Source: Hemiscyllium ocellatum
Lineage: Eukaryota
Reading direction: 5' to 3'
Length of the DNA: 64,000 bases
NCBI RefSeq assembly: GCF_020745735.1
Contig: NC_083417.1
Location: forward strand, 14,384,001 to 14,448,000
In this document: positions 1 to 64,000 of the stretch, piece after piece
Layout of the letters: each line of letters opens with the position of its first letter
Numbering within the stretch: position 1 is the stretch's first letter
Notes under the pieces: generated by a model
The model's input: the letters and a program-made list of their open reading frames with translations, nothing else
What the model was told of the DNA's origin: nothing
Databases searched by the model: none
Program-made: the position numbers and the translations under genes

Positions 1-1417
1 CAGCAGCAAAGGATTCACTCTCCAAAGTGCACTTAACCATGAGATGAAATTAATTAGCGCTCGGAATAGATATTATCCCAACTCATCCAACCCATTATAG
101 GGAATTGCTGAGCAGGTTACTTCTCCACAGAGAGGAAGGGATCGAAAGTCAAGAGGAATACTAGCTAAGGCCACTGTCATACACCTTCTGCTACCTGATT
201 ACAAAAGGTGGGTTTCTCAGGACAGATTCCCCAATGGTCCTTTCAACCCCAGGTACTGCATGGCACAGGAAGTTCTTTAGAACGGATTCCCATCCAGCCC
301 CATTGAAAGCGAGAATCCTATTCAAAGGCAAGTTTTGATGGTGAGATCCTTCCTTTGAAAAATTCATCACTATACTTTCCTTAAATGACAAACACAATCT
401 TATCTCTTTTATGTGACAAACGTGGCTAATTTGTTTTTAGTGTTGCTCCAGAATCGAGCAAATCAATTGTGGAGCTGAAACTGAATGCTTCACTTCCCTC
501 TAGCTTTCCAAATCATCCTGTTAATCTTTTTTACATAGTTTCAATAGGAATAATTTTTCTCTGTTTCTGATACTTGATGTTAATGTGAAACAAAATTAGA
601 CAAATGTACAGAATGACATAATAGCACTCAGATACTCTATTCACTCTGTCTGAAGCACTTATGACATCTTAAGAATTCTTACAGCACAAAATGACTCACA
701 TGATAGATATTGGTTTTAATTAATGCTGTGAATGTTCTTTTAAGCCATGTTTTCAATTCAAAGAGAGAGGTAGAGTCCTGGATATGATGGTATAAATTGG
801 GACTGTATTGCCTTTTAAAGCCACGATTAATTCTGTGCTGAAAAATGTTCAGTTATCATCAGTCACTGAATGCCAATGGCAGAGACCTATCAGCTGAACC
901 AAAATAGGTTTCTATAGATACACAAAGCAAACTTTTCATTAGTTCGAAGCTTGCCTTTGAAATATGCTTCACAAAGACTGAGTGAACTGTGAGTTCAAAC
1001 ACTTTAAGGACACAGACATGAGTTCAGGCTGATGGGATTAAAGTCTCTTCACTAACTGCAATAAGGTGGCTTGATTTGGTGCATGTCAATCCCAGTACTT
1101 AAGAGGCACAAAAAAAACTGCTTGTAAAACTAAAACATCATGAAGTGTGAATATTGTTGTAAGGGTGAACATAGATAGGGAAACAAATGTTATGCAGATG
1201 CAAGAGCACGCTTCTTTGAAGAAAATGATTAAAGGTACATTATTAGAATAAGGTAGAAGAAGCCTTCTACCATAACTAAACCCAGGTGATACTTCAGCAT
1301 TCAAGTATATGATGCAGCCACTGCGTACCAAACATCCTCTGTCTCACCTATAATACCTCTCAGTTTAAAGATATTACTCGCACTCCTTCCCACGTATAAA
1401 ATAAAAATTCAGGATCA

Positions 1418-1741
1418 GGAGCAAAAACAGAAATCGCTGGAAAAGCTCAGCAGGTCTGACAGCATCCGTGGAGAGAAATCAGAGTTAACATTTCAGATCC
1501 AGTGACCCTTCCTCAGACTTCACTGGACTGGAAACATTAACACTGATTTCTCTCCACAGATGCTGCCAGACCTGCTGAGCTTTTCCAGCAATGTCTGTTT
1601 TTGCTCCTGATCCTGAATTTTTGTTTTATATACGAATGATTGTGGATAATATCTTTAAACTGAGCAGTATTATAGAGCTGCTGAGCTTTTCCAGCAATTT
1701 CTATTTCGATTTCCAGCATCTGCAATTCTTTCAGTTTATTT
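1418..1741 (+). mobile_element. PLE-terminus palindromic element (family 3) with inverted duplication of flank
   Basis: Long inverted repeat centred near 1515. Minus-strand HHR CTGAGGA-A-GGGTC-ACTG-GATCT-GAAA (1491-1516). Tail at 1678-1741. Candidate TSD ttcagga(t/c)ca at 1408-1417 and 1741-1750. Confidence 0.8.
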
Positions 1742-3019
1742 TCAGGACCATATTGATTCAAGTTGACTTTTCTTTACCATTTCAATTATGATCCCTGAAA
1801 CACTCTTACAGTGCAATTACAGTGTTAAGTTCTGACTGTTGCCAAACAGTAGCTAATAAAAAGTTCTTTGAGGCTCTTTAAAAATACTTCTTGGTTCTCA
1901 TTTGTAGATGGTTATGTGATGCAAATTTTTCATTGATTAAATAAAAGTGGAAATTTGTGCTACAAAAGCAAACATCAATCTGAACACAGATTCAGGGCTA
2001 CAAATAAGTAGCCCTGAAATTCTGATAAGGACTTGAAATGGTTGCTGGATTTATGGGTTAGGAATAAACTGGATAGTAAGTTGAGATCTGCAAAAGTCAA
2101 AATTTTAAAGTAAAATGCATTGCCCAATAATCCTGAATTTATTTACCTTCTTCTAAATTACATTTCCTCCACTTCAATATAAAAATATTAACATTTTATA
2201 ATTTTCTAAAACATCCGGTTTTGTGCATTACAGACCTTTTGACAACCAGGGGAACAAATAAAATGAACATACTAAGAAGCTGTAAATATCTGGAGACCAA
2301 AGTGGGGATCAGTTGCAATTATTATATTTGCTGATGCTTTTTGTTTGGAATTTAGTCTCCAAAAGCTATTGCAAGTGACTCCTTGCCCCTTGAAAATGTC
2401 AAGGGTTTCTTTCTAGACCTGTCTACAATGTACATTCAAATATTAATTTGCCTTTGCAAAATGCTGACTGAGATGCTGGTTATGTTTCAGTTTTTGTCAC
2501 ACTGATCTGCAGATGAATGGATTTGCGATCTGTTCTCTCTTTCTTTGGTTTGTCCTTCCGCGAGAGGAACCCTTTTAGTTTATTTTTGGAAGAAGCAAAA
2601 GAAATTGAAAATCACCATCTCATCTGCTAAACAGTCAGTCTGGCTCCTACTGCAACGTAGCAACAACACAACTCCTTACGAAACGTGACCCATTGCCACT
2701 CAGTCTGAATACCAGCATAATGATGTAAGAACAGAATCACTACCAAGGCTTTCATGGGCATGCTGGTAGTACAAAATGCTTAAAAGTCTAATACAGTGCT
2801 TTAAAAACAATGACAAATTCCATATTCCTATTCATCTGATGTTGTCTCTGACTAAGCTGCAGGCAAGTTTGGGTTAGTGACTGCTGGGCGTGAACGATGG
2901 AAAGATGGCTTGTGGAATTCTGTGTAGCTGCAGCAATAACTTCAAGACTATTTCCTAGATCTGCCCTCATCATTCACTCTGCTTCTACACACTCAGATTG
3001 AGCCTAATTTAGTTTACCT

Positions 3020-3090
3020 GACTAGCTGTGCTTTTCCAGCGCCACATTTTTTGACTCTGATCTCCAGCGCCTGCAGTCCTCATTTTCTCT
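3020..3090 (+). mobile_element. Single PLE 3'-tail fragment (family 1)
   Basis: gctgtgcttttccagcgccacattttttgactctgatctccagcgcctgcagtcctcattttctc matches the tail at 6706-6770. Confidence 0.7.
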
Positions 3091-3318
3091 GTACTTAATG
3101 CTTTGTTTAACATTAAATTTTAAACAAGTTTTGTTTAAAATTAGCAAGTTTGCAATAAAATAACGTCAGATGTACATTGTTATAATAAAATCAGCCCAGT
3201 ACACAATCTGGGATTCAGCAATAAGTCTGTGGAATACATAGCAACTAGAAGTACAATATAGCTGAAAATGTGTTGCTGGAAAAGCGCAGCAGGTCAGGCA
3301 GCATCCAAGGAGCAGGAG

Positions 3319-3355
3319 AATCAACGTTTCGGGCATGAGCCCTTCTTCAGGAATG
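3319..3355 (-). ncRNA. Minimal type-I hammerhead ribozyme motif (PLE left inverted terminus)
   Basis: Minus strand reads CTGAAGA-A-GGGC-TCAT-GCCC-GAAA-CGTT: conserved CUGANGA and GAAA boxes, 4-bp stem II, self-complementary ACGT at stem III. Confidence 0.75.
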
Positions 3356-3946
3356 AGAAGAGTGTGCCAAGCAGGCTAAGATAAAAGGTAGGGAGGAGGG
3401 AGTTGGGGGAGGGGTGTTGGGAATGCGATAGGTGGAAGGAGGTTAAGGTGAGGGTGATAGGCCGGAGAGGGGGTGGGGTCGGAGAGGTCAGGGAGAAAAT
3501 TGCAGGTTAAGAAGGTGGTGCTGAGACAAGGTGGGGGGGAGGGGAAAATGATGTGTGTGGAGGTGCAGGTGAATTTGTGACGGATATGGAAGGATCGCTT
3601 GGGGCCTTGGAGGGAAATGAGGGGGGTTGTTTTGCATTTCTTGTGGTTGCAGGAGAAGGTGCGGTGAGTGGAGGTTGGGTTGGTGAGGGGTGTGGACCTG
3701 ACGAGGGAGTCATGGAGGGTGTGGTCTTTCCGGAACGCTGATAGGGGAGGGGAGGGAAATTTATCCTTGGTGGTGGGGTCTGTCTGGAGGTGGTGGAAAT
3801 GACGAAAGATGATATGGAGGTTGGTGGGGTGGTAGGTGAGGACCAATGGGGGTAAGGGGAGGTTAGGCGTGGGTGCGGGGACGGAGATTGGGGCAGGGGT
3901 GGGGTTAGGTGTACAAATAGGGATCGCGTGGGCATGGGGTTAGGTG

Positions 3947-6300
3947 CCTAACCCCGCCCCCACGTCGATCCCCGTTCGCACACCTAGCCCACCCCTACGC
4001 CGAACCCAACCCCCTCCCCGATCTCCGTTCCTGCCCCAATTCCCGCCTCCACACCTAACCCCGCTCCCACTCCCAGATCCAGCCCCACACCAGGTCCTAG
4101 CTACCAGCCCTACCGTGTTTTCACCATCCCTCCAGAACTACCCCTCTCTGAGGATGAAAGATCAGTCCTTGGTAGAGGCCTCACCTTCATTCCCCTACGC
4201 TCTCGGATTAACGAGTTCAACACGCGGCGAGATATCGAACAATTCTTCTGCTGCCTTCGCCTCCGCGCCTACTTCTTCAACCAGGATTCTCGCCACCCAC
4301 TGACGACCCCTTCTCCCACCTCCAACACACCCCATCCACCTGGACGCCCCGTGCTGGCCTCTTACCTGTCCTCGATCTCTTCATAGCCAACTGCCGCTGT
4401 GAAATTAACAGCCTCAACCTCTCCACCCCTCTCACCCACTCCAACGTCTCTCCCTCGGAACGTGCAGCCCTCCACTCCCTCCGTTCCAACCTCAACCTCA
4501 CTATCAAACCGGCAGACAAGGGAGGCGCAGTAGTAATTTTGCGCACTGACCTTTACACTGCTGAGGCTAAACGCCAACTCGCGGACACCCACTCCTACTG
4601 CCCCCTTGACCATGACTCCACCTCCCATCACCAAACCATCATCTCCCAGACCATCCATAACCTCATCATCTCAGGGGATCTCCCATCCACCGCTTCCAAC
4701 CTCATAGTCCCACAACCCCGGACTGCCAGTTTCTACTACCTGCCCAAAATCCACAAACCTGACTGCCCCGGCTGACCCATTGTCTCAGCCTGGTCCTGCC
4801 CCACCAAACTCATCTCTGCATACCTCGACACGGTCCTATTCCTCCTAAGTCCAAGAACCCCCCGCCTATGTTCGGGACACCACCCGTGCCCTCCACCTCC
4901 TCCATGATTTTTGCTTGCCCGGTCCCCAATGCCTTATCTTCACCATGGACATCCAGTCCCTGTACACCTCCCTCCCCCATTACGAAGGACTCAAAGCCCT
5001 CCACTTCTTCCTTTCCCGCCGTACCAACCAGTACCCTCGCACTGACACCCTCCTTTGACTGACTGAACTGGTCCTCACTCTGAACAACTTCTCTTTCCAA
5101 TCCTCCCACTTCCTCCAAACCAAAGGAGTAGCCATGGGCACCCGCATGGGCCCCAGCTATGCCTGCCTCTTCGTAGGATATGTGGAACAGTCCATCTTCC
5201 GCGGCTACACTGGCATCACCCCCCACCTTTTCCTCCGCTACACCAATGACTGTATTGGCGCTCCCTCGTGCTCCCACGAGGAGGTTGAACAGTTCATCCA
5301 CTTTACCAACACCTTCCACCCCTACCTCAAATTTACCTGGACCGTCTCAGACTCCTCCCTCCCCTTCCTAGACCTCTCCATTTCTATCTCAGGCGACTGA
5401 ATCAACACGGACATTTACTATAAACTGACCGACTCCCACAGCTACCTAGACTACACCTCCTCCCACCCTGCTCCCTGTAAAAACGCCATCCCATATTCCC
5501 AATTCCTTCGTCTCTGCCGCATCTGCTCCCAGGAGGACCAATTCCAATACCGAACCACCCAGATGGCCTCCTTCTTCAAAGACCGCAATTTCCCCCCAGA
5601 TGTGATTGACGATGCTCTCCACCGCATCTCCTCCACTTCCCGCTCCTCTGCCCTTGAGCCCCACCCCTCCAATCGCCACCAGGACAGAACCCCACTGGTC
5701 CTCACCTACCACTCACCAACCTCCATATACATCATATCATCCGTCATCATTTCCGTCATCTCCAAACGGACCCCACCACCAGGGATATATTTCCCTCCCC
5801 TCCCCTCTCAGTGTTCCAAAAAGACCACTCCCTTTGTGACTCCCTTGTCAGGTCCACACCTCCCACCAACCCAACCTCTACTCCCGGCACCTTCCCCTGC
5901 AACCGCAAGAAATGCAAAACTTACGCACACACCTCCCCCCTTACTTCCCTCCAAGGCCCCAAGGGATCCTTCCATATCCGCCACAAATTCACCTGCACCT
6001 CCACATACATCATTTACTGCATCCGCCGCACCCGATATAGCCTCCTCTAAATTGGGGAGACAGGCCGCCTACTTGCGGAACATTTCAGAGAACACCTCTG
6101 GGACACCTGGACCAACCAACCCAACCACCCCTTGGCTCAACACTTCAACTCCCCCTCTGACTCCACCAAGGACATGCAGGTCCTTGGACTCCTCCATCGC
6201 CAGACCATAGCAACACGACGGCTGGAGGAAGAGCACCTCATCTTCCGCCTGGGAACCCTCCAACCACAAGGGATGAACTCAGATTTCTCCAGTTTCCTCA
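3947..6300 (+). pseudogene. PLE ORF (reverse transcriptase + GIY-YIG endonuclease), disrupted by stops and frameshifts
   Basis: Across frames: IKPADKGGAVV (DKG at 4515), YYLPKIHKPDCPG, TMDIQSLYT, GVAMGTRMGPSYA, FLRYTND (YIDD decayed, 5239-5250), LPFLDLSI, Cys linker PCNRKKCKT, IIYCIR...IGETGR, AQHFNS, RLGTLQPQGMN. Confidence 0.92.
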
Positions 6301-6496
6301 TTTCCCCTCCCCCACCTTCTCTCAGTCCCAACCCTCGAACTCAGCACCACCTTCCTAACCTGCAATCTTCTTCCTGACCTCTCCGCCCCCACCCCCACTC
6401 CGGCCTATCACCCTCACCTTAACCTCCTTCCACCTATCGTATTTCCAACGTCCCTCCTCCCTACCTTTTATTTTAGCCTGCTTGGCACAGTCTCCT

Positions 6497-6533
6497 CATT
6501 CCTGAAGAAGGGCTCAAGCCCGAAATGTTGATT
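6497..6533 (+). ncRNA. Minimal hammerhead motif (PLE right terminus)
   Basis: CTGAAGA (6502-6508) A GGGC-TCAA-GCCC GAAA (6522-6525) TGTT; ACGT decayed to ATGT (CpG transition). Confidence 0.65.
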
Positions 6534-6574
6534 CCCCTGCTCCTTGGATGCTGCCTGACCTGCTGCGCTTTTCC

Positions 6575-6704
6575 GAGTAAAAAATGAGGTCTGCAGATGC
6601 TGGAGATCACAGCTGCAAATGTGTTGCTGGTCAAAGCACAGCAGGTTAGGTATTCCTGAGATGCTGCCTAACCTGCTGTGCTTTGACCAGCAACACATTT
6701 GCAG
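6575..6704 (-). mobile_element. PLE-terminus palindromic mini-element nested in the PLE 3' end
   Basis: Arms agctgcaaatgtgttgctggtcaaagcacagcaggttagg / cctaacctgctgtgctttgaccagcaacacatttgcagct, 36-nt tail on the left, perfect 15-bp TSD ctgctgcgcttttcc (6560-6574, 6705-6719). Confidence 0.85.
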
Positions 6705-6910
6705 CTGCTGCGCTTTTCCAGCAACACATTTTCAGCTCTGATCTCCAGCATCTGCAAACCTCACTTTCTCCTAGAAGTACAATATAGTCTAGCAGCAACA
6801 ATTTTGTAAAGTTCCTAGACATCCTTTACGTGCATTGAATGTTTACAAAGGACTTCACGTCCTCTAACCTCACACCTGGTATTAAAGGTCTCGACAATAT
6901 TTGCATGTCT

Positions 6911-7298
6911 CTGATTGAGACATACAAGATTATGAAAGGATTGGATACTCTGGCAGCAGGAAACATGTTTTTGCTGATGGGTGCGTGCCGAACCAGAGGA
7001 CACAGCTTAAAAATACGGGGTAGACCATTTAGGACAGAGATGAGGAGAAACTTCTTCACCCAGAGAGTGGTGGCTGGGTGGAATGCTCTGCCCCATAGGG
7101 CAGTGGAGGCCCAGTCTCTGGATTCATTTAAGAAAGAGTTGGATAGAGCTCTCAAAGATAGTGGAATCAAGGGTTATGGAGATAAGGCAGGAAGAGGATA
7201 CTAATTAGGAATGACCAGCCATGATCATATTGAATGGCGGTGCAGGCTCGAAGGGCTGAATAGCCTACTCCTGCACCTATTGTCTATTGTCTATTGTC
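6911..7298 (+). mobile_element. CR1 LINE 3' end
   Basis: LIETYKIMKGLD...RTRGHSLKIRG...RRNFFTQRVVAGWNALP; ends in (ctattgt)n tail. Confidence 0.9.
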
Positions 7299-7809
7299 AT
7301 GCAGAATTCTTTTGACATTGTAAGGTTGACCTTGCCCCATTGTTTGCTCACCGAGGGATACCATGGCCTTCCCTAACAACTAAATAGGAAATAATAACCT
7401 GAACGCTTAAAACACAGATGTTTTACACTATCTCCTGCTTCACATTATTGAAACTTTTTCCAAGGTTCAGCACGACCAATGCAATTTTGAATTTTATTCT
7501 GTTTGCCGCTGGCCAACATTTTTCAAAAAGGCAAATACAGTTTCTGTTTGACTAATATAGCTGCTGACCTTTTAGCAAGACTTTGTACCAGATTAATGTG
7601 GAGAAAGCAAAGAAAAGATATATTTCCTGCAAAAACTTAGAACACAAATTTCAAACAATTGACAAGTACAATTATTCATGCTACTAAGTTTCCAGTTAGT
7701 GTATCATTTTTTTTTCATAAAACTTCTGCCAAATGTATCAAGTTTCAACAAGAATCTGAAGAGCAGAGATACCGAGCACACAATTACAATCATTTCTTAG
7801 CTGTTTACA

Positions 7810-8095
7810 GAATCTGTTGTGGCATAGAAGGGGGCCATTTGATCCACCCTGTCAACATCAGCTCTCCAAATGAACACCTTGACCTACTGCCATTTTTCTG
7901 CCTTTATCCCATACCTTAGCATATTGCTGCTATTTAAATATTCATTTCATGGTTTTTTTGAATGCCTCAACTGAATCTGTGTCCACCAGACATCGAGGTC
8001 GTACGTTCGAGACCTGAAGCACTCTCTGTGCGTCAGTAATTTTCCCTCACATCATATTCACTTACTTTGAAAATCACTCCAAATCTATGCTCTTT
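7810..8095 (-). mobile_element. Degraded CR1 3' fragment
   Basis: Similar to the reverse complement of CR1 3' ends elsewhere in the window. Confidence 0.5.
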
Positions 8096-9709
8096 CGCTC
8101 CCGATCCCTCCATGAGCAGTTTTGTTCTACCACTCTGCTCAGTCTTCAAAGATTGGGATCCAGGTTGCCACATCATTTTTTATTATGCAAATGAGCATTC
8201 AATATCTTCAAATGATGGTCAAGCCAAAGTCGTTTCCCATTTAATGCTGAATGTTCTTGAAGAGTCTTCCTGAAGTTATATTTTCAACATAACTTTTCTA
8301 ATTTCATATAGTTTACTCCATCTTTCAGACACTTGAACTATAGAAATTCAAACTCAGCACAGTATATTTTAACTATTGAATGCTTAAGCTAACTTCTTGC
8401 TGGAGAAATCCAAAATTATTTCTCCTGTTTCTGTTGTCCTATTTAAAGTAATTAATTATGACTCTCTGAAAAGATACAATGGTCTCTGCCCCTGGCAAAG
8501 CATTAGAATGGCCTATTGGTTTTGGTAAATTGGTTTTTCATGAAGGTGTGTTCAGCTTCATTTATTAACAGTTGCATGAATGTAGAAAAAACATGCAGCG
8601 ATAGATGAGTTCATGCAACTTTATGCCAGTAATTTGATTACAACTCCCATCATAAATTTTAAAACAGGATCAATACTGGTATGATGATTCCTGGGTGTTT
8701 TTGATGGAGTAAACTGTGTCAAGAACAAACTGAAATGCAAAGACAAATTTTACATTATTTTCCTTATCAGTAACAGTGTTACTGAAGACGTTCCTTATTG
8801 TGAAAGTCCCACGTCTTCCATTCCCTCAGCCTTTCTGGGTGATCTTATCCTCCTCTTGCTCAAATATTATCCATTGGCTATCCCCCAATTTGGGGATGAT
8901 GTTTACTCAGGGTCACACTTTCTGTCTTGACCCTTTATGAACAGCCTGATTCTCTACGTACAGTTTGGGCACATTGGGCAGAAGTGGGTGGCATCTAGAG
9001 CGCAAGATTTGAGTATTTTTCTTTCCTTTTTGCCCATCACTCCAACTTATCATTAAGATGTTGCAACTCAAAGTGTGGTGCAGCTGGATGGACACGTTTT
9101 TGTTATTGTGAACAATTGGTTGCGGACTTGTCATAGGCATTAGTGACAGTACTCTGGTGTTTCAGGGAGAATTCTTTTGAAATTCGATTGCAATACACTT
9201 GCAAGTAAAGTTGACGCTCACAATCCCTGCATACTTTTCAATTTGATCATGTGTGTTAATGTCAAAATTCTGTTTTGTTTCATTCTTAAACTCATTACTA
9301 ACATCTCTGGGTTTTTAAAAAAAAGTGCTTCCTAATTTTTGATTCTGCTCTGTAGCGGCTGAATCCTGAGCTAGTTTCTCATTTGTAATTTTAACAAGAG
9401 CTTAACTAGCAAAAATTGGCTTTCTCCTGGCCGTTTTAATAATGTCCATTAAATCATTTTTACTGGGGTGGGAATACTCAGGGCAGCACTAAACCCAGAT
9501 GAGTGGCTCATTAGCAGCTTCTACTGACATTGTAACACTATGCAGAAAAGTGGTTTGCTTGATAGGTGCCTATCTCAATATCCCACCTGTAACGTCGACC
9601 ATACAATAAGAAAGGAGTAGCGAACATCATGAGAACAGTGTCAAGTGTATGTTTCTCGGTGAATATCCTGGACTTTCCTATTTCACATCAAAAGAGTTAC
9701 TGCACGAAG

Positions 9710-10710
9710 AAAGGAAGACTTACGCTTACATGACATTGTTCACTACCTCAGGTCATTTCCAAAGTGCTTAATAGCCAATTAAGTACATCTGAAGAGTAGC
9801 CAATGCTGTAATTTGGAAAGCACAGAAGTCAGTTTGCATGTAGAAAGTTCCCATTCGCAGCAATGGACTAAATGACCACTGTTGGTTTCAGATGTTGGCT
9901 GAGGGATTAAAGATGGTGAGGGCACCTTGGACATTTCCCTGCTCTTCTTCAAACAGTAATAGTAAGTAGGCTATCTGGTACATTTGCTTTTATTGGTACC
10001 TGCAATGAATATAGGAGTCACGAGGGCATGTTACAACTGTACAGGATATTAGTTAGGCCATTTTTGAAATACTGCATTCACTTCTGGTCTCCCTGCAACT
10101 TAAAAAGATTCAGGAGAAGACTTATAAGGATGTTATGAGGGTTGGAGAGTTTGAGCTATAGGGTGGGGCTGAATAAGCTGAGGCTATTTTCCCTGGAGTA
10201 TCGGAGGCAGAGGGGTGATCTTATTGAAATCTACAAAATCATGAGGGCCATAATAGGGTGAATAGTCGAGGTCTTTTCTCCAGGGTAGGGGAGTCCAAAG
10301 CTAGAGGGCATAGGTTTCAGGCAGAGATGGGGAAAGATTTACAAAGGACTTAAGGGGCAACTTTTTTGTGCAGAGGGTGGTGGCTATATGGAACAAGGTG
10401 ACAGAGGAAATGGTGGGGGCTGGTACAAACACAACATTTAAAAGGCAACTGATATGTTTATATCAATAGTAAGGGTTAAGAGGGATATGGACCAAATACT
10501 GGCAATTAGGACTGGATTAATATGGGACATCTGGTCAGCATGGACAAGTTGAACCGAAGGATCGGTTTGCATGCTAAATAACTCTATGACTCTATAAATA
10601 GTATCCATAGGATCTTTGAGAGTGCAGGCAGAGGCCTTGGTTAAATGATTATCTGAAAAGTAATCCCTGTTTACTGAAAATATCGAGGTAGTGCCACATG
10701 CAACAGAGGA
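9710..10710 (-). mobile_element. Deu-domain SINE (SacSINE1-like) split by a CR1 insertion
   Basis: gatgttggctgagggat...ccctgctcttcttcaaa | ...ccataggatcttt...gaggccttggttaaa is the reverse of the Deu core. Confidence 0.6.
9966..10595 (+). mobile_element. CR1 (HER1-like) LINE 3' fragment
   Basis: Typical ORF2 C-terminus and 3' UTR, ending actctatgactctat. Confidence 0.88.
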
Positions 10711-11479
10711 CTGTGACTTCAAATGGCATGTGCACCAGCAGGGCTATGAGAGAAATGCGGCTTATATTTTACTCTAATTGTGATTCCAATTTGAGGTTTG
10801 TGCTGTCAACTGCTGTTGGCACACAAACAATTATCAGTTTCATCTCTGCAGGATCGGAGGCCAAATGTGTAAATTTGGCACAACTCTGAAGTATGTATTT
10901 TTGCCACAGGAGACACATTTGAGATTCTAACCCAAGGATAAGAATAAAGGTAATAAAATGGGGAGTGGGGGAGGGGGAGAAGAGAAACAGAAAATAATCA
11001 GGTAAAAATAACGGAAATGGTTGAACAAAGGACATTGCACATGTGGAACACGAAAACAGCTAAGGTGAGTACGTTTCCTTTCTTTTCACCTTAGGCCAGT
11101 GGTAACAGTAATTAGAGCAAAATAGGAACCTAAACTACAAAAAGGAACACTTCCCAGGCATTCTATGTTGGTCCCTAGAATGAGGTATCACAAATTTATA
11201 AAAATGCATACATCCTGCCTTGACACTACACTGTAATCCTAAAGAGAACCTAGCCTGATTTTCTAAGTAGGGCTCCTTTACAAAATAAAACTGTTAGTCT
11301 GAATTAAGATTAACTTTAATTATCTTTTCTAATTTTTATTCTAATTGAATATCCTTGTTCACTGGAGCAATCCCAACATGGATAAACTCCCTGGGAGCAG
11401 TGAATGAACTGACAGGTGAAGGGAGCTAAATTCTCAGCAGTACAGATACAGTCATTAACCCAAAGGGGTGCTTCAGTGA

Positions 11480-11850
11480 GCTTTCTATTTCAGGTGTTCA
11501 ATATCATTAACAGTTTTGATACAATAAATAAGAAGAAGCTGTTTTAAGCAGCAGGAGAGTGGGTAACCAGAGGATACACACTTAAATTGATGGACAAAAT
11601 GAATGCAAGACAACATAAGTTTTATTTTCTTCCAACAGCAAATATCATTGCGATTTAGAGCACATTTCTAAAACAATGGTGGAAGCAGGTTCAGCAGTAA
11701 CTTCCAAAAAGGGAAATGGATGAATACTTCAGGGGAAAATAAAAACTGCAGGGCAACAAGGTCAAATCGGTGGAGTAGGACTAATTTAATCATTTTTTTT
11801 CAAAGAGCTGGCACAGGTTGAAGAACCGAATGTCCTTCTGTGCTGCAATA
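11480..11850 (+). mobile_element. Old CR1 3' fragment
   Basis: ggtaaccagaggatacacacttaaa...aaagagctggcacagg...ccgaatgtccttctgtgctg. Confidence 0.55.
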
Positions 11851-13239
11851 CAATAAAATCTCAAACCTATTTTCAGTGAAAGCAGTACACTTTATAGATT
11901 AGGTCTCTTGGCAATAACTTAAAACAAATGACTGTTGCATGGTATCACCAGCATTAGCAGGATATTAAAAAAAACAAGAAAATAACACAAATAAAAATGT
12001 TTGTTGAGGCTTCTGAAAAGATTTCAATTTCTTTCCAAATAATAATGATGAGACTTTCTTCAGGGAGCTAGGTTCTTCACACCATGCAATGACTATTCAA
12101 ACAATTCAAGACCTTCGTAATTCCCTCATTTTCTGCATACATTATTTCAATCTACACGAAGGATTTAAATACTGTGCTGATTTACATCACAATTTCTGGG
12201 GCAGATCAAGGTTATATTTGCAGTAATTAATAACTTAATGCATTTGCATATCGTAACAAATTCCATGTGATAAAGCTTTCCAATTGGATTTTGTTAAAAG
12301 ATCCTGCAAATGTATTTGCCACTTGCACTCTTAGCTGTAGATTTCAAATGTGAATTGCTCTCAACTCCATTTGAGTGAGGTCTGATAAGTGAGTATTCCT
12401 ATTAAATGATTAGAAATTAAAAATGCCAAACAATTTCAATAAATACTTTTGGATCGGGTCTAATCCTCTGGTATTTGTGAGGGAAAATACCATCCATTAT
12501 GAACTATATGAAGAAAAGATTTTGCAGTCAGGTGATAAAGGATGGTATTTTGGTTTATTTAATCATAAAGGTTCAGTCAGTAAAAATAACATTATTTCTT
12601 GTGGCACAGAGCTATTTGACCAGGAGAGGTCCAATTGAATTCAGTTTCACTTTTGTCTGTTCAAGGGGAGGGATTTCACTTCTATAAAATACCAAGCAAG
12701 CTGTAAAATTCCCTTTATTTACAGCTGTTATTTTGTTCCCTCTCACTCAGATTATTTTTTACCTTTCCTCCTGTCCCATTTCTACCAATGGCACCTTAAA
12801 ACCAGCAGAGATTAAAATAATATAAAAATAATGTAAAAACATTTTGCACTACTGGACTCTGCAGCGATTCAACTTTAGTGCAGAACACAGTCTTGAAGGC
12901 ACTGTGTATTTAATATCTCGGAGCTACAATGGGATAACACATGGGTCCTATGTGTGCAGAAGCTTTATTTTGAAGCGCTTTTAAAAACAAACAGTGCTCA
13001 TAGTTCTCTGCTTTCAACAACTTCTACAGTTGTTCACTTTTCTCTGAATCCACATGCAGGCTAAACTAATCGAGCGCAGTCAGCATCAATAAAACACAGC
13101 TTCACATATGGAAGAACTGAATACTACAGTAGGCACAAACCCAAATCCTATCTCACCACATGCTGTGTGTTATCTATATCCCAGAGTTCACGTTAAAAGT
13201 TCATACCAACAACACCTGCTGGTTTTAATGACTTCCCCA

Positions 13240-13850
13240 CTGTAGTACCAAGGTAATGCTGCAATGTTAGAAGTGCCATCTTTAACAAAGATAATAAATC
13301 AAACTTCCAATTTTGTTAAATGAACTTATAAGATTCCATTGCACTATTTTAAGCAAGAATACAAGAGTTCTTCCTAATATTCACCTCTCAACTAATATCA
13401 CTAAAGACAGGTTATTTGGTCAGTTACAGTGGCTCAGTGGTTAGCACTGCTACTTTCCTAGTGTCAGGGACCCAGGTTCGATTCCAGCCTCAGGTGACTA
13501 TCTGTGTGGAGTTAGCACATTCTTGCCATGTCTGCGTGCATTTCCTCTCACAGATCAAAGATGTGCAGGTTAAGTGGATTAGCCATAGGCAATGTAGGGT
13601 TACAGAGATAGCTTCAGGGGTGGATCTGGCTCTTCAGAGGGTTGATGTGGATTCGATGGACAGAATGGCCTGCTTCCACACTGTAGGGATTCTATGTTAT
13701 TTGCGTTGTGGGAACATGCTGTGTGCCAATGGGCTGGATTGCAATATTTGTCGACAGTACAACAGCGACTGTATTAAGTAGGACTTTCTCAGCGGTAATG
13801 CACTTTATGATTCCCTGCATTCATTAAAAATTGCTGAATGAGTGCAGGTT
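13240..13850 (+). mobile_element. Deu-domain SINE interrupted by an HE1 SINE
   Basis: gtgccatcttt...agattccattgcactattttaagcaagaa...cctctcaactaatatcactaaa. Confidence 0.55.
13427..13695 (+). mobile_element. HE1-type tRNA-derived V-SINE
   Basis: A-box tggctcagtggttagc, B-box ggttcgattcc, V-domain tctgtgtggagttagcac, CR1-like tail. Confidence 0.8.
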
Positions 13851-14654
13851 TTTCCCTCGGATTTCAATACCTGCCTCCAGGAAAGTATTTTACATTTAAT
13901 ATAGATCACATCTTTTCCACACATTCTTAGTACACAGAAGTGATGAATTAGCATTAACAGTCTTGGAGTCTTTGCACTCAAGTAATAACATTTGTCTGTA
14001 AGGAGTTAAAAGTTTTGAGTGAACCACTTTAAGTTGAGCCACCGTCCACTTGTTGCTTACGGGCGAAGGAAGGGATGGGATTTATATCTTTGGCAGAGAG
14101 CTTTTGCTTTACAACAAACATGCAGATCTTGGCTTCAGGCCAACAGTCAAACACTTCAGCCAAGGAAATGGGAAATTTTGAGGTCTGACATGACAATGTA
14201 GAGATCGTGTAAAGCTTTGCTTCTGCCAAGCTGTCAGAGAAACAAAAGGCTCGACTAATGCACAGAGTGGCCTCATGATGCCAGTGTGTGTTTTGGAGCA
14301 GATTTGTAAATTCCACCCTTGTGGTTTGCCTGAGACGGGTAATGTGGATTTATTCTGAAGTTGCTGGCAGTCAAAAGGTTACAAAATAAGAGAAACAGCT
14401 GAGTTGCAACATTGCTTTTTCGCTGTCAGACTGCTTCGATGCTGTTGAGTACACACGGTATCAATCAAACCTGCAACACTTTTATCTTGTCGGTGTGGTA
14501 AATCTTAACATGAACAGAAGTTGCTTGGGACTTTGCAACTCTATAATATGGCGGCTGCTAAAAACAAAATGAATTTGGGACAAAAAGTCCAAACATTTTT
14601 ATGTTCACTGTACCATTAGAGCTCTGAAGAAACTTTTGCAGAAATTGTTTTAGA

Positions 14655-14772
14655 GCTAGAAGGTGCAGCCCTCCAAAAGTCTGTGATTGCAAATAAACCT
14701 GCTGGACCATAACCTGGTGTTGTGAAATTTCTGACCTTCTTCACCCCAATCCAATGCTGGCACCTCCACATC
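14655..14772 (+). mobile_element. Single-arm PLE terminus (family 2)
   Basis: caaataaacctgctggaccataacctggtgttgtg...caccccaatccaatgctggcacctccacatca matches the right arms at 32575-32655 and 63020-63103. Confidence 0.7.
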
Positions 14773-15378
14773 ACGTTCAATGTTGGCATCCAACACATGC
14801 CAATCTTTCTGACGACCCTCATGGTACATCTATGATGGACATACAGGCTGCTTCTGCACTTCAGTGCTATATGTCAGGCTGCATCAGCAACTGGAATGGT
14901 CATGCTTCAACAAGGGCACTATGCACTCAGGTGTGTTGGACCCAGCTCAAGGACTGGACCTGGCTACTTCCCACTTCTCATTTGCTGTCATAGTTCACAG
15001 CCACTCTGAGGTGATCCCAGAACATCCCTGCCTTGTCTTGCCTTGCCTTTTTGCATTTTAGCCACACAGCCAGAAATACCTGGCTCATAGTACTGCTGAC
15101 CTGCCTTCTGATTAGCACAGCTGCAAAGCCAGGAAGCTTTTACTAAATATCAGGACTCTTCAGACAAATCTAGAGGGATAGCCTAAATAAAGGGGTCCTG
15201 GGCAGTAAGTCAAAGGAAGTCTTCGCTATCAGTTCAGGTCCTGCTTGAGGCGCTAAGATGAGAATCCTCACCTCATATGGTGGGAGGTTTGGTATATTAG
15301 GTGGCCCAGCACCCACCTTGAGTCTTTTTAACCTATGATGGGATGTTTTCCTCGTGGAACGATAATGGTGGAACCTCC

Positions 15379-15600
15379 CCTGGTGGTGTGGAGAAGGACA
15401 TTGACCTTCTTCCTGCAGTGTGGTGTAATTTTCCAGATGGCTGAGACTGCTTTAACCCAGACAGCCACCTCCAACCAGATTGATATAGTCTGGTGTTGTG
15501 GTCTCTACTGTTGGTCCTGGGGAGGAGCAAGTTCCACGTTGGCACCATCCCATGCAAAAACACAGAGCGGGACACCAATTTTCCCTTGCCTGCCAGGTTC
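15379..15600 (-). pseudogene. Harbinger/PIF-type Myb/SANT DNA-binding protein fossil
   Basis: Reading through the TAG at 15505-15507 gives PPQDQQ*RPQHQTISIWLEVAVWVKAVSAIWKITPHCRKKVNVLLHTTR (W-x-E-V-A...C-R-K-K-x-N-x-L pattern). Confidence 0.6.
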
Positions 15601-15853
15601 AGAGCAAATATGAACAACCTTACAGGTCAGTTCAACATTGACAGTGCTTATCCAGGTATTTTTAAAGAGGGCATGAGTGTGAGGGGTGAGGATGAATTCT
15701 GGAATATTGGCTGAGTGGTGAATTGTTCTGGAAACCACATCTTCAAGAAATGGAGCAGCTGTTCCTGTAGGGCTAATTATTATGAATGCTTGCCTGGGTT
15801 TCAATTATTTTAGTGGGGGTTCAGAACTTACAGTTTGAGTTAAAGCTTAAAGA

Positions 15854-16070
15854 GGGGAAAGTGAGGATTGCAGATGCTGGAGATAAGACTCAAGATTAGA
15901 GTGGTGCTGGAAAAGCACAGCAGGTCAGGCAGCATCCGAGGAGCAGGAAAATCGTCGTTTCAGGCAAGAGCCCTTCATTAGGAATGAAGGGCTCCTGCCC
16001 GAAACGATTTTCCTGCTCCTAGGATGCTGCCTGACCTGCTGTGCTTTTCCAGCACCACTTTAATCTTGAC
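15854..16070 (-). mobile_element. PLE-terminus palindromic mini-element (family 1)
   Basis: Inverted arms meet at cccttcattaggaatgaaggg (HHR core). 35-nt tail on the left. TSD ttaaag(c/t)ttaaaga at 15840-15853 and 16071-16084. Confidence 0.88.
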
Positions 16071-16311
16071 TTAAAGTTTAAAGATTCCATTACAGGATGA
16101 GGTTTTATTTGCTGTGGGATAGGAATAAACAATTGGCTATTTTTATAAGAAGTTAACTATTTGAAGTGATTTAAAAGCTTTGAACGGGCTTTACAAATGG
16201 GTTTTCACCAATGTTCCACTCACTTTGTTCCACTAGAGGAAAAGATGGTTCAATGGACCCTAATTATGCTTGACCAGGGAGCCCTCAGATTCCACCATTG
16301 GAAAGAAAAAT

Positions 16312-16732
16312 AAAGTATTGCATTTATATAGCCCCTTTCATAATCTCAGGGCATCCAAGAGATGCTGTACAGTGAATTAAGTATTTTTGAGATATGGTGA
16401 TTACTACAGAAAATTGGTACACATCAAGTTTCTACAAACAGCAATATGCCAATAAGCTGATCATCTGTTTTAATGACATTGGTTAATGGATTAGGATTTG
16501 CCAGGCAGATTTCCCTCACTCTTATTAGATGGTTACATGAGATTGTTTATGCTCAACTGAGAGAGCAGAAAGGCCTTGATTTAACATTTCATATGAAAGA
16601 TGGTACCTTTGACTGTGCAGAACTCCCTCAGTACGACAAAGTCTAGATTATGCTCAGGTTTCTGGTACAGGATTCAAACTCACTACCTTCTAATACAAGG
16701 GTGAAAATGCTGCCATGAAGTCAGAGCTGACA
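16312..16732 (-). mobile_element. Deu-domain SINE, near full length
   Basis: ttgcatttatatagc tail ... gatttaacatttcatatgaaagatggtacc...gtgcagaactccctcagtac. Confidence 0.7.
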
Positions 16733-16894
16733 ATGTGTGAGATTGCTTTATGATGGAACCCTTGGGAATCATAGCTCGAATTTGATTCTTCAGCTTTTCA
16801 GGGAGATAATGAAACAAATAAATGATCCCTGCTCCACTCCAGATTCATTAAGCTATTCAACTAACACTCCATAGAAGACAAAAATCATGGTCAA

Positions 16895-17175
16895 CATTCC
16901 AATGTCAGACTGAGAAACTGCTGCACTATCAGAGGTGTTATATGTTTGTATAAATCATACAGGTGCAGTGTTTCAGAGGAGATGTTAAACAAAGACTCTG
17001 CCTGCCCTCTGAGGTGGTTGTAAAACATCTCATGGCACTATTTTGAAGAAGAACCTGGGAGTTGCCATTTATTCTTCATTCAACATCACTAAAAAAACTG
17101 ATTATCTAGTCAATGATATTTTTCTGTTTGTGGGAGTTTGTGGTGTGCAAATTAGATATCAATTTTTACATTACA
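16895..17175 (+). mobile_element. Deu-domain SINE
   Basis: gctgcactatcagaggtg...gagatgttaaac...ctgccctctgaggtggttgtaaaacatctcatggcactattttgaagaaga. Confidence 0.75.
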
Positions 17176-17177
17176 AA

Positions 17178-18234
17178 ATCATATCCCTCTAAACCCTTCC
17201 TATTCATGTATCTATCCAGATGCCTTTTAAATGTTGCAATTGGACCAGCTTCCACCACTTCTTCTGGCAGCTCATTTCATTCACCATCCTCTGCGTGAAA
17301 AAGTTGTCTCTTAGGTCCCTTTTAAATTGCTATCCTCTCACCTTAAACCTATGCCGTCCAGTTTTGGATGCCCTTACCCTGGAGAAAATACCTTGATTAT
17401 TCACCCTCTCTATGGCGCTCATGATTTTATCAACTTCTATAAGGTCACCCCTCAGCCTCCGACACTCCCAGGAAACAGCCCCAGCCTATTTAGCCTCACC
17501 CTATAGCACAAATCCTCCAACTCTGGAAACATCCTTGTAAATCTTTTCTGAACCCTTTCAAGTTTCTAAACATCTTTCCTATAGCGGGGAGACCAGAACT
17601 GAATGCAGCATTCCAAAAATGGCCTAACCAATATCCTTTTCAGCTGCAACATGATCTGTCAATACCGATACTCAATGCACTGAACAAGAAAAGCAAGCTG
17701 ACCAAAACACCACCTTCACTCTCCTATCTACCTGCGACTCCACTTTCAAGGAACTATGAACCTGCACTACGAGGTCTCATTGTTCAGAAACACTCCCTGG
17801 GACCTTACCAGTAAGGGTATAAGTCCTGCTCTGATTTGCCTTTCCAAAATCCAGCACCTCACACTTACCTAAATTAAACTCCATCTACCATTCCTTGGCC
17901 CTTTGGCTCATCTGATCAAGATCCCATTATACTCTGAGGTAACCTTCTTTGCTGTCCATTACACCACTAATTTTGGTGTCATCTGCAAACTTACTAACCA
18001 CACCTTTTTTCACATCCAAATCATTTATGTAAATGACAAAAACTAGTAGACCCAGCACTGATCCTTGTGGCACACCACTGGTCACAGGCCTCTAGTCTGC
18101 AAAGCAACCCTCCATCATAATCCTCTGTCTCCAACCTTCGAGCCAGTTCTGTATCCAAATGGCTAGATCTCCTTGTACTCCATGTGATGTAACCTTACAA
18201 ATCAGTCTCCTATGCGGAACTTTGTCGAGCGCCT
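17178..18234 (-). mobile_element. CR1 LINE RT fragment
   Basis: Near-identical organisation to 33580-34740 ([18 protein letters not shown] on the minus strand). Confidence 0.9.
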
Positions 18235-19439
18235 TACAGTAGTGCTAACAACTGAGTCACTGTGCTGCCCAAATGACTACACTTGGCACTATGGGGCCAC
18301 CAAAAGATACTATATACATGAATGTCTTTCTTTCTTCTTGACGCTGTAATGCTGAAAAACAGTACAATAAACAAATCAGCTTAATAATGGTACCAGCTCT
18401 CTAAATAATCGTTAAATTGGAGATCTGAGCAGCCACAGCCTGGGCCACAAGATGCCACAATAAATTTATTCAGAAGGAATGCAGCATTACATCTGTTACA
18501 GTAGAGTAAGTATACAACTTCTGCTCCTGTGAAAATAATTTGAAGGCATGTAACATCATATCCTCTTTTTCCATCCCCTCCCTTCCCCTCACCTTACCAA
18601 GGTCACTCATGGTTAAGTGCTATTTGGTCCTTCGAGGAATTGTAATTGAAAATTATGAAAAGTCAATAAAAAGCAACCCTTTAAATAACTTTCTATTTTT
18701 ACCCAGACATATTTACTTCACTGGCAAATCTATACTTTGATTCTTTAGAAGGATGTGAATGTTTTATTACAAAGGCTGGGGTTCTGTAATCCTGTTAACA
18801 ATATGCTCTGGACAGCCTTAAGTCCATTGTATTAAAGAAAAGGCTGCATATTTGGACCTATCTTTTGCACCAACCTACTATAGTACTGGAATTGATATAC
18901 ACTAAATCCCAAGGCAAATGAGCACATAAAGTATAGACGTGGGCATTTGTCTTGACCATATCTGCCCTTTCATGGGATTCAATCAGATATAGATATTGAG
19001 ATCACTCTACACTGCCTGAAAATATCTTAACTCTGATCTGGAACAAAGAATGGGTAGTATTACATTCATAGAAATCTTGAAGAAATAGCATAAAAAGTAA
19101 AGAAAAATGGAGAAAATGCCACAATATTTTAAATAATAAATAATTAGCAATGACAAGCTCTCTTTAGCATCTTACTCATAGATTAGCTAAAATTTTATAA
19201 ATAACTTATCTTTACCCCTACAACACCTCCATGATCACTCACACATCCGTTTGAACCCCCTAAAGTGGAGAAGATAAAGATAATCTCTGATCCTCATATT
19301 AAACTGTTACAAGGCACACTTTAGCAAAAGAATATTTTAATAATGCAGAAAGGCTTGTCTTGTTTTGTCTCATCTTCCAAGGTAAGCAGAAAAATAATTA
19401 GAAGTTAGCCCGGATAGTAAATCCATGTACAAAATATCT

Positions 19440-19567
19440 CATGAAGGGTCATTGGACTCAAAAACGTTAACTCTGTTTATCTCTCTACAGATGCTGCTAG
19501 ACCTACTGTATTTCTCCAGCACACTCAGGTTTTGCTTCAGATTTCCAGTATCTACAGCTCTCGAGTT
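19440..19567 (+). mobile_element. Single-arm PLE terminus (family 3) with TSD
   Basis: Starts inside the HHR (atgaagggtcattggactcaaaaacgttaact). TSD tacaaaata(t/c)ct at 19428-19439 and 19568-19579. Confidence 0.75.
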
Positions 19568-19944
19568 TACAAAATACCTTTGACACTACATTGAAAAACA
19601 TGTTGCATAGATAAATTTCCAAAGCTACCAAGCTGTGATCACAATGCCACCTCAGAATTTCTCTTTAGTGAACAACAATAGGTTTAGCATTTCTTTTGTG
19701 TGCTTGTAACAATAGTTTCAAATTCATTTGCTTACTCCAATCTGGAAAAAGTAATTTGTTCTTTGTGCAATGTTCTAATGCAAGAATATCTTATATCTAT
19801 GTACATCTCGTGTCAGGTTTATCGTTAGAAATTTCCATGTCCATATTTGGAACAATCTACCAACTTTAGCCCTCCAGTCCCATAATACAGTGCCAATAGT
19901 GGCAGAAAGATGTAATTACAACCTGAAAAGTTTACATGGGCACT

Positions 19945-22095
19945 TTGAAAGATAATTCAGTTCTGTAAGTTTTCCAATTCAGTAAGTTTCAAGTTGCTTT
20001 GGATAAGAATAAGAGTAGTCCTCAAGTGAAAATACTGAATTGGAGGAAGAGTAACTACCACATTATTAGGCAGGAACTGGGGAATGTTGACTGGGGGCAG
20101 CTGTTTGAGAGTAAATCAACATCTGGCAAGTGGGAATCTTTTAAAAAACAGTTGATCATTGTTCACGACCAACATATTCCTGTGAAAATGAAAGATAAGA
20201 ATGGCAAGATCAGGAACCTTGAATGACAAGAGAAAGTGAGAGCTTAGTCAAAAAGATAAAGGAGGCATATGTAAGGTTTAGGAAACTGAAGACAGCCAAA
20301 GCCCTTGAAGAATACAAAAATATAACTAAAACAAGGAATTAGGACAGCAAAAATGGGCCACGAAATGTCCTTGAAAAACAAAATTAAGGAAAACCCATGG
20401 CATTTTATATAAATATAAAGTGAGTAGCCAGGGAAAGGCTGGATCCACTCAAGGACAAAGGAGGGAATTTATGCTTGGAACTGGAGGAAGTGGGTAAGTT
20501 CTTAATGAATACTTCACACTGGTATCTACAAAGGAGAAGGACTTGATGGATGGTGAGTCTCGGGAAGGATATGTTGATACTTTGGGGCATTTCAATATAA
20601 AAAAGGAGGACGTGTTGGGTGTTTTGAAAATCATTACGGTAGCTAAGTCCCAAGGATCTGATGGGATCTATCTCAGAAAACTGAAGGAGGCAAGTGAGAA
20701 AATTGCTGGGCACTTATACAAAATACTTATATCCTCTTTAGTTACAAGCGAGGTCCCAGGCGACTGCAGAATGGCCAACATTATTCCTCTGTTTAAGAAG
20801 GGCACCACTAATAATGTGGGAAATTACAGGCCAGAGAGCCTTAGATCAGCAGAAGGAAGCAGATTCTTAGATATGGGATTAATTCACATTTGGAATAATA
20901 AGAATTAATTAGCGATAGGCAGCATGGTTTTGTGCAGGGAAGATCATGTCTCGCAAACTTGATTGAGTTTTTTGAGGAAGTGACAAAAATGATTGATGAG
21001 GGCTGGGCAATAGATTTTGTCGATAAGGATTTTAGCAAGGCCTTTGACAAAGTCCTTCATAGCATGCTAATACAGAAGGAGAAGTCACATGGGATCACAT
21101 GGTGAGCTAGTGAAATAGATACAGGACTGGCTTCATTATAGAAGACAGAGAATAGTAGTCGAAGAGCTTTTTTGACTGGAGAACTATAGCCAGTGGTGTG
21201 CATTGCTTATAATATACATAAATGATTTGGAAGAGAATTTGGGTGGCCTGATTGTAAGTTTGAGGATGACACAAAGATTAGGGAGCTGTGGATATTGAAG
21301 ATGATTTCCACAGGATACAGCAGGATATAGACAGGTTGGAGACTTGGGTGGAAAAATGCAGATGGGAGTTTAACCTGGACAAATGTGAGTGATGCATTTT
21401 GGGAGATCTAATGCAGGTGAGAAGTATACAGTAAATGGCAGAACCCTTAGTAGTATCAACATACAGAGGTATCTAGGCATCCAGATCCACAGTTCCTTGA
21501 AAGTGGCAAAACAAGTAAATGGAGTGGTCAAGAAGCCTGATGGCATGCTTCCTTCATCAGTCAGAGCATAGAGTATAAAATTGGCAAGTGTGTCGAACTT
21601 TAGCTCGCCATCTTGGGAATATTGCATCCAGTTCTGGTCGCCATAAACCCTGGTTCGGAGGGTATTACCTGTCAGGAGGGAAATGACAAACTTAATTTGT
21701 TTTTACTTGAATGCCAAAGGATGAGGGGTGACCAGATAGAAATTTACAAAATTAAATGAGGCAAGGATAGACAATTGGAGTCGTTCTTCCAGGGCAGAAA
21801 GATCAATTACTAGGGGACAGAGGCTTACAGTAAAAGGGGATAAATTTAAAGGAGATATGAGGTAGGTTTTTACACAGAGGGTGGTAAGCGCCTAGAATGT
21901 GCTGCCAGAGATGATGGTGGGGGTGGATACAGTAGCAACACTTAAGAAGCATCTTGACAGATACATGAATTAGTAGGGAATAGAGGGATACAGACCTCAA
22001 AGTGGCAAAAGGATTTCAGTTTAGAAGATATCTCATGCTGGCGCAGTCTTACAGGGCTTAAGGGCCTGTTCCCATGCTGTACTGTTCCTTGTTCT
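19945..22095 (+). mobile_element. CR1 LINE ORF2, 2.1-kb decayed fragment
   Basis: KILNWRKSNY, ANIIPLFKKG...GNYRP, QHGFV, DFSKAFDKV, MHFGRSN, plus 3' UTR. Confidence 0.9.
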
Positions 22096-22686
22096 ATAAA
22101 TGTAAGCATAGAAACTCATAAGAGAAACACAGGACAGAATTTATGCCATTACAAGGGGAACTAAATCTTGTTTGAGTGCCTAAACTATGGCCCAACTTTG
22201 AACCACATTTCACGAGATCATTGCAGATGGGGAACCACTTTCATCCATCAGTGTAGTATAGTGGGAAATTAACATGTTAAGAATGCAATAACAATTACAT
22301 ATTATCCAGATTCAAAGAAGGCACGATAGAAGCACTACTGCTGTAATCGAAATGATGCATGTAAAAATCAAGAGTTTACAAGACAACCTGAGAGTGAAGG
22401 AGAGTCCTTCTTAGCACCAGATAAGATAGATACAGCAGACTCAGAGCTGGATAGAGTGGCACCAAGAGTTCAGTACATTTATTCACTGCCCAGAGAACAC
22501 AAAGCAGAATCCATGGAGAGACAGCAATGCAGCCTTAAGTCTATAGCACAATCCATGGACACAACTGTAGCAGCATAAAGCATGCTGACACTGTATTCAC
22601 TCAAAACATTCCATCCAAAGAGATTCTAACTGCCCTCACACAGAATTAAATTGTTCGTTAGGAAATTCAACAGCTTCTGCCTTCTA

Positions 22687-23014
22687 CAGGTAAAGAAACC
22701 TTTATCCAAAATCCTTGAGGCCAGTTGTTTATCAGAATTTGGCATTTTTTGGATTTCAGAATAAATGACATTTTCACAGTGAAATTTTAAAAAAATGACC
22801 TAACAGCAGACACATGTGAATAATGCAAGTGCTGAGACACAATTGATGCCTGCCAATGTTGGGCCATGCCACCATATCACATCTGAGTGACGTGGTTCAA
22901 CTGGGTATGGAGTTGGGTCACCTATTCACATGCCAAAATGACAGTCCACACAAAAAATTTCGGATTTTGGAGCTTTTCGGATTTTGGGATTTTGGATAAA
23001 GAATTGTATACCTG
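22687..23014. mobile_element. Tigger/pogo-like (Tc1/mariner superfamily) MITE
   Basis: TA|caggtaaagaaacctttatccaaaatcc ... ggattttggataaagaattgtatacctg|TA: ~28-bp TIRs and TA TSD. Confidence 0.8.
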
Positions 23015-23319
23015 TACTAGTACTTCATGGAGTTTCATCTGTGCACAAAACACAAGCCTTAAAATCATATTTTATTAGTTTGAACCCAGTTCTACTTGCA
23101 TGGTTTAATTTGAAATAATATTTTGGATTGTTAACACTCCTTTATGTCTCTGTAGGATCATTTTCAGGGTGAAAAGTCAAAGACAGTACAGATTTACCTC
23201 ATAACTTAATTTATTGATAATTAATCTGCTCAAAAGCAAGCTACCTCACTACGAATTACATCCCTAACTATATCCCAGACATATTTTGTGCTTTCCTCTT
23301 TAGGAAATACTTTGGGGCA

Positions 23320-23930
23320 GGTGTTAGAGAGCAAGTTTTAACTGTAGTAGAATTTGCTGGTGGAACCAAACGTGCCTGAGTTCAAACAAGAGCATGCTGT
23401 GAAGGACAAAGACTAAGAACTATCCTCTAGTCATATCTGAATGCAGATAAAGGGACTCTCCTCTCTAAGCCAGTCAGTTAGACAAGAGGAAACAAGATAA
23501 ATAAAGGACTTTTTCTCCCAATCTGAATCAGGAACTCAGTCACAGTCAAAAGAAATCAGAACAACTGAATCTCAACCAACCTACAAAACTAAGCATCTTG
23601 AAATCCCTGGTTCAATTCCCAACATCCACACTGCTGGTGACCTCAGGGACTGATTTGTGTTTACTTTTTAAACTTCATCTTTTTAGACTCACTTCTTATT
23701 TCCAACCTGAGTATGTGTTACTAATTCTTCTCATGCTTAGTAATTAATTAGTAATTCTAAAGCCGTGGTTAATTGCCTCCTTTTAAATTACAAGTTCATT
23801 TGAGTCTGCAAGAAAGGGAAGGCATGCTTTCCAAATTCATCTTGTTGCAACCAACAGGAAGGGAGCCAGTTGATTCCTGGAGCTTAATCATTTGCAATAT
23901 CAAGAGAACCTCACCTGGCCCTCAGCAAGA
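23320..23930 (+). mobile_element. Possible degraded solo LTR
   Basis: Begins tgtta and ends in a ctcacctggcc-type motif. No TSD found. Confidence 0.2.
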
Positions 23931-25915
23931 CTAATTCTAATATGATATGCTTATTTGTTTTAAATCACTTCTCCTGTTGCTTTGTACACTTATTCTTTTC
24001 CACCTTTTTTTAAATTTCTGAACTGTCCATCCCTGCTTGGTGTGATCTGTAGCCATCACTACTTTGCCCTGGATTTCTCTGTTCACACCATGTATGTGAG
24101 GTAGATGCTGGATTAGCCCCAGGGTTGAAATGTGAGGTCCCTAACCCAGGACAGTAATTCCCTCACCAACCCAATACAACATCCAGATCATCACTACATG
24201 ACAGCACAGATCAAATATGGGCCCAATCTGATCTACATTCTTTAGTGCTGCACCACACAATGGATTTATTCAGAGCTGTCAGGAAACCAGCACAAATACT
24301 TTGAATCCAACTGCTTGTGTTTTTATTTTATTATCTCTCAATATGAGTCTGAGGCTAAGATATTACACATTTCTGGTGTAAAATTCTTCTACTGAGAGAG
24401 GTCATTTCTGAACCTCTTTCCCTTCATGAACAGGCATTTCAATTGCTTTCCAAGACATTCCACTCCACTACGTCAAAATATTAATAAGAAATGAACTCCA
24501 GATCAGTGTTTATATTCAGGTTTATTTCTCTATAATAAAAAGAAAGGTGGCAATCATTTCAAGAAAGTGATTTGCCAAAAACCAACCTTCATTCATTTAG
24601 CACATCCTGAAGTGCTTGGGGATGAGCGAAAAAGCTAACACTTAGATCGATACAAATTTTTGCAAATTACTCCTTATAGAAATGCTGTCATGTAAAAATT
24701 ACAGGGGGAGTGGTTTCGGAATATGGCTGCTCAATCATTGGGACACAGGTTGTTCTGGTGGTGTGGACGCACCAGCAGCTTTGCACCTCTTAGGACAGAG
24801 ACATGTCAAAGACAAGTTAGTTGCCCAACTGCAAAGTAGGGATCATCTGAATGGTTTTGCCCCCAGTGACTGACTTTGTGTTGACAGTGTTTGATTTAGT
24901 GCCTGAAAGGCATTTCACAAGGCAGCCAACAGGAGAATAGGAGGGGAGGTGGAGAAGACAAGAGAAATAAAAACAAACAACAAAATCAAGAACACAGGAA
25001 CTTCATTCTTTCCCACTGAGGGATGTTACATTTGCGCCTTGCCCAGGGAGTGCAAGAAAAATATCTGACAGAAACCACTTCAAAACAGTAACACATTTAT
25101 AACATGGATTCTCTGAAATCATAAAAAATGAGCTCTTAAAAATAACAAATGAACTTTGAATTGCTTCGCTTCAGAGAACTCCCATATGTTTTCAGGTCTG
25201 CTGTGAGACACAACTTCTGTGGATTAATAGATGTCGTGTGATGCTTTTCTTTTCCATGGAGATCTGTACCAAATCAAGGCTGAAAGCTCTTGGCAGATAG
25301 ATGCGAATGGAAATTGTCACGCCAAAATCAAAATCTAAACTAATACTGCGAAGGAAGTATGCAAATGTTTCCTTTCAATTTTACCTTCTGATGATTTCAT
25401 TTCTTTTACCCTCACTGTCTCCCACAGTTTTATTCTGGGCTGCCTCTTGGGACTGCATGCAAGATTTCTATACATTTAAAACAAAGCAAACAGAACAGAT
25501 GTAAAAGTGGATGTCAGTTATACACGACCTGATTCGAAAAGCTTCAGAGATAGCAGCCTTCCTCACCAGCCACTTCTAGAGCCACTGTTCCTCACCAGCC
25601 ACTATTATTTTTTGCCAAATCCCAATGGATTAGCCATTGAAGTAAAACATCAGAAAAATAAATCATAATTAATCTGTCACTAGATTATCACTCAGGCCTG
25701 CCCACTAGATAATTCAGATCAGAAATTTGAACAAAGGGGCAAGGATTTGTCTGGGATGATATTACATTGCCCACCTGTTAGATAGTTTATGCTAAAGTCA
25801 AGGTAATGGAAAATTAGGTAGGGATACATCACTTTATTTTGGACAACTGGTTAAGACATATTCCTAACTCAAAGAATTATCTGAAACCAAAACATTTCTT
25901 GACCTTTTTATTGAT

Positions 25916-25971
25916 TCCCACCCCCCACCCCCCCCACCCCCCACCACCCCCCCACCACCCCCCCCACCCCC
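25916..25971. repeat. C-rich low-complexity tract (G4-forming on the minus strand)
   Basis: Runs of C5-C8 separated by single A or ACCA. Confidence 0.85.
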
Positions 25972-27584
25972 GTGGAAGACAGGCAGATCACTGAAGCTTT
26001 GTCAGAAAGCTTGTGTTTGCATTAAGAATGGTGTAGCAGAAACCAGCATCTTGATTGGAATGTCTTTTACAATTTTGCATTTGTTGTAGGTATCCTCACC
26101 CCTTGTTCACTCTTTAAGGTAACTAAAAGGGTACCTTTAGTTAAATAGTCCTCAAAGATCACACAAACACAACCAATCAGTTATGTCTGATGGATGCACC
26201 AAAATGCAGTGACAGTCTTAAATTCTGCTGTAATTGCTGAAAGATGTCTCTGGATAAAGATTCCACTTGCCTTGCCACTGTAGTAAAGACCCCATAGTTC
26301 CAATGGACCACTGGGCTGTACTCTCATTACAGAGAGAGAGAGGGTAGGTGGGGTTGAGGACTGGTGTTAAGTTTAACCTGGACACAAATGGTGCTTGAGG
26401 AGAGAATTCCAAAGTTTGAGGAGAAGGCAGCATAAGCTCACCCATGAACCAACCGGAACAGCGAAAATGCAGGGGTCCAAAATTGGGGAAGGGCAGAGAT
26501 CACAGAAAGTTCTGAGGCAGGAACAGACTACACAATAGGAAAGGACGAGACCATGGGAGGTTTTAAGTACAAGCTTCTTTTCCTAGGTAAAGATTTGTGG
26601 ATTGAAGCTCCTTTAAAGAGGTAGTCCTCTTCATCCAAATCCAGCAGAACACTCATTTCCCAGCTGACCTGCACACGAAATTCCTATCTATGGTTTGTTG
26701 TTATGTCTTCCATTCCTGGCTCATTTTGCAGTGCAATTACACTGGTACTAGCTACCCATTGATAACACACCCAAGTGATTATCCTTCAAATCCAAGCTGA
26801 GACTGCGACTGTATATTGAGTTATCTTATGGCTGCTCTTTACATTCAGTTATTGCCCCTGAGATGTCAATATTTGCTGAAAATCATGAATGCACTGCGAT
26901 TTTCAAGTTATTCATCAAGCGCATCTTCTGTTGTACAATGGATAGTGCCATTATTTTCCCAGTAGCTGTGGACACAAGGACCTTCCCCCTTTCATTTAGA
27001 TTATTAACAGTTGAACATTGTTTCTTTCTCCACTGAAATGAGTAGAGTCAGTTCCTATGTAAGTAGAAATCTTATCTTAGAGCTTCAATCTTGTTTAAGA
27101 ATTAGTCAAAAAGACTTGGGGCCTAGGCTTAACAGAGACTGTATTTCAATAATGAATTAGAACTCTGATTATATAATTTACTTATAATCTTGTAATAGGA
27201 AAATGATGTGACACCACCCCAGGGGATCATGAAATGTCAGAGCTGGAGAAATATGAAACACAATGAAACTTTCAGTTAGTAAATGGAAGAGAACGTAAAG
27301 ATTCATTGAAGGAGATGACTGTTATTAGAGCTTGGGTGCATTTTAATAATATTTTAAAGCATTTCTACTGATCTAAAAAGACAGCATTCAGTGGAACTCA
27401 GAGACGTCTGAAGGTAAATTTGAATTTTATTTTTACAATGACAGAGTTTTTCAATAGATTAAAGTGAGTATGGAGCTGATGTTGCATTTCTCGTGTTAAT
27501 TCTTTGGGAAATGTAAGGTGGGAGTGGAAATGCCACTAATTATACACACGTAACAGCCAGATTCATTAAATAGAATGGTCAAAA

Positions 27585-27685
27585 TCAATGGGGCGCAGAT
27601 GCTGGAAATACAAACAAAAAGCACTGGAAATACTCAATAGATCAGGCAGTAACTGTGTAGAGAGACAGAGCTAACGTTTCAAGAT
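27585..27685 (-). mobile_element. Degraded single-arm PLE terminus (family 3-like)
   Basis: gcagatgctggaaat...gagagacagagctaacgtttc. Confidence 0.55.
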
Positions 27686-28461
27686 ATTGATTGCTCTGTT
27701 CTGGCGTAACATGTCTTCCTCAGCAACATCCCCTACCTTGACCCACAAAGGTGAATGCGAAAGCAGGCATGAAACAACTCTGGTAACAGAACTGAGCGTC
27801 ACCAAGATGCTTGTAGAGATAGGCTGATAATAATGCCTTGCTGATTCTTCAGACCTACGCCTGCATTCAGTCAGGCTCCCGATGAATTTTTCCTGGAATT
27901 TCCCAATCACGATTCTCAGGAAACTCTGAAAGCAATTTGCGTACAATGAGTTAGCCCGAAGTGTGGTGACTTCTGTGGTGTGAGAAAACACTGGTGCGAA
28001 CACAAAGCAATTTCCCAATGAAATGAATGATTGGTTAGCGTTTTCTTAAAACTGTTCAGCACTGATAAAAATGTGGCTATGAAAATGGAATTTCACAACA
28101 AAAACTGACAGCTGTTTGCATGAAAACCTACATGCTTTTCTACATTTCCTGTGCTTGGGAAAATATTGACAGGATTAAATACTATTATTAGCAATATGGA
28201 ATCTCACTGCAACTCCTCCACCCAGGATGCAGTATTTCTTGAAAGTAAAACCCATGTTGTTTTCTTTTCTTTCATAAGGAATTTTGTGGCTAGTTTATTC
28301 GAATCTTTCCCACTGCATCCCACAATAAATGGTTGGCATGCTCTCAGTAGCTAAATCCTAAGCTCTGCAGTTCCTGTCTTCAATCAGACAATATGGAGAA
28401 CTTGGCTGGATATAAAATAACAATGTTTTTAATAAATACATTACAATCTCAGATTTTCATA

Positions 28462-28777
28462 AGATTAGATTCCCTACAGTGTGGAAACAGGCCATTCGGC
28501 CCAATGAGTCCACACCAACCCTCTGTAGAGCAACCCACCCAGACCCATTCCCCTACATTCACCCGTGACTAATGCACCTAACATTACGGGCAATTTAGCA
28601 TGGCCAATTCACCTAACTTGCACATCTTTGGACTGTGGGAGGAAGCCAGAGCACCCAGAGGAAACCCACGTGGAAAATGTGCAAACTCCACACAGACAGT
28701 TGACCGAGGCGGGAATTGAACCTGGGTCCCTGGTGCTGTGAGGCAGCAGTGCTAACCACTGAGTCACTGTGCCGCCC
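28462..28777 (-). mobile_element. HE1-type V-SINE, full length
   Basis: Reverse of gggcggcacagtgactcagtggttagcactgctgcctcacag...ctgtagggaatctaatct. Confidence 0.9.
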
Positions 28778-28799
28778 TTCTTTTACAGAATTCTTTTAC

Positions 28800-29320
28800 A
28801 GATATTGGCATTTCTGACTGGGCCAGCTTTTATTGTTCATCAGTAATTGCCCAGAGGTTAAGAATCATCACATGTAGACCTGGAGAAAGTGTGGACTGCT
28901 GGGGATCAGAGTCAAAAAGTGTGGCACTGGAAAAGCATAGGAAGTCAGGCAACATCCGAGGAGCAGGAGAATTGACATTTTGGACATAAGCCCTTCATCC
29001 CTGATTCTCCTGCTCCTCAGATGCTGCCTGACCTGCTGAGCTTTTCCTGTGCCACATCTTTCATTACACGTAGACAAGACCAGGTAAGTATGACAGATTT
29101 CATTCCCTAAAGGACATCAGTAAACAAGATTGTTTTTTTTCAATAATCAACAATGGCTACATAGTTGCCACTAAAATAGTTTTTATAAAAAAATTCAGAT
29201 TGTTATTCAATTTAAGTTTCACTATGGGCTGTAGTGGGATTTGAACCCTTGTACCAGGACATTGACATTGAGTTCTGGATCAGAAGTCCCGTGATACTAT
29301 CAGTACATCATTGCCTCTCA
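28800..29320 (-). mobile_element. Second tRNA-derived SINE family ('SINE-B'), interrupted by a PLE hairpin
   Basis: Matches the reverse of 51220-51695 (accaggtaag...gatttcattccctaaaggac; gggatttgaaccc; ttctggat). Confidence 0.65.
28880..29060 (-). mobile_element. PLE-terminus palindromic mini-element (family 1) nested in a SINE
   Basis: Inverted arms with junction at cccttcatcc|ctgattctcc. TSD tcat(c/t)aca(t/c)gtagac at 28865-28879 and 29061-29075. Confidence 0.8.
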
Positions 29321-29520
29321 GGCATATTGCTGCATGTTGATATGTAACATGCAAAACTAATCCTACATTGAATGTTATTTCACTGCTTTTTTGCAGTTTT
29401 GTCTTTCCCTGGTGTCTGGGCTGACATTAATCACTAAGTGTTAAAATGGGGTCACACTGAAAAATAATTTGGGAATCCCTGACTCTTTGACCAAGGTTTT
29501 AATTTTTTTTGTCTTAATAT

Positions 29521-30149
29521 TGTTATGAACCAGACCAAACACCCTCAAAATATATTAAGAAGATCGCCTAGAAGATAGCAACCATTAATTTTTTTTAAAG
29601 GCAAGTGCAAGGCATTGTTCTGGATGTCCAGAAATTTAATCGGTCAAACTACCAGGTTTGAAGCAATACACATTTTATTCATACACTACAGTTAACATCC
29701 AAACAAAAGAACAAAGAATTGGAATACCTTAACTCTAATGGAAAACTTGACAGAATAACAGATTACTTTACAACTAAACAGCAACTGTTCCAATATAGTA
29801 ACATCCCATAAACACATCCTTCACAAAGGCAAATTCAATAAAATAGATTGTTTCACAGGGCATTCTACCAACAGAAAGAGAACCCAAGTCTTTAGCTGTA
29901 ATAGAAAGAGAAATAACAGCTTCCACATCTGGTTTCAAGACCTCAGCAACTGATGAAAGCTAAGACATACACATATTCTGGCTCTTTGGGAGCTTGATCC
30001 CACCCTTTCATGCTGCTTCTATTGTTCAACTTTAAAATAACACAAAGCTTGCTGGGCTCAGAGCAGACAGCTTGACTCTAAGGTTACAGTACCTGCTTTT
30101 AAAAACAAAATGACAGAACACTTCCTATTTAAAGGCACATCTTGCAACA
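29521..30149 (-). mobile_element. Solo LTR (Gypsy-like)
   Basis: TGTT...AACA termini flanked by 4-bp ATAT direct repeats. AATAAA on the minus strand near 29675. Confidence 0.65.
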
Positions 30150-31479
30150 ATATCTAATAAGTAACATGAGACAAATTTTGTATGCTAACACTCCATGAAG
30201 CAGTTCAGATTAGTTGACCATGCTAAAGGCAAGTTATTATTGCTCAAAAAAACATGGTGAATGTCTGTTGAGTGATACATTGAATGCAGCATGAGTCAGA
30301 ACCAGGTTCTCAGGACTACCGACTTGCTGTATCCTTATATCCTTATCTACGTGGACACATTCAATGATGAATATTGGATTATTATATGTTTACTAATGCC
30401 ATTTTGTATTACTGAATCACAAAGAACTCTCCAATTGCACAATGAAGTGAAAGCAGCAACACCAATGCTCAGTCATCTGGACACAGAACATACACAAAGC
30501 CTCGGCACACTTTGCTGCCACAGGGATTTACAGTATCTGTCAACTGGCCAGCTTACTACAAATCATTCACTCCTGTAGCCTTCCACAAGGTTTTTGAGTT
30601 ATATCCTGGAGGGCCAGACCCACTCAATTAAGGAATTTGTCATGTAATAATTTGTCATATAATTCAATATGAATTAATTATTGAAAATCATAATGTTGAA
30701 TGAGGCTTACACCTGTTAAGTTAATTCAAAAATATTTATAATAATTATGTGCAGATCCATTAGTATTTTGGGGTGAATTACAGATGGATATACAGATGAA
30801 TAGATCTGAGCAGTCAGCTCAATATTAAATTAACTTGTGTGCCTCTGTCATTCAATTTTTCTTCATTTAAATCTTTCTCCAATTCTATTTAAGGACCTTC
30901 CTTCAGTAAAACCGTACTTGATGTTGTTTAGAAAGTGGACACATTAAGAGTGATTGTACTTCAATCCCCTCAGCCAAAATAACCACTGGTGTAGGGACAG
31001 TCTGGATACTGCCTGATTTCCATTCTTCACTATCCACTGCCTCTCTTTAATTCCCTCTTTACCCTACACATATCCAGAAACTGAGAGGAGCTCATGGATT
31101 TACTTGCCATTAAGAGTAAGCTGTTCCCTTCTCCGTACTCAAAGGTGCATTGCAAAGGCAACAGGATAATTGCATGGAGGGAGAAAGGAAAGATAGGATA
31201 TGTTAATAAGATGAGCTGAGGGAATTGGCAGATTGGACTGAATGGCCTATTACTTGTGCTATAAATTCAGTGGGATACCACATAATAAGACAAACCCCTC
31301 AAATAGCCAAAAGGAGTCCATATCGGAACCTTAATCCTGCATCTTTCACAGCTTCCCTTAGGCTCACTTGCGACTGATCTTATGTAGAAACCATCTATCT
31401 CTATGCTCAGAAAACTACTGGTTTCCTTTCTTGACCTTTATGCAAGCTGACATTACACACTGATCCCTCTCCTCAGGTA

Positions 31480-31800
31480 GCATTATTTTCAAAACTGCAA
31501 TCATCATCCCCTTCTTCAAAAATGTGTTGCCATCTCCCAAATGCATGCCTATCTTCCTGGTAACTTCATGTTTGAATCTAATCAGATGTATTCTTCTGTC
31601 CTGAAATGGCCTGAAACAAAATCACAAATGATTTCATGATAAATGGGTGCTTTACCTCCTATTTATCCTTAACCCCTCAGTGGCCTCTGACATGGCTTAT
31701 CATCATCCTTCAAAGCCTCCAATCCACTTTTTCAGGATACGGTTCTACTCTTATCAAACTGCAGTCAGATCATTTGTAGTAATGGTTTCACTCCCTCAGT
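31480..31800 (+). mobile_element. Ancient L2-type LINE RT remnant
   Basis: aaaatcacaaatgat...ctcctatttatccttaacccctcagtggcctctgacatgg resembles decayed KVTND...LLDLSAAFD coding sequence. Confidence 0.45.
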
Positions 31801-32284
31801 CTGCACTGTGTTGCCATTTTAATGAATGTGAATACTGGATAAGTCAAATCTCAGAGGGAAACCTGGCTTGATAGATCATACGTTATTTAATTATCATGAT
31901 GGTCAGTCACTGAAAGTATTCACTTGAAGCTATCACTGTTTTTCTAACAAAGGAACACAAGTTGAATACACAAAAGAAACATTAATGACAAGTTCGAAAT
32001 ATTTAAGACAGTTTAGAGAGACTTTAACAGCAAAACGAAAGATTTAATCCTTTCTTCAGAAATATCTTTGACAGTCCTTTATCACTCCTATCTTAACTCT
32101 TTAATTTTTTCACTCTTTGTGGCCTCGGAAATGTAAGACTCCTTTTCAGTTCTCGGTCTTGAAGACTTCATTCCAGCTCTAATAGTCTGAAGTTTTCTTT
32201 CCATTTCTGACAGCCTGGAGATTTCTACTAACTCATACCATCAGGAGATGTCGAACAGAAACTAAAAAAACTGTTCTTCTGCTG

Positions 32285-32447
32285 ACATTTAAAGGACATT
32301 TAGACAGGTACATGGAGAAGAAAGGTTTAGAGGGATGTGAGTTGAACACAGACAAATGGAACTGGTTCAGTTTAGGAAACCTGGTTGACATGGGTAGGTT
32401 AGGCCAAATGGCCTGTTTCCATGCTGTTTGACTCTATGACTCTATGA
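32285..32447 (+). mobile_element. CR1 3' end
   Basis: catttaaaggacatttagacagg...actctatgactctatga. Confidence 0.8.
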
Positions 32448-32507
32448 ATGATGTGTCTTCTCAACTGGAATGTGACTGTAACCCCAGGTCTGTCTTTCTG
32501 GATGTCA

Positions 32508-32655
32508 AGAAAAATCACACAACAGCAGGTTTCAGTCCAACAGGTTTATTTGAAAGTACAAGCTTGTACTTTTAGATAAACTCTTGGACTATAACCTGGT
32601 GTTGTGTGATTTTTAACTTTGTCTACCCCAGTCCACCGCCAGCAACTCCACATCA
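32508..32655 (+). mobile_element. PLE-terminus palindromic mini-element (family 2)
   Basis: Centre aaagtaca-AGCT-tgtacttt (32561-32564). Tail on the right. TSD tttctgg(a/g)tgtca at 32495-32507 and 32656-32668. Confidence 0.85.
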
Positions 32656-33579
32656 TTTCTGGGTGTCATAACAGCTTCATTTTGTCAATGTTAACTTCCT
32701 AGGTAGTTTATCTAGTCATTTAGCTTAAGTCACATACTTTCTTGAAAATTGTGTTTGAATTCATTGATTAAAAATCAACTTTAAACAAGATGGAATTGAT
32801 ACTTAGAGCAAATCAAAAGTTCATAAAAAATAATTTAACAAATTTTGCTTTCAGTTTGTTTACATGCGTCTTTTCCACAGAAATAAAACGAGAATTCTCT
32901 TTTTCCACCACTTTTAAATCCAAGATCACAAGTAACAACAACGTATGACAAACCTCGATCATAATTGGATCTATTCTTGGTCAATCAACTCTTCCTCAAG
33001 TGCAAACTGTCCTTTAGTAGCATACCCAAAGACATTGCATCAATTACTGTGTTGATAATAACTAGGTCTACTTGTCCATCAACTGAATTAACTTTTCTAC
33101 TGTGCTAGTGCTGTCAGGTTGATTAACTAATGTGGAGTCTTGGATGGGTTGCAAGTTCCTCCAGTCTTTGTGCCTTCCCAGCACCCAAACCTAGCTACTC
33201 TTAGCTTTTTCTTCTGGCATTCTCTGTTGCATTGACTTTATCTGTTTGAAATAACCACATTCTACTTAACCTGAAGCACTGCTTCCAACCTCACAACCTC
33301 AGGAACACAGAGATGACATCCATCTACCTTCTCATATATTGTCCATTTTTGCCTCTTTCTCAACCTTTTTCATGCTGAAAAGCCCATTCATTAGCTATAT
33401 CAGCTCGAAATATGATAGGTGTAATGCTCTCCTAGTCATTTCCATTCTTCGTGCTATGGAAAAATCCCATTTTAGAACCAAATTTCCTCAAATGCCCACA
33501 ATTTAAAACTTAATTTTCTTTGGGATGTTGTTCTTTCATCTCTTTGTAATTGCCAAGAAAGCCACCCCAACAATTCTCT

Positions 33580-34740
33580 TAGAGTCAGAAAGTCATAGAG
33601 ATGTACAGCATGGAAACAGATCCTTCGGTCCAACCCATCCATGCCGACCAGATATCCCAACCCAATCTAGTCCCACCTGTCAGCACCCAGCCCAGATCCC
33701 TCCAAACCCTTTCTATTCATATACCCATCCAAATGCCTCTTAAATGTTGCAATTCTACCAGCCTCCACCACACCCTCTGGCAGCTCATTCCATACACGTA
33801 CCATCCTCTGCGTGAAAAAGTTGCCCCTTAGGTCTCTTTTATATCTTTCCCCTCTCATCCTAAACCTATACCCTCTAGTTCTGGACTCGCCAACCCCAGG
33901 GAAAAGACTTTGCCTATTTATCCTATCCATGCCTTCATAATTTTGTAAACCTCTATAAGGTCACCCTTCAGCCTCCGACACTCCGGGGAAAACAGCCCCA
34001 GCCTGTTCAGCCTCTCCCTGTAGCTCAGATCATTCAACCCTGGCAACATCCTTGTAGATCTTTTCTGAACCCTTTCAAGTTTCACAACATCTTTCCGATA
34101 GGAAGGAGAACAGAATTGCACGCAATATTCCAACAGTGGCCTAACCAATGTCCTGTACAGCACAACATGACCTCCCAACTCCTGTACTCAATACTCTGAC
34201 CAATGAAGGAAGGCATACCAAATGCATTCTTCACTATCCTATTTACCTGCGACTCCACTTTCAAGGAGCTATGAACCTGCACTCCAAGGTCTCTTTGTTC
34301 AGCAACACTCCCTAGGACCTTACCATTAAGTGTATAAGTCCTGCTAAGATATGCTTTCCCAGAATGCAACACCTCGCATTTATCTGAATTAAACTCCATC
34401 TGCCACTTCTCAGCCCATTGGTCCATCTAGTCAAGATCCTCTTGTAATCTGAGGTAACCCTTTTCGCTGTCCACTAAACCTCCAATTTTGGTGTCATCTG
34501 CAAACTTACTAACTGTACCTCTTACGCTCGCATCCAAATCATTTATGTAAATGACAAAAAGTAGAGGACCCAGCACCGATCCTTGTGGCACTCCACTGGT
34601 CACAGGCCTCCAGTCTGAAAAACAACCCTCCACCACCACCCTCTGTCTTCTACGTTTGAGCCAGTTCTGTATTCAAATGGCTAGTTCTCCCTGTATTCCA
34701 TGAGATCTAACCTTGTTAATCAGTCTCCCATGGGGAACCT
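33580..34740 (-). mobile_element. CR1 (HER1-like) LINE 3' 1.2 kb, relatively young
   Basis: ORFs: [36 protein letters not shown]; WAEKWQMEFN; RPLLEYCVQF; FFTQRMVRVWNELP. Confidence 0.95.
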
Positions 34741-35099
34741 TCTTTAACTCTGGCTTTTTGCACAGCCCTCTGATACACTACCGGCAGCCACCGTTCAGAA
34801 ATCAGCTTTATTTAGGAATCACCTGCTTAAACAGCTTCTTCATATCTTTCTCTCCTCTTTCAAATCTTACATCATCAACTAAGCTTCACCCCTCCTAGTA
34901 ACTGCTTTATTGCTTATAGGTCAATCTCCAGCTGATCATGTCATGATGATTAGCCAGTTACAAATGCAACACAAATAAACGTAGCTTTTGTTATGATAGA
35001 GGGCCCAAATCAGAAGGTTAAGCACTTTGCATGTTCCCACATGTGTGCACCTCTGAATGAATATGAATGCTCAAATTAACATACATACTTCTATGTGAT

Positions 35100-36872
35100 A
35101 TCCTAGCCAGACCAGCACAGAAAAAGCAATACCATCGACTTCAATGGCTCCAACTGGAAAGATCCGACTCCATGTTCTGCCTGATTACTGGAATGCGGAG
35201 TAAAACTGCAAAACTTGGTGATGGCACCAGACCTGGAGGTACGTCACAGAGTGTAGATGATCTACCACAACAAGGAAGATAGGCCAACAGAATCGACAGA
35301 TAGATGGCAGGCGGAATCTGATACAGAGGAGTGTGAGGTGATCCACCTGATAGAGGGATAGGAAGTGGCAATATAGACTTAATGTAACAATTCCAAAAAG
35401 TTTGCAGGGTCAGAGGAATATGGATTTCATGCCAATCGAACTTTGAAGGTGGCAGGTCACATTGAGTAGTAGTCAGCAAAACTTATGAGATCTTGAGCAT
35501 CATAAATAGAGATACTGAATTAAAAAGCAGGGACAATATGATGAATCTTTATAAAGCTTTAGTTACACCACAAATAGAATATTGTGCCTGTTTTGGTTGC
35601 AACATTGAGGAGGATATGAGGCTTCTTGAGAAAATGCAGAGGAGATTTACCAGAATCTTTTCAGGGATGGGTATTTAGTTACAAAGTTAGGTTAGAGAAG
35701 CTGGGCATGTTCTCCTTTGGTCAAAGAAGATTGAAGGGATGCTTAATGCAGGTGCAGACATTTGTGACAGTTTTATAGTTCACGGCCCATCTGCTACAGA
35801 GGTACGTGAGAACTACTCTAAACAGGTTGATTAGAAAATATCTGGGTGGGAAAAGTTAGGTTGATAAAGAGGCTTTTTTTAAATAAAAAATCATTCATGG
35901 GATGTCGATGTCATTGGCTGGGTCAACATTCATTGCCCATCCCTAACCTCCATCGAGAAGGCTGAAGTGAGCTGCTTTCTAGAACCACTACAGTGTTCAC
36001 TTGCTGTAGGTAGACTTACAATGCTATGAAGAAGGATTCTAACACAGGAACAATGAAGGAACACTGATATATTTCCATGTCAGGATAGTGAATGGTTGAG
36101 CAAGAACCTGCAAGTGGTGGTGCTCCCATGGGCTTGCTGCCTGAATCTTTCTAGATGGTCGTGGTTGTGGGTTTGGAATGTGCTATACAAAGATCCTTGA
36201 TGAATTTTTGCAGTGCATCTTGTAGACAGTATACACTGCTGTTACTGTATGCTGGTGATGGGGGGAATGGAGGTTTCCAGGTGCGGTGACAATCAAGTGG
36301 GTTGCTTTGTCCTGGATGGTGTCAAGTTTCTTAAGTGTTGTTGGAGCTGCAAGTAGGGAGTATTCCATCACAGTTCTGCCCTGTGCCTTCTGGTTGGGCA
36401 GGCACTGGGGAGTAAGGTGAGCTACTTGCTATGTCTGATCTGCTCAGTAGCCACACTTCATTTCAATTCCTTGTCAACAGTAACCTCAGGATATTGATAG
36501 TGGGAGATTTAACAATGGCAGTTTCAGTTAAATGGTTAGATCCTCTCTTGTTGAGGTGGTTATTGCCTGGCAGTTGCTTGGTCTAAATGGTACTTGCCAT
36601 TTGTCAGCCCAAACTTGGATGTTACCGAGGGTAAGAGATGTCGGGGGATGTGACGAAAGTGATAATGAACTGGAATATTTTGTTTATGAGGTTGGTGTAA
36701 ATGAAGATCTGTAATGATTTTAAAAGGAAATTGGATGTGCACATTTTTTTGGAAAATATATAGTTAGGGTTAAGGGATAATACTGGAGATTTAGACAGAC
36801 TACAATGCATACAGAGAGCCAGCATTGATTTGATGGGCTGAATGCTCTCCCTTTCTGCCATTATGATTCCAT
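35100..36872 (+). mobile_element. Old CR1 fragment interrupted by another LINE
   Basis: MNLYKALVTPQIEYC...LEKMQRRFTR (35493-35678). The 3' end resumes at ~36620. Confidence 0.65.
35885..36625 (-). mobile_element. Distinct CR1/L2-group LINE 3' fragment
   Basis: MEYSLLAAPTTLKKLDTIQDKATHLI...HQHTVTAVYTVYKMHC. 3' end gggatgggcaatgaatgttg...catcccatgaatga. Confidence 0.8.
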
Positions 36873-38387
36873 GAGTATTCAACAATTGTACGTGGGATGC
36901 CAACTGAGGATCACATTGATATTATCTGTGACACCCTGCATATTTTAATCTCCTTCCCAATCTTCACCATCTAGTCTCACACAGGAAGAGTGGCTTCATG
37001 GGTAAAGCATGAATGAAGTACATTGAGCTATCATAAGTGGCTCCCTTCAGGAGAATATGTACTGCAATCTCATGCACTTTTATTGAATTTAAACTGAAAA
37101 GTGGAATCTCTCATATAAAATAGTTTTCAAAATCCTCTCTATACTTGGTGTAAAACAAAATTACTGGCGAAGATACTCAAAGGAAGTGTTGAACACAATG
37201 TAGCTTTCTTTTGATTTTTAAAAACCCTCCGTCTTCTTTGAATACAATGTCACAGTATCAGCAGCCCCATGAAGTTCTGTTGTTAAGGGCACGCAAGTCT
37301 TTGAGACTACATTCCCCACAGATTTAAGCAGCCAGGAGCTGCAAACACCCAGCATGTATAGTATGACAGAAAACCAGGATAAAATCACACCTTGTTTGCC
37401 CTTCCAGTGACCAAGAGGGAGTTTATTCATGCCAGTTTTCGCATTACTGTAATGGTTTCACAGCTCTTGAGGAGTGTTAGCGTAACACTAAATGATGCGT
37501 GACTTCGGGATGCCTTAGTGCTTTGCTGCTGTAAGAAGTCCTTTCTCTGCCTTTGTTTCCTCACCATTAACTGCAGCAAAATTAGTTTTCCCCTCCCCTA
37601 CCCCCATCTGTCTGATCCATTGACCTGATCATACTTTCATAGTGCCAATTTTTATAAGCCTTCAGGACTTGTGGAGCTCCATCATGCAAGGTTATCTTGC
37701 CTCACAGCATAAGACAGCTCTTACATTCATATTTAAACCTGATCTTATCAGGAAGTCCAAGTACATACTTGCCATTTAAAGAGAAGCGAGAAGATTAATG
37801 CATTTTGCTTATTAACCATCTACATGCAAATATAACGCCTATCCCCACATGTTTAAAGACATAATTAGATGTGCCTACAATGCAAAAATAGATGTAGGGG
37901 ATGCATTACTTAGCTTCTTAGTTATTTTAAAAGGTAATTGCCAAGAATGCAAACAAAGGTTTTTTTCAGATGGAGCTTCAAATATTTTGTTCATCCAGTA
38001 AAATAAGATCCAAGTTAAGCAAGGTTGAGATATTGCTCATGTAAAATTAATTCACAGAAAACAGCTGTATCATAGACCTGGATTTTATGCTTCCACTTAT
38101 TGCATTATTTAAATACATTTAAGTTTGAGGCATGCAGGAAAATCTGATTTCTGCACAAAACCTTGGAAGTGCATTTGCATCTCAAATGCTTGGAACAAAA
38201 TGAAACCCACCTTTATATTGAAAAGAAATCCTGGTATTCTTTAACTCCTTTTCAACAAAGTCAATGATCACAAAATTCGCTTCACGGAGCTTTAAATGCA
38301 GCCGGCAGTATACATAAGTGGGATAAGTTTAATCATCAGTGGCTGATTAGAATTGAGCAGATTTGAGAACAGGCAGGGGACTAGAAG

Positions 38388-38790
38388 GCCATAAAACATA
38401 GGAGCAGATTTAGGCCATTCGGCCCACCAAATCTGATCAGGTGTCAGGGAGATCACGGCTGATCTGATCGTGCTCAACTGCACTTTCTGCCTTTCCCCAT
38501 GACCTTTGATTCCTTACTGGTTAAAATTTCTCTATTTCAGCCTTGAATATACCAAATGACCCAGCCTTGACAGATCTCTGTTGCAAAGGATTTCACAGGT
38601 TCACTACTTTCTGAGAGAAGAAATTCCCTCTTCATCTTTGCCTTAAATATGAGATGCATTACTCTGAGATAATATCCTCTGGTCCTAGACTCTCCCAGAA
38701 AGGGAAACAAGCTTTCTGCAACTCCTAAGAAACTTGTATGTTTTAATAAAGTCTCCTCTCATTTTTCTAAACTCCAATGAGTACAGGCCC
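38388..38790 (-). mobile_element. CR1 3' fragment
   Basis: cataaaacataggagcagatttaggccattcggccc... cctctggtcctagactc. Confidence 0.8.
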
Positions 38791-38854
38791 ACACACTCTT
38801 CCACTGTCCAGGAAGTGAAAATGAATATGACCTCACTCGCCCCTATCATTTGTT

Positions 38855-39237
38855 AGCCTTGGCTCAAAAGGTCAAGGGTTTAAGCTCCAGATCGCAGAGT
38901 TAAGCAAGAAATCTAGTTTAGTTCAGTGCAGCATTGAGGGGATGCCAAACTGTCAAATATGCTGCAATGTTAAGTCTGTCTTCCCAGGAGATGTAAAAGA
39001 TCCAGTGGAATGATTTGAAAAGAAGACAGCTCCTACTGTTGGCATCCTGGCCAATATTTATCCCTCAACCAACATCTCAAAACCAATTCCTATTTGCTGC
39101 TTTTGTGATCTTGCTGTTCGCAAGTTGGCTGCTGCGTTTCTCTATTACAGTGGTGATTACTGTGCAACAGTATTCCATTGATTGGAAAGCATTTTTCGAC
39201 ATACCGAAGTTAAGAGAAGTGTCAAAGAAATGCAAAC
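38855..39237 (+). mobile_element. Deu-domain SINE
   Basis: gatgtaaaagatcc...tcctggccaatatttatccctcaaccaacatc. Confidence 0.75.
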
Positions 39238-39345
39238 ATACAGAATGGTGGAAAAAACCTCGCAGATGTGGCGGCATCTGTGGAGAGAGAATCAGAACAA
39301 ATGTCTGAGTCAAGTATGACTCTTTCTCCGAAGAGTCTTTCTCTC
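39235..39345 (-). mobile_element. Degraded PLE terminus (family 3-like)
   Basis: ggcggcatctgtggagagagaatcaga...gagtcaagtatgactctttc. Confidence 0.45.
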
Positions 39346-39559
39346 TTGCAGTTCAAAGAAAGGAAGACTTGTACCGTGGCTATTACAACCTCAGGAGATC
39401 CTACAATGGACTAAAGCCAAACGTGATAGCGCAATTTAAAAGTTTGCTCAAAACCCTTGAAAAGGGTTTGAAAATTGAAAATCACGTGATTCTGAGAGAA
39501 CATATGGGGAGATGGTTCCTGTCGACCTCAGAATTTTAAGATTATCCCGTAAAAATTGG

Positions 39560-40700
39560 TGCTTTCATTTGTACCCCCAGGAGGATGCTGTCAGGCAAAG
39601 CCTTGAGAAATCTCTTTGTCATGCTTGCTTGTATCCCTCATCCAGATATGAATGCCTTTTATTATTGCTTTGACCAAGTATGTTTTAAGCAGGCCAGTCT
39701 TGCTGATTATGCATCAGCATTAAATGGATTAGCCCACGAATGAACAAGAATGGGCCCAAAAGCTGTTTTCTCTTTTCCCTGCCTCCCTCCCTCCCTCCCT
39801 TTAATGCACAGTGCACTCAAAATGCTCTTATCGTAATGGCAATCAATAATTTAAGTCTATATTGGTACAATCTGTACAACACAATTGACAAACACCAGAC
39901 ACCTGGACCTTGGCTTTTTTTTTGTGAATACACATGTTTTGTTAAATAGGCAGGAGACTGAAGCAAATAGGGGCTGTCCTCATCTCTGTTCTAGGCAGCA
40001 GTCATGAAGCCAGCAGCTGATAAGCTGGTAATAGTCCTCCTTTGAGAACCTGGGTTTCTGCGTGCTGATTGCTCATTTATCACACCTGGCAGCCCTGCTG
40101 AACTATAATTACTCTTGTGTTATCCTACCTGCTTGTCAACTCCGAGGGAAGAAGCATGCTGGGGCTCCAAAGTGGAGGCAGATCCACCCCGAGACCTGCA
40201 CACGCACACACACAGATCTTTTTCATTGTAAATATTCAGCGATGGAGCCCGTTACATTGTGATTTATTTAGATAATGAACTGAACGACACGCTGAATAAA
40301 GGCAACTGCCCCCGCATACATGTTGCATTGCTGCCTCGGTCACCCCAAATTCAAACAAACCTATGCATGCTTTTCTAATTGTTTCAGCCCATTGAAAACA
40401 ATGGGGACTTGGCTTTTTAACTCTCTCTCTGTCTCTGTCTCTGCCTGCACCATTTCGAAAATACACAGTGTTTTAAGGCTGCTGCTTTCGGTGAACCGTC
40501 GGACAGAAGAGGGTTGAATATTTGGGCAGTGTGACTGACACACTGACCTGCACATCTGTCGTCATAATGGGTGTCATTGTACCCGACACCACTGTCCACT
40601 GTCTCTCTGCGCAAGATCTTTTACAGGTTACACAGTCATCAATAATTTTAACTTCACACTGAAGACAAAAAAACCCACAAGGATTATTTTACGGTTCTGA
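39560..40700. promoter_or_regulatory. Candidate conserved non-coding element / enhancer
   Basis: Repeat-free ~1.1 kb with dense homeodomain (TAAT), GATA, inverted Sox (CATTGaaaaCAATG) and palindromic TGCTGA..TCAGCA motifs. Inference only. Confidence 0.4.
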
Positions 40701-41477
40701 ACAAAAAAGCACATTTTTATTAAACTAACAGGCAAATGATTTATAAAGAATCAAAAGGAAAGATTAGCTTTAATGGTGGTAATGCTTACTCTGAAGAGTA
40801 CCCCTCCCCAATTCCATTGTGCTGCAGATTAGAAGTCTAATATAATGAGTATTGGAAAAAGGTCTGAGATTACAACAATAGGCTCAACCAGTAGGGCTTA
40901 AAATTCAAAACCAATCTTTTCCTTTACGATTCTTACACAGAAGGCTGGATATGATTTTTTTTAAATAAAGGAAAAGTTAATAGGTACAGGCTGAATCCTG
41001 ATAAATGCATAACTAGTTTGGGCGGAAATGTTATGCTTGGATCAGGATTATTCTTGGATCATTGCAGACAAAAATAGCCAATTTGCAAACCTTTGTACCA
41101 CAGCCCATTTAATCATTCATTCAGTAAATTTGATCTGAATGAAGTTTTGATTTTTCTTCCGTCTCAATAAAGCCAACAGAAATACCTAAATATATATGGA
41201 TATAGTCACTAGAAAAAGTGACTTGGCTTAAATGTGCTGCTGTTGCATTGTAATTGAAAATATTTTATTCTAATAAGAAGATGAAACAAAACCCAAACTT
41301 GGGAATCCTTTATATTATAGGAATTTTGCAGAATGAATGCTTTGGAATGGATTCTGCACATAGGGCATAATACAATTGGCATTTTCTGCGTTATTTTATT
41401 CATAAAGGATAGTGCTGGGGGGAAATGGGATGCTTTCGGTTTTGGGTATCCCACAGTCAGCATCGAACATCCCCAGA

Positions 41478-41611
41478 TGCAAAAACAGAGACTGCTGCAG
41501 AAACTCAGCAGGTCTGGTAACACCTGTGGAGAGAAAGCAGGTCCAAGTTTGAGTTTTTCCAGGAAATCCTGTTTTGTTTCAGATTACCAGCATCCACAGT
41601 TCTTTATTTTT
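41478..41611 (+). mobile_element. PLE-terminus palindromic mini-element (family 3), degraded
   Basis: caaaaacagagactgctgcagaaactcagcagg ... tgagtttttccaggaaatcctgttttgtttcagattaccagcatccacag. Confidence 0.7.
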
Positions 41612-41769
41612 CACACAGCACAGTTAGATGTCCAATCAATCTCTTTCTATAATATTCAAACTTTAGTGGACCACTCCCAAACTGGGTGATTTTTCAGTTT
41701 CCTGCACCAACAGTCAGGCTTGCATCCATGAGGAACTGCATTTTTAGGATTCTCCTAACTGCAAAAGAT

Positions 41770-42076
41770 GAGCGGCACGGTGGCTCAGTGGTTAGCACTG
41801 CGGCCGCACAGCACCATGGTCCCAGGTTTGAATCTAGCCTCGGACGACTGTCTGTGTGGTATTTGCACATTCTCCCCATGTCTGCATGGGTTTCCTCCGG
41901 ATGCTCTGGTTTCTTCCCACAGTCCAAAGATGTGCTGCTCAGATGAATTGGCCATGCTAAATTGCCCATAGTGTAAGGTGTCAGAGGGAAATGGGTTTAG
42001 GTGGGTTACTCTTCGGAGGGTCAGTGTGGACTTGTTGGGTCGAAAGGCCTATTTCCACACTGTAGGGAATCTAATC
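41770..42076 (+). mobile_element. HE1-type V-SINE, full length
   Basis: gcggcacggtggctcagtggttagcactgc...tttccacactgtagggaatctaatc. Confidence 0.9.
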
Positions 42077-42989
42077 ATTACTTTTCAGATGGGCAAAGTC
42101 TGAATGACCTTCACAACATTTGGAGCAAGATTTGAAACTATATCCAAGAAATAAGTGAGTGCTGATGATAAAGGGCACTATCTCACACACTGCACTGGTC
42201 ACTTGTCCTCATGGCAATTGTGTACTGTGTGAACAATTGGAAATTCATTTGTCTTCAAGTACATTTCGCTTGCTATCTTTAAACAACTGGTGCAGAGCAA
42301 TCAAAATGTTTAAAGGTCAAAGGTTGATTGGGTTACAAACATAATGCTATCAATTTCTTGGGGATCAGTTTGCAAAGCAGTGTGATGCCAACAACATGGC
42401 TCAACTCCCATCACCAGCTGAGGTTACCACTGGAGGACTTCTCTCTTCCCGTCTAAGGTATGGTGGTCCTCAGATGAATTCCCAACCACTTGTCCCTCTC
42501 TCTCTGTCTAATGAGAGAACAGCCTATGGTCTATTAAGACTGGAGCGACTTGGCTATCAATTTTTGGATGCAATGACTTTTTAAATCAATGTAGTTACTG
42601 ACATCAGCTCTCTTCTGAACAATTCCAAAATGACTGGCTATGTTTCCATGCTCTTAACTAAAGACCATGCTCTGGAATTTGCAGAAAGATTAACAATGAT
42701 TCAATTAACACTCACCATTATTCAGAAGTACATTGGACAGTAACTTCCAGTGACCACACATGTACAAATAACTTAAAATCAGGAACGTGCTGTCTGAGTT
42801 GCCATGTTCCTGCACAATCTTGAATATGTTGGTGCCTCACTGACAGGTCTAGCATTAGAAACACTGTGCAACATTACAGAGAAAAGGCAGAGGATTGGCA
42901 CTAAGTTAAAATGCTCAGAGAGCCGATGCAGATATGATTAGCCAAATGGCCTCATACTGTACCTTGTTTCTTAGGGATTCCCCTCTATC

Positions 42990-44050
42990 CTTCATTCATC
43001 TTTTGCTATTAATATGATTGAAAAACATGTTTCTATTTATTTTAGCGCAGCCTGCAATCCTTTCCTCATGCTTCATCTTAACCTTCCTTAATCTCACCTT
43101 CACCTCTCTCAGGCATTTAAGATAGTCTTCCTGATTTCGATTGCTAATTATCCTTCTGTTTATGCATCATATACCTCCTTTCTCTTCCTTGTTTTTTTCA
43201 AAATATCCTTCGTCATCCAGGGTACTTTTGCCTTGGATACCCTATATTTATTTCTCATGATTATGGACCTAGATTGTTTCCTATTTATGTCACTTTTGAA
43301 ATTCTCTCATTTTTTCATCCACCGTTTTCACCAAAATGCGTCTCCAATCAACCTGCTCCAGTTCACCTTTAATTATATAAACTTATTTACATACTTAGAT
43401 TTTGCCATTTTCCAGTATAGGATTTTAATTATTGATTGATTTCTATCCCTTTCCAACTTAATATTGAACCTTATTATCTTATGATTACTATTTCCCAAAT
43501 GCTTCTTTATTTTTACATTCTGTACTTGGCCTGCCTCATTTCCTCAGGGCAGATCCAGCACAGTTCCCTCCCTAGTAGGACTGAAAATGTACTGTTCCAG
43601 AATACACATTGCAGGAATTTCTCCCCTTCTGTGACTCACAATCTACCTTTCTTCCGGTCTCCCCGAGGGCAACTGACATCACCAACTATCACAACCATAC
43701 TTGTTCTGCAGGTTTCCATAATCTGCCTACAAACGGTCTCTTTTATTTCCTCACCACTAATTGGAGGTCCACAATAAATACCCAATAAGCTTCCTTCTTT
43801 TTCTCTTCTCCAACATATAGATTCTAATTCAGGAACTGCATCTTTTTCAAGGACAATGATACTATCTTTCTATCCCTCCTTCCCTTTTACCCACCCTGTT
43901 TCTACTAAAGGCCTTACAACCTGAGATGTCTGGTTTGAGCCACCTTTCTGTCAATGCTACTTTATCATATGCCCCAGAGCAATTCCTGCATCCAGTTCCC
44001 CAATTTTGTTCATGATACTCCATGCATTTGTGTAAGTACAATTTAACCCT
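42990..44050 (-). mobile_element. Old CR1 ORF2 5' part (APE endonuclease region)
   Basis: YDKVALTERWLKPDISGCKAFSRNRVGKREGGI resembles the CR1 APE motif YDvvAiTEtWL..i.GY..FrrdR..krGGGV. Confidence 0.65.
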
Positions 44051-44109
44051 GCCCTTATCTCTTCCTTGCTCATTGGAAGGCGACAATTTCTTTCACTGTC
44101 AATTCAGAG

Positions 44110-44420
44110 ACTCAATAGTTAGCGCTGTTGCCTCTTAGTGCCAGGGTCTCAGGTTCAATTCCAGCTTTGGGTGACTGTCTGCGTAGAGTTTGTCTGCATG
44201 TGTTTCTACCGGGTGTTCCGGTTCCTTCCATAGTCCAAAGATGCACAGGTTAGATGGTTTAGCCATGTTAAGTTGCCCATAGGGTCCAGGGATATTCAGG
44301 TTAGGTGGGTTATCCATGGTAAACACAGGGTAAGGGGGAGGGGTTGTTAATGATGCTGTCTGGAGGATTGGTGCAGACACAATGGGCCAAATGGTCTTTT
44401 CCAACACTGTGGATTCTATG
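44110..44420 (+). mobile_element. HE1-type V-SINE followed by a Deu-SINE tail (to ~44625)
   Basis: gttagcgctgttgcctc...ggttcaattccagc...agtccaaagatgcacaggttag. Confidence 0.75.
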
Positions 44421-45129
44421 AACACTCAGGCTTTCTCCACTTCTTTTCCCCCATTCCCCATCTTCTTTCTTTTGACCTCTCTGGTAGTTCCAGGCCATGA
44501 TATCTTTGATGGTTGTGGGATCTTGCTGTGTGCAGATTGGTTGCCATGGTTGCATATCATTGGCTGTAAAGTACTTTGGGGCATCCAGTGGTCATAAAAG
44601 GCACTTCATAAATACAAATTTTCCTCTTCTTTTATTAAACAATGAAACATAGTTATGCTGTAGTCTCCATATCTTTCTTAATGAGTGCTCAATTGTGGGC
44701 ACAAAATAAATGTCAAAGAGTTTGTTTGTGAAATGCAAAGTAAATTTTGAACGGAGAGAGAATGTCAGATGTTCTCCTGGCTATCTGGAAATCACAGATT
44801 AACACATCCTCAATTACAGTCTATTTGGAAAAATGTACCTGGAAGCTGTCAAACTGTGATTTAAATATTCAATAAAGTCAGAACCCAAATGGCAATTCTA
44901 TTTTAATAAGTTTTGTGTATCTGAAAAAAGGCACAAGTGCATGAAGAGTGACCAAATAGCCACAATAATGGATCACAATGTCACTGAGCTTTCCTGGTTT
45001 GGTTAATGAGTACAATTTTATAATCAAAGACAATCCATTACCAGTTTCTTTCAAGAGGGGAGGGTAATATTCCTAGCAGGGAGTTTAACAAGGCATAACT
45101 TTCAGCACATGTTGGCAAATTGTTTAAAT

Positions 45130-45880
45130 TGGAGACATTAAATTCACCTATAACATACCTTTAAGGAGCAGACTGAACTAGGGTGCAGGTACGTATTTTT
45201 TTGAAGTTTGCCTCACATATAGAAAAGGTGGTTAAAAAGGCATTTCGCATGCTTGCTTACATTGCTCAGTCCTTTGAGTATAGGAGTTGGGAAGTCATGT
45301 TGAGGTAGTACAGGACATTGGTGAGCCTTCTCTTGAATTATTGTGTCCAGTTCTGGTCACGCAGGTACAGGAAGGATATTATTAAGCTGGAGAGGGCTCA
45401 AAAGAGATTGACCAGGATGTTGCTGAGTATGAAAGATTTGAATTAGAAAGGTTGGATAGGCTGGGACTTTTTTCACTGGAATGTAATAGCTTGACAGACA
45501 ACCTGATAGAAGTCCATAACATAATGTGGGTATAGATAGAGTTAATGGTAGTTGTCTTTTCCCGAGGATGGGGAATTTCAAGATTAGGAGCACTTTTTAA
45601 GGTGAGAGGAGTAAGCTTTAAAAAAGACATGAGGGACAAATTGTTGACACAGAGGGTGTTCGTGCGTGGAATGAACTTCCTGAGGAAGTGGTGGGTGTGG
45701 GTACAATTAGAACATTTGCATAAGTACATGTGCAAAAGTACATGAATAGAAAATGTTTGGAGGGATTATGGGCCAGGAGCAGGCAGGTGGAACTAGTTTA
45801 ATTTGGGATTAGGTTTGGCATGTACTGGTTAGACTGAAGGGTTTGTTTCCGTGCTGCATGACCCTATGAATCTATGACTT
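45130..45880 (+). mobile_element. CR1 3' fragment
   Basis: ORF2 C-terminal motifs, ends ctatgaatctatgact. Confidence 0.85.
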
Positions 45881-46370
45881 AAGACCATAAGACCATAAGA
45901 CATTGGAATGGAAGTAAGGCCATTCAGCCCATCGAATCCACTCCGCCATTCAATCACGGCTGACGGGCATTTCAACTCCACTTACCCGCATTCCCCCCCA
46001 GCCCTTAATTCCTTGTGACATCAAGAATTTATCAATCTCTGCCTTGAAGACATTTAGCGTCCCGGCCTCCACTGCACTCTGCCGCAATGAATTCCACAGG
46101 CCCACCACTCTCTGGCTGAAGAAATGTCTCCGCATTTCTGTTCTGAATTTACCCCCTCTAATTCTAAGGCTGTTTCCACGGGTCCTAGTCTCCTCGCCTA
46201 ACGGAAACAATTCCTAGCGTCCACCCTTTCCAAGCCATATATTACCTTGTAAGTTTCTATTAGATCTCCCCTTAATCTTATAAACTCCAATGAATACAAT
46301 CCCAGGATCCTCAGCTGTTCCTCGTATGTTAGACCTACCAATCCAGGGATCATCCGTGTGAATCTCTTGA
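45881..46370 (-). mobile_element. CR1 3' fragment (different subfamily)
   Basis: RFTRMIPGL..LGLYSLEFIRLRGDLIETYK; FRTEMRRHFFSQRVVGLWNSL; (taagacca)n tail. Confidence 0.9.
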
Positions 46371-46724
46371 GATCAGGGTCCTCCAAAGTGTGGATCAGGG
46401 ACCCAAATGGAATCTTGAGCTGAAAGATACCCACTCGCATTAGTCTTCTCTCCCCTGCCCCCAATTTCCTCGGTCTTCCCCCCCACCTCTCAGCTTTCAC
46501 CAAAGTATTATGACAACCTTCTAAACCTAGAAATGGGTTCAGACTGGGAATAAGTTTGGGAAGCACTGCCTTAATTGTATTCCAACATTATAACTAATTA
46601 CTTCAGCGTTTATTTTCATTAAAATATCACATGAGGGAAAAGGATCAGAAAGCAGAACAGAAACAGACATCTTAATCTGTCAATTATATTCACGTCAGCC
46701 CACCATCACAGTTATCAAGGTTAA

Positions 46725-46885
46725 TACACTTGAGGATGTGCTGCACTGTCAGAGGTATGATCTTGTGATAACACATCACAGCAAATCACCCTTTGACCTG
46801 CCAGGTGAGTGTAAAAGATCTCATGGTAATATTTCAAAGAAAAGCAAAGGAGTTATCCCTAGTGTTCTTCAATCAATGTCACATT
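46725..46885 (+). mobile_element. Deu-domain SINE fragment
   Basis: gtgctgcactgtcagaggt...gtaaaagatctcatggtaatatttcaaagaaaagcaaaggagtt. Confidence 0.6.
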
Positions 46886-48349
46886 GCTGTGCCCCTTGCT
46901 GAGATATTTGTATCATCAATAGACTGAATGTTGGCTAACGTGGTGAGACTATATCAGAAAGGTGGTATGGAAAATCCTGGGAACTACAGACCAGTGAGCC
47001 TGACATCGGTGGTGGGCAAGTTGCTGAAGGGAATTCTGAAGGACAGGGCTTACATGTGTTTGGAAAGGCAAGGACTGATTAAGGAAGGTCAACATGGCTT
47101 CATGCGAAGGAAAGCATGTCTCATGAACTTGAGTTTTTTGAAGAAGTATCAAAGAGGATTGATGAGAGCAGAGCGGTGGACATGGTCTATATGGACTTCA
47201 GTAAGGTGTTCGACAAGGTTCCCCATGGGAGACTGGTTAGCAAGGTTAGATCTCATGGAATACAGGGAGAACTAGCCATTTGGATACAGAACTGGCTCGA
47301 AGGTAGAAGACAGACGGCAGTGGTGGAGGATTGTTTTTCAGACTGGAGGCCTGTGACCAGTGGAGTGCCGCAAGGATTGGTGCTGGGTCCACTACATTTC
47401 ATCCTTTATAAATGCTTTGGATATGAACATAGGAGGCATAGTTAATAAGTTTGCAGATGACACTAAAATTGGAGATGCAGTGGACAGCAAAGAAGGTTAT
47501 CTAAGAGTACAATGGGATCTTGATCAGATGGGCCAATGGGCTGAGGAGTGGCAGGTCTAGTTTAATTTATACAAATGCAAGGTGCTGCATTTTGGAAAGG
47601 CAAATCAGAGTAGGACTTATACACTTAATGGTAAAGTCCTGGGGAATGTTGCTGAACAAAGATTTTGGAGTGCAAGTTCATAATTCCTTGAAAGTGGAGT
47701 CGCAGGTAGATAGGATAGTGAAGAAGGCATTTGGTATGCTTTCCTTTATTTGTCAGAACATTGAGTGTAGGAGCTGGGAGGTCATTTTGTGGCTGTACAG
47801 GACATTGGTTAGGCCACCTTTGGAATATTGTATGCAATTCTGGTCTCTTTCCTATCAGAAATATGTTGTGAAACTTGAAAGGGCTCAGAAAAGATTTACA
47901 AGGATGTTGCCAGGGTTGGAGGATTTGAACTACAGGAGACGCTGAATAGGCTGGGGCTGTTTTCCCTGGAGCATCGAAAGCTGAAGGGTGACCTTACAGA
48001 AATTTATAAAATCAAAAGGGGCATGGATTGGATAAATAGACAAGGTCTTTTCCCTGGGGTGGGGGAATCCAGAACTAGAGGGCATCGGTTGAGGGTGAGA
48101 GGGGAGAGATTTAAAAGGGACCTAAGGGGCAAATTTTCCACACAAAGGGTGGTGCATGTATGGAATGAGCTACCAGAGGAAATGATGGAGGCAGTACAAT
48201 TACAAAATTTAACAGCATCTGGATGGGTATATGAATAGTAAGGTTTAGAGAGATATGGGCCAAATGCTGGCAAATGGGACTAGTTTAGGTTACGATATGG
48301 ACAAGTTGGACCGAAGGGTCTTTTTCCATGCTGTGCAATCTATGACTCT
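46886..48349 (+). mobile_element. CR1 (HER1-like) LINE 3' 1.46 kb
   Basis: [53 protein letters not shown]. Confidence 0.95.
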
Positions 48350-48422
48350 ATAACTGTCCATTATTACATTTCAGTTCATGGGAGTTTCCTGTTATATTAG
48401 CTGTTAATACAACTGTCAAGCC

Positions 48423-49850
48423 CACTCTCTGGGCTTGATAGTTACCATGTATAGTTAGTTTGAAGAGAAAGATAAGAGAAATTAAAATAAGAATATTAGC
48501 TGTTGTATTTCCTGCATTATAAACATGACTACTTTGACATGTCCAGTGGTTGTGAAAGGCACGATATAAATGCAAAAATTCTCTCATAATTTGTTCAAAC
48601 AGTGACTTCAGTGACCTTTTTTGACACTCATTTCCCTTTGACCTGCTGGGATAACAGTTGCATAATAATGGCGCAAATGGTGCAAACTTGCACGAGTGTG
48701 CAGTCAAAACTGTTCTACATCAACTCCAGTCTCAGGCAAGGACTCCAGCCCACGTACAACAGCAGCACAACCTTTCCATTTCTGTCATTCCACCTTTACA
48801 ACTGCACATGTTAAGTTCCATAATACTGGTTCTGAATATTTGTAGTTGCCTGGTGTTATAATGCATTACAATGAGCACCTAAGGTCTCGCCATTTTACTT
48901 TATGATTCTGATTTCCCATCATGGTTAATAATTTCTGCATTCCAGATGATATAGTAGTTCATTGTGGATGTCGATTGTTTTCAACTGAGACGGTCAGAAA
49001 ATGTTGCAAATTAACATCATAAGCTGCCATTGAGTAGGTGAGAAAGAGCAAACTGAGGTTTATTTGAGCAGGAATTGGTAAAGCCAAATATTTAATCTCT
49101 TCTTACTATCTTTCTGTAACATTGGAACAGCTAGAAACAGAAAAGCTGCAATTTTTGTGAAGCCATACACTGCAGCTTCAAATATCCAACCGCCGATTCC
49201 TGATCTTACATCAAAACCAACTGTGAAAACAACTGCTAGTGGCCTGTATAAGTGTCCTTTGTATTAAAATGTGTACACCAGGCTGCAATTGGATATTATT
49301 GCAGGCATGTAATTGTTCAGCGAGAAGGTATTATGTAAACACTGGGAAGGTCAAATTTACTTTGGATCAATGTGATCTGAACTGAATTTGATCTCCCGTG
49401 TAAATGGGATATCTGAGCAAAATTGTGTAATCAATACTAAATTTGGGGCTCTTTCATGCAGAGGAGTCAATTCTACAGGGAACTGGCTTGAAACAATTAG
49501 AATTCATGTACTTAAGAATCTTTGCCAGGAGAGGCAAGGGAAAAAAAGATTGAATAGTTTCTTCATATTCCTCATGATTCAGACAATCTCCATGATTGAA
49601 ATGCATCGAAAAATGCTCTAATCTGCTGCACTGTTCAAATTTCTGACATCCACCAACGGGACCCACTCCTGAACTAACTATATCCAAAACCCATGACATA
49701 AACACTGTTTCTTCTTTTGATCTCTCTATCACAGAATTGATTTTATTGAAGTTAATTGACCACGTGGACTAACAGCTCACTCTCTGGGCTTGATGGTTAC
49801 CATATATAGTTAGATGGAAGAGAAAGATAAGAGAAATTAAAGTAAGAATT
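48423..49850 (+). repeat. ~70-bp direct repeat pair (48423-48493 and 49778-49849)
   Basis: cactctctgggcttgat(a/g)gttaccat(g/a)tatagttag..gaagagaaagataagagaaattaaa(a/g)taagaat occurs twice. Confidence 0.85.
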
Positions 49851-49934
49851 AGGAACGTTATCAGCTTATTCATTTGCAAAACTTGTGGCTTATGATGTCT
49901 GAAATCTTGCTTATACTGCAGAACAGTTCCTGTG

Positions 49935-50435
49935 TAGAGTCATAGAGATGTACAGCATGGAAACAGACCCTTCAGTCCAACACGTCCTTGCCGACCAGAT
50001 ATCCCTACCCAATCTAGTCCCACTTGCCAGCACCTGGCCCATATCCTTCCAAACCCTTCCTATTCATATACCCATCCAAATGTCTCTTAAATGTTGCAAT
50101 TGTACCAGCCCCCATCACTTCCTCTGGCAGCTCATTCCATACACGTGCCACTCTCTGCATGAAAAAGTTGCCCCTTAGGTCTCTTTTATATCTTTCCCCT
50201 CTCACCCTAAACCTATGCCCTCTAGTTCTGGACTCCCCGACCCTAGGGAAAAGACTTTGTCTATTTATCCTATCCATGCCCCTCATAGTTTTGTAAACCT
50301 CTATAAGGTCTCCCCTCAGCCTCTGGTGCTCCAGGGAAAAAGCCCAAGCCTGCTCAGCCTCTCCCAATAGCTCAAATCCTCCAACCCTGGTAACATCCTT
50401 GTAAATCTTTTCTGAACCCTTTCAAGTTTCACAAC
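49935..50435 (-). mobile_element. CR1 3' fragment
   Basis: LRGDLIEVYK..SRTRGHRFRVRG..FFMQRVARVWNELP. Confidence 0.92.
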
Positions 50436-50954
50436 ACCAACATCTGATGGAAGTTCATCAAAGTTCAGAATAAGTAGACCTTCCTCAGCCAAAGTCAAAA
50501 TGGTGGACTATAGATATGAGTATTGTCACTTTATTATTGAAGGCTCTCAGTAATATCTTTGCAGAAAGTTTGATATCATCCATAGCAGCAGGATTATTCA
50601 GGTTACAGGCTGCTTCATAAGTACTTGCATCATCAGAGTTGATCCTGTGATGTATGAGTGGAGAGAATCTTTCGACTTCTCCAGCAACTTGATCATTCTA
50701 CATTCAGGCAGTCAAACAATGGTGCAAGATCTCAGTGTTCTGGACAAGTCCAACTAAGTCTGTCATAAGAGAATACAGATTCTGTGGCAGGTGGTCTTAA
50801 AGGAAGTGTATTTAGATTTTTAAATTTAAAACAATTAAACCGCTGGTTTAATGTTGATCTGACAGAGTCCGGGCAAATACTTTTTGAGTCAGAGTTTTAT
50901 TTCCACTCACATACCACACACCCCAACCCATGCTGAATATTTGTTCCCCGCATA

Positions 50955-51174
50955 CAGGTAGTTCTTCTATAATGGGATGGTTGCATTCTTGTACAACGAG
51001 TGCATTAGAGAAAGATTATGCTTTAGAAACAGTGCTTAAAGTGTTGGTGATGTAATCGTGTTAAGGCCAACACATGCTTTCAAACTTCCGGCTTTAGAAA
51101 CAGTGTCCACAATTTGTCAATCTCATTACAGTAAATTCGCATTAACGAAGTGCACATTATAACAAAACGGTCTG
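50955..51174. mobile_element. Tigger-like MITE
   Basis: TA|caggtagttcttctataatg ... cattataacaaaacggtctg|TA. Confidence 0.65.
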
Positions 51175-51219
51175 TACATATAATGCATGTAAATATGCCC
51201 AATCAAGTTCTCATCTAAG

Positions 51220-51695
51220 GGGAGACAATGCCCAAGTGGTATTATCATTGGATTATTAATCCAGAAACCCAGGTAATATTCTGGGAACCTGCTTTTGAGA
51301 TCAGCAAAAATATGGAATCAAGACTCTGATGATGAACATGAAAAAACTGTCAACTGTTGGGAGAAAATATCCATATCATTGACTTTAGGGAAGGAAATCT
51401 GCTGCGGTTACCTGGTCTGGCCCACATATGACTCCACATCCACAGTAATGTGATTAGATTAGATTCCCTACAGTGTGGAAACAGGCCCTTCGGCCCAACA
51501 AGTCCACACCGACCCGCCGAAGCGCAACCCACCCATACCCCTACATTTTACCTATTACCTAACACTATGGGCAATTTAGCACGGCCAATTCACCTAATCC
51601 GCACATCTTTGGACTGGTTGACTCTCAACTCAGTTAGGGATGGGCAATAAATGTTGGCTTGTCAATGACATCCACATCCTGTGAATGAATAAAAA
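51220..51695 (+). mobile_element. SINE-B with an inserted HE1 3' fragment (51452-51615, minus)
   Basis: Head gtggtattatcattggattattaatccaga; body tttagggaaggaaatctgc; tail gggatgggcaataaatgttgg...gaatgaataaaaaa. Confidence 0.7.
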
Positions 51696-52134
51696 ATGTT
51701 CATCTGTTCCCTGATTTAACTTGGTTCTCTGCCAGATCTACCTAGATAATGACAAATTCCCCTCTTTTCTTTTCATACGTATCCATAAATATACATGAAG
51801 ACCAAACAAAAAATACAAAATGATACCAAAGAAAATAAGATCTTCTGAATTGAAGAGGCCAGTCCATAAGTTGCTCTTTATGAAGTTACAGTCTCCAACA
51901 GGGAAAGGGGAGAATAAGCAGAAAATTAAGAGCTGAAGTAGAACCTGCCAACAGTCAATAACTGCACGGGAAGTAGAGACTTAGCACAGCCAACCAGACT
52001 GGTATCCAACCAGCTCATTACACAACCTGTAACCCATTCACCAATCTATATCCAGCCAGCCATTTAACCTGCACCCAAATGGCAGCTAGCCATCAGCAAC
52101 TGGCTAACCAACTCAAGCTAATGAAAGTTTGGAA

Positions 52135-52430
52135 ATAAAATTCATTCATGGGCTGTGGGCTAGCGCCAACACTTTTGGCCATCCCGAACCACATTGCTGT
52201 GGATGTGGAGTCACATATAGACCCAGTTGAGGAAGGATGGCAAATTTCCTTCCTTAAAGGATATCCATAATCCAAAGTTTTAATGATAATCAATAGTGGT
52301 CATTGTTAGAGGAGCCTCTTTCTTTACATATTGAATTCAAATTTCGCTGTGGTAGGACTCTTTTCAGAACATTAGCCTTTGGGTTCTGGATTACTAGTCC
52401 AATGATATTTCTGCGATGCCACCAGTAATG
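52135..52430 (-). mobile_element. SINE-B copy
   Basis: ttcattcatggg...gatgtggagtcacatatagacc...ggcaaatttccttccttaaagg...ttctggattactagtcc. Confidence 0.65.
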
Positions 52431-52821
52431 GAACCAGAGATCACCAATGTTCTTCCAAGCATTGCTGGCAGGAATGGAACTGTGTCACCAGAGGGGTGCA
52501 ACTGGTAGAAGCAAAGGCACAGCTGAGGAAAAAGCATTAGGAGCAGAGGAAAGCTGCAAATTGAAAATGGGACACATGCAGCCTGCACAGTCAGGCTGGT
52601 CCGTGAATTCCTCAATCAAAGTAGAAGTCTTGTCTACTATAAAATTCAGCTGCGTCTCTCTTTCTTTGAATCACTGCCCATGTGGTGATTGCCCTTTGAC
52701 TGTCTTCCTCCTTTTTAAATTTGCCATTGTTTTGATCTTCTTTTCCCAAGCAATTTAACATCTTATAAAACAGTAATTACTGCTCCTGGGATTTGAGGAA
52801 ATCAGCTCCAACACTAAAAAT

Positions 52822-53172
52822 TGAAATCGTGAGGGGCATGGATAGGGTAAATAGACAAGGTCTTTTCCGTGGTTCAGGGGAGTCAAAAACTAGAGGGCAT
52901 AGGGTTAAAGTGAGAGGGAAAAGATTTAAAAAGAATCTAAGGGGCAAAGTTTTCACGCAGAGGGTGGAATGAGCTGCCAGAGGAAGTGGTGGAGGCAGGT
53001 ACAACTATAACGTTTAAAAGTCACCTGGATGGATATATGATTTGGAAGGGTTTAAAGGGATAAGGGCCAAATGCTGGCAAACAGGACGATAGTTATTTCG
53101 GATATCTGGTCAGCATGGACGAAATGGACTGAAGGGTCTATTTCCATTCTGTACATCCCCATGACTCTACAA
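52822..53172 (+). mobile_element. CR1 3' fragment
   Basis: gaggggcatggatagggtaaatagacaagg...atgactct. Confidence 0.88.
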
Positions 53173-54036
53173 CTCTCACATTTTCTTGCTGTTCTGTTTT
53201 ACTTCCATCAATTTCCCTGCTTCCCTTATTGATCAGGGACAAATGCTTCTGCATGAGAGGCCCTGAGTACCTGCTGTGTTTATCATTTGAATGCTTCAGT
53301 CTTTATAAACAGAATAATAGCAATAAGATCCAGCCCAGTAAATTCCTTCAGGTTGAATATATGAAGAACATCAAGGCCACAGCAGAAATCCACATTCAGA
53401 ATACAAAGGATATTCGAATAAACCATTTGAATGAACAGCCTGGGAGGCATTTTGTGAAGAAGCCCAACACAAGTTGTGTTTCATTTACTGTAATTGTAAA
53501 TGAACTTATCATTTGCCATATTGTGTTAGTACAGTTAAACAGTAGTCCCTGAATTCAAACTGAGATTCAGTTGGTTAGCAATAAATCCATCGTGTTACAA
53601 GCACCGTGTTAGAGCCTTAAGTTTGCAGCACATTTATAATAATTCTCAGCAGGAAGTGCTTTTGCACTTCTTTTAAGATAGATATATGAGAAACTACAAA
53701 GAAACTATCACAGCTAGTGGAATCTATTTTAATCCTTGAAGGGATGCTGCTAACAAAAAGCGCAGTCTTGGGTTGAAGGAGGAAGCTAAACTTAAGGATA
53801 AATCCAATAAATTTGAAGTTATTGAAATGCAACATCTTACTGTTCAAACAGGGAGTGTTAATCAATGGGCTTGAAGGAGTTACAGATCTACAGAATGAAG
53901 AAACCTGGCTTAACATCAGTTACTTGCATTTCCAGTGACAAATACAAGATTCAAATAGCAATTTTGTAATTTTGACTGCATTATGTTAAAACAGTTCCTT
54001 CAAGCCGAGCTGTTCAGATGCTTTCCTGTCATGCAG

Positions 54037-54067
<31 letters not shown>
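54037..54067. repeat. (GT)n microsatellite
   Basis: About 15 GT units. Confidence 0.95.
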
Positions 54068-54069
<2 letters not shown>

Positions 54070-54234
54070 GGGGAGGGGGGAGGTGACAACCAAAATTGAA
54101 ATATTCAATAGAACAAACAAAAGATTGTTGAGATAGATCACACTTCTTTGCAATCTTTGTTTAATGGGTGCATTAAACTCTGAAACAATTGTCTTTTTGG
54201 GATTTTCAAGCCAATCCACAAGCCCCTGGTAAGA

Positions 54235-54345
54235 GTTCTTGTGGTGCAGTGGTAGTGTCCCTACCTCTGAGCCAGGAGGCCCGCGTTCGAGTACCACCTA
54301 CTCCAGAGGTGTGCAATAACGTCACTGAGTAGCTTGATTTGAAAA
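54235..54345 (+). mobile_element. tRNA-derived SINE head (another family)
   Basis: gtggtgcagtggtagtgtccctacctctgagccaggaggcccgcgttcgagt (A and B boxes). Confidence 0.6.
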
Positions 54346-54497
54346 AAATGTTAGGACCCTGGCAGATGTCAGGGAGCAAGCTGATATGTTGCCAGTAGTA
54401 GATGAGCTGTGGGAGAGTGGGCTGGTGGGCCAGGCAAGTAATGAGACCCTCCCCATGTGCCTGTGGCAGCAGGTTCCCTTGTTTCCAACTTCACAAC

Positions 54498-54670
54498 TTA
54501 ATTAGAGGCAAAAAAAACTGCAGATGCTAGAATCCAAAGTAGACAGGCAGGAGGCTGGAAGAACACAGCAAGCCAGGCAGCATCAGGAGGTGGAGAGGTC
54601 AACGTTTCTTCAGGAGGCGTTCTCCTCCTGATGCTGCCTGGCTTGTTGTGTTCTTCCGGACTCCTGCTTC
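54498..54670 (-). mobile_element. PLE-terminus palindromic mini-element (family 4)
   Basis: Arms gcaggaggctggaagaacacagcaagccaggcagcatcaggagg / cctcctgatgctgcctggcttgttgtgttcttccggactcctgc. TSD ccaa(c/t)ttcacaac at 54485-54497 and 54671-54683. Confidence 0.82.
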
Positions 54671-55020
54671 CCAATTTCACAACAGCGGTCTGACTGCTGA
54701 GGCTGCTTTTTGATTTAATACTTTTGAAATGTGCAGTGAAAGAACCTTAAAATGAAGGCATTCTCTCTCTCTCTGGACTACAAGCAGCTGCTCATTCAAA
54801 GATGGAGGGACCTCCTGTTCACACTTCAAAGGATACTCCACAACACCATCATTCATAATGATGAGCGCATTCTCTGGCTATTCATTGGCTATTCAGGGAA
54901 CATTGCTTTCGGGTGACTGTATCTCACAGAGTGAGGGATTGTGACCCCACTTGATGCATCCTGTGGGTTTCTGACTGATCCAACTATATGCTGTCCTCCC
55001 AGTTTGTATTTCCTAATATG

Positions 55021-55218
55021 AAATCAGAAATCGCTGGAGAAACTCAATGGGTCTGGCAGCATCTTGGAGAGAAAGCAGAGTCAACGTGCAGTGTCACCAG
55101 ACCCAAAAAGATAATTTTGTTCTCTCTTCACAAATATTGGCAGACCTGGTGAACTTTTCCAGCAATTCCTGTTTGTGTTTCTGATTTCCAGCATCCCCAG
55201 TTCTTTCGGTTTTTATTA
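55021..55218 (+). mobile_element. PLE-terminus palindromic mini-element (family 3), copy 1 of an inverted duplication
   Basis: cagaaatcgctggagaaactc...ggcagcatc / ggcagacctggtgaacttttccagcaattcctg plus tail. Confidence 0.75.
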
Positions 55219-55470
55219 TTAACTTGTTGCTGGATATATCCAAGTGAACTCCTGTCCTGCCTTAACCTCCTCTCCAGCCGGTTTAATAATTAATTCTTCG
55301 GTGCATCAGAATCGCAGAAAATAGTAAGAAACACAACAGGCAAGGAAGCCAATAAGTACTCCCTGTGAAAGGCAAGGACGTGTAATATTACAGGCCATCG
55401 TCATGGTGAAAAGGGCAAGGGAGGAGGTTAAGGCAGGTCAAGAATTCACTTGGACATATCTGGCAACAAA

Positions 55471-55677
55471 TTAATAAAAATCAAAAGAACTGTGGATGCT
55501 GGAAATCAGAAACACAAACAGGAATTGCTGGAAAAGCTCACCAGGTCTGCCAGTATTTGTGAAGAGAGAAACAAAATTAAATTTTTGGGTCTGGTGACAC
55601 TGCACGCTGACTCTGCTTTCTCTCCAACATGCTGCCAGACTCATTGAATTTCTCCAGCAATTTCTGTTTTTGTGTCA
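55471..55677 (-). mobile_element. PLE-terminus palindromic mini-element (family 3), copy 2 of an inverted duplication
   Basis: Reverse complement of 55021-55218, including the same idiosyncratic centre and flanks. Confidence 0.75.
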
Positions 55678-55959
55678 AAAAATACAAACTGGAAGGACAG
55701 CATATAGTTGGATCAGGCATTACACCCTGTATGAGGAATTCTATGGGCTATAATGAGAATGAATAAACAGTGATTAGTTACTTTTCAAAGCATCAGATGG
55801 ATTGGAACTATTCCAAAATCAGGATACGCATTGCTCTGTGCCTAGCAACCCTTTATACCAACTACCTCTCCTTTGTTATATCTCTGTCCAATGTTAACAT
55901 TTTCTCTTCCCAGAAAAAAAAATCACCTGGGATTGGAGGTGGTGGGAGAAGGAGTTGCA

Positions 55960-56800
55960 AATCTCTAAACATAAACATGACAACATCAGCTTCCACAAAG
56001 TTATCTCATTACTCATTGAGAAATTTCCTCACTAGTCCTTCGTTCTGTGGTTTGGCAATAAGCGCAGTGTTACTCTCAGGATCATGTCTCCCCTCTGATG
56101 GGGATCGGACAGACGGTTATGAACGCGCAACTCACTGGAGCCATCAGAAACTGAGGCATAAATTTACTGCCGTTAGCACTGACAGCTGCCGAAACTCAGA
56201 GGAAACAGCAGCTGGAATTCGCCCTTCACAAAAACTTAACCCTGTCAGATTTTTCATTGCACATCTAATAAGGATTTCTGAGGAATGCAGCACTCAATTT
56301 ACTGCACAGGGGGAATAAAAGAAAGCGAGACAAAAATGTAAGATTTGGGAGTGAAATGATTTCGTATCAAATTAATAGTTTTGTGGGAAGGATAATTTTT
56401 TTTATAAATTCCCAGATTTCTAAGTATCATTTATATTTCTGTGAGTGTTGTACAACCGAGAATAGCCAAGTTGACTGAAAGGTGGGTTTGCAGACCTAAG
56501 CCTATAATTGCAGCAATGCTGACCCAAGCATCTCATAAATTATGTGACAGCTCTTAAAAATCAGGACATTTGGAATAGGAATTGTAAATTGCTATTTTTC
56601 ATAAAATAAGCCACTACAAAGTTGGCAGTTTTTTTATAAACCTCGTAAGCAATTTAACTAATCGCAAACAAGTCGGAGCTGTTGACTGGAATTATATTAC
56701 AGCATTTGAAAATGCTTTGAAAAAACTTTGGAAAATCCTATTTATTGTTTCGGCACGTGTTGTAGAATGACACATCCAACAAGCACTGTCACTGATAATT
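55960..56800. promoter_or_regulatory. Candidate conserved non-coding element / enhancer
   Basis: Repeat-free, with several retained CpGs, multiple TGACAG/CTGTCA (Meis-type) and CATAAA/TTTATAA/CTCGTAA (posterior Hox/Cdx-type) motifs. Inference only. Confidence 0.4.
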
Positions 56801-57014
56801 GAAACAACTCTCCCTTTCTTGGATGAGACCTAGCCATATGTTCCAGCTTAATACATTAAGCTGCAGTTATCTAAAAGGGAATAATTATTATTACTTCTAA
56901 GTTTGAGTTATTCAGAATATGATAGTGATGGCTAAGTTAACACAAACATATGAATAATAACTTACAGCTAAGCATTCTTTGGTCCATCAAGTTTGTCTCA
57001 CTCAATTTTGTAGC

Positions 57015-57250
57015 AATCAAAATGCCCAGACTAACCCTCTGGGGACAGAGGTTCAAATCTCCATTAAACCTCACTATGGCAAAGGGTAGAATTTAACTTC
57101 AATGAGTGAATAAATTGAATGAACAGATCCAGAACGAAAAGTTGGTCTCAATAATAGTGATCGTGAAACTATCATTGATTGTCATTAAAAAATCTGGTTC
57201 ATTAATCTCCTTCAGAGAAAGAAATCTGTGATCTTCTTTCAGTCTGGCCT
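57015..57250 (+). mobile_element. SINE-B fragment
   Basis: ggggacagaggttcaaatc...aaaaatctggttcattaatctccttcagagaaagaaatctg. Confidence 0.55.
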
Positions 57251-57394
57251 CAGTGATAAAGTTGCTGTACATTAGATCGCTTATTCCAAAGAAGAAATTG
57301 ATAACATTTTACAAATCTAAAAGGAAATATCTAAATGTAGAACCATAGGCAGTTTATAATTTTCTTCAGAATTCTAGGTGCCACCACAAATTTT

Positions 57395-57690
57395 AGACTG
57401 TTCCAAGGTGCTTTACAGGAGTCTGATCAGACACAAGTTTATGCAGGGCCACATAAAGAGATATTAGGTCAGGTGACCAAAAGCCTGAGTAAAAGATGTA
57501 GGCTTCAGGAAGGAAGATAAAGGAGGTGAGAGATGCAGTAAGGTTTAGGGAGGAGATTTCAGAGATTAAAGCCTAAGTAATTGAAGGCACAGCTGCTACT
57601 GATGGAAGAAAGTAAATCAGGCATGTGCAAGATGTCAGAATTGATAGAGTGCAGAGAACTAGGGGCATTGGAGTAGGTTAAAGAGTTGGA
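57395..57690 (-). mobile_element. L2-type LINE 3' end
   Basis: ccaaggtgctttacagga...agatattaggtcaggtgaccaaaagc...tttagggaggagatttcagag; a related copy lies at ~59110-59345. Confidence 0.55.
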
Positions 57691-59715
57691 AAACAGAAAG
57701 GCAGAAATAGGAAAACACAATTGCCCATAATGCTTGACCTGCTGTCATATGGTTTGGGACAAACATCATTGCCTTCTAACACCCTCAATTCCCCTCTTTT
57801 TATTTAGAAATGCTTCTATAGAATTCATGATCATGTGATGGGGTACAAATCTATTCCAACTCAAATGAACAGTTTCAAGTATAAGTGAGTTACACCCGAA
57901 CTTAGCCCGAGATTTTCTATGCAGTTTATAATTACATTTCTCAGTTTTGCACAACATACTTGATTTGTTACAAATCACAACTCATTCCACTAATTTCTTT
58001 CCTCATTTAAAGAAATGTGGATTCTATGTTACCTGAAGCATTTGCTAAAGTAACAAAAAAAGTTTCCTTAGTTTTGAAAATACCTGGATGAGGGTATGAA
58101 ATGTCATAACACTCAAGGATATGGGCCTAGCACTGGAAAGTGTTGATTTTGTATAGTTTTGTCAGTATAGACTTGATGGGCTGAAGGACCTCTTCTGTCC
58201 TATGTGATTCTAACCTCTCTTTCTTGTTCACTGTAAGTATAGCAACCAAAACCTGACATAATATTAAAAGCACAACTTAATGCATTGAAATTGTCTTGGT
58301 AAGAGCAACTCTATACTACCAACATTGGATGCAGCAGTTCGATTTTTGCTAATCATTTTGCATACATCATTGTTCCCATTCTTACCAATTGTAATGCAAG
58401 CATTATTATTTTAATAACCCTGAAGAAGATATCATTACAGGCATCTCATAAGTTACTAAACATCTATAAATCTCTAAAAAACAGCTATTTTCTTGCACGT
58501 TTTTCACATTAAAGTGGCTCAATCATACACTTTTACAATCACAAACTAGTTACAGGTCTGTTAAGGTCCTTACAAGAACAGCAAACATCTTAGCCAAGCA
58601 AATCATGTCCTGCAAGTTTATTGAAAGAGTTTGAGGATGTAAAAGAGATGACAAGACTCCTGAGCAATTTCAATGTTCACAGTTGACTAACTTGACCTGT
58701 TATCATCGTTAAGTACTCTTGTTTCCCATTATGCAACAAATCAATAAACCAATTTACAAGTTCTCTACAGTTCTGAATCCCATGCTCTGGCCCTGCGTTT
58801 ATAAGGAGGAACCTTAGCCAATGTTTTTTTTACGCGTTAAGATAGACCATATCAATCACTTAGATTACATCCCAAATTGTATTAGCATGCTGTGATCTGC
58901 ATTTCGTGGATGCTTGTTTGATTGGACTAATCTTCCATATTCCCTGAAATGTTTGCTATCTTCCAAAGTTGTAAAAAAGTATTCATTTAGATTAAACATA
59001 ACTTAAAATGACTGTGATCAATATCTAGCGTAGCTAAGAAATGTTTAGCCTTTGCTCCAGAATCATATTCAATTCAAACTTATATACCATGGAGACACAC
59101 CAATAATAATTGCGTGTGCATCTATCAGCATTACAAAGTTAACATGCCATATATTCCAGTGGAATGTCACAAGAACAGCTGTCAAACTCAATTTCCTATG
59201 GGGTCATGTGAGAAGATATTAGGACAGGGGACCAAAAGGTTGGCCAATGCAGTAGTTGCAAAGGAGAGAAGTAGAAGAGGTGGCTTTGTGAAGGAATTCC
59301 AGGGCTTAGGGCCTCGTCGTCTGAAAGTACAACCACCACCTAAAGCAAACTCAAGTATATGCAATTTCACAATACTGTTAGATGGAGCGGGCATGACCCT
59401 GCAGTGAGACAGCTTTATACCAAATGCCTGTTAAGTTAAAGCCAACCTCTTTTATAAAGGTTGAAATACAATTACAAATTCCAGGAAAGTGAGGAGCAAA
59501 GGGTCGCAGTATGCCCTATAAAGTAGTTGTTGTTCTACCATATAATTAATACGAAAGAGTTAACCTGAGCGAACCTGGAACTCCACATAATCTGATATAT
59601 TATACAACCACTGGAAGCAGTTTCGAGCTGTGTGAGGTAGTTCATGTAGCCAAGCATAGTTTCCTGATGGAGATATGTGTGTTGTCCCTCTTTTTAATTG
59701 TTTCTTGTTAGTAAT

Positions 59716-59913
59716 GATCGCACAACAACAGGTTACAGTCCAACAGGTTTATTTGGAAGCATTAGCTTTTGAGGCACTGCCTCTTCATCAGGTCACCTGA
59801 TGAAAAGACAATGCCTCAAAAGCTAGTGCTTCCAAATAAACCTGTTGGACTATAACCTGGTGTGGTGTGATTTTTAACTATGCCCACCCCAGTCCAAAAC
59901 CGGTATCTCCAAA
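59716..59913 (+). mobile_element. PLE-terminus palindromic mini-element (family 2) with two back-to-back HHR motifs
   Basis: Centre ttcatcaggt-c-acctgatgaa (59794). Perfect 13-bp TSD tcttgttagtaat at 59703-59715 and 59914-59926. Confidence 0.9.
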
Positions 59914-61269
59914 TCTTGTTAGTAATAGTTAATATGCGTAAGCTTGACTGTAACTTGTGTATAGTTACTGTGACGTATAAACTGCACCCTATTATCTAAG
60001 ACAAAATACTCTTCTGCTCAGACTTACTCATGGTTCATCCTTCATCGTTGATGACAAGAAAGCCCCTGACTTATACAGGAAGAAGGATTGGTGGCAGCAC
60101 TCTACTCTAAGTACTAGTGGATGGCACTCAGGCCTTGTCACCACTATTATCAGAGCAGGCAGAAGATTGAGGCATACTTTAGTTCTATTTTAAAATGAAT
60201 AGACTGGAAGTTTAAAAGCTTAGGTATTTCTCTTTGCTCATGTATATTCATTTTTGTTCGATACTGTCTTGCTCAATCTACCTGGAGACAGTAAAGAATG
60301 GCATTCCTCATCATCAACATGACTCGTAGGCAGGACAGCCTTCTGTGTTCCCTGAGTCTACAGAACCCAAGGATGAACAGCAAATGAACTGTGTCAAAAT
60401 TTTATACCTGCATTGTTCCCAATGCAAGCACGAAGAGAATTAACATACGGATTTCTGTTGCATGAACCATGTAAGCATTATATAGAATTGCTTCATAAAA
60501 CATATCCATGAATGTAATGAATTGAAAATATATAACAACATTTATGTTTTTAGTTAAGAGTCAACAGAAGTTACACCATCTTCTATGGAAACCCAGTTTC
60601 CCAATGTAGTATTTTTGCAATAAGCATTTCTCGAGGGAAGCAGCAATGACTATGTACCTACCATATGCTCACACTCTACTCCATTTGCAATTTTCGGACG
60701 ACTTGAATTGATGCTAAAATAATGTTTTATTAATGATCCTTCTTTGTTACATTGTAATTTGTCCACCACTCTGCCTACTGTCTTGTCTTGTCAGGAATTA
60801 CTGTGCTGTCTTGCATGTTTTGCATTTTTCTATGTGCTTTATGCTGCTCTGTGTATGACTGTACTCTTGTCTAGTCTGTGGGTTCATATAGCACCTTGGT
60901 CCTGGAGGAACACTGTCTCATTTTTATTGTACCATCTGTATATGGTAGAAATGACAAATAAAGTTATTCTACTCTACTCTACCAGTTTGAGATGTGTGTG
61001 GGGAAATATTAACTGATGTTCCCTGGTCTCAATCATGTCCTAAGCCATCCTGCTGGAGAGTGTATATAACTGGTTACCAGAGAGGAATTTGCTTGCGATT
61101 GCTTCTATCATTGAATGGAAACCCATCCCAGCTGTCCTGAATCATGTCAGGAGAATGGTCTCATGGTACCAGAAGATCAACTTTCTCTGTGGAACTGGAT
61201 AGAAAGAAAGAAAGTCCTAATATTGATATCATCACCTCAGGATGTCCCAATGCACCAATTAAGTATTTT

Positions 61270-61500
61270 TTGAACTATAGTTAATAGTTTTACTGCTGAA
61301 TGTGTGGCAGGAATGGTAGGCAGCCAAACTATGCACAGAAAGCTCCAACAAGTAGCAATTACTGTACATTTTAAATGTTGGTAGGGTAACAAACATTTGG
61401 AGGGGAAACTGTGGAGAACTCCATTGCTGTCCTGAGAATATTGCCAGAAGGTCTTTTCTATCCACCAGAGAGCAGGTAAGGCTCCAGTCACACCTGAAAG
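61270..61500 (-). mobile_element. Deu-domain SINE fragment
   Basis: gcagccaaactatgcacagaaagctcc...gtcttttctatccaccagagagcag. Confidence 0.5.
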
Positions 61501-61504
61501 ACAA

Positions 61505-62610
61505 ATAGAGTCACAGGGGTCGACAGCACAGTCAAAGGCCCTTTGACCCATTGTGTCCATGTTGGTCAAAAACAACCACCTAACTATTCTACATTCCAGC
61601 ATTTGGCCTACAGCCTTGGCATCACACATTAATGTGTCTTCAACATCCTGAAGGTTTCTGCCCCAACCACACTTAGGGCAGTGAGGTCCAGATTCCCATC
61701 CTCTGGGGAAAGGGTTTTTTTCCCACAGCTCTTCTATATCATCTGTCCTTTACATTCAATCTACACACTCTGGTCTTTGATTCCCTCCAACAAACAAAAA
61801 GGTTCCTTCCCGTCCATTCTTCTATGCTCCTCATAATTTTACACATTTCAATCATGTTCCTGCTCAATCGGCAGGTGGCTCAGTGGTTAGCACTGCTGCC
61901 TCACAGCACCAGGGCCCCAGGTTCAATTCCAGCCTCAGGTAACTGTCTGTGTGGAGTTTGCACATTCTCCCCATGTCTGTGTGGGTTTCCACAGGGTGCT
62001 CCGGTTTCCACCCACAATCCAAAGATGTGCAGGTCAGGGTGAATTGGCCATGCTAAATTATCCATAGTGTTAGGTGCATTAGTCACAGGGAAATGGGTCT
62101 GAGTGGGTTACTCTTCCGAGGGTCGGTGTGGACTGGTTGGGCCGAAGGACTTGTTTCCACACTGTAGGGAATCTAATCAATCTCCAATGCTCTGAGGAAA
62201 ATAAAACAATCTGTCCAATCACTCTTCACAACTGAAATCCTTCAGTTCCAGGCAACATCCTGGAAAATCTTCTCTGCAACCTCTCCAGGGCTGTCACATC
62301 TTTCTTATAATGCGGATTCCAGAACTGCACATAGTTCACTGGCTGTGGCATAACTGACATCTTATATTGTTCTCACATAACTCTTCTGCTCTGCACCTTG
62401 GCTAGTAAAGGCAAATAAACCATAGTCTTCTTAACCATTTTATCCTGTCCTGACACCCTAAGAGATCGTGATCTTTCACTCCAAGGTCCCTCTGATCCTC
62501 GGTCCTTTTCCTCATTGTGTATTCTCTTGCCTTGCTTGTCTTGCCCAAATGCGGTTGATGATTGAATTCCATTTGTTATTGATTAGCCCATCTGACCAGC
62601 CTGTCTATAA
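61505..62610 (-). mobile_element. Old CR1 fragment interrupted by an HE1 SINE
   Basis: ggcaacatcctggaaaatcttctctgcaacctctccagg...ccagaactgcacatag. Confidence 0.7.
61869..62177 (+). mobile_element. HE1-type V-SINE, full length
   Basis: ggtggctcagtggttagcactgctgcctcacagc...tttccacactgtagggaatctaatc. Confidence 0.9.
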
Positions 62611-62828
62611 GATGGTTGGGAGTGAGGATGGAGGTATGGGCAGGATAAAAATTTATTAACAGTCTAATCTTCCTCGGTGATATATTCCACAACCAGCACA
62701 GTGTTGCTGAGCTGCATTTTACTCAAACTGAAATGAGCTGGATGTTAAGTGCTAGTGAGAGTAATTCAGGGATGATGCTTTTACAGATTGGGTGTATTAA
62801 TCAAACTTTGTGTTGCTGTTAAGATAAA

Positions 62829-63103
62829 GATCTCATAACACCAGGTTATAATCCAACTGGTTTATTTAGAAGCACTAGCTTTTGGAGCTCTGCTCCTTCC
62901 ATCAGGTGGACGTGGAACGGGATCATAAGACACAGAATTTCTAGCAAAAATATTGTGTCTTATGATCCTATTCCACAACCACCTGATGAAGGAGCGGTGC
63001 TCCGAAAGCTAGAGCTTCCAAATAAACCTGTTGGATTATAACCTGGTGTTGTGTAATTTTTAACTTTGTCCACCCCAGTCCAACACCGGCACCTCCAAGT
63101 CAT
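62829..63103 (+). mobile_element. PLE-terminus palindromic mini-element (family 2)
   Basis: ~110-bp inverted arms around ~62940, tail on the right. No clear TSD. Confidence 0.85.
62979..63015 (+). ncRNA. Minimal type-I hammerhead ribozyme motif
   Basis: cac-CTGATGA (62983-62989)-A-GGAGC-GGT-GCTCC-GAAA (63004-63007)-GCTA: intact core, 5-bp stem II, palindromic AGCT. Confidence 0.78.
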
Positions 63104-63534
63104 GGCTAATATGAATTAAGACCATGCGACCTAAAAAAATATTTTCATTGAAATTCTGACAGAACATCCATTGTCAGGTTTGGATGTGTTTACTAGCTAT
63201 GTGTTCTCACCAACCTGTAAATAATCAGATATTGCTCTGAAGAAAATCAGTGGCACAGTGATATATTCACATTGTCTCCATCTCTTCAAGTTAACTTCAT
63301 AAAGATTTGGATGAGTAAAAAGTAGGGTGCGAACATATATAATAAAACAACAAAATTGTAAGACATATTGACATCCACTGATATCTATTTACATCTCTTT
63401 ATTTAAATTACCAACATCATTGAGGCGAGCTTCAATATAAAGTCTTATGATCAAAGGCCAGCCATTTGCAATAATCATGGAAAATTTATAGAATGTACTG
63501 TTCAACTCTAAAATTCCATGGTAAAAGTGGGAAG

Positions 63535-63655
63535 TGGTGGCAAATGGTACTGTGACTAGAATAGTAATCCAGAACCCCAGGCTAATGTCCTGGGGATAGG
63601 GGTTCGAATCCTAATACAGCAGATGGTGAAATCTGAATTCATTTCTTTAAAAAAA
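63535..63655 (+). mobile_element. SINE-B head
   Basis: tggtactgtgactagaatagtaatccaga...ggttcgaatcc. Confidence 0.6.
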
Positions 63656-63799
63656 AATCAGCATAAGAAATACGTTTGGTTAGGAAATTGGCTAGGTAGC
63701 ATAAGCCTATGAATAGGGACAATTGATTTGTACTCGCTTGGCTAATACCACTCCTCAGCTATTTCTGTTCAGGCCGTAACCATTCTCGATACTTATATA

Positions 63800-63990
63800 T
63801 GGAATGCACAGTCTGGAAATATGGTGGATACAAATACAATTGAGGCACTCAAGAGAGCATTGGATTATTATTTGAATGAAAATGGCACACAGGGATATGA
63901 GGAAAAGCCAGGAGATTGGCACAAGTAAATCCAACTGGTCCAGTCATGATAGGCTGAATGACTTCCTTCTGCACCGGAACAATTCTACGA
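63800..63990 (+). mobile_element. Old CR1 3' end
   Basis: tggaatgcacagtctgg...aggctgaatgacttccttctgcac. Confidence 0.55.
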
Positions 63991-64000
63991 TATTGTGAAA

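Follow-up and report, generated by a model that had tools for sequence, protein, structure and literature searches.

The stretch of Hemiscyllium ocellatum DNA analysed here (the window, 64,000 nt) contains many short palindromic units that look like MITEs, which raises the question of whether they are DNA transposons, ribozyme elements that propagate themselves, or products of a retroelement.

Fold-back units in the window

Family profiles searched with nhmmer detect 30 arms in the 64 kb, of which 6 stand alone; the rest belong to 11 fold-backs and to a coding Penelope-like element (PLE; 3262-6770), which has two (Table 1). The original prediction of at least 11 fold-backs and several single arms, in at least four sequence families, was borne out: a repeat search and the profiles recovered 11/11 of the listed fold-backs and 5/5 of the listed single arms, and 1676-1737 is the sole arm that the profiles add. 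The arms form four families (A, B, C and D); a core and tail motif is common to A, B and D, and C is unrelated to them except in its ribozyme boxes. Close inverted repeats of ≥30 nt number 13 in the window, against a mean of 0.4 in first-order shuffles.

One inverted duplication of ~750 bp (54972-55272 paired with 55719-55421, 89% identical over 302 nt by self-BLAST) contains both 55021 and 55471, each the mirror copy of the other, so the window holds 10 independent fold-backs, not 11. This pair is counted as one insertion. Target-site duplications (TSDs) mark seven of the units as discrete insertions. Junctions and tails were compared across 12 independent fold-backs, the 10 of the window and two from a single shark locus of Chiloscyllium punctatum (L001). 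Loops are 0-8 nt in five fold-backs, and for 12 of 24 arms the nearest relative is the partner arm (~3 expected). In the complex at 1348-1737, the copy of one arm continues (within 1348-1675) into the DNA flanking that arm, so this copy had a DNA template.

Table 1. Coding element, fold-backs and single arms in the window.
Element	Family	Position	Strand	Tailed arm	TSD	Structure and evidence
Coding PLE, decayed, 5′-truncated	A	3262-6770	+		17 bp (3245-3261 left, 6771-6787 right)	Inverted arm 3262-3851; broken RT and GIY-YIG frame ~4117-6296; 3′ region with hammerhead motif and tail; tblastn, self-BLAST, broken frame
Mini fold-back	A	6575-6704		left	15 bp (6560-6574 and 6705-6719)	Nested in and interrupting PLE 3′ end; inner ends +25/+12 relative to ribozyme cut site, no hammerhead inside; arms 100% identical over 41 nt
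Fold-back	A	15854-16070		left	14-19 bp	Near-perfect palindrome; junction 4-6 nt upstream of CUGANGA box
Fold-back	A	28880-29060		left	15 bp, 2 mismatches	Left arm extends through hammerhead; right arm begins at cut site
Complex (1418)	B	1348-1737		partial arm 1676-1737	no clear TSD; 7-mer only (~1407-1413 and 1744-1750)	Left arm 1414-1516 without tail; right arm 1520-1615; inverted copy 1618-1675 of left-arm flank 1348-1405; then partial arm
Fold-back	C	32508-32655		right	13 bp	Perfect palindrome centred on AGCT of helix III
Head-to-head pair (41478)	B	41476-41610		right		Left arm long, tail-less; right arm very short
Fold-back	D	54498-54667		left (49 nt)	16 bp
Inverted duplication		54972-55719				Arms ~300 bp, spacer 148 nt
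Fold-backs (55021, 55471)	B	55021-55212 and ~55484-55680				One whole fold-back in each duplication arm, as mirror copies
Fold-back	C	59716-59913		right	13 bp	1-nt loop; junction 2-3 nt upstream of CUGAUGA
Fold-back (62829)	C	62821-63103		right		7-nt loop; arms extend 63-70 nt upstream of cut site
Single arm, tailed	A	3017-3089	+			Profile match
Single arm, tailed	C	14659-14773	+			Profile match
Single arm, tailed	B	19442-19563	+			5′ end TSD-bounded, at first base of CUGANGA box
Single arm, tailed	B	27585-27685	-			Profile match
Single arm, degenerate	B	39231-39324	-			nhmmer E = 1e-7

A coding Penelope-like element in the window

Frameshifts and stops break the frame of the coding element, and Pfam found no match on six stop-free ORF pieces of the window; membership was therefore established through full-length homologues. 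Two proteins that score for both RVT_1 and GIY-YIG in Pfam (P0072 and P0093) cover 4117-6296 (+) and 3837-3541 (-) by tblastn; P0072 is 52-54% identical to the frame in the RT part, P0093 aligns as well, and the closest proteins are Rhincodon entries. The hallmark of EN+ PLEs, an RT followed by a C-terminal GIY-YIG in one ORF, was detected in family A alone. In self-BLAST, 3278-3525 matches 6574-6340, and 3546-3851 matches 6015-5690, giving an inverted arm of 589 nt. As predicted, this element has the same asymmetry as the fold-backs, with one tail, and identical 17-mers at both ends.

Family A arms match the termini of this PLE and of a second coding copy in C. punctatum (L001), in agreement with the relationship originally proposed for that family; for B, C and D, a search of the 85 kb examined found no coding parent. 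These results support the identification of the arms as 3′ termini of Penelope-like elements.

Target-site duplications and insertion age

Six clear TSDs of 13-15 bp had been noted from the sequence alone; seven units prove to have significant TSDs, with a range of 13-19 bp (P ≤ 0.007 against random flanks). TSDs were sought and not found at 1418, 41478, 55021 and 62829. In the seven window units, and in two units of L001, the duplications enclose both arms jointly. Since the duplications are long and of variable length, the units are retro-insertions that merely resemble MITEs.

The age of three insertions can be read from contigs of two related species, ~4% diverged. These contigs run into the 15854 element from both flanks, one spans the 19440 arm, and others break within the 14655 arm, so all three insertions are older than the species split. 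Empty orthologous sites, named with the original prediction as a check in related sharks, were looked for in the contigs of these two species and none was found.

One-sided tails, junctions and inner ends

Exactly one arm is tailed in 12/12 independent fold-backs, as had been predicted, and in the coding PLE. The tail measures ~36 nt in A, ~30 in B, 42-45 in C and 49 in D (30-49 nt overall). If the start site were random for each arm, this pattern would arise by chance with a probability of at most 0.5^12. The longer inner arm is tailed in 4 cases and tail-less in 3; no single snap-back scheme covers all of them.

The junctions of the 12 independent fold-backs are all different, and public contigs of the same and two related species contain at least 470 further junction types, most of them in 1-3 contigs. 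Identical junctions at many loci, the pattern named beforehand as the sign of a self-copying hairpin, are thus not seen among the 12. Junctions had also been placed at or near the hammerhead, which describes ~8-9 of the 12; those of 6575, 41478 and the right arm of 54498 lie downstream. Among ~20 events, 8-9 have inner or 5′ ends within ~6 nt of the first base of CUGANGA, including two TSD-bounded single arms (19442 and L001 17885), and 5-6 form a second cluster 0-8 nt upstream of the cut site; an even spread would give ~2 events per cluster, in a sample that is small. The strict one-tail rule is possibly a new detail, resting on few cases, as is the clustering of inner ends at the 5′ edge of the hammerhead and at the helix III palindrome.

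Depth profiles were rejected as a measure of truncation: around the hammerhead the reference copy departs from its family consensus, which makes alignments break there (loose ends at 15948 and 15953). Nor can meaning be read into an abrupt drop in depth at the cut site, since the right arm of 15854 has lost 3 nt.

Putative hammerhead motifs

CUGANGA and GAAA boxes flanking a helix II of ≥4 bp are present in 4 window arms (6502+, 62983+, 3323- and 1487-) and 2 arms of L001, against 0.31 expected in shuffles; only these 4 window arms keep both catalytic boxes and helix II. Helix II varies by family with matching changes on the two strands (GGGC/GCCC, GGGTC/GACCC and GGAGC/GCTCC). Three sites (62983-63011, 3323-3350 and L001 12372-12399) combine the unpaired base between 9 and 10.1, the G10.1-C11.1 pair and a self-complementary 15.2/16.2 followed by U, H; at 6502-6529 the helix III part is decayed. 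The best-preserved putative minimal hammerhead is in the right arm of 62829 (62983-63011). Helix I falls short of the 4-5 bp looked for: no more than 2 pairs are contiguous, 3-4 of 6 positions could pair, and predicted minimum-energy folds lack it.

Rfam hammerhead models gave no match over the window at the gathering threshold or at E ≤ 10, as expected for motifs without a helix III hairpin; the Rfam matches on the hairpins are sub-threshold miRNA-precursor matches only. Tandem Repeats Finder detected no hammerhead-bearing tandem units in the window. The hammerhead lies ~65 nt from the inner start site and is thus contained in every arm of more than ~95 nt; we infer that it is a passenger.

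Abortive integration as the probable source of the fold-backs

Each unit is likely a single aborted integration of an EN+ Penelope-like element of the Penelope/Poseidon type. The original prediction had left a choice between self-propagating ribozyme mini-retroelements and stereotyped abortive PLE integrations, and it is the latter that fits the data. We infer an order of steps in which the RT/GIY-YIG protein would cut both target strands 13-19 bp apart, and reverse transcription would begin near the 3′ end of the element RNA. One side would start at the outer start site, yielding the tailed arm, and the other arm would end at the inner site without a tail. Synthesis would halt after only 40-200 nt, and the two antisense strands would be joined head to head. 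This joining may at least partly be DNA copied from DNA, by snap-back or by a cDNA-to-cDNA jump that would use short self-complementary sequences. Snap-back primed by helix I antisense, with the hammerhead as the loop, was considered from 28880, 55021 and L001 4174 and rejected as the sole mechanism, since the second arm of 28880 has the true +1 to +6 and not the primer sequence.

The four fold-backs without a TSD and the lack of a coding parent for B, C and D in the 85 kb examined count against abortive integration, as do the longer inner arms being tailed in some fold-backs and tail-less in others, and the one-tail rule, which start-site use in vitro (Frangieh et al. 2024) would not by itself predict. 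At 55021 the two arms are poorly related to each other, and at 41478 they barely overlap; both could be two separate insertions lying side by side, and 41478, having no TSD, may be a composite of two events.

In twin priming of L1, the second target strand primes a second cDNA and an inverted 5′ part results. The segments there are consecutive parts of one RNA, whereas both arms of the present units carry the same 3′-terminal sequence.

The other explanations for the units differ in what they ask of the sequence. Class II MITEs moved by a DNA transposase would have inverted arms and a small size, as seen here, but we give them virtually no weight: the TSDs are long and variable where a fixed short one would be expected, a one-sided tail makes the arms unequal, 5′-truncated single arms of the same sequence exist as well, and the homology of the arms is to the 3′ end of an element that encodes an RT, with no transposase found. 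That single arms inserted first and later became palindromes through inverted duplication at the DNA level (fold-back repair or replication template switching) is highly improbable. Such events do occur here, as 54972-55719 and the flank-including palindrome 1348-1675 demonstrate; however, both arms are TSD-enclosed in nine units, and random duplication would not yield the one-tail rule or precise tail-less ends at the inner site. Transposition of the whole hairpin as a self-copying fold-back element is extremely improbable. Two samples of the window's species do carry the perfect-palindrome junction 15936-16023 at ~30 times single-copy depth (in two related species this junction is less frequent or missing), but given ~10^5 arms or more, recurrent joining at one self-complementary site would be enough to produce tens of identical 31-mers, and the diversity of junctions described above speaks against copying of any one hairpin.

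It is also unlikely, though less remote, that the parent is a non-autonomous SINE-like or retrozyme-like unit of ~130-150 nt that spans hammerhead to 3′ terminus, has an RNA whose 5′ end is defined and relies on PLE protein in trans, the fold-backs being full-length and ribozyme-processed copies. Both end clusters are in its favour, as are three families without a coding parent in the 85 kb. However, the sample is small, several arms (those of 62829 and L001 3270, and the PLE arm of 589 nt) extend at least 40-70 nt beyond the hammerhead, and junctions at +8 to +25 are numerous in contigs of the same species. The second cluster falls inside the ACGT/AGCT palindrome and not at +1, which fits microhomology joining better than a self-cleaved RNA end. 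A plausible ribozyme exists in only 4 arms and tandem units are absent from the window, and self-propagation through the ribozyme is thus unsupported on this side as well.

Returning to abortive integration, we suggest tentatively that the fold-backs are fossils of the second half of PLE integration: the outer start site would serve on one target strand and the other arm would end at the inner one, DNA copying (snap-back or a cDNA-to-cDNA jump at self-complementary sites) would complete the second arm, and the two hot spots of inner ends, at the hammerhead 5′ edge and at the helix III palindrome beside the cut site, would be discrete template-RNA ends or pauses in vivo. If true, this would point to a defined short RNA species from hammerhead to terminus, possibly with ribozyme processing in vivo.

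Relation to known elements

The novelty of these units had been overstated. PLEs are known for frequent 5′ truncation, for an inverted 5′-truncated copy lying alongside, for a tail of 30-40 bp at a single end and for hammerheads in their pLTRs (PMC8557442), and it is because truncation, inverted copy, one-sided tail and hammerheads are all published PLE traits that we read the units as abortive PLE integrations. They are neither MITEs, nor retrozymes, nor a new self-copying element, but a known form of PLE insertion, here comprising the final 50-200 bases placed head to head. Like the canonical EN+ PLEs Penelope and Poseidon (Evgen'ev & Arkhipova 2005; Arkhipova 2006; Craig et al. 2021, PMC8557442), the elements here combine an ORF for RT and C-terminal GIY-YIG (family A) with a hammerhead motif in the terminal repeats and variable TSDs; truncation with an adjacent inverted truncated copy is seen in 11 head-to-head pairs and in the 589-nt arm of the PLE, and the tail at one end in the fold-backs and the PLE. 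They differ in that both arms are only 40-200 nt with nothing coding left, fold-backs outnumber single arms in the window (10 independent against 6), and the tail reaches 42-49 nt in C and D.

PAc, a Poseidon of Anolis carolinensis, cuts and extends both strands in vitro, has two internal RT start sites one tail-length apart, neither favoured by either strand in vitro, and inserts independently of ribozyme cleavage (Frangieh et al. 2024, PMC11167929). The hammerhead cut site is ~85-90 nt upstream of the start sites in PAc, compared with ~60-70 (inner) and 95-115 nt (outer) here. Given the absence of strand preference in PAc in vitro, the strict pairing of one tailed with one tail-less arm in each fold-back is not predicted by that system.

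Minimal hammerheads of metazoan PLEs occur as opposite-strand pairs 100-700 bp apart and as many truncated single copies (Cervera & De la Pena 2014, PMC4209133). The motifs here share with them CUGANGA and GAAA, the unpaired base before helix II, G10.1-C11.1, the lack of a helix III hairpin and a self-complementary CG or GC at 15.2/16.2, but have a very weak helix I (2 contiguous pairs), and most copies are decayed or end before the ribozyme. Animal non-LTR retrozymes form head-to-tail tandem units and circular RNA (Cervera & De la Pena 2020, PMC7229834; Li et al. 2026 preprint, 10.64898/2026.07.22.740005). The present units are likewise non-coding, hammerhead-bearing and PLE-derived or PLE-mobilised; unlike retrozymes, they are dispersed head-to-head pairs with TSDs.

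Although the biology is known, tens of thousands of such stubs in one genome amount to a natural record of how PLE integration turns out. Tabulating their tail side, loop size and junction position could put to the test models of how the PLE inverted repeat is built, a step that the literature calls undefined. The units are extremely abundant, and their likeness to MITEs or miRNA precursors will probably lead annotation pipelines to mislabel them. For the family A core, summed k-mer depth reaches ~10^6 times single copy in three related species.

Fold-back elements and their arms

The window contains 13 close-set inverted repeats of at least 30 nt, versus a mean of 0.4 in first-order shuffles, and a repeat search of the window detected a close inverted repeat at each of the fold-backs named in the original prediction. 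Using profile HMMs built from aligned arms, with nhmmer run over the window, we identified 30 arms, an arm being the 3′ terminus of a Penelope-like element (PLE). These comprise 11 head-to-head pairs (the fold-backs), the two arms of the coding PLE at 3262-6770, and six single arms (1676, 3017, 14659, 19442, 27585 and 39231). The earlier list was nearly complete, the profile search adding only the arm at 1676. Arm alignments divide the arms into four families: A, B and D have a common conserved core and a similar motif in the tail, an extra 30-49 nt past the inner terminus, and family C has no sequence kinship to these three except in the ribozyme boxes.

The fold-backs at 55021 and 55471 had been counted as separate elements; they are not independent, since they are mirror images within one inverted duplication (54972-55272 versus 55719-55421). 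Its arms, of about 300 bp and 89% identity with a 148-nt spacer, each hold a whole family B fold-back and unrelated flanking DNA, and no TSD was found at the duplication. It could have originated from a larger fold-back event, from another element with long inverted ends, or as a repair product.

Inner ends and tails of the fold-backs, named by family and start or by position in L001, a Chiloscyllium punctatum locus. Inner ends are counted from the predicted ribozyme cut site (0); the first box starts at about -27 to -30.
Fold-back	Left inner end	Right inner end	Tail
A15854	-31	-33	left arm
A28880	-25	0	left arm
A6575	+25	+12	left arm
B1418	-30	-19	right (second partial arm of the 1348-1737 palindrome carries the tail)
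B55021	-4	-26	right arm
B41478	-12	+49	right arm
C32508	-5	-5	right arm
C59716	-30	-31	right arm
C62829	-63	-70	right arm
L001 3270	-42	-50	left arm
L001 4174	-31	-2	left arm
D54498	-5 or further	+11	left arm

Junctions, tails and TSDs

All 12 tabulated fold-backs (10 from the window and 2 from L001) have one tailed and one tail-less arm, a pattern with a probability of at most 0.5^12 were start sites chosen independently for each arm. This strict one-tail rule is possibly new, coming from few cases. TSDs of 13-19 bp flank the arm pair in seven units of the window and in both L001 units and are mostly significant against random flank pairs; at 1418, 41478, 55021 and 62829 a TSD was sought and none was found. 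In five fold-backs the palindrome is near-perfect, the loop measuring 0-8 nt. The nearest relative of an arm is its partner in 12 of 24 arms, versus about 3 expected; the exceptions, 55021 and 41478, may be composites of two events.

Inner or 5′ ends lie within about 6 nt of the first-box start in 8-9 of about 20 events, including two TSD-bounded single arms. A second pile of 5-6 events falls within an ACGT/AGCT palindrome, from 0 to 8 nt upstream of the cut site; self-complementary microhomology at the join, or pausing of the RT at helix II, would account for it better than self-cleavage leaving an RNA end at +1. Both clusters are again possibly new and drawn from few cases.

One fold-back is part of a longer palindrome. 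At 1348-1675, the left arm's inverted copy runs on for about 65 nt into the DNA flanking that arm, and the flank copy then gives way to a second partial arm, which is tailed (1348-1737). The flank copies are 76% identical versus 90% for the arms, and the whole looks as though copying from DNA had run past the arm into the target.

The hammerhead motif

Our hammerhead descriptor requires both boxes and a helix II of 4 bp or more, and allows for an unpaired base. For each match it also reports the G10.1-C11.1 pair, whether 15.2/16.2 is self-complementary with U-H after it, and how far helix I pairs; such features define minimal PLE hammerheads for Cervera and De la Pena (PMC4209133). It matches four window arms and two L001 arms, versus 0.31 matches expected, at homologous positions about 65 nt from the inner terminus, and helix II varies among families with changes matched on both strands of the helix. 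Helix I of the matched motifs has only two contiguous pairs. When four motifs were folded with ViennaRNA, helix II was predicted in all four, a two-molecule helix III in one, and helix I in none, and an Rfam search for hammerheads in the window gave no match. Most arms have decayed by CpG loss or end before reaching the motif. Given the weak helix I, the few predicted helices, the lack of an Rfam match and the decayed or short state of most arms, the association of fold-backs with the ribozyme is positional.

The coding PLE

The coding PLE is bounded by an exact 17-bp TSD (3245-3261 and 6771-6787), and its frame is interrupted by stops and frameshifts. A Pfam search of the frame pieces gave no match; a profile-free search of one RT piece against 1.8 billion proteins gave thousands of relatives. 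Full-length relatives (P0072, P0093, P0094 and P0140) carry RVT_1 followed by GIY-YIG and align to both strands of the element, at 4117-6296 (+) and 3837-3541 (-), so by sequence we classify it as an endonuclease-positive, 5′-truncated PLE. Its left end is an inverted copy, 589 nt long, of the element's 3′ part; the left arm stops at the inner terminus and the right has about 36 more bases, the tail. The closest proteins are from Chiloscyllium punctatum and Rhincodon typus, which places the source of the window near these carpet sharks. L001 (20.7 kb) contains a second coding copy, which ends in a family A terminus, together with two fold-backs of family C and one or two single arms.

One partial protein (P0207, 158 aa) from a 474-bp contig labelled Proteus mirabilis is 93% identical to the window's RT piece and almost certainly reflects contamination of a bacterial assembly by shark-type DNA. 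Between the inverted arm and the reading frame, 3872-4091 is GC-rich and low in complexity, with a weak 41-nt inverted repeat, a proline-rich translation and sub-threshold matches to plant miRNA models, probably a compositional artefact. Directly right of the PLE is a 121-aa open frame (6839-7204), a putative C-terminal part of a LINE ORF2.

Abundance and age

We aligned public contigs to the window, both from its own species and from two relatives that have diverged by about 4%. Summed k-mer depth, which is not a copy number, is about 10^6 times the single-copy level for the family A core and about 10^5 times for its tail. More than 1000 contigs per run (1,376 in run X1) match up to the inner terminus and pass from there into unrelated, AT-rich sequence; they represent independent insertion sites. 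Contigs from both relatives cross both flanks of the fold-back at 15854 into the element, so this insertion is older than their split; no empty orthologous site was found in the contigs of the two relatives. A separate repeat family at 17018-18326, with no kinship to the PLE arms, has related copies at about 10006-10594, 33585-34552, 47670-48355 and 49935-50436; in each of the three species its summed contig depth is 10^5 to 10^6 times the single-copy level.

Origin of the fold-backs

The predicted architecture is real, but it is not novel: published truncation, inverted copies, one-end tails and opposite-strand hammerhead pairs make it the shortest form of a known PLE insertion scar. Standard PLE features include frequent 5′ truncation, an inverted 5′-truncated copy beside a direct one, and a 30-40-bp, often single-ended tail, produced by a mechanism termed undefined (Craig et al., PMC8557442). 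Minimal hammerheads occur in pairs on opposite strands, 100-700 bp apart, and dispersed copies have been ascribed to truncated PLEs (Cervera and De la Pena, PMC4209133). A Poseidon protein was shown to cleave both strands of the target and to extend each of them, with reverse transcription beginning at two internal sites separated by the length of a tail; ribozyme cleavage was dispensable (Frangieh et al., PMC11167929). In the best-supported account of the fold-backs, both target strands would be cut with a stagger, one cDNA would begin at the outer start site while the other arm stops at the inner one, synthesis would abort early, and the arms would be joined head to head. The tiny loops, the partner-arm similarity and the palindrome at 1348-1675 point to one arm being templated, at least in part, by the other arm's DNA and not by a second RNA. 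The loop runs on from the tailed arm in four fold-backs and from the tail-less one in three, so no single fixed order of events fits all fold-backs.

Other origins can be weighed against this staggered-cut account. The length of the TSDs and the asymmetry of the arms rule out MITEs. Propagation of the hairpin itself, also proposed originally, would place identical junctions at many loci; all 12 tabulated junctions differ, and the contigs hold at least 470 distinct junction types, many at +8 to +25 and most on only 1-3 contigs each. A single perfect-palindrome junction stands at about 30 times single-copy depth in contigs of the window's species; given so many arms, repeated joining at a self-complementary site explains this with no need for propagation. 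Retrozymes form tandem arrays (PMC7229834), whereas none of the window's fold-backs is in tandem and no tandem hammerhead array was found in the window. The pile of ends at the first box hints at a discrete RNA 5′ end, as in a SINE-like reading with a discrete short RNA as the element, which we consider unlikely.

Implications for annotation

Five fold-backs (54547-54667, 59749-59838, 6598-6709, 1467-1559 and 62901-62987) give sub-threshold covariance matches to miRNA precursors (E 1e-4 to 1). The models matched are many and mutually unrelated. Fold-backs could be mis-annotated as miRNA genes and, if transcribed, could give hairpin RNAs.
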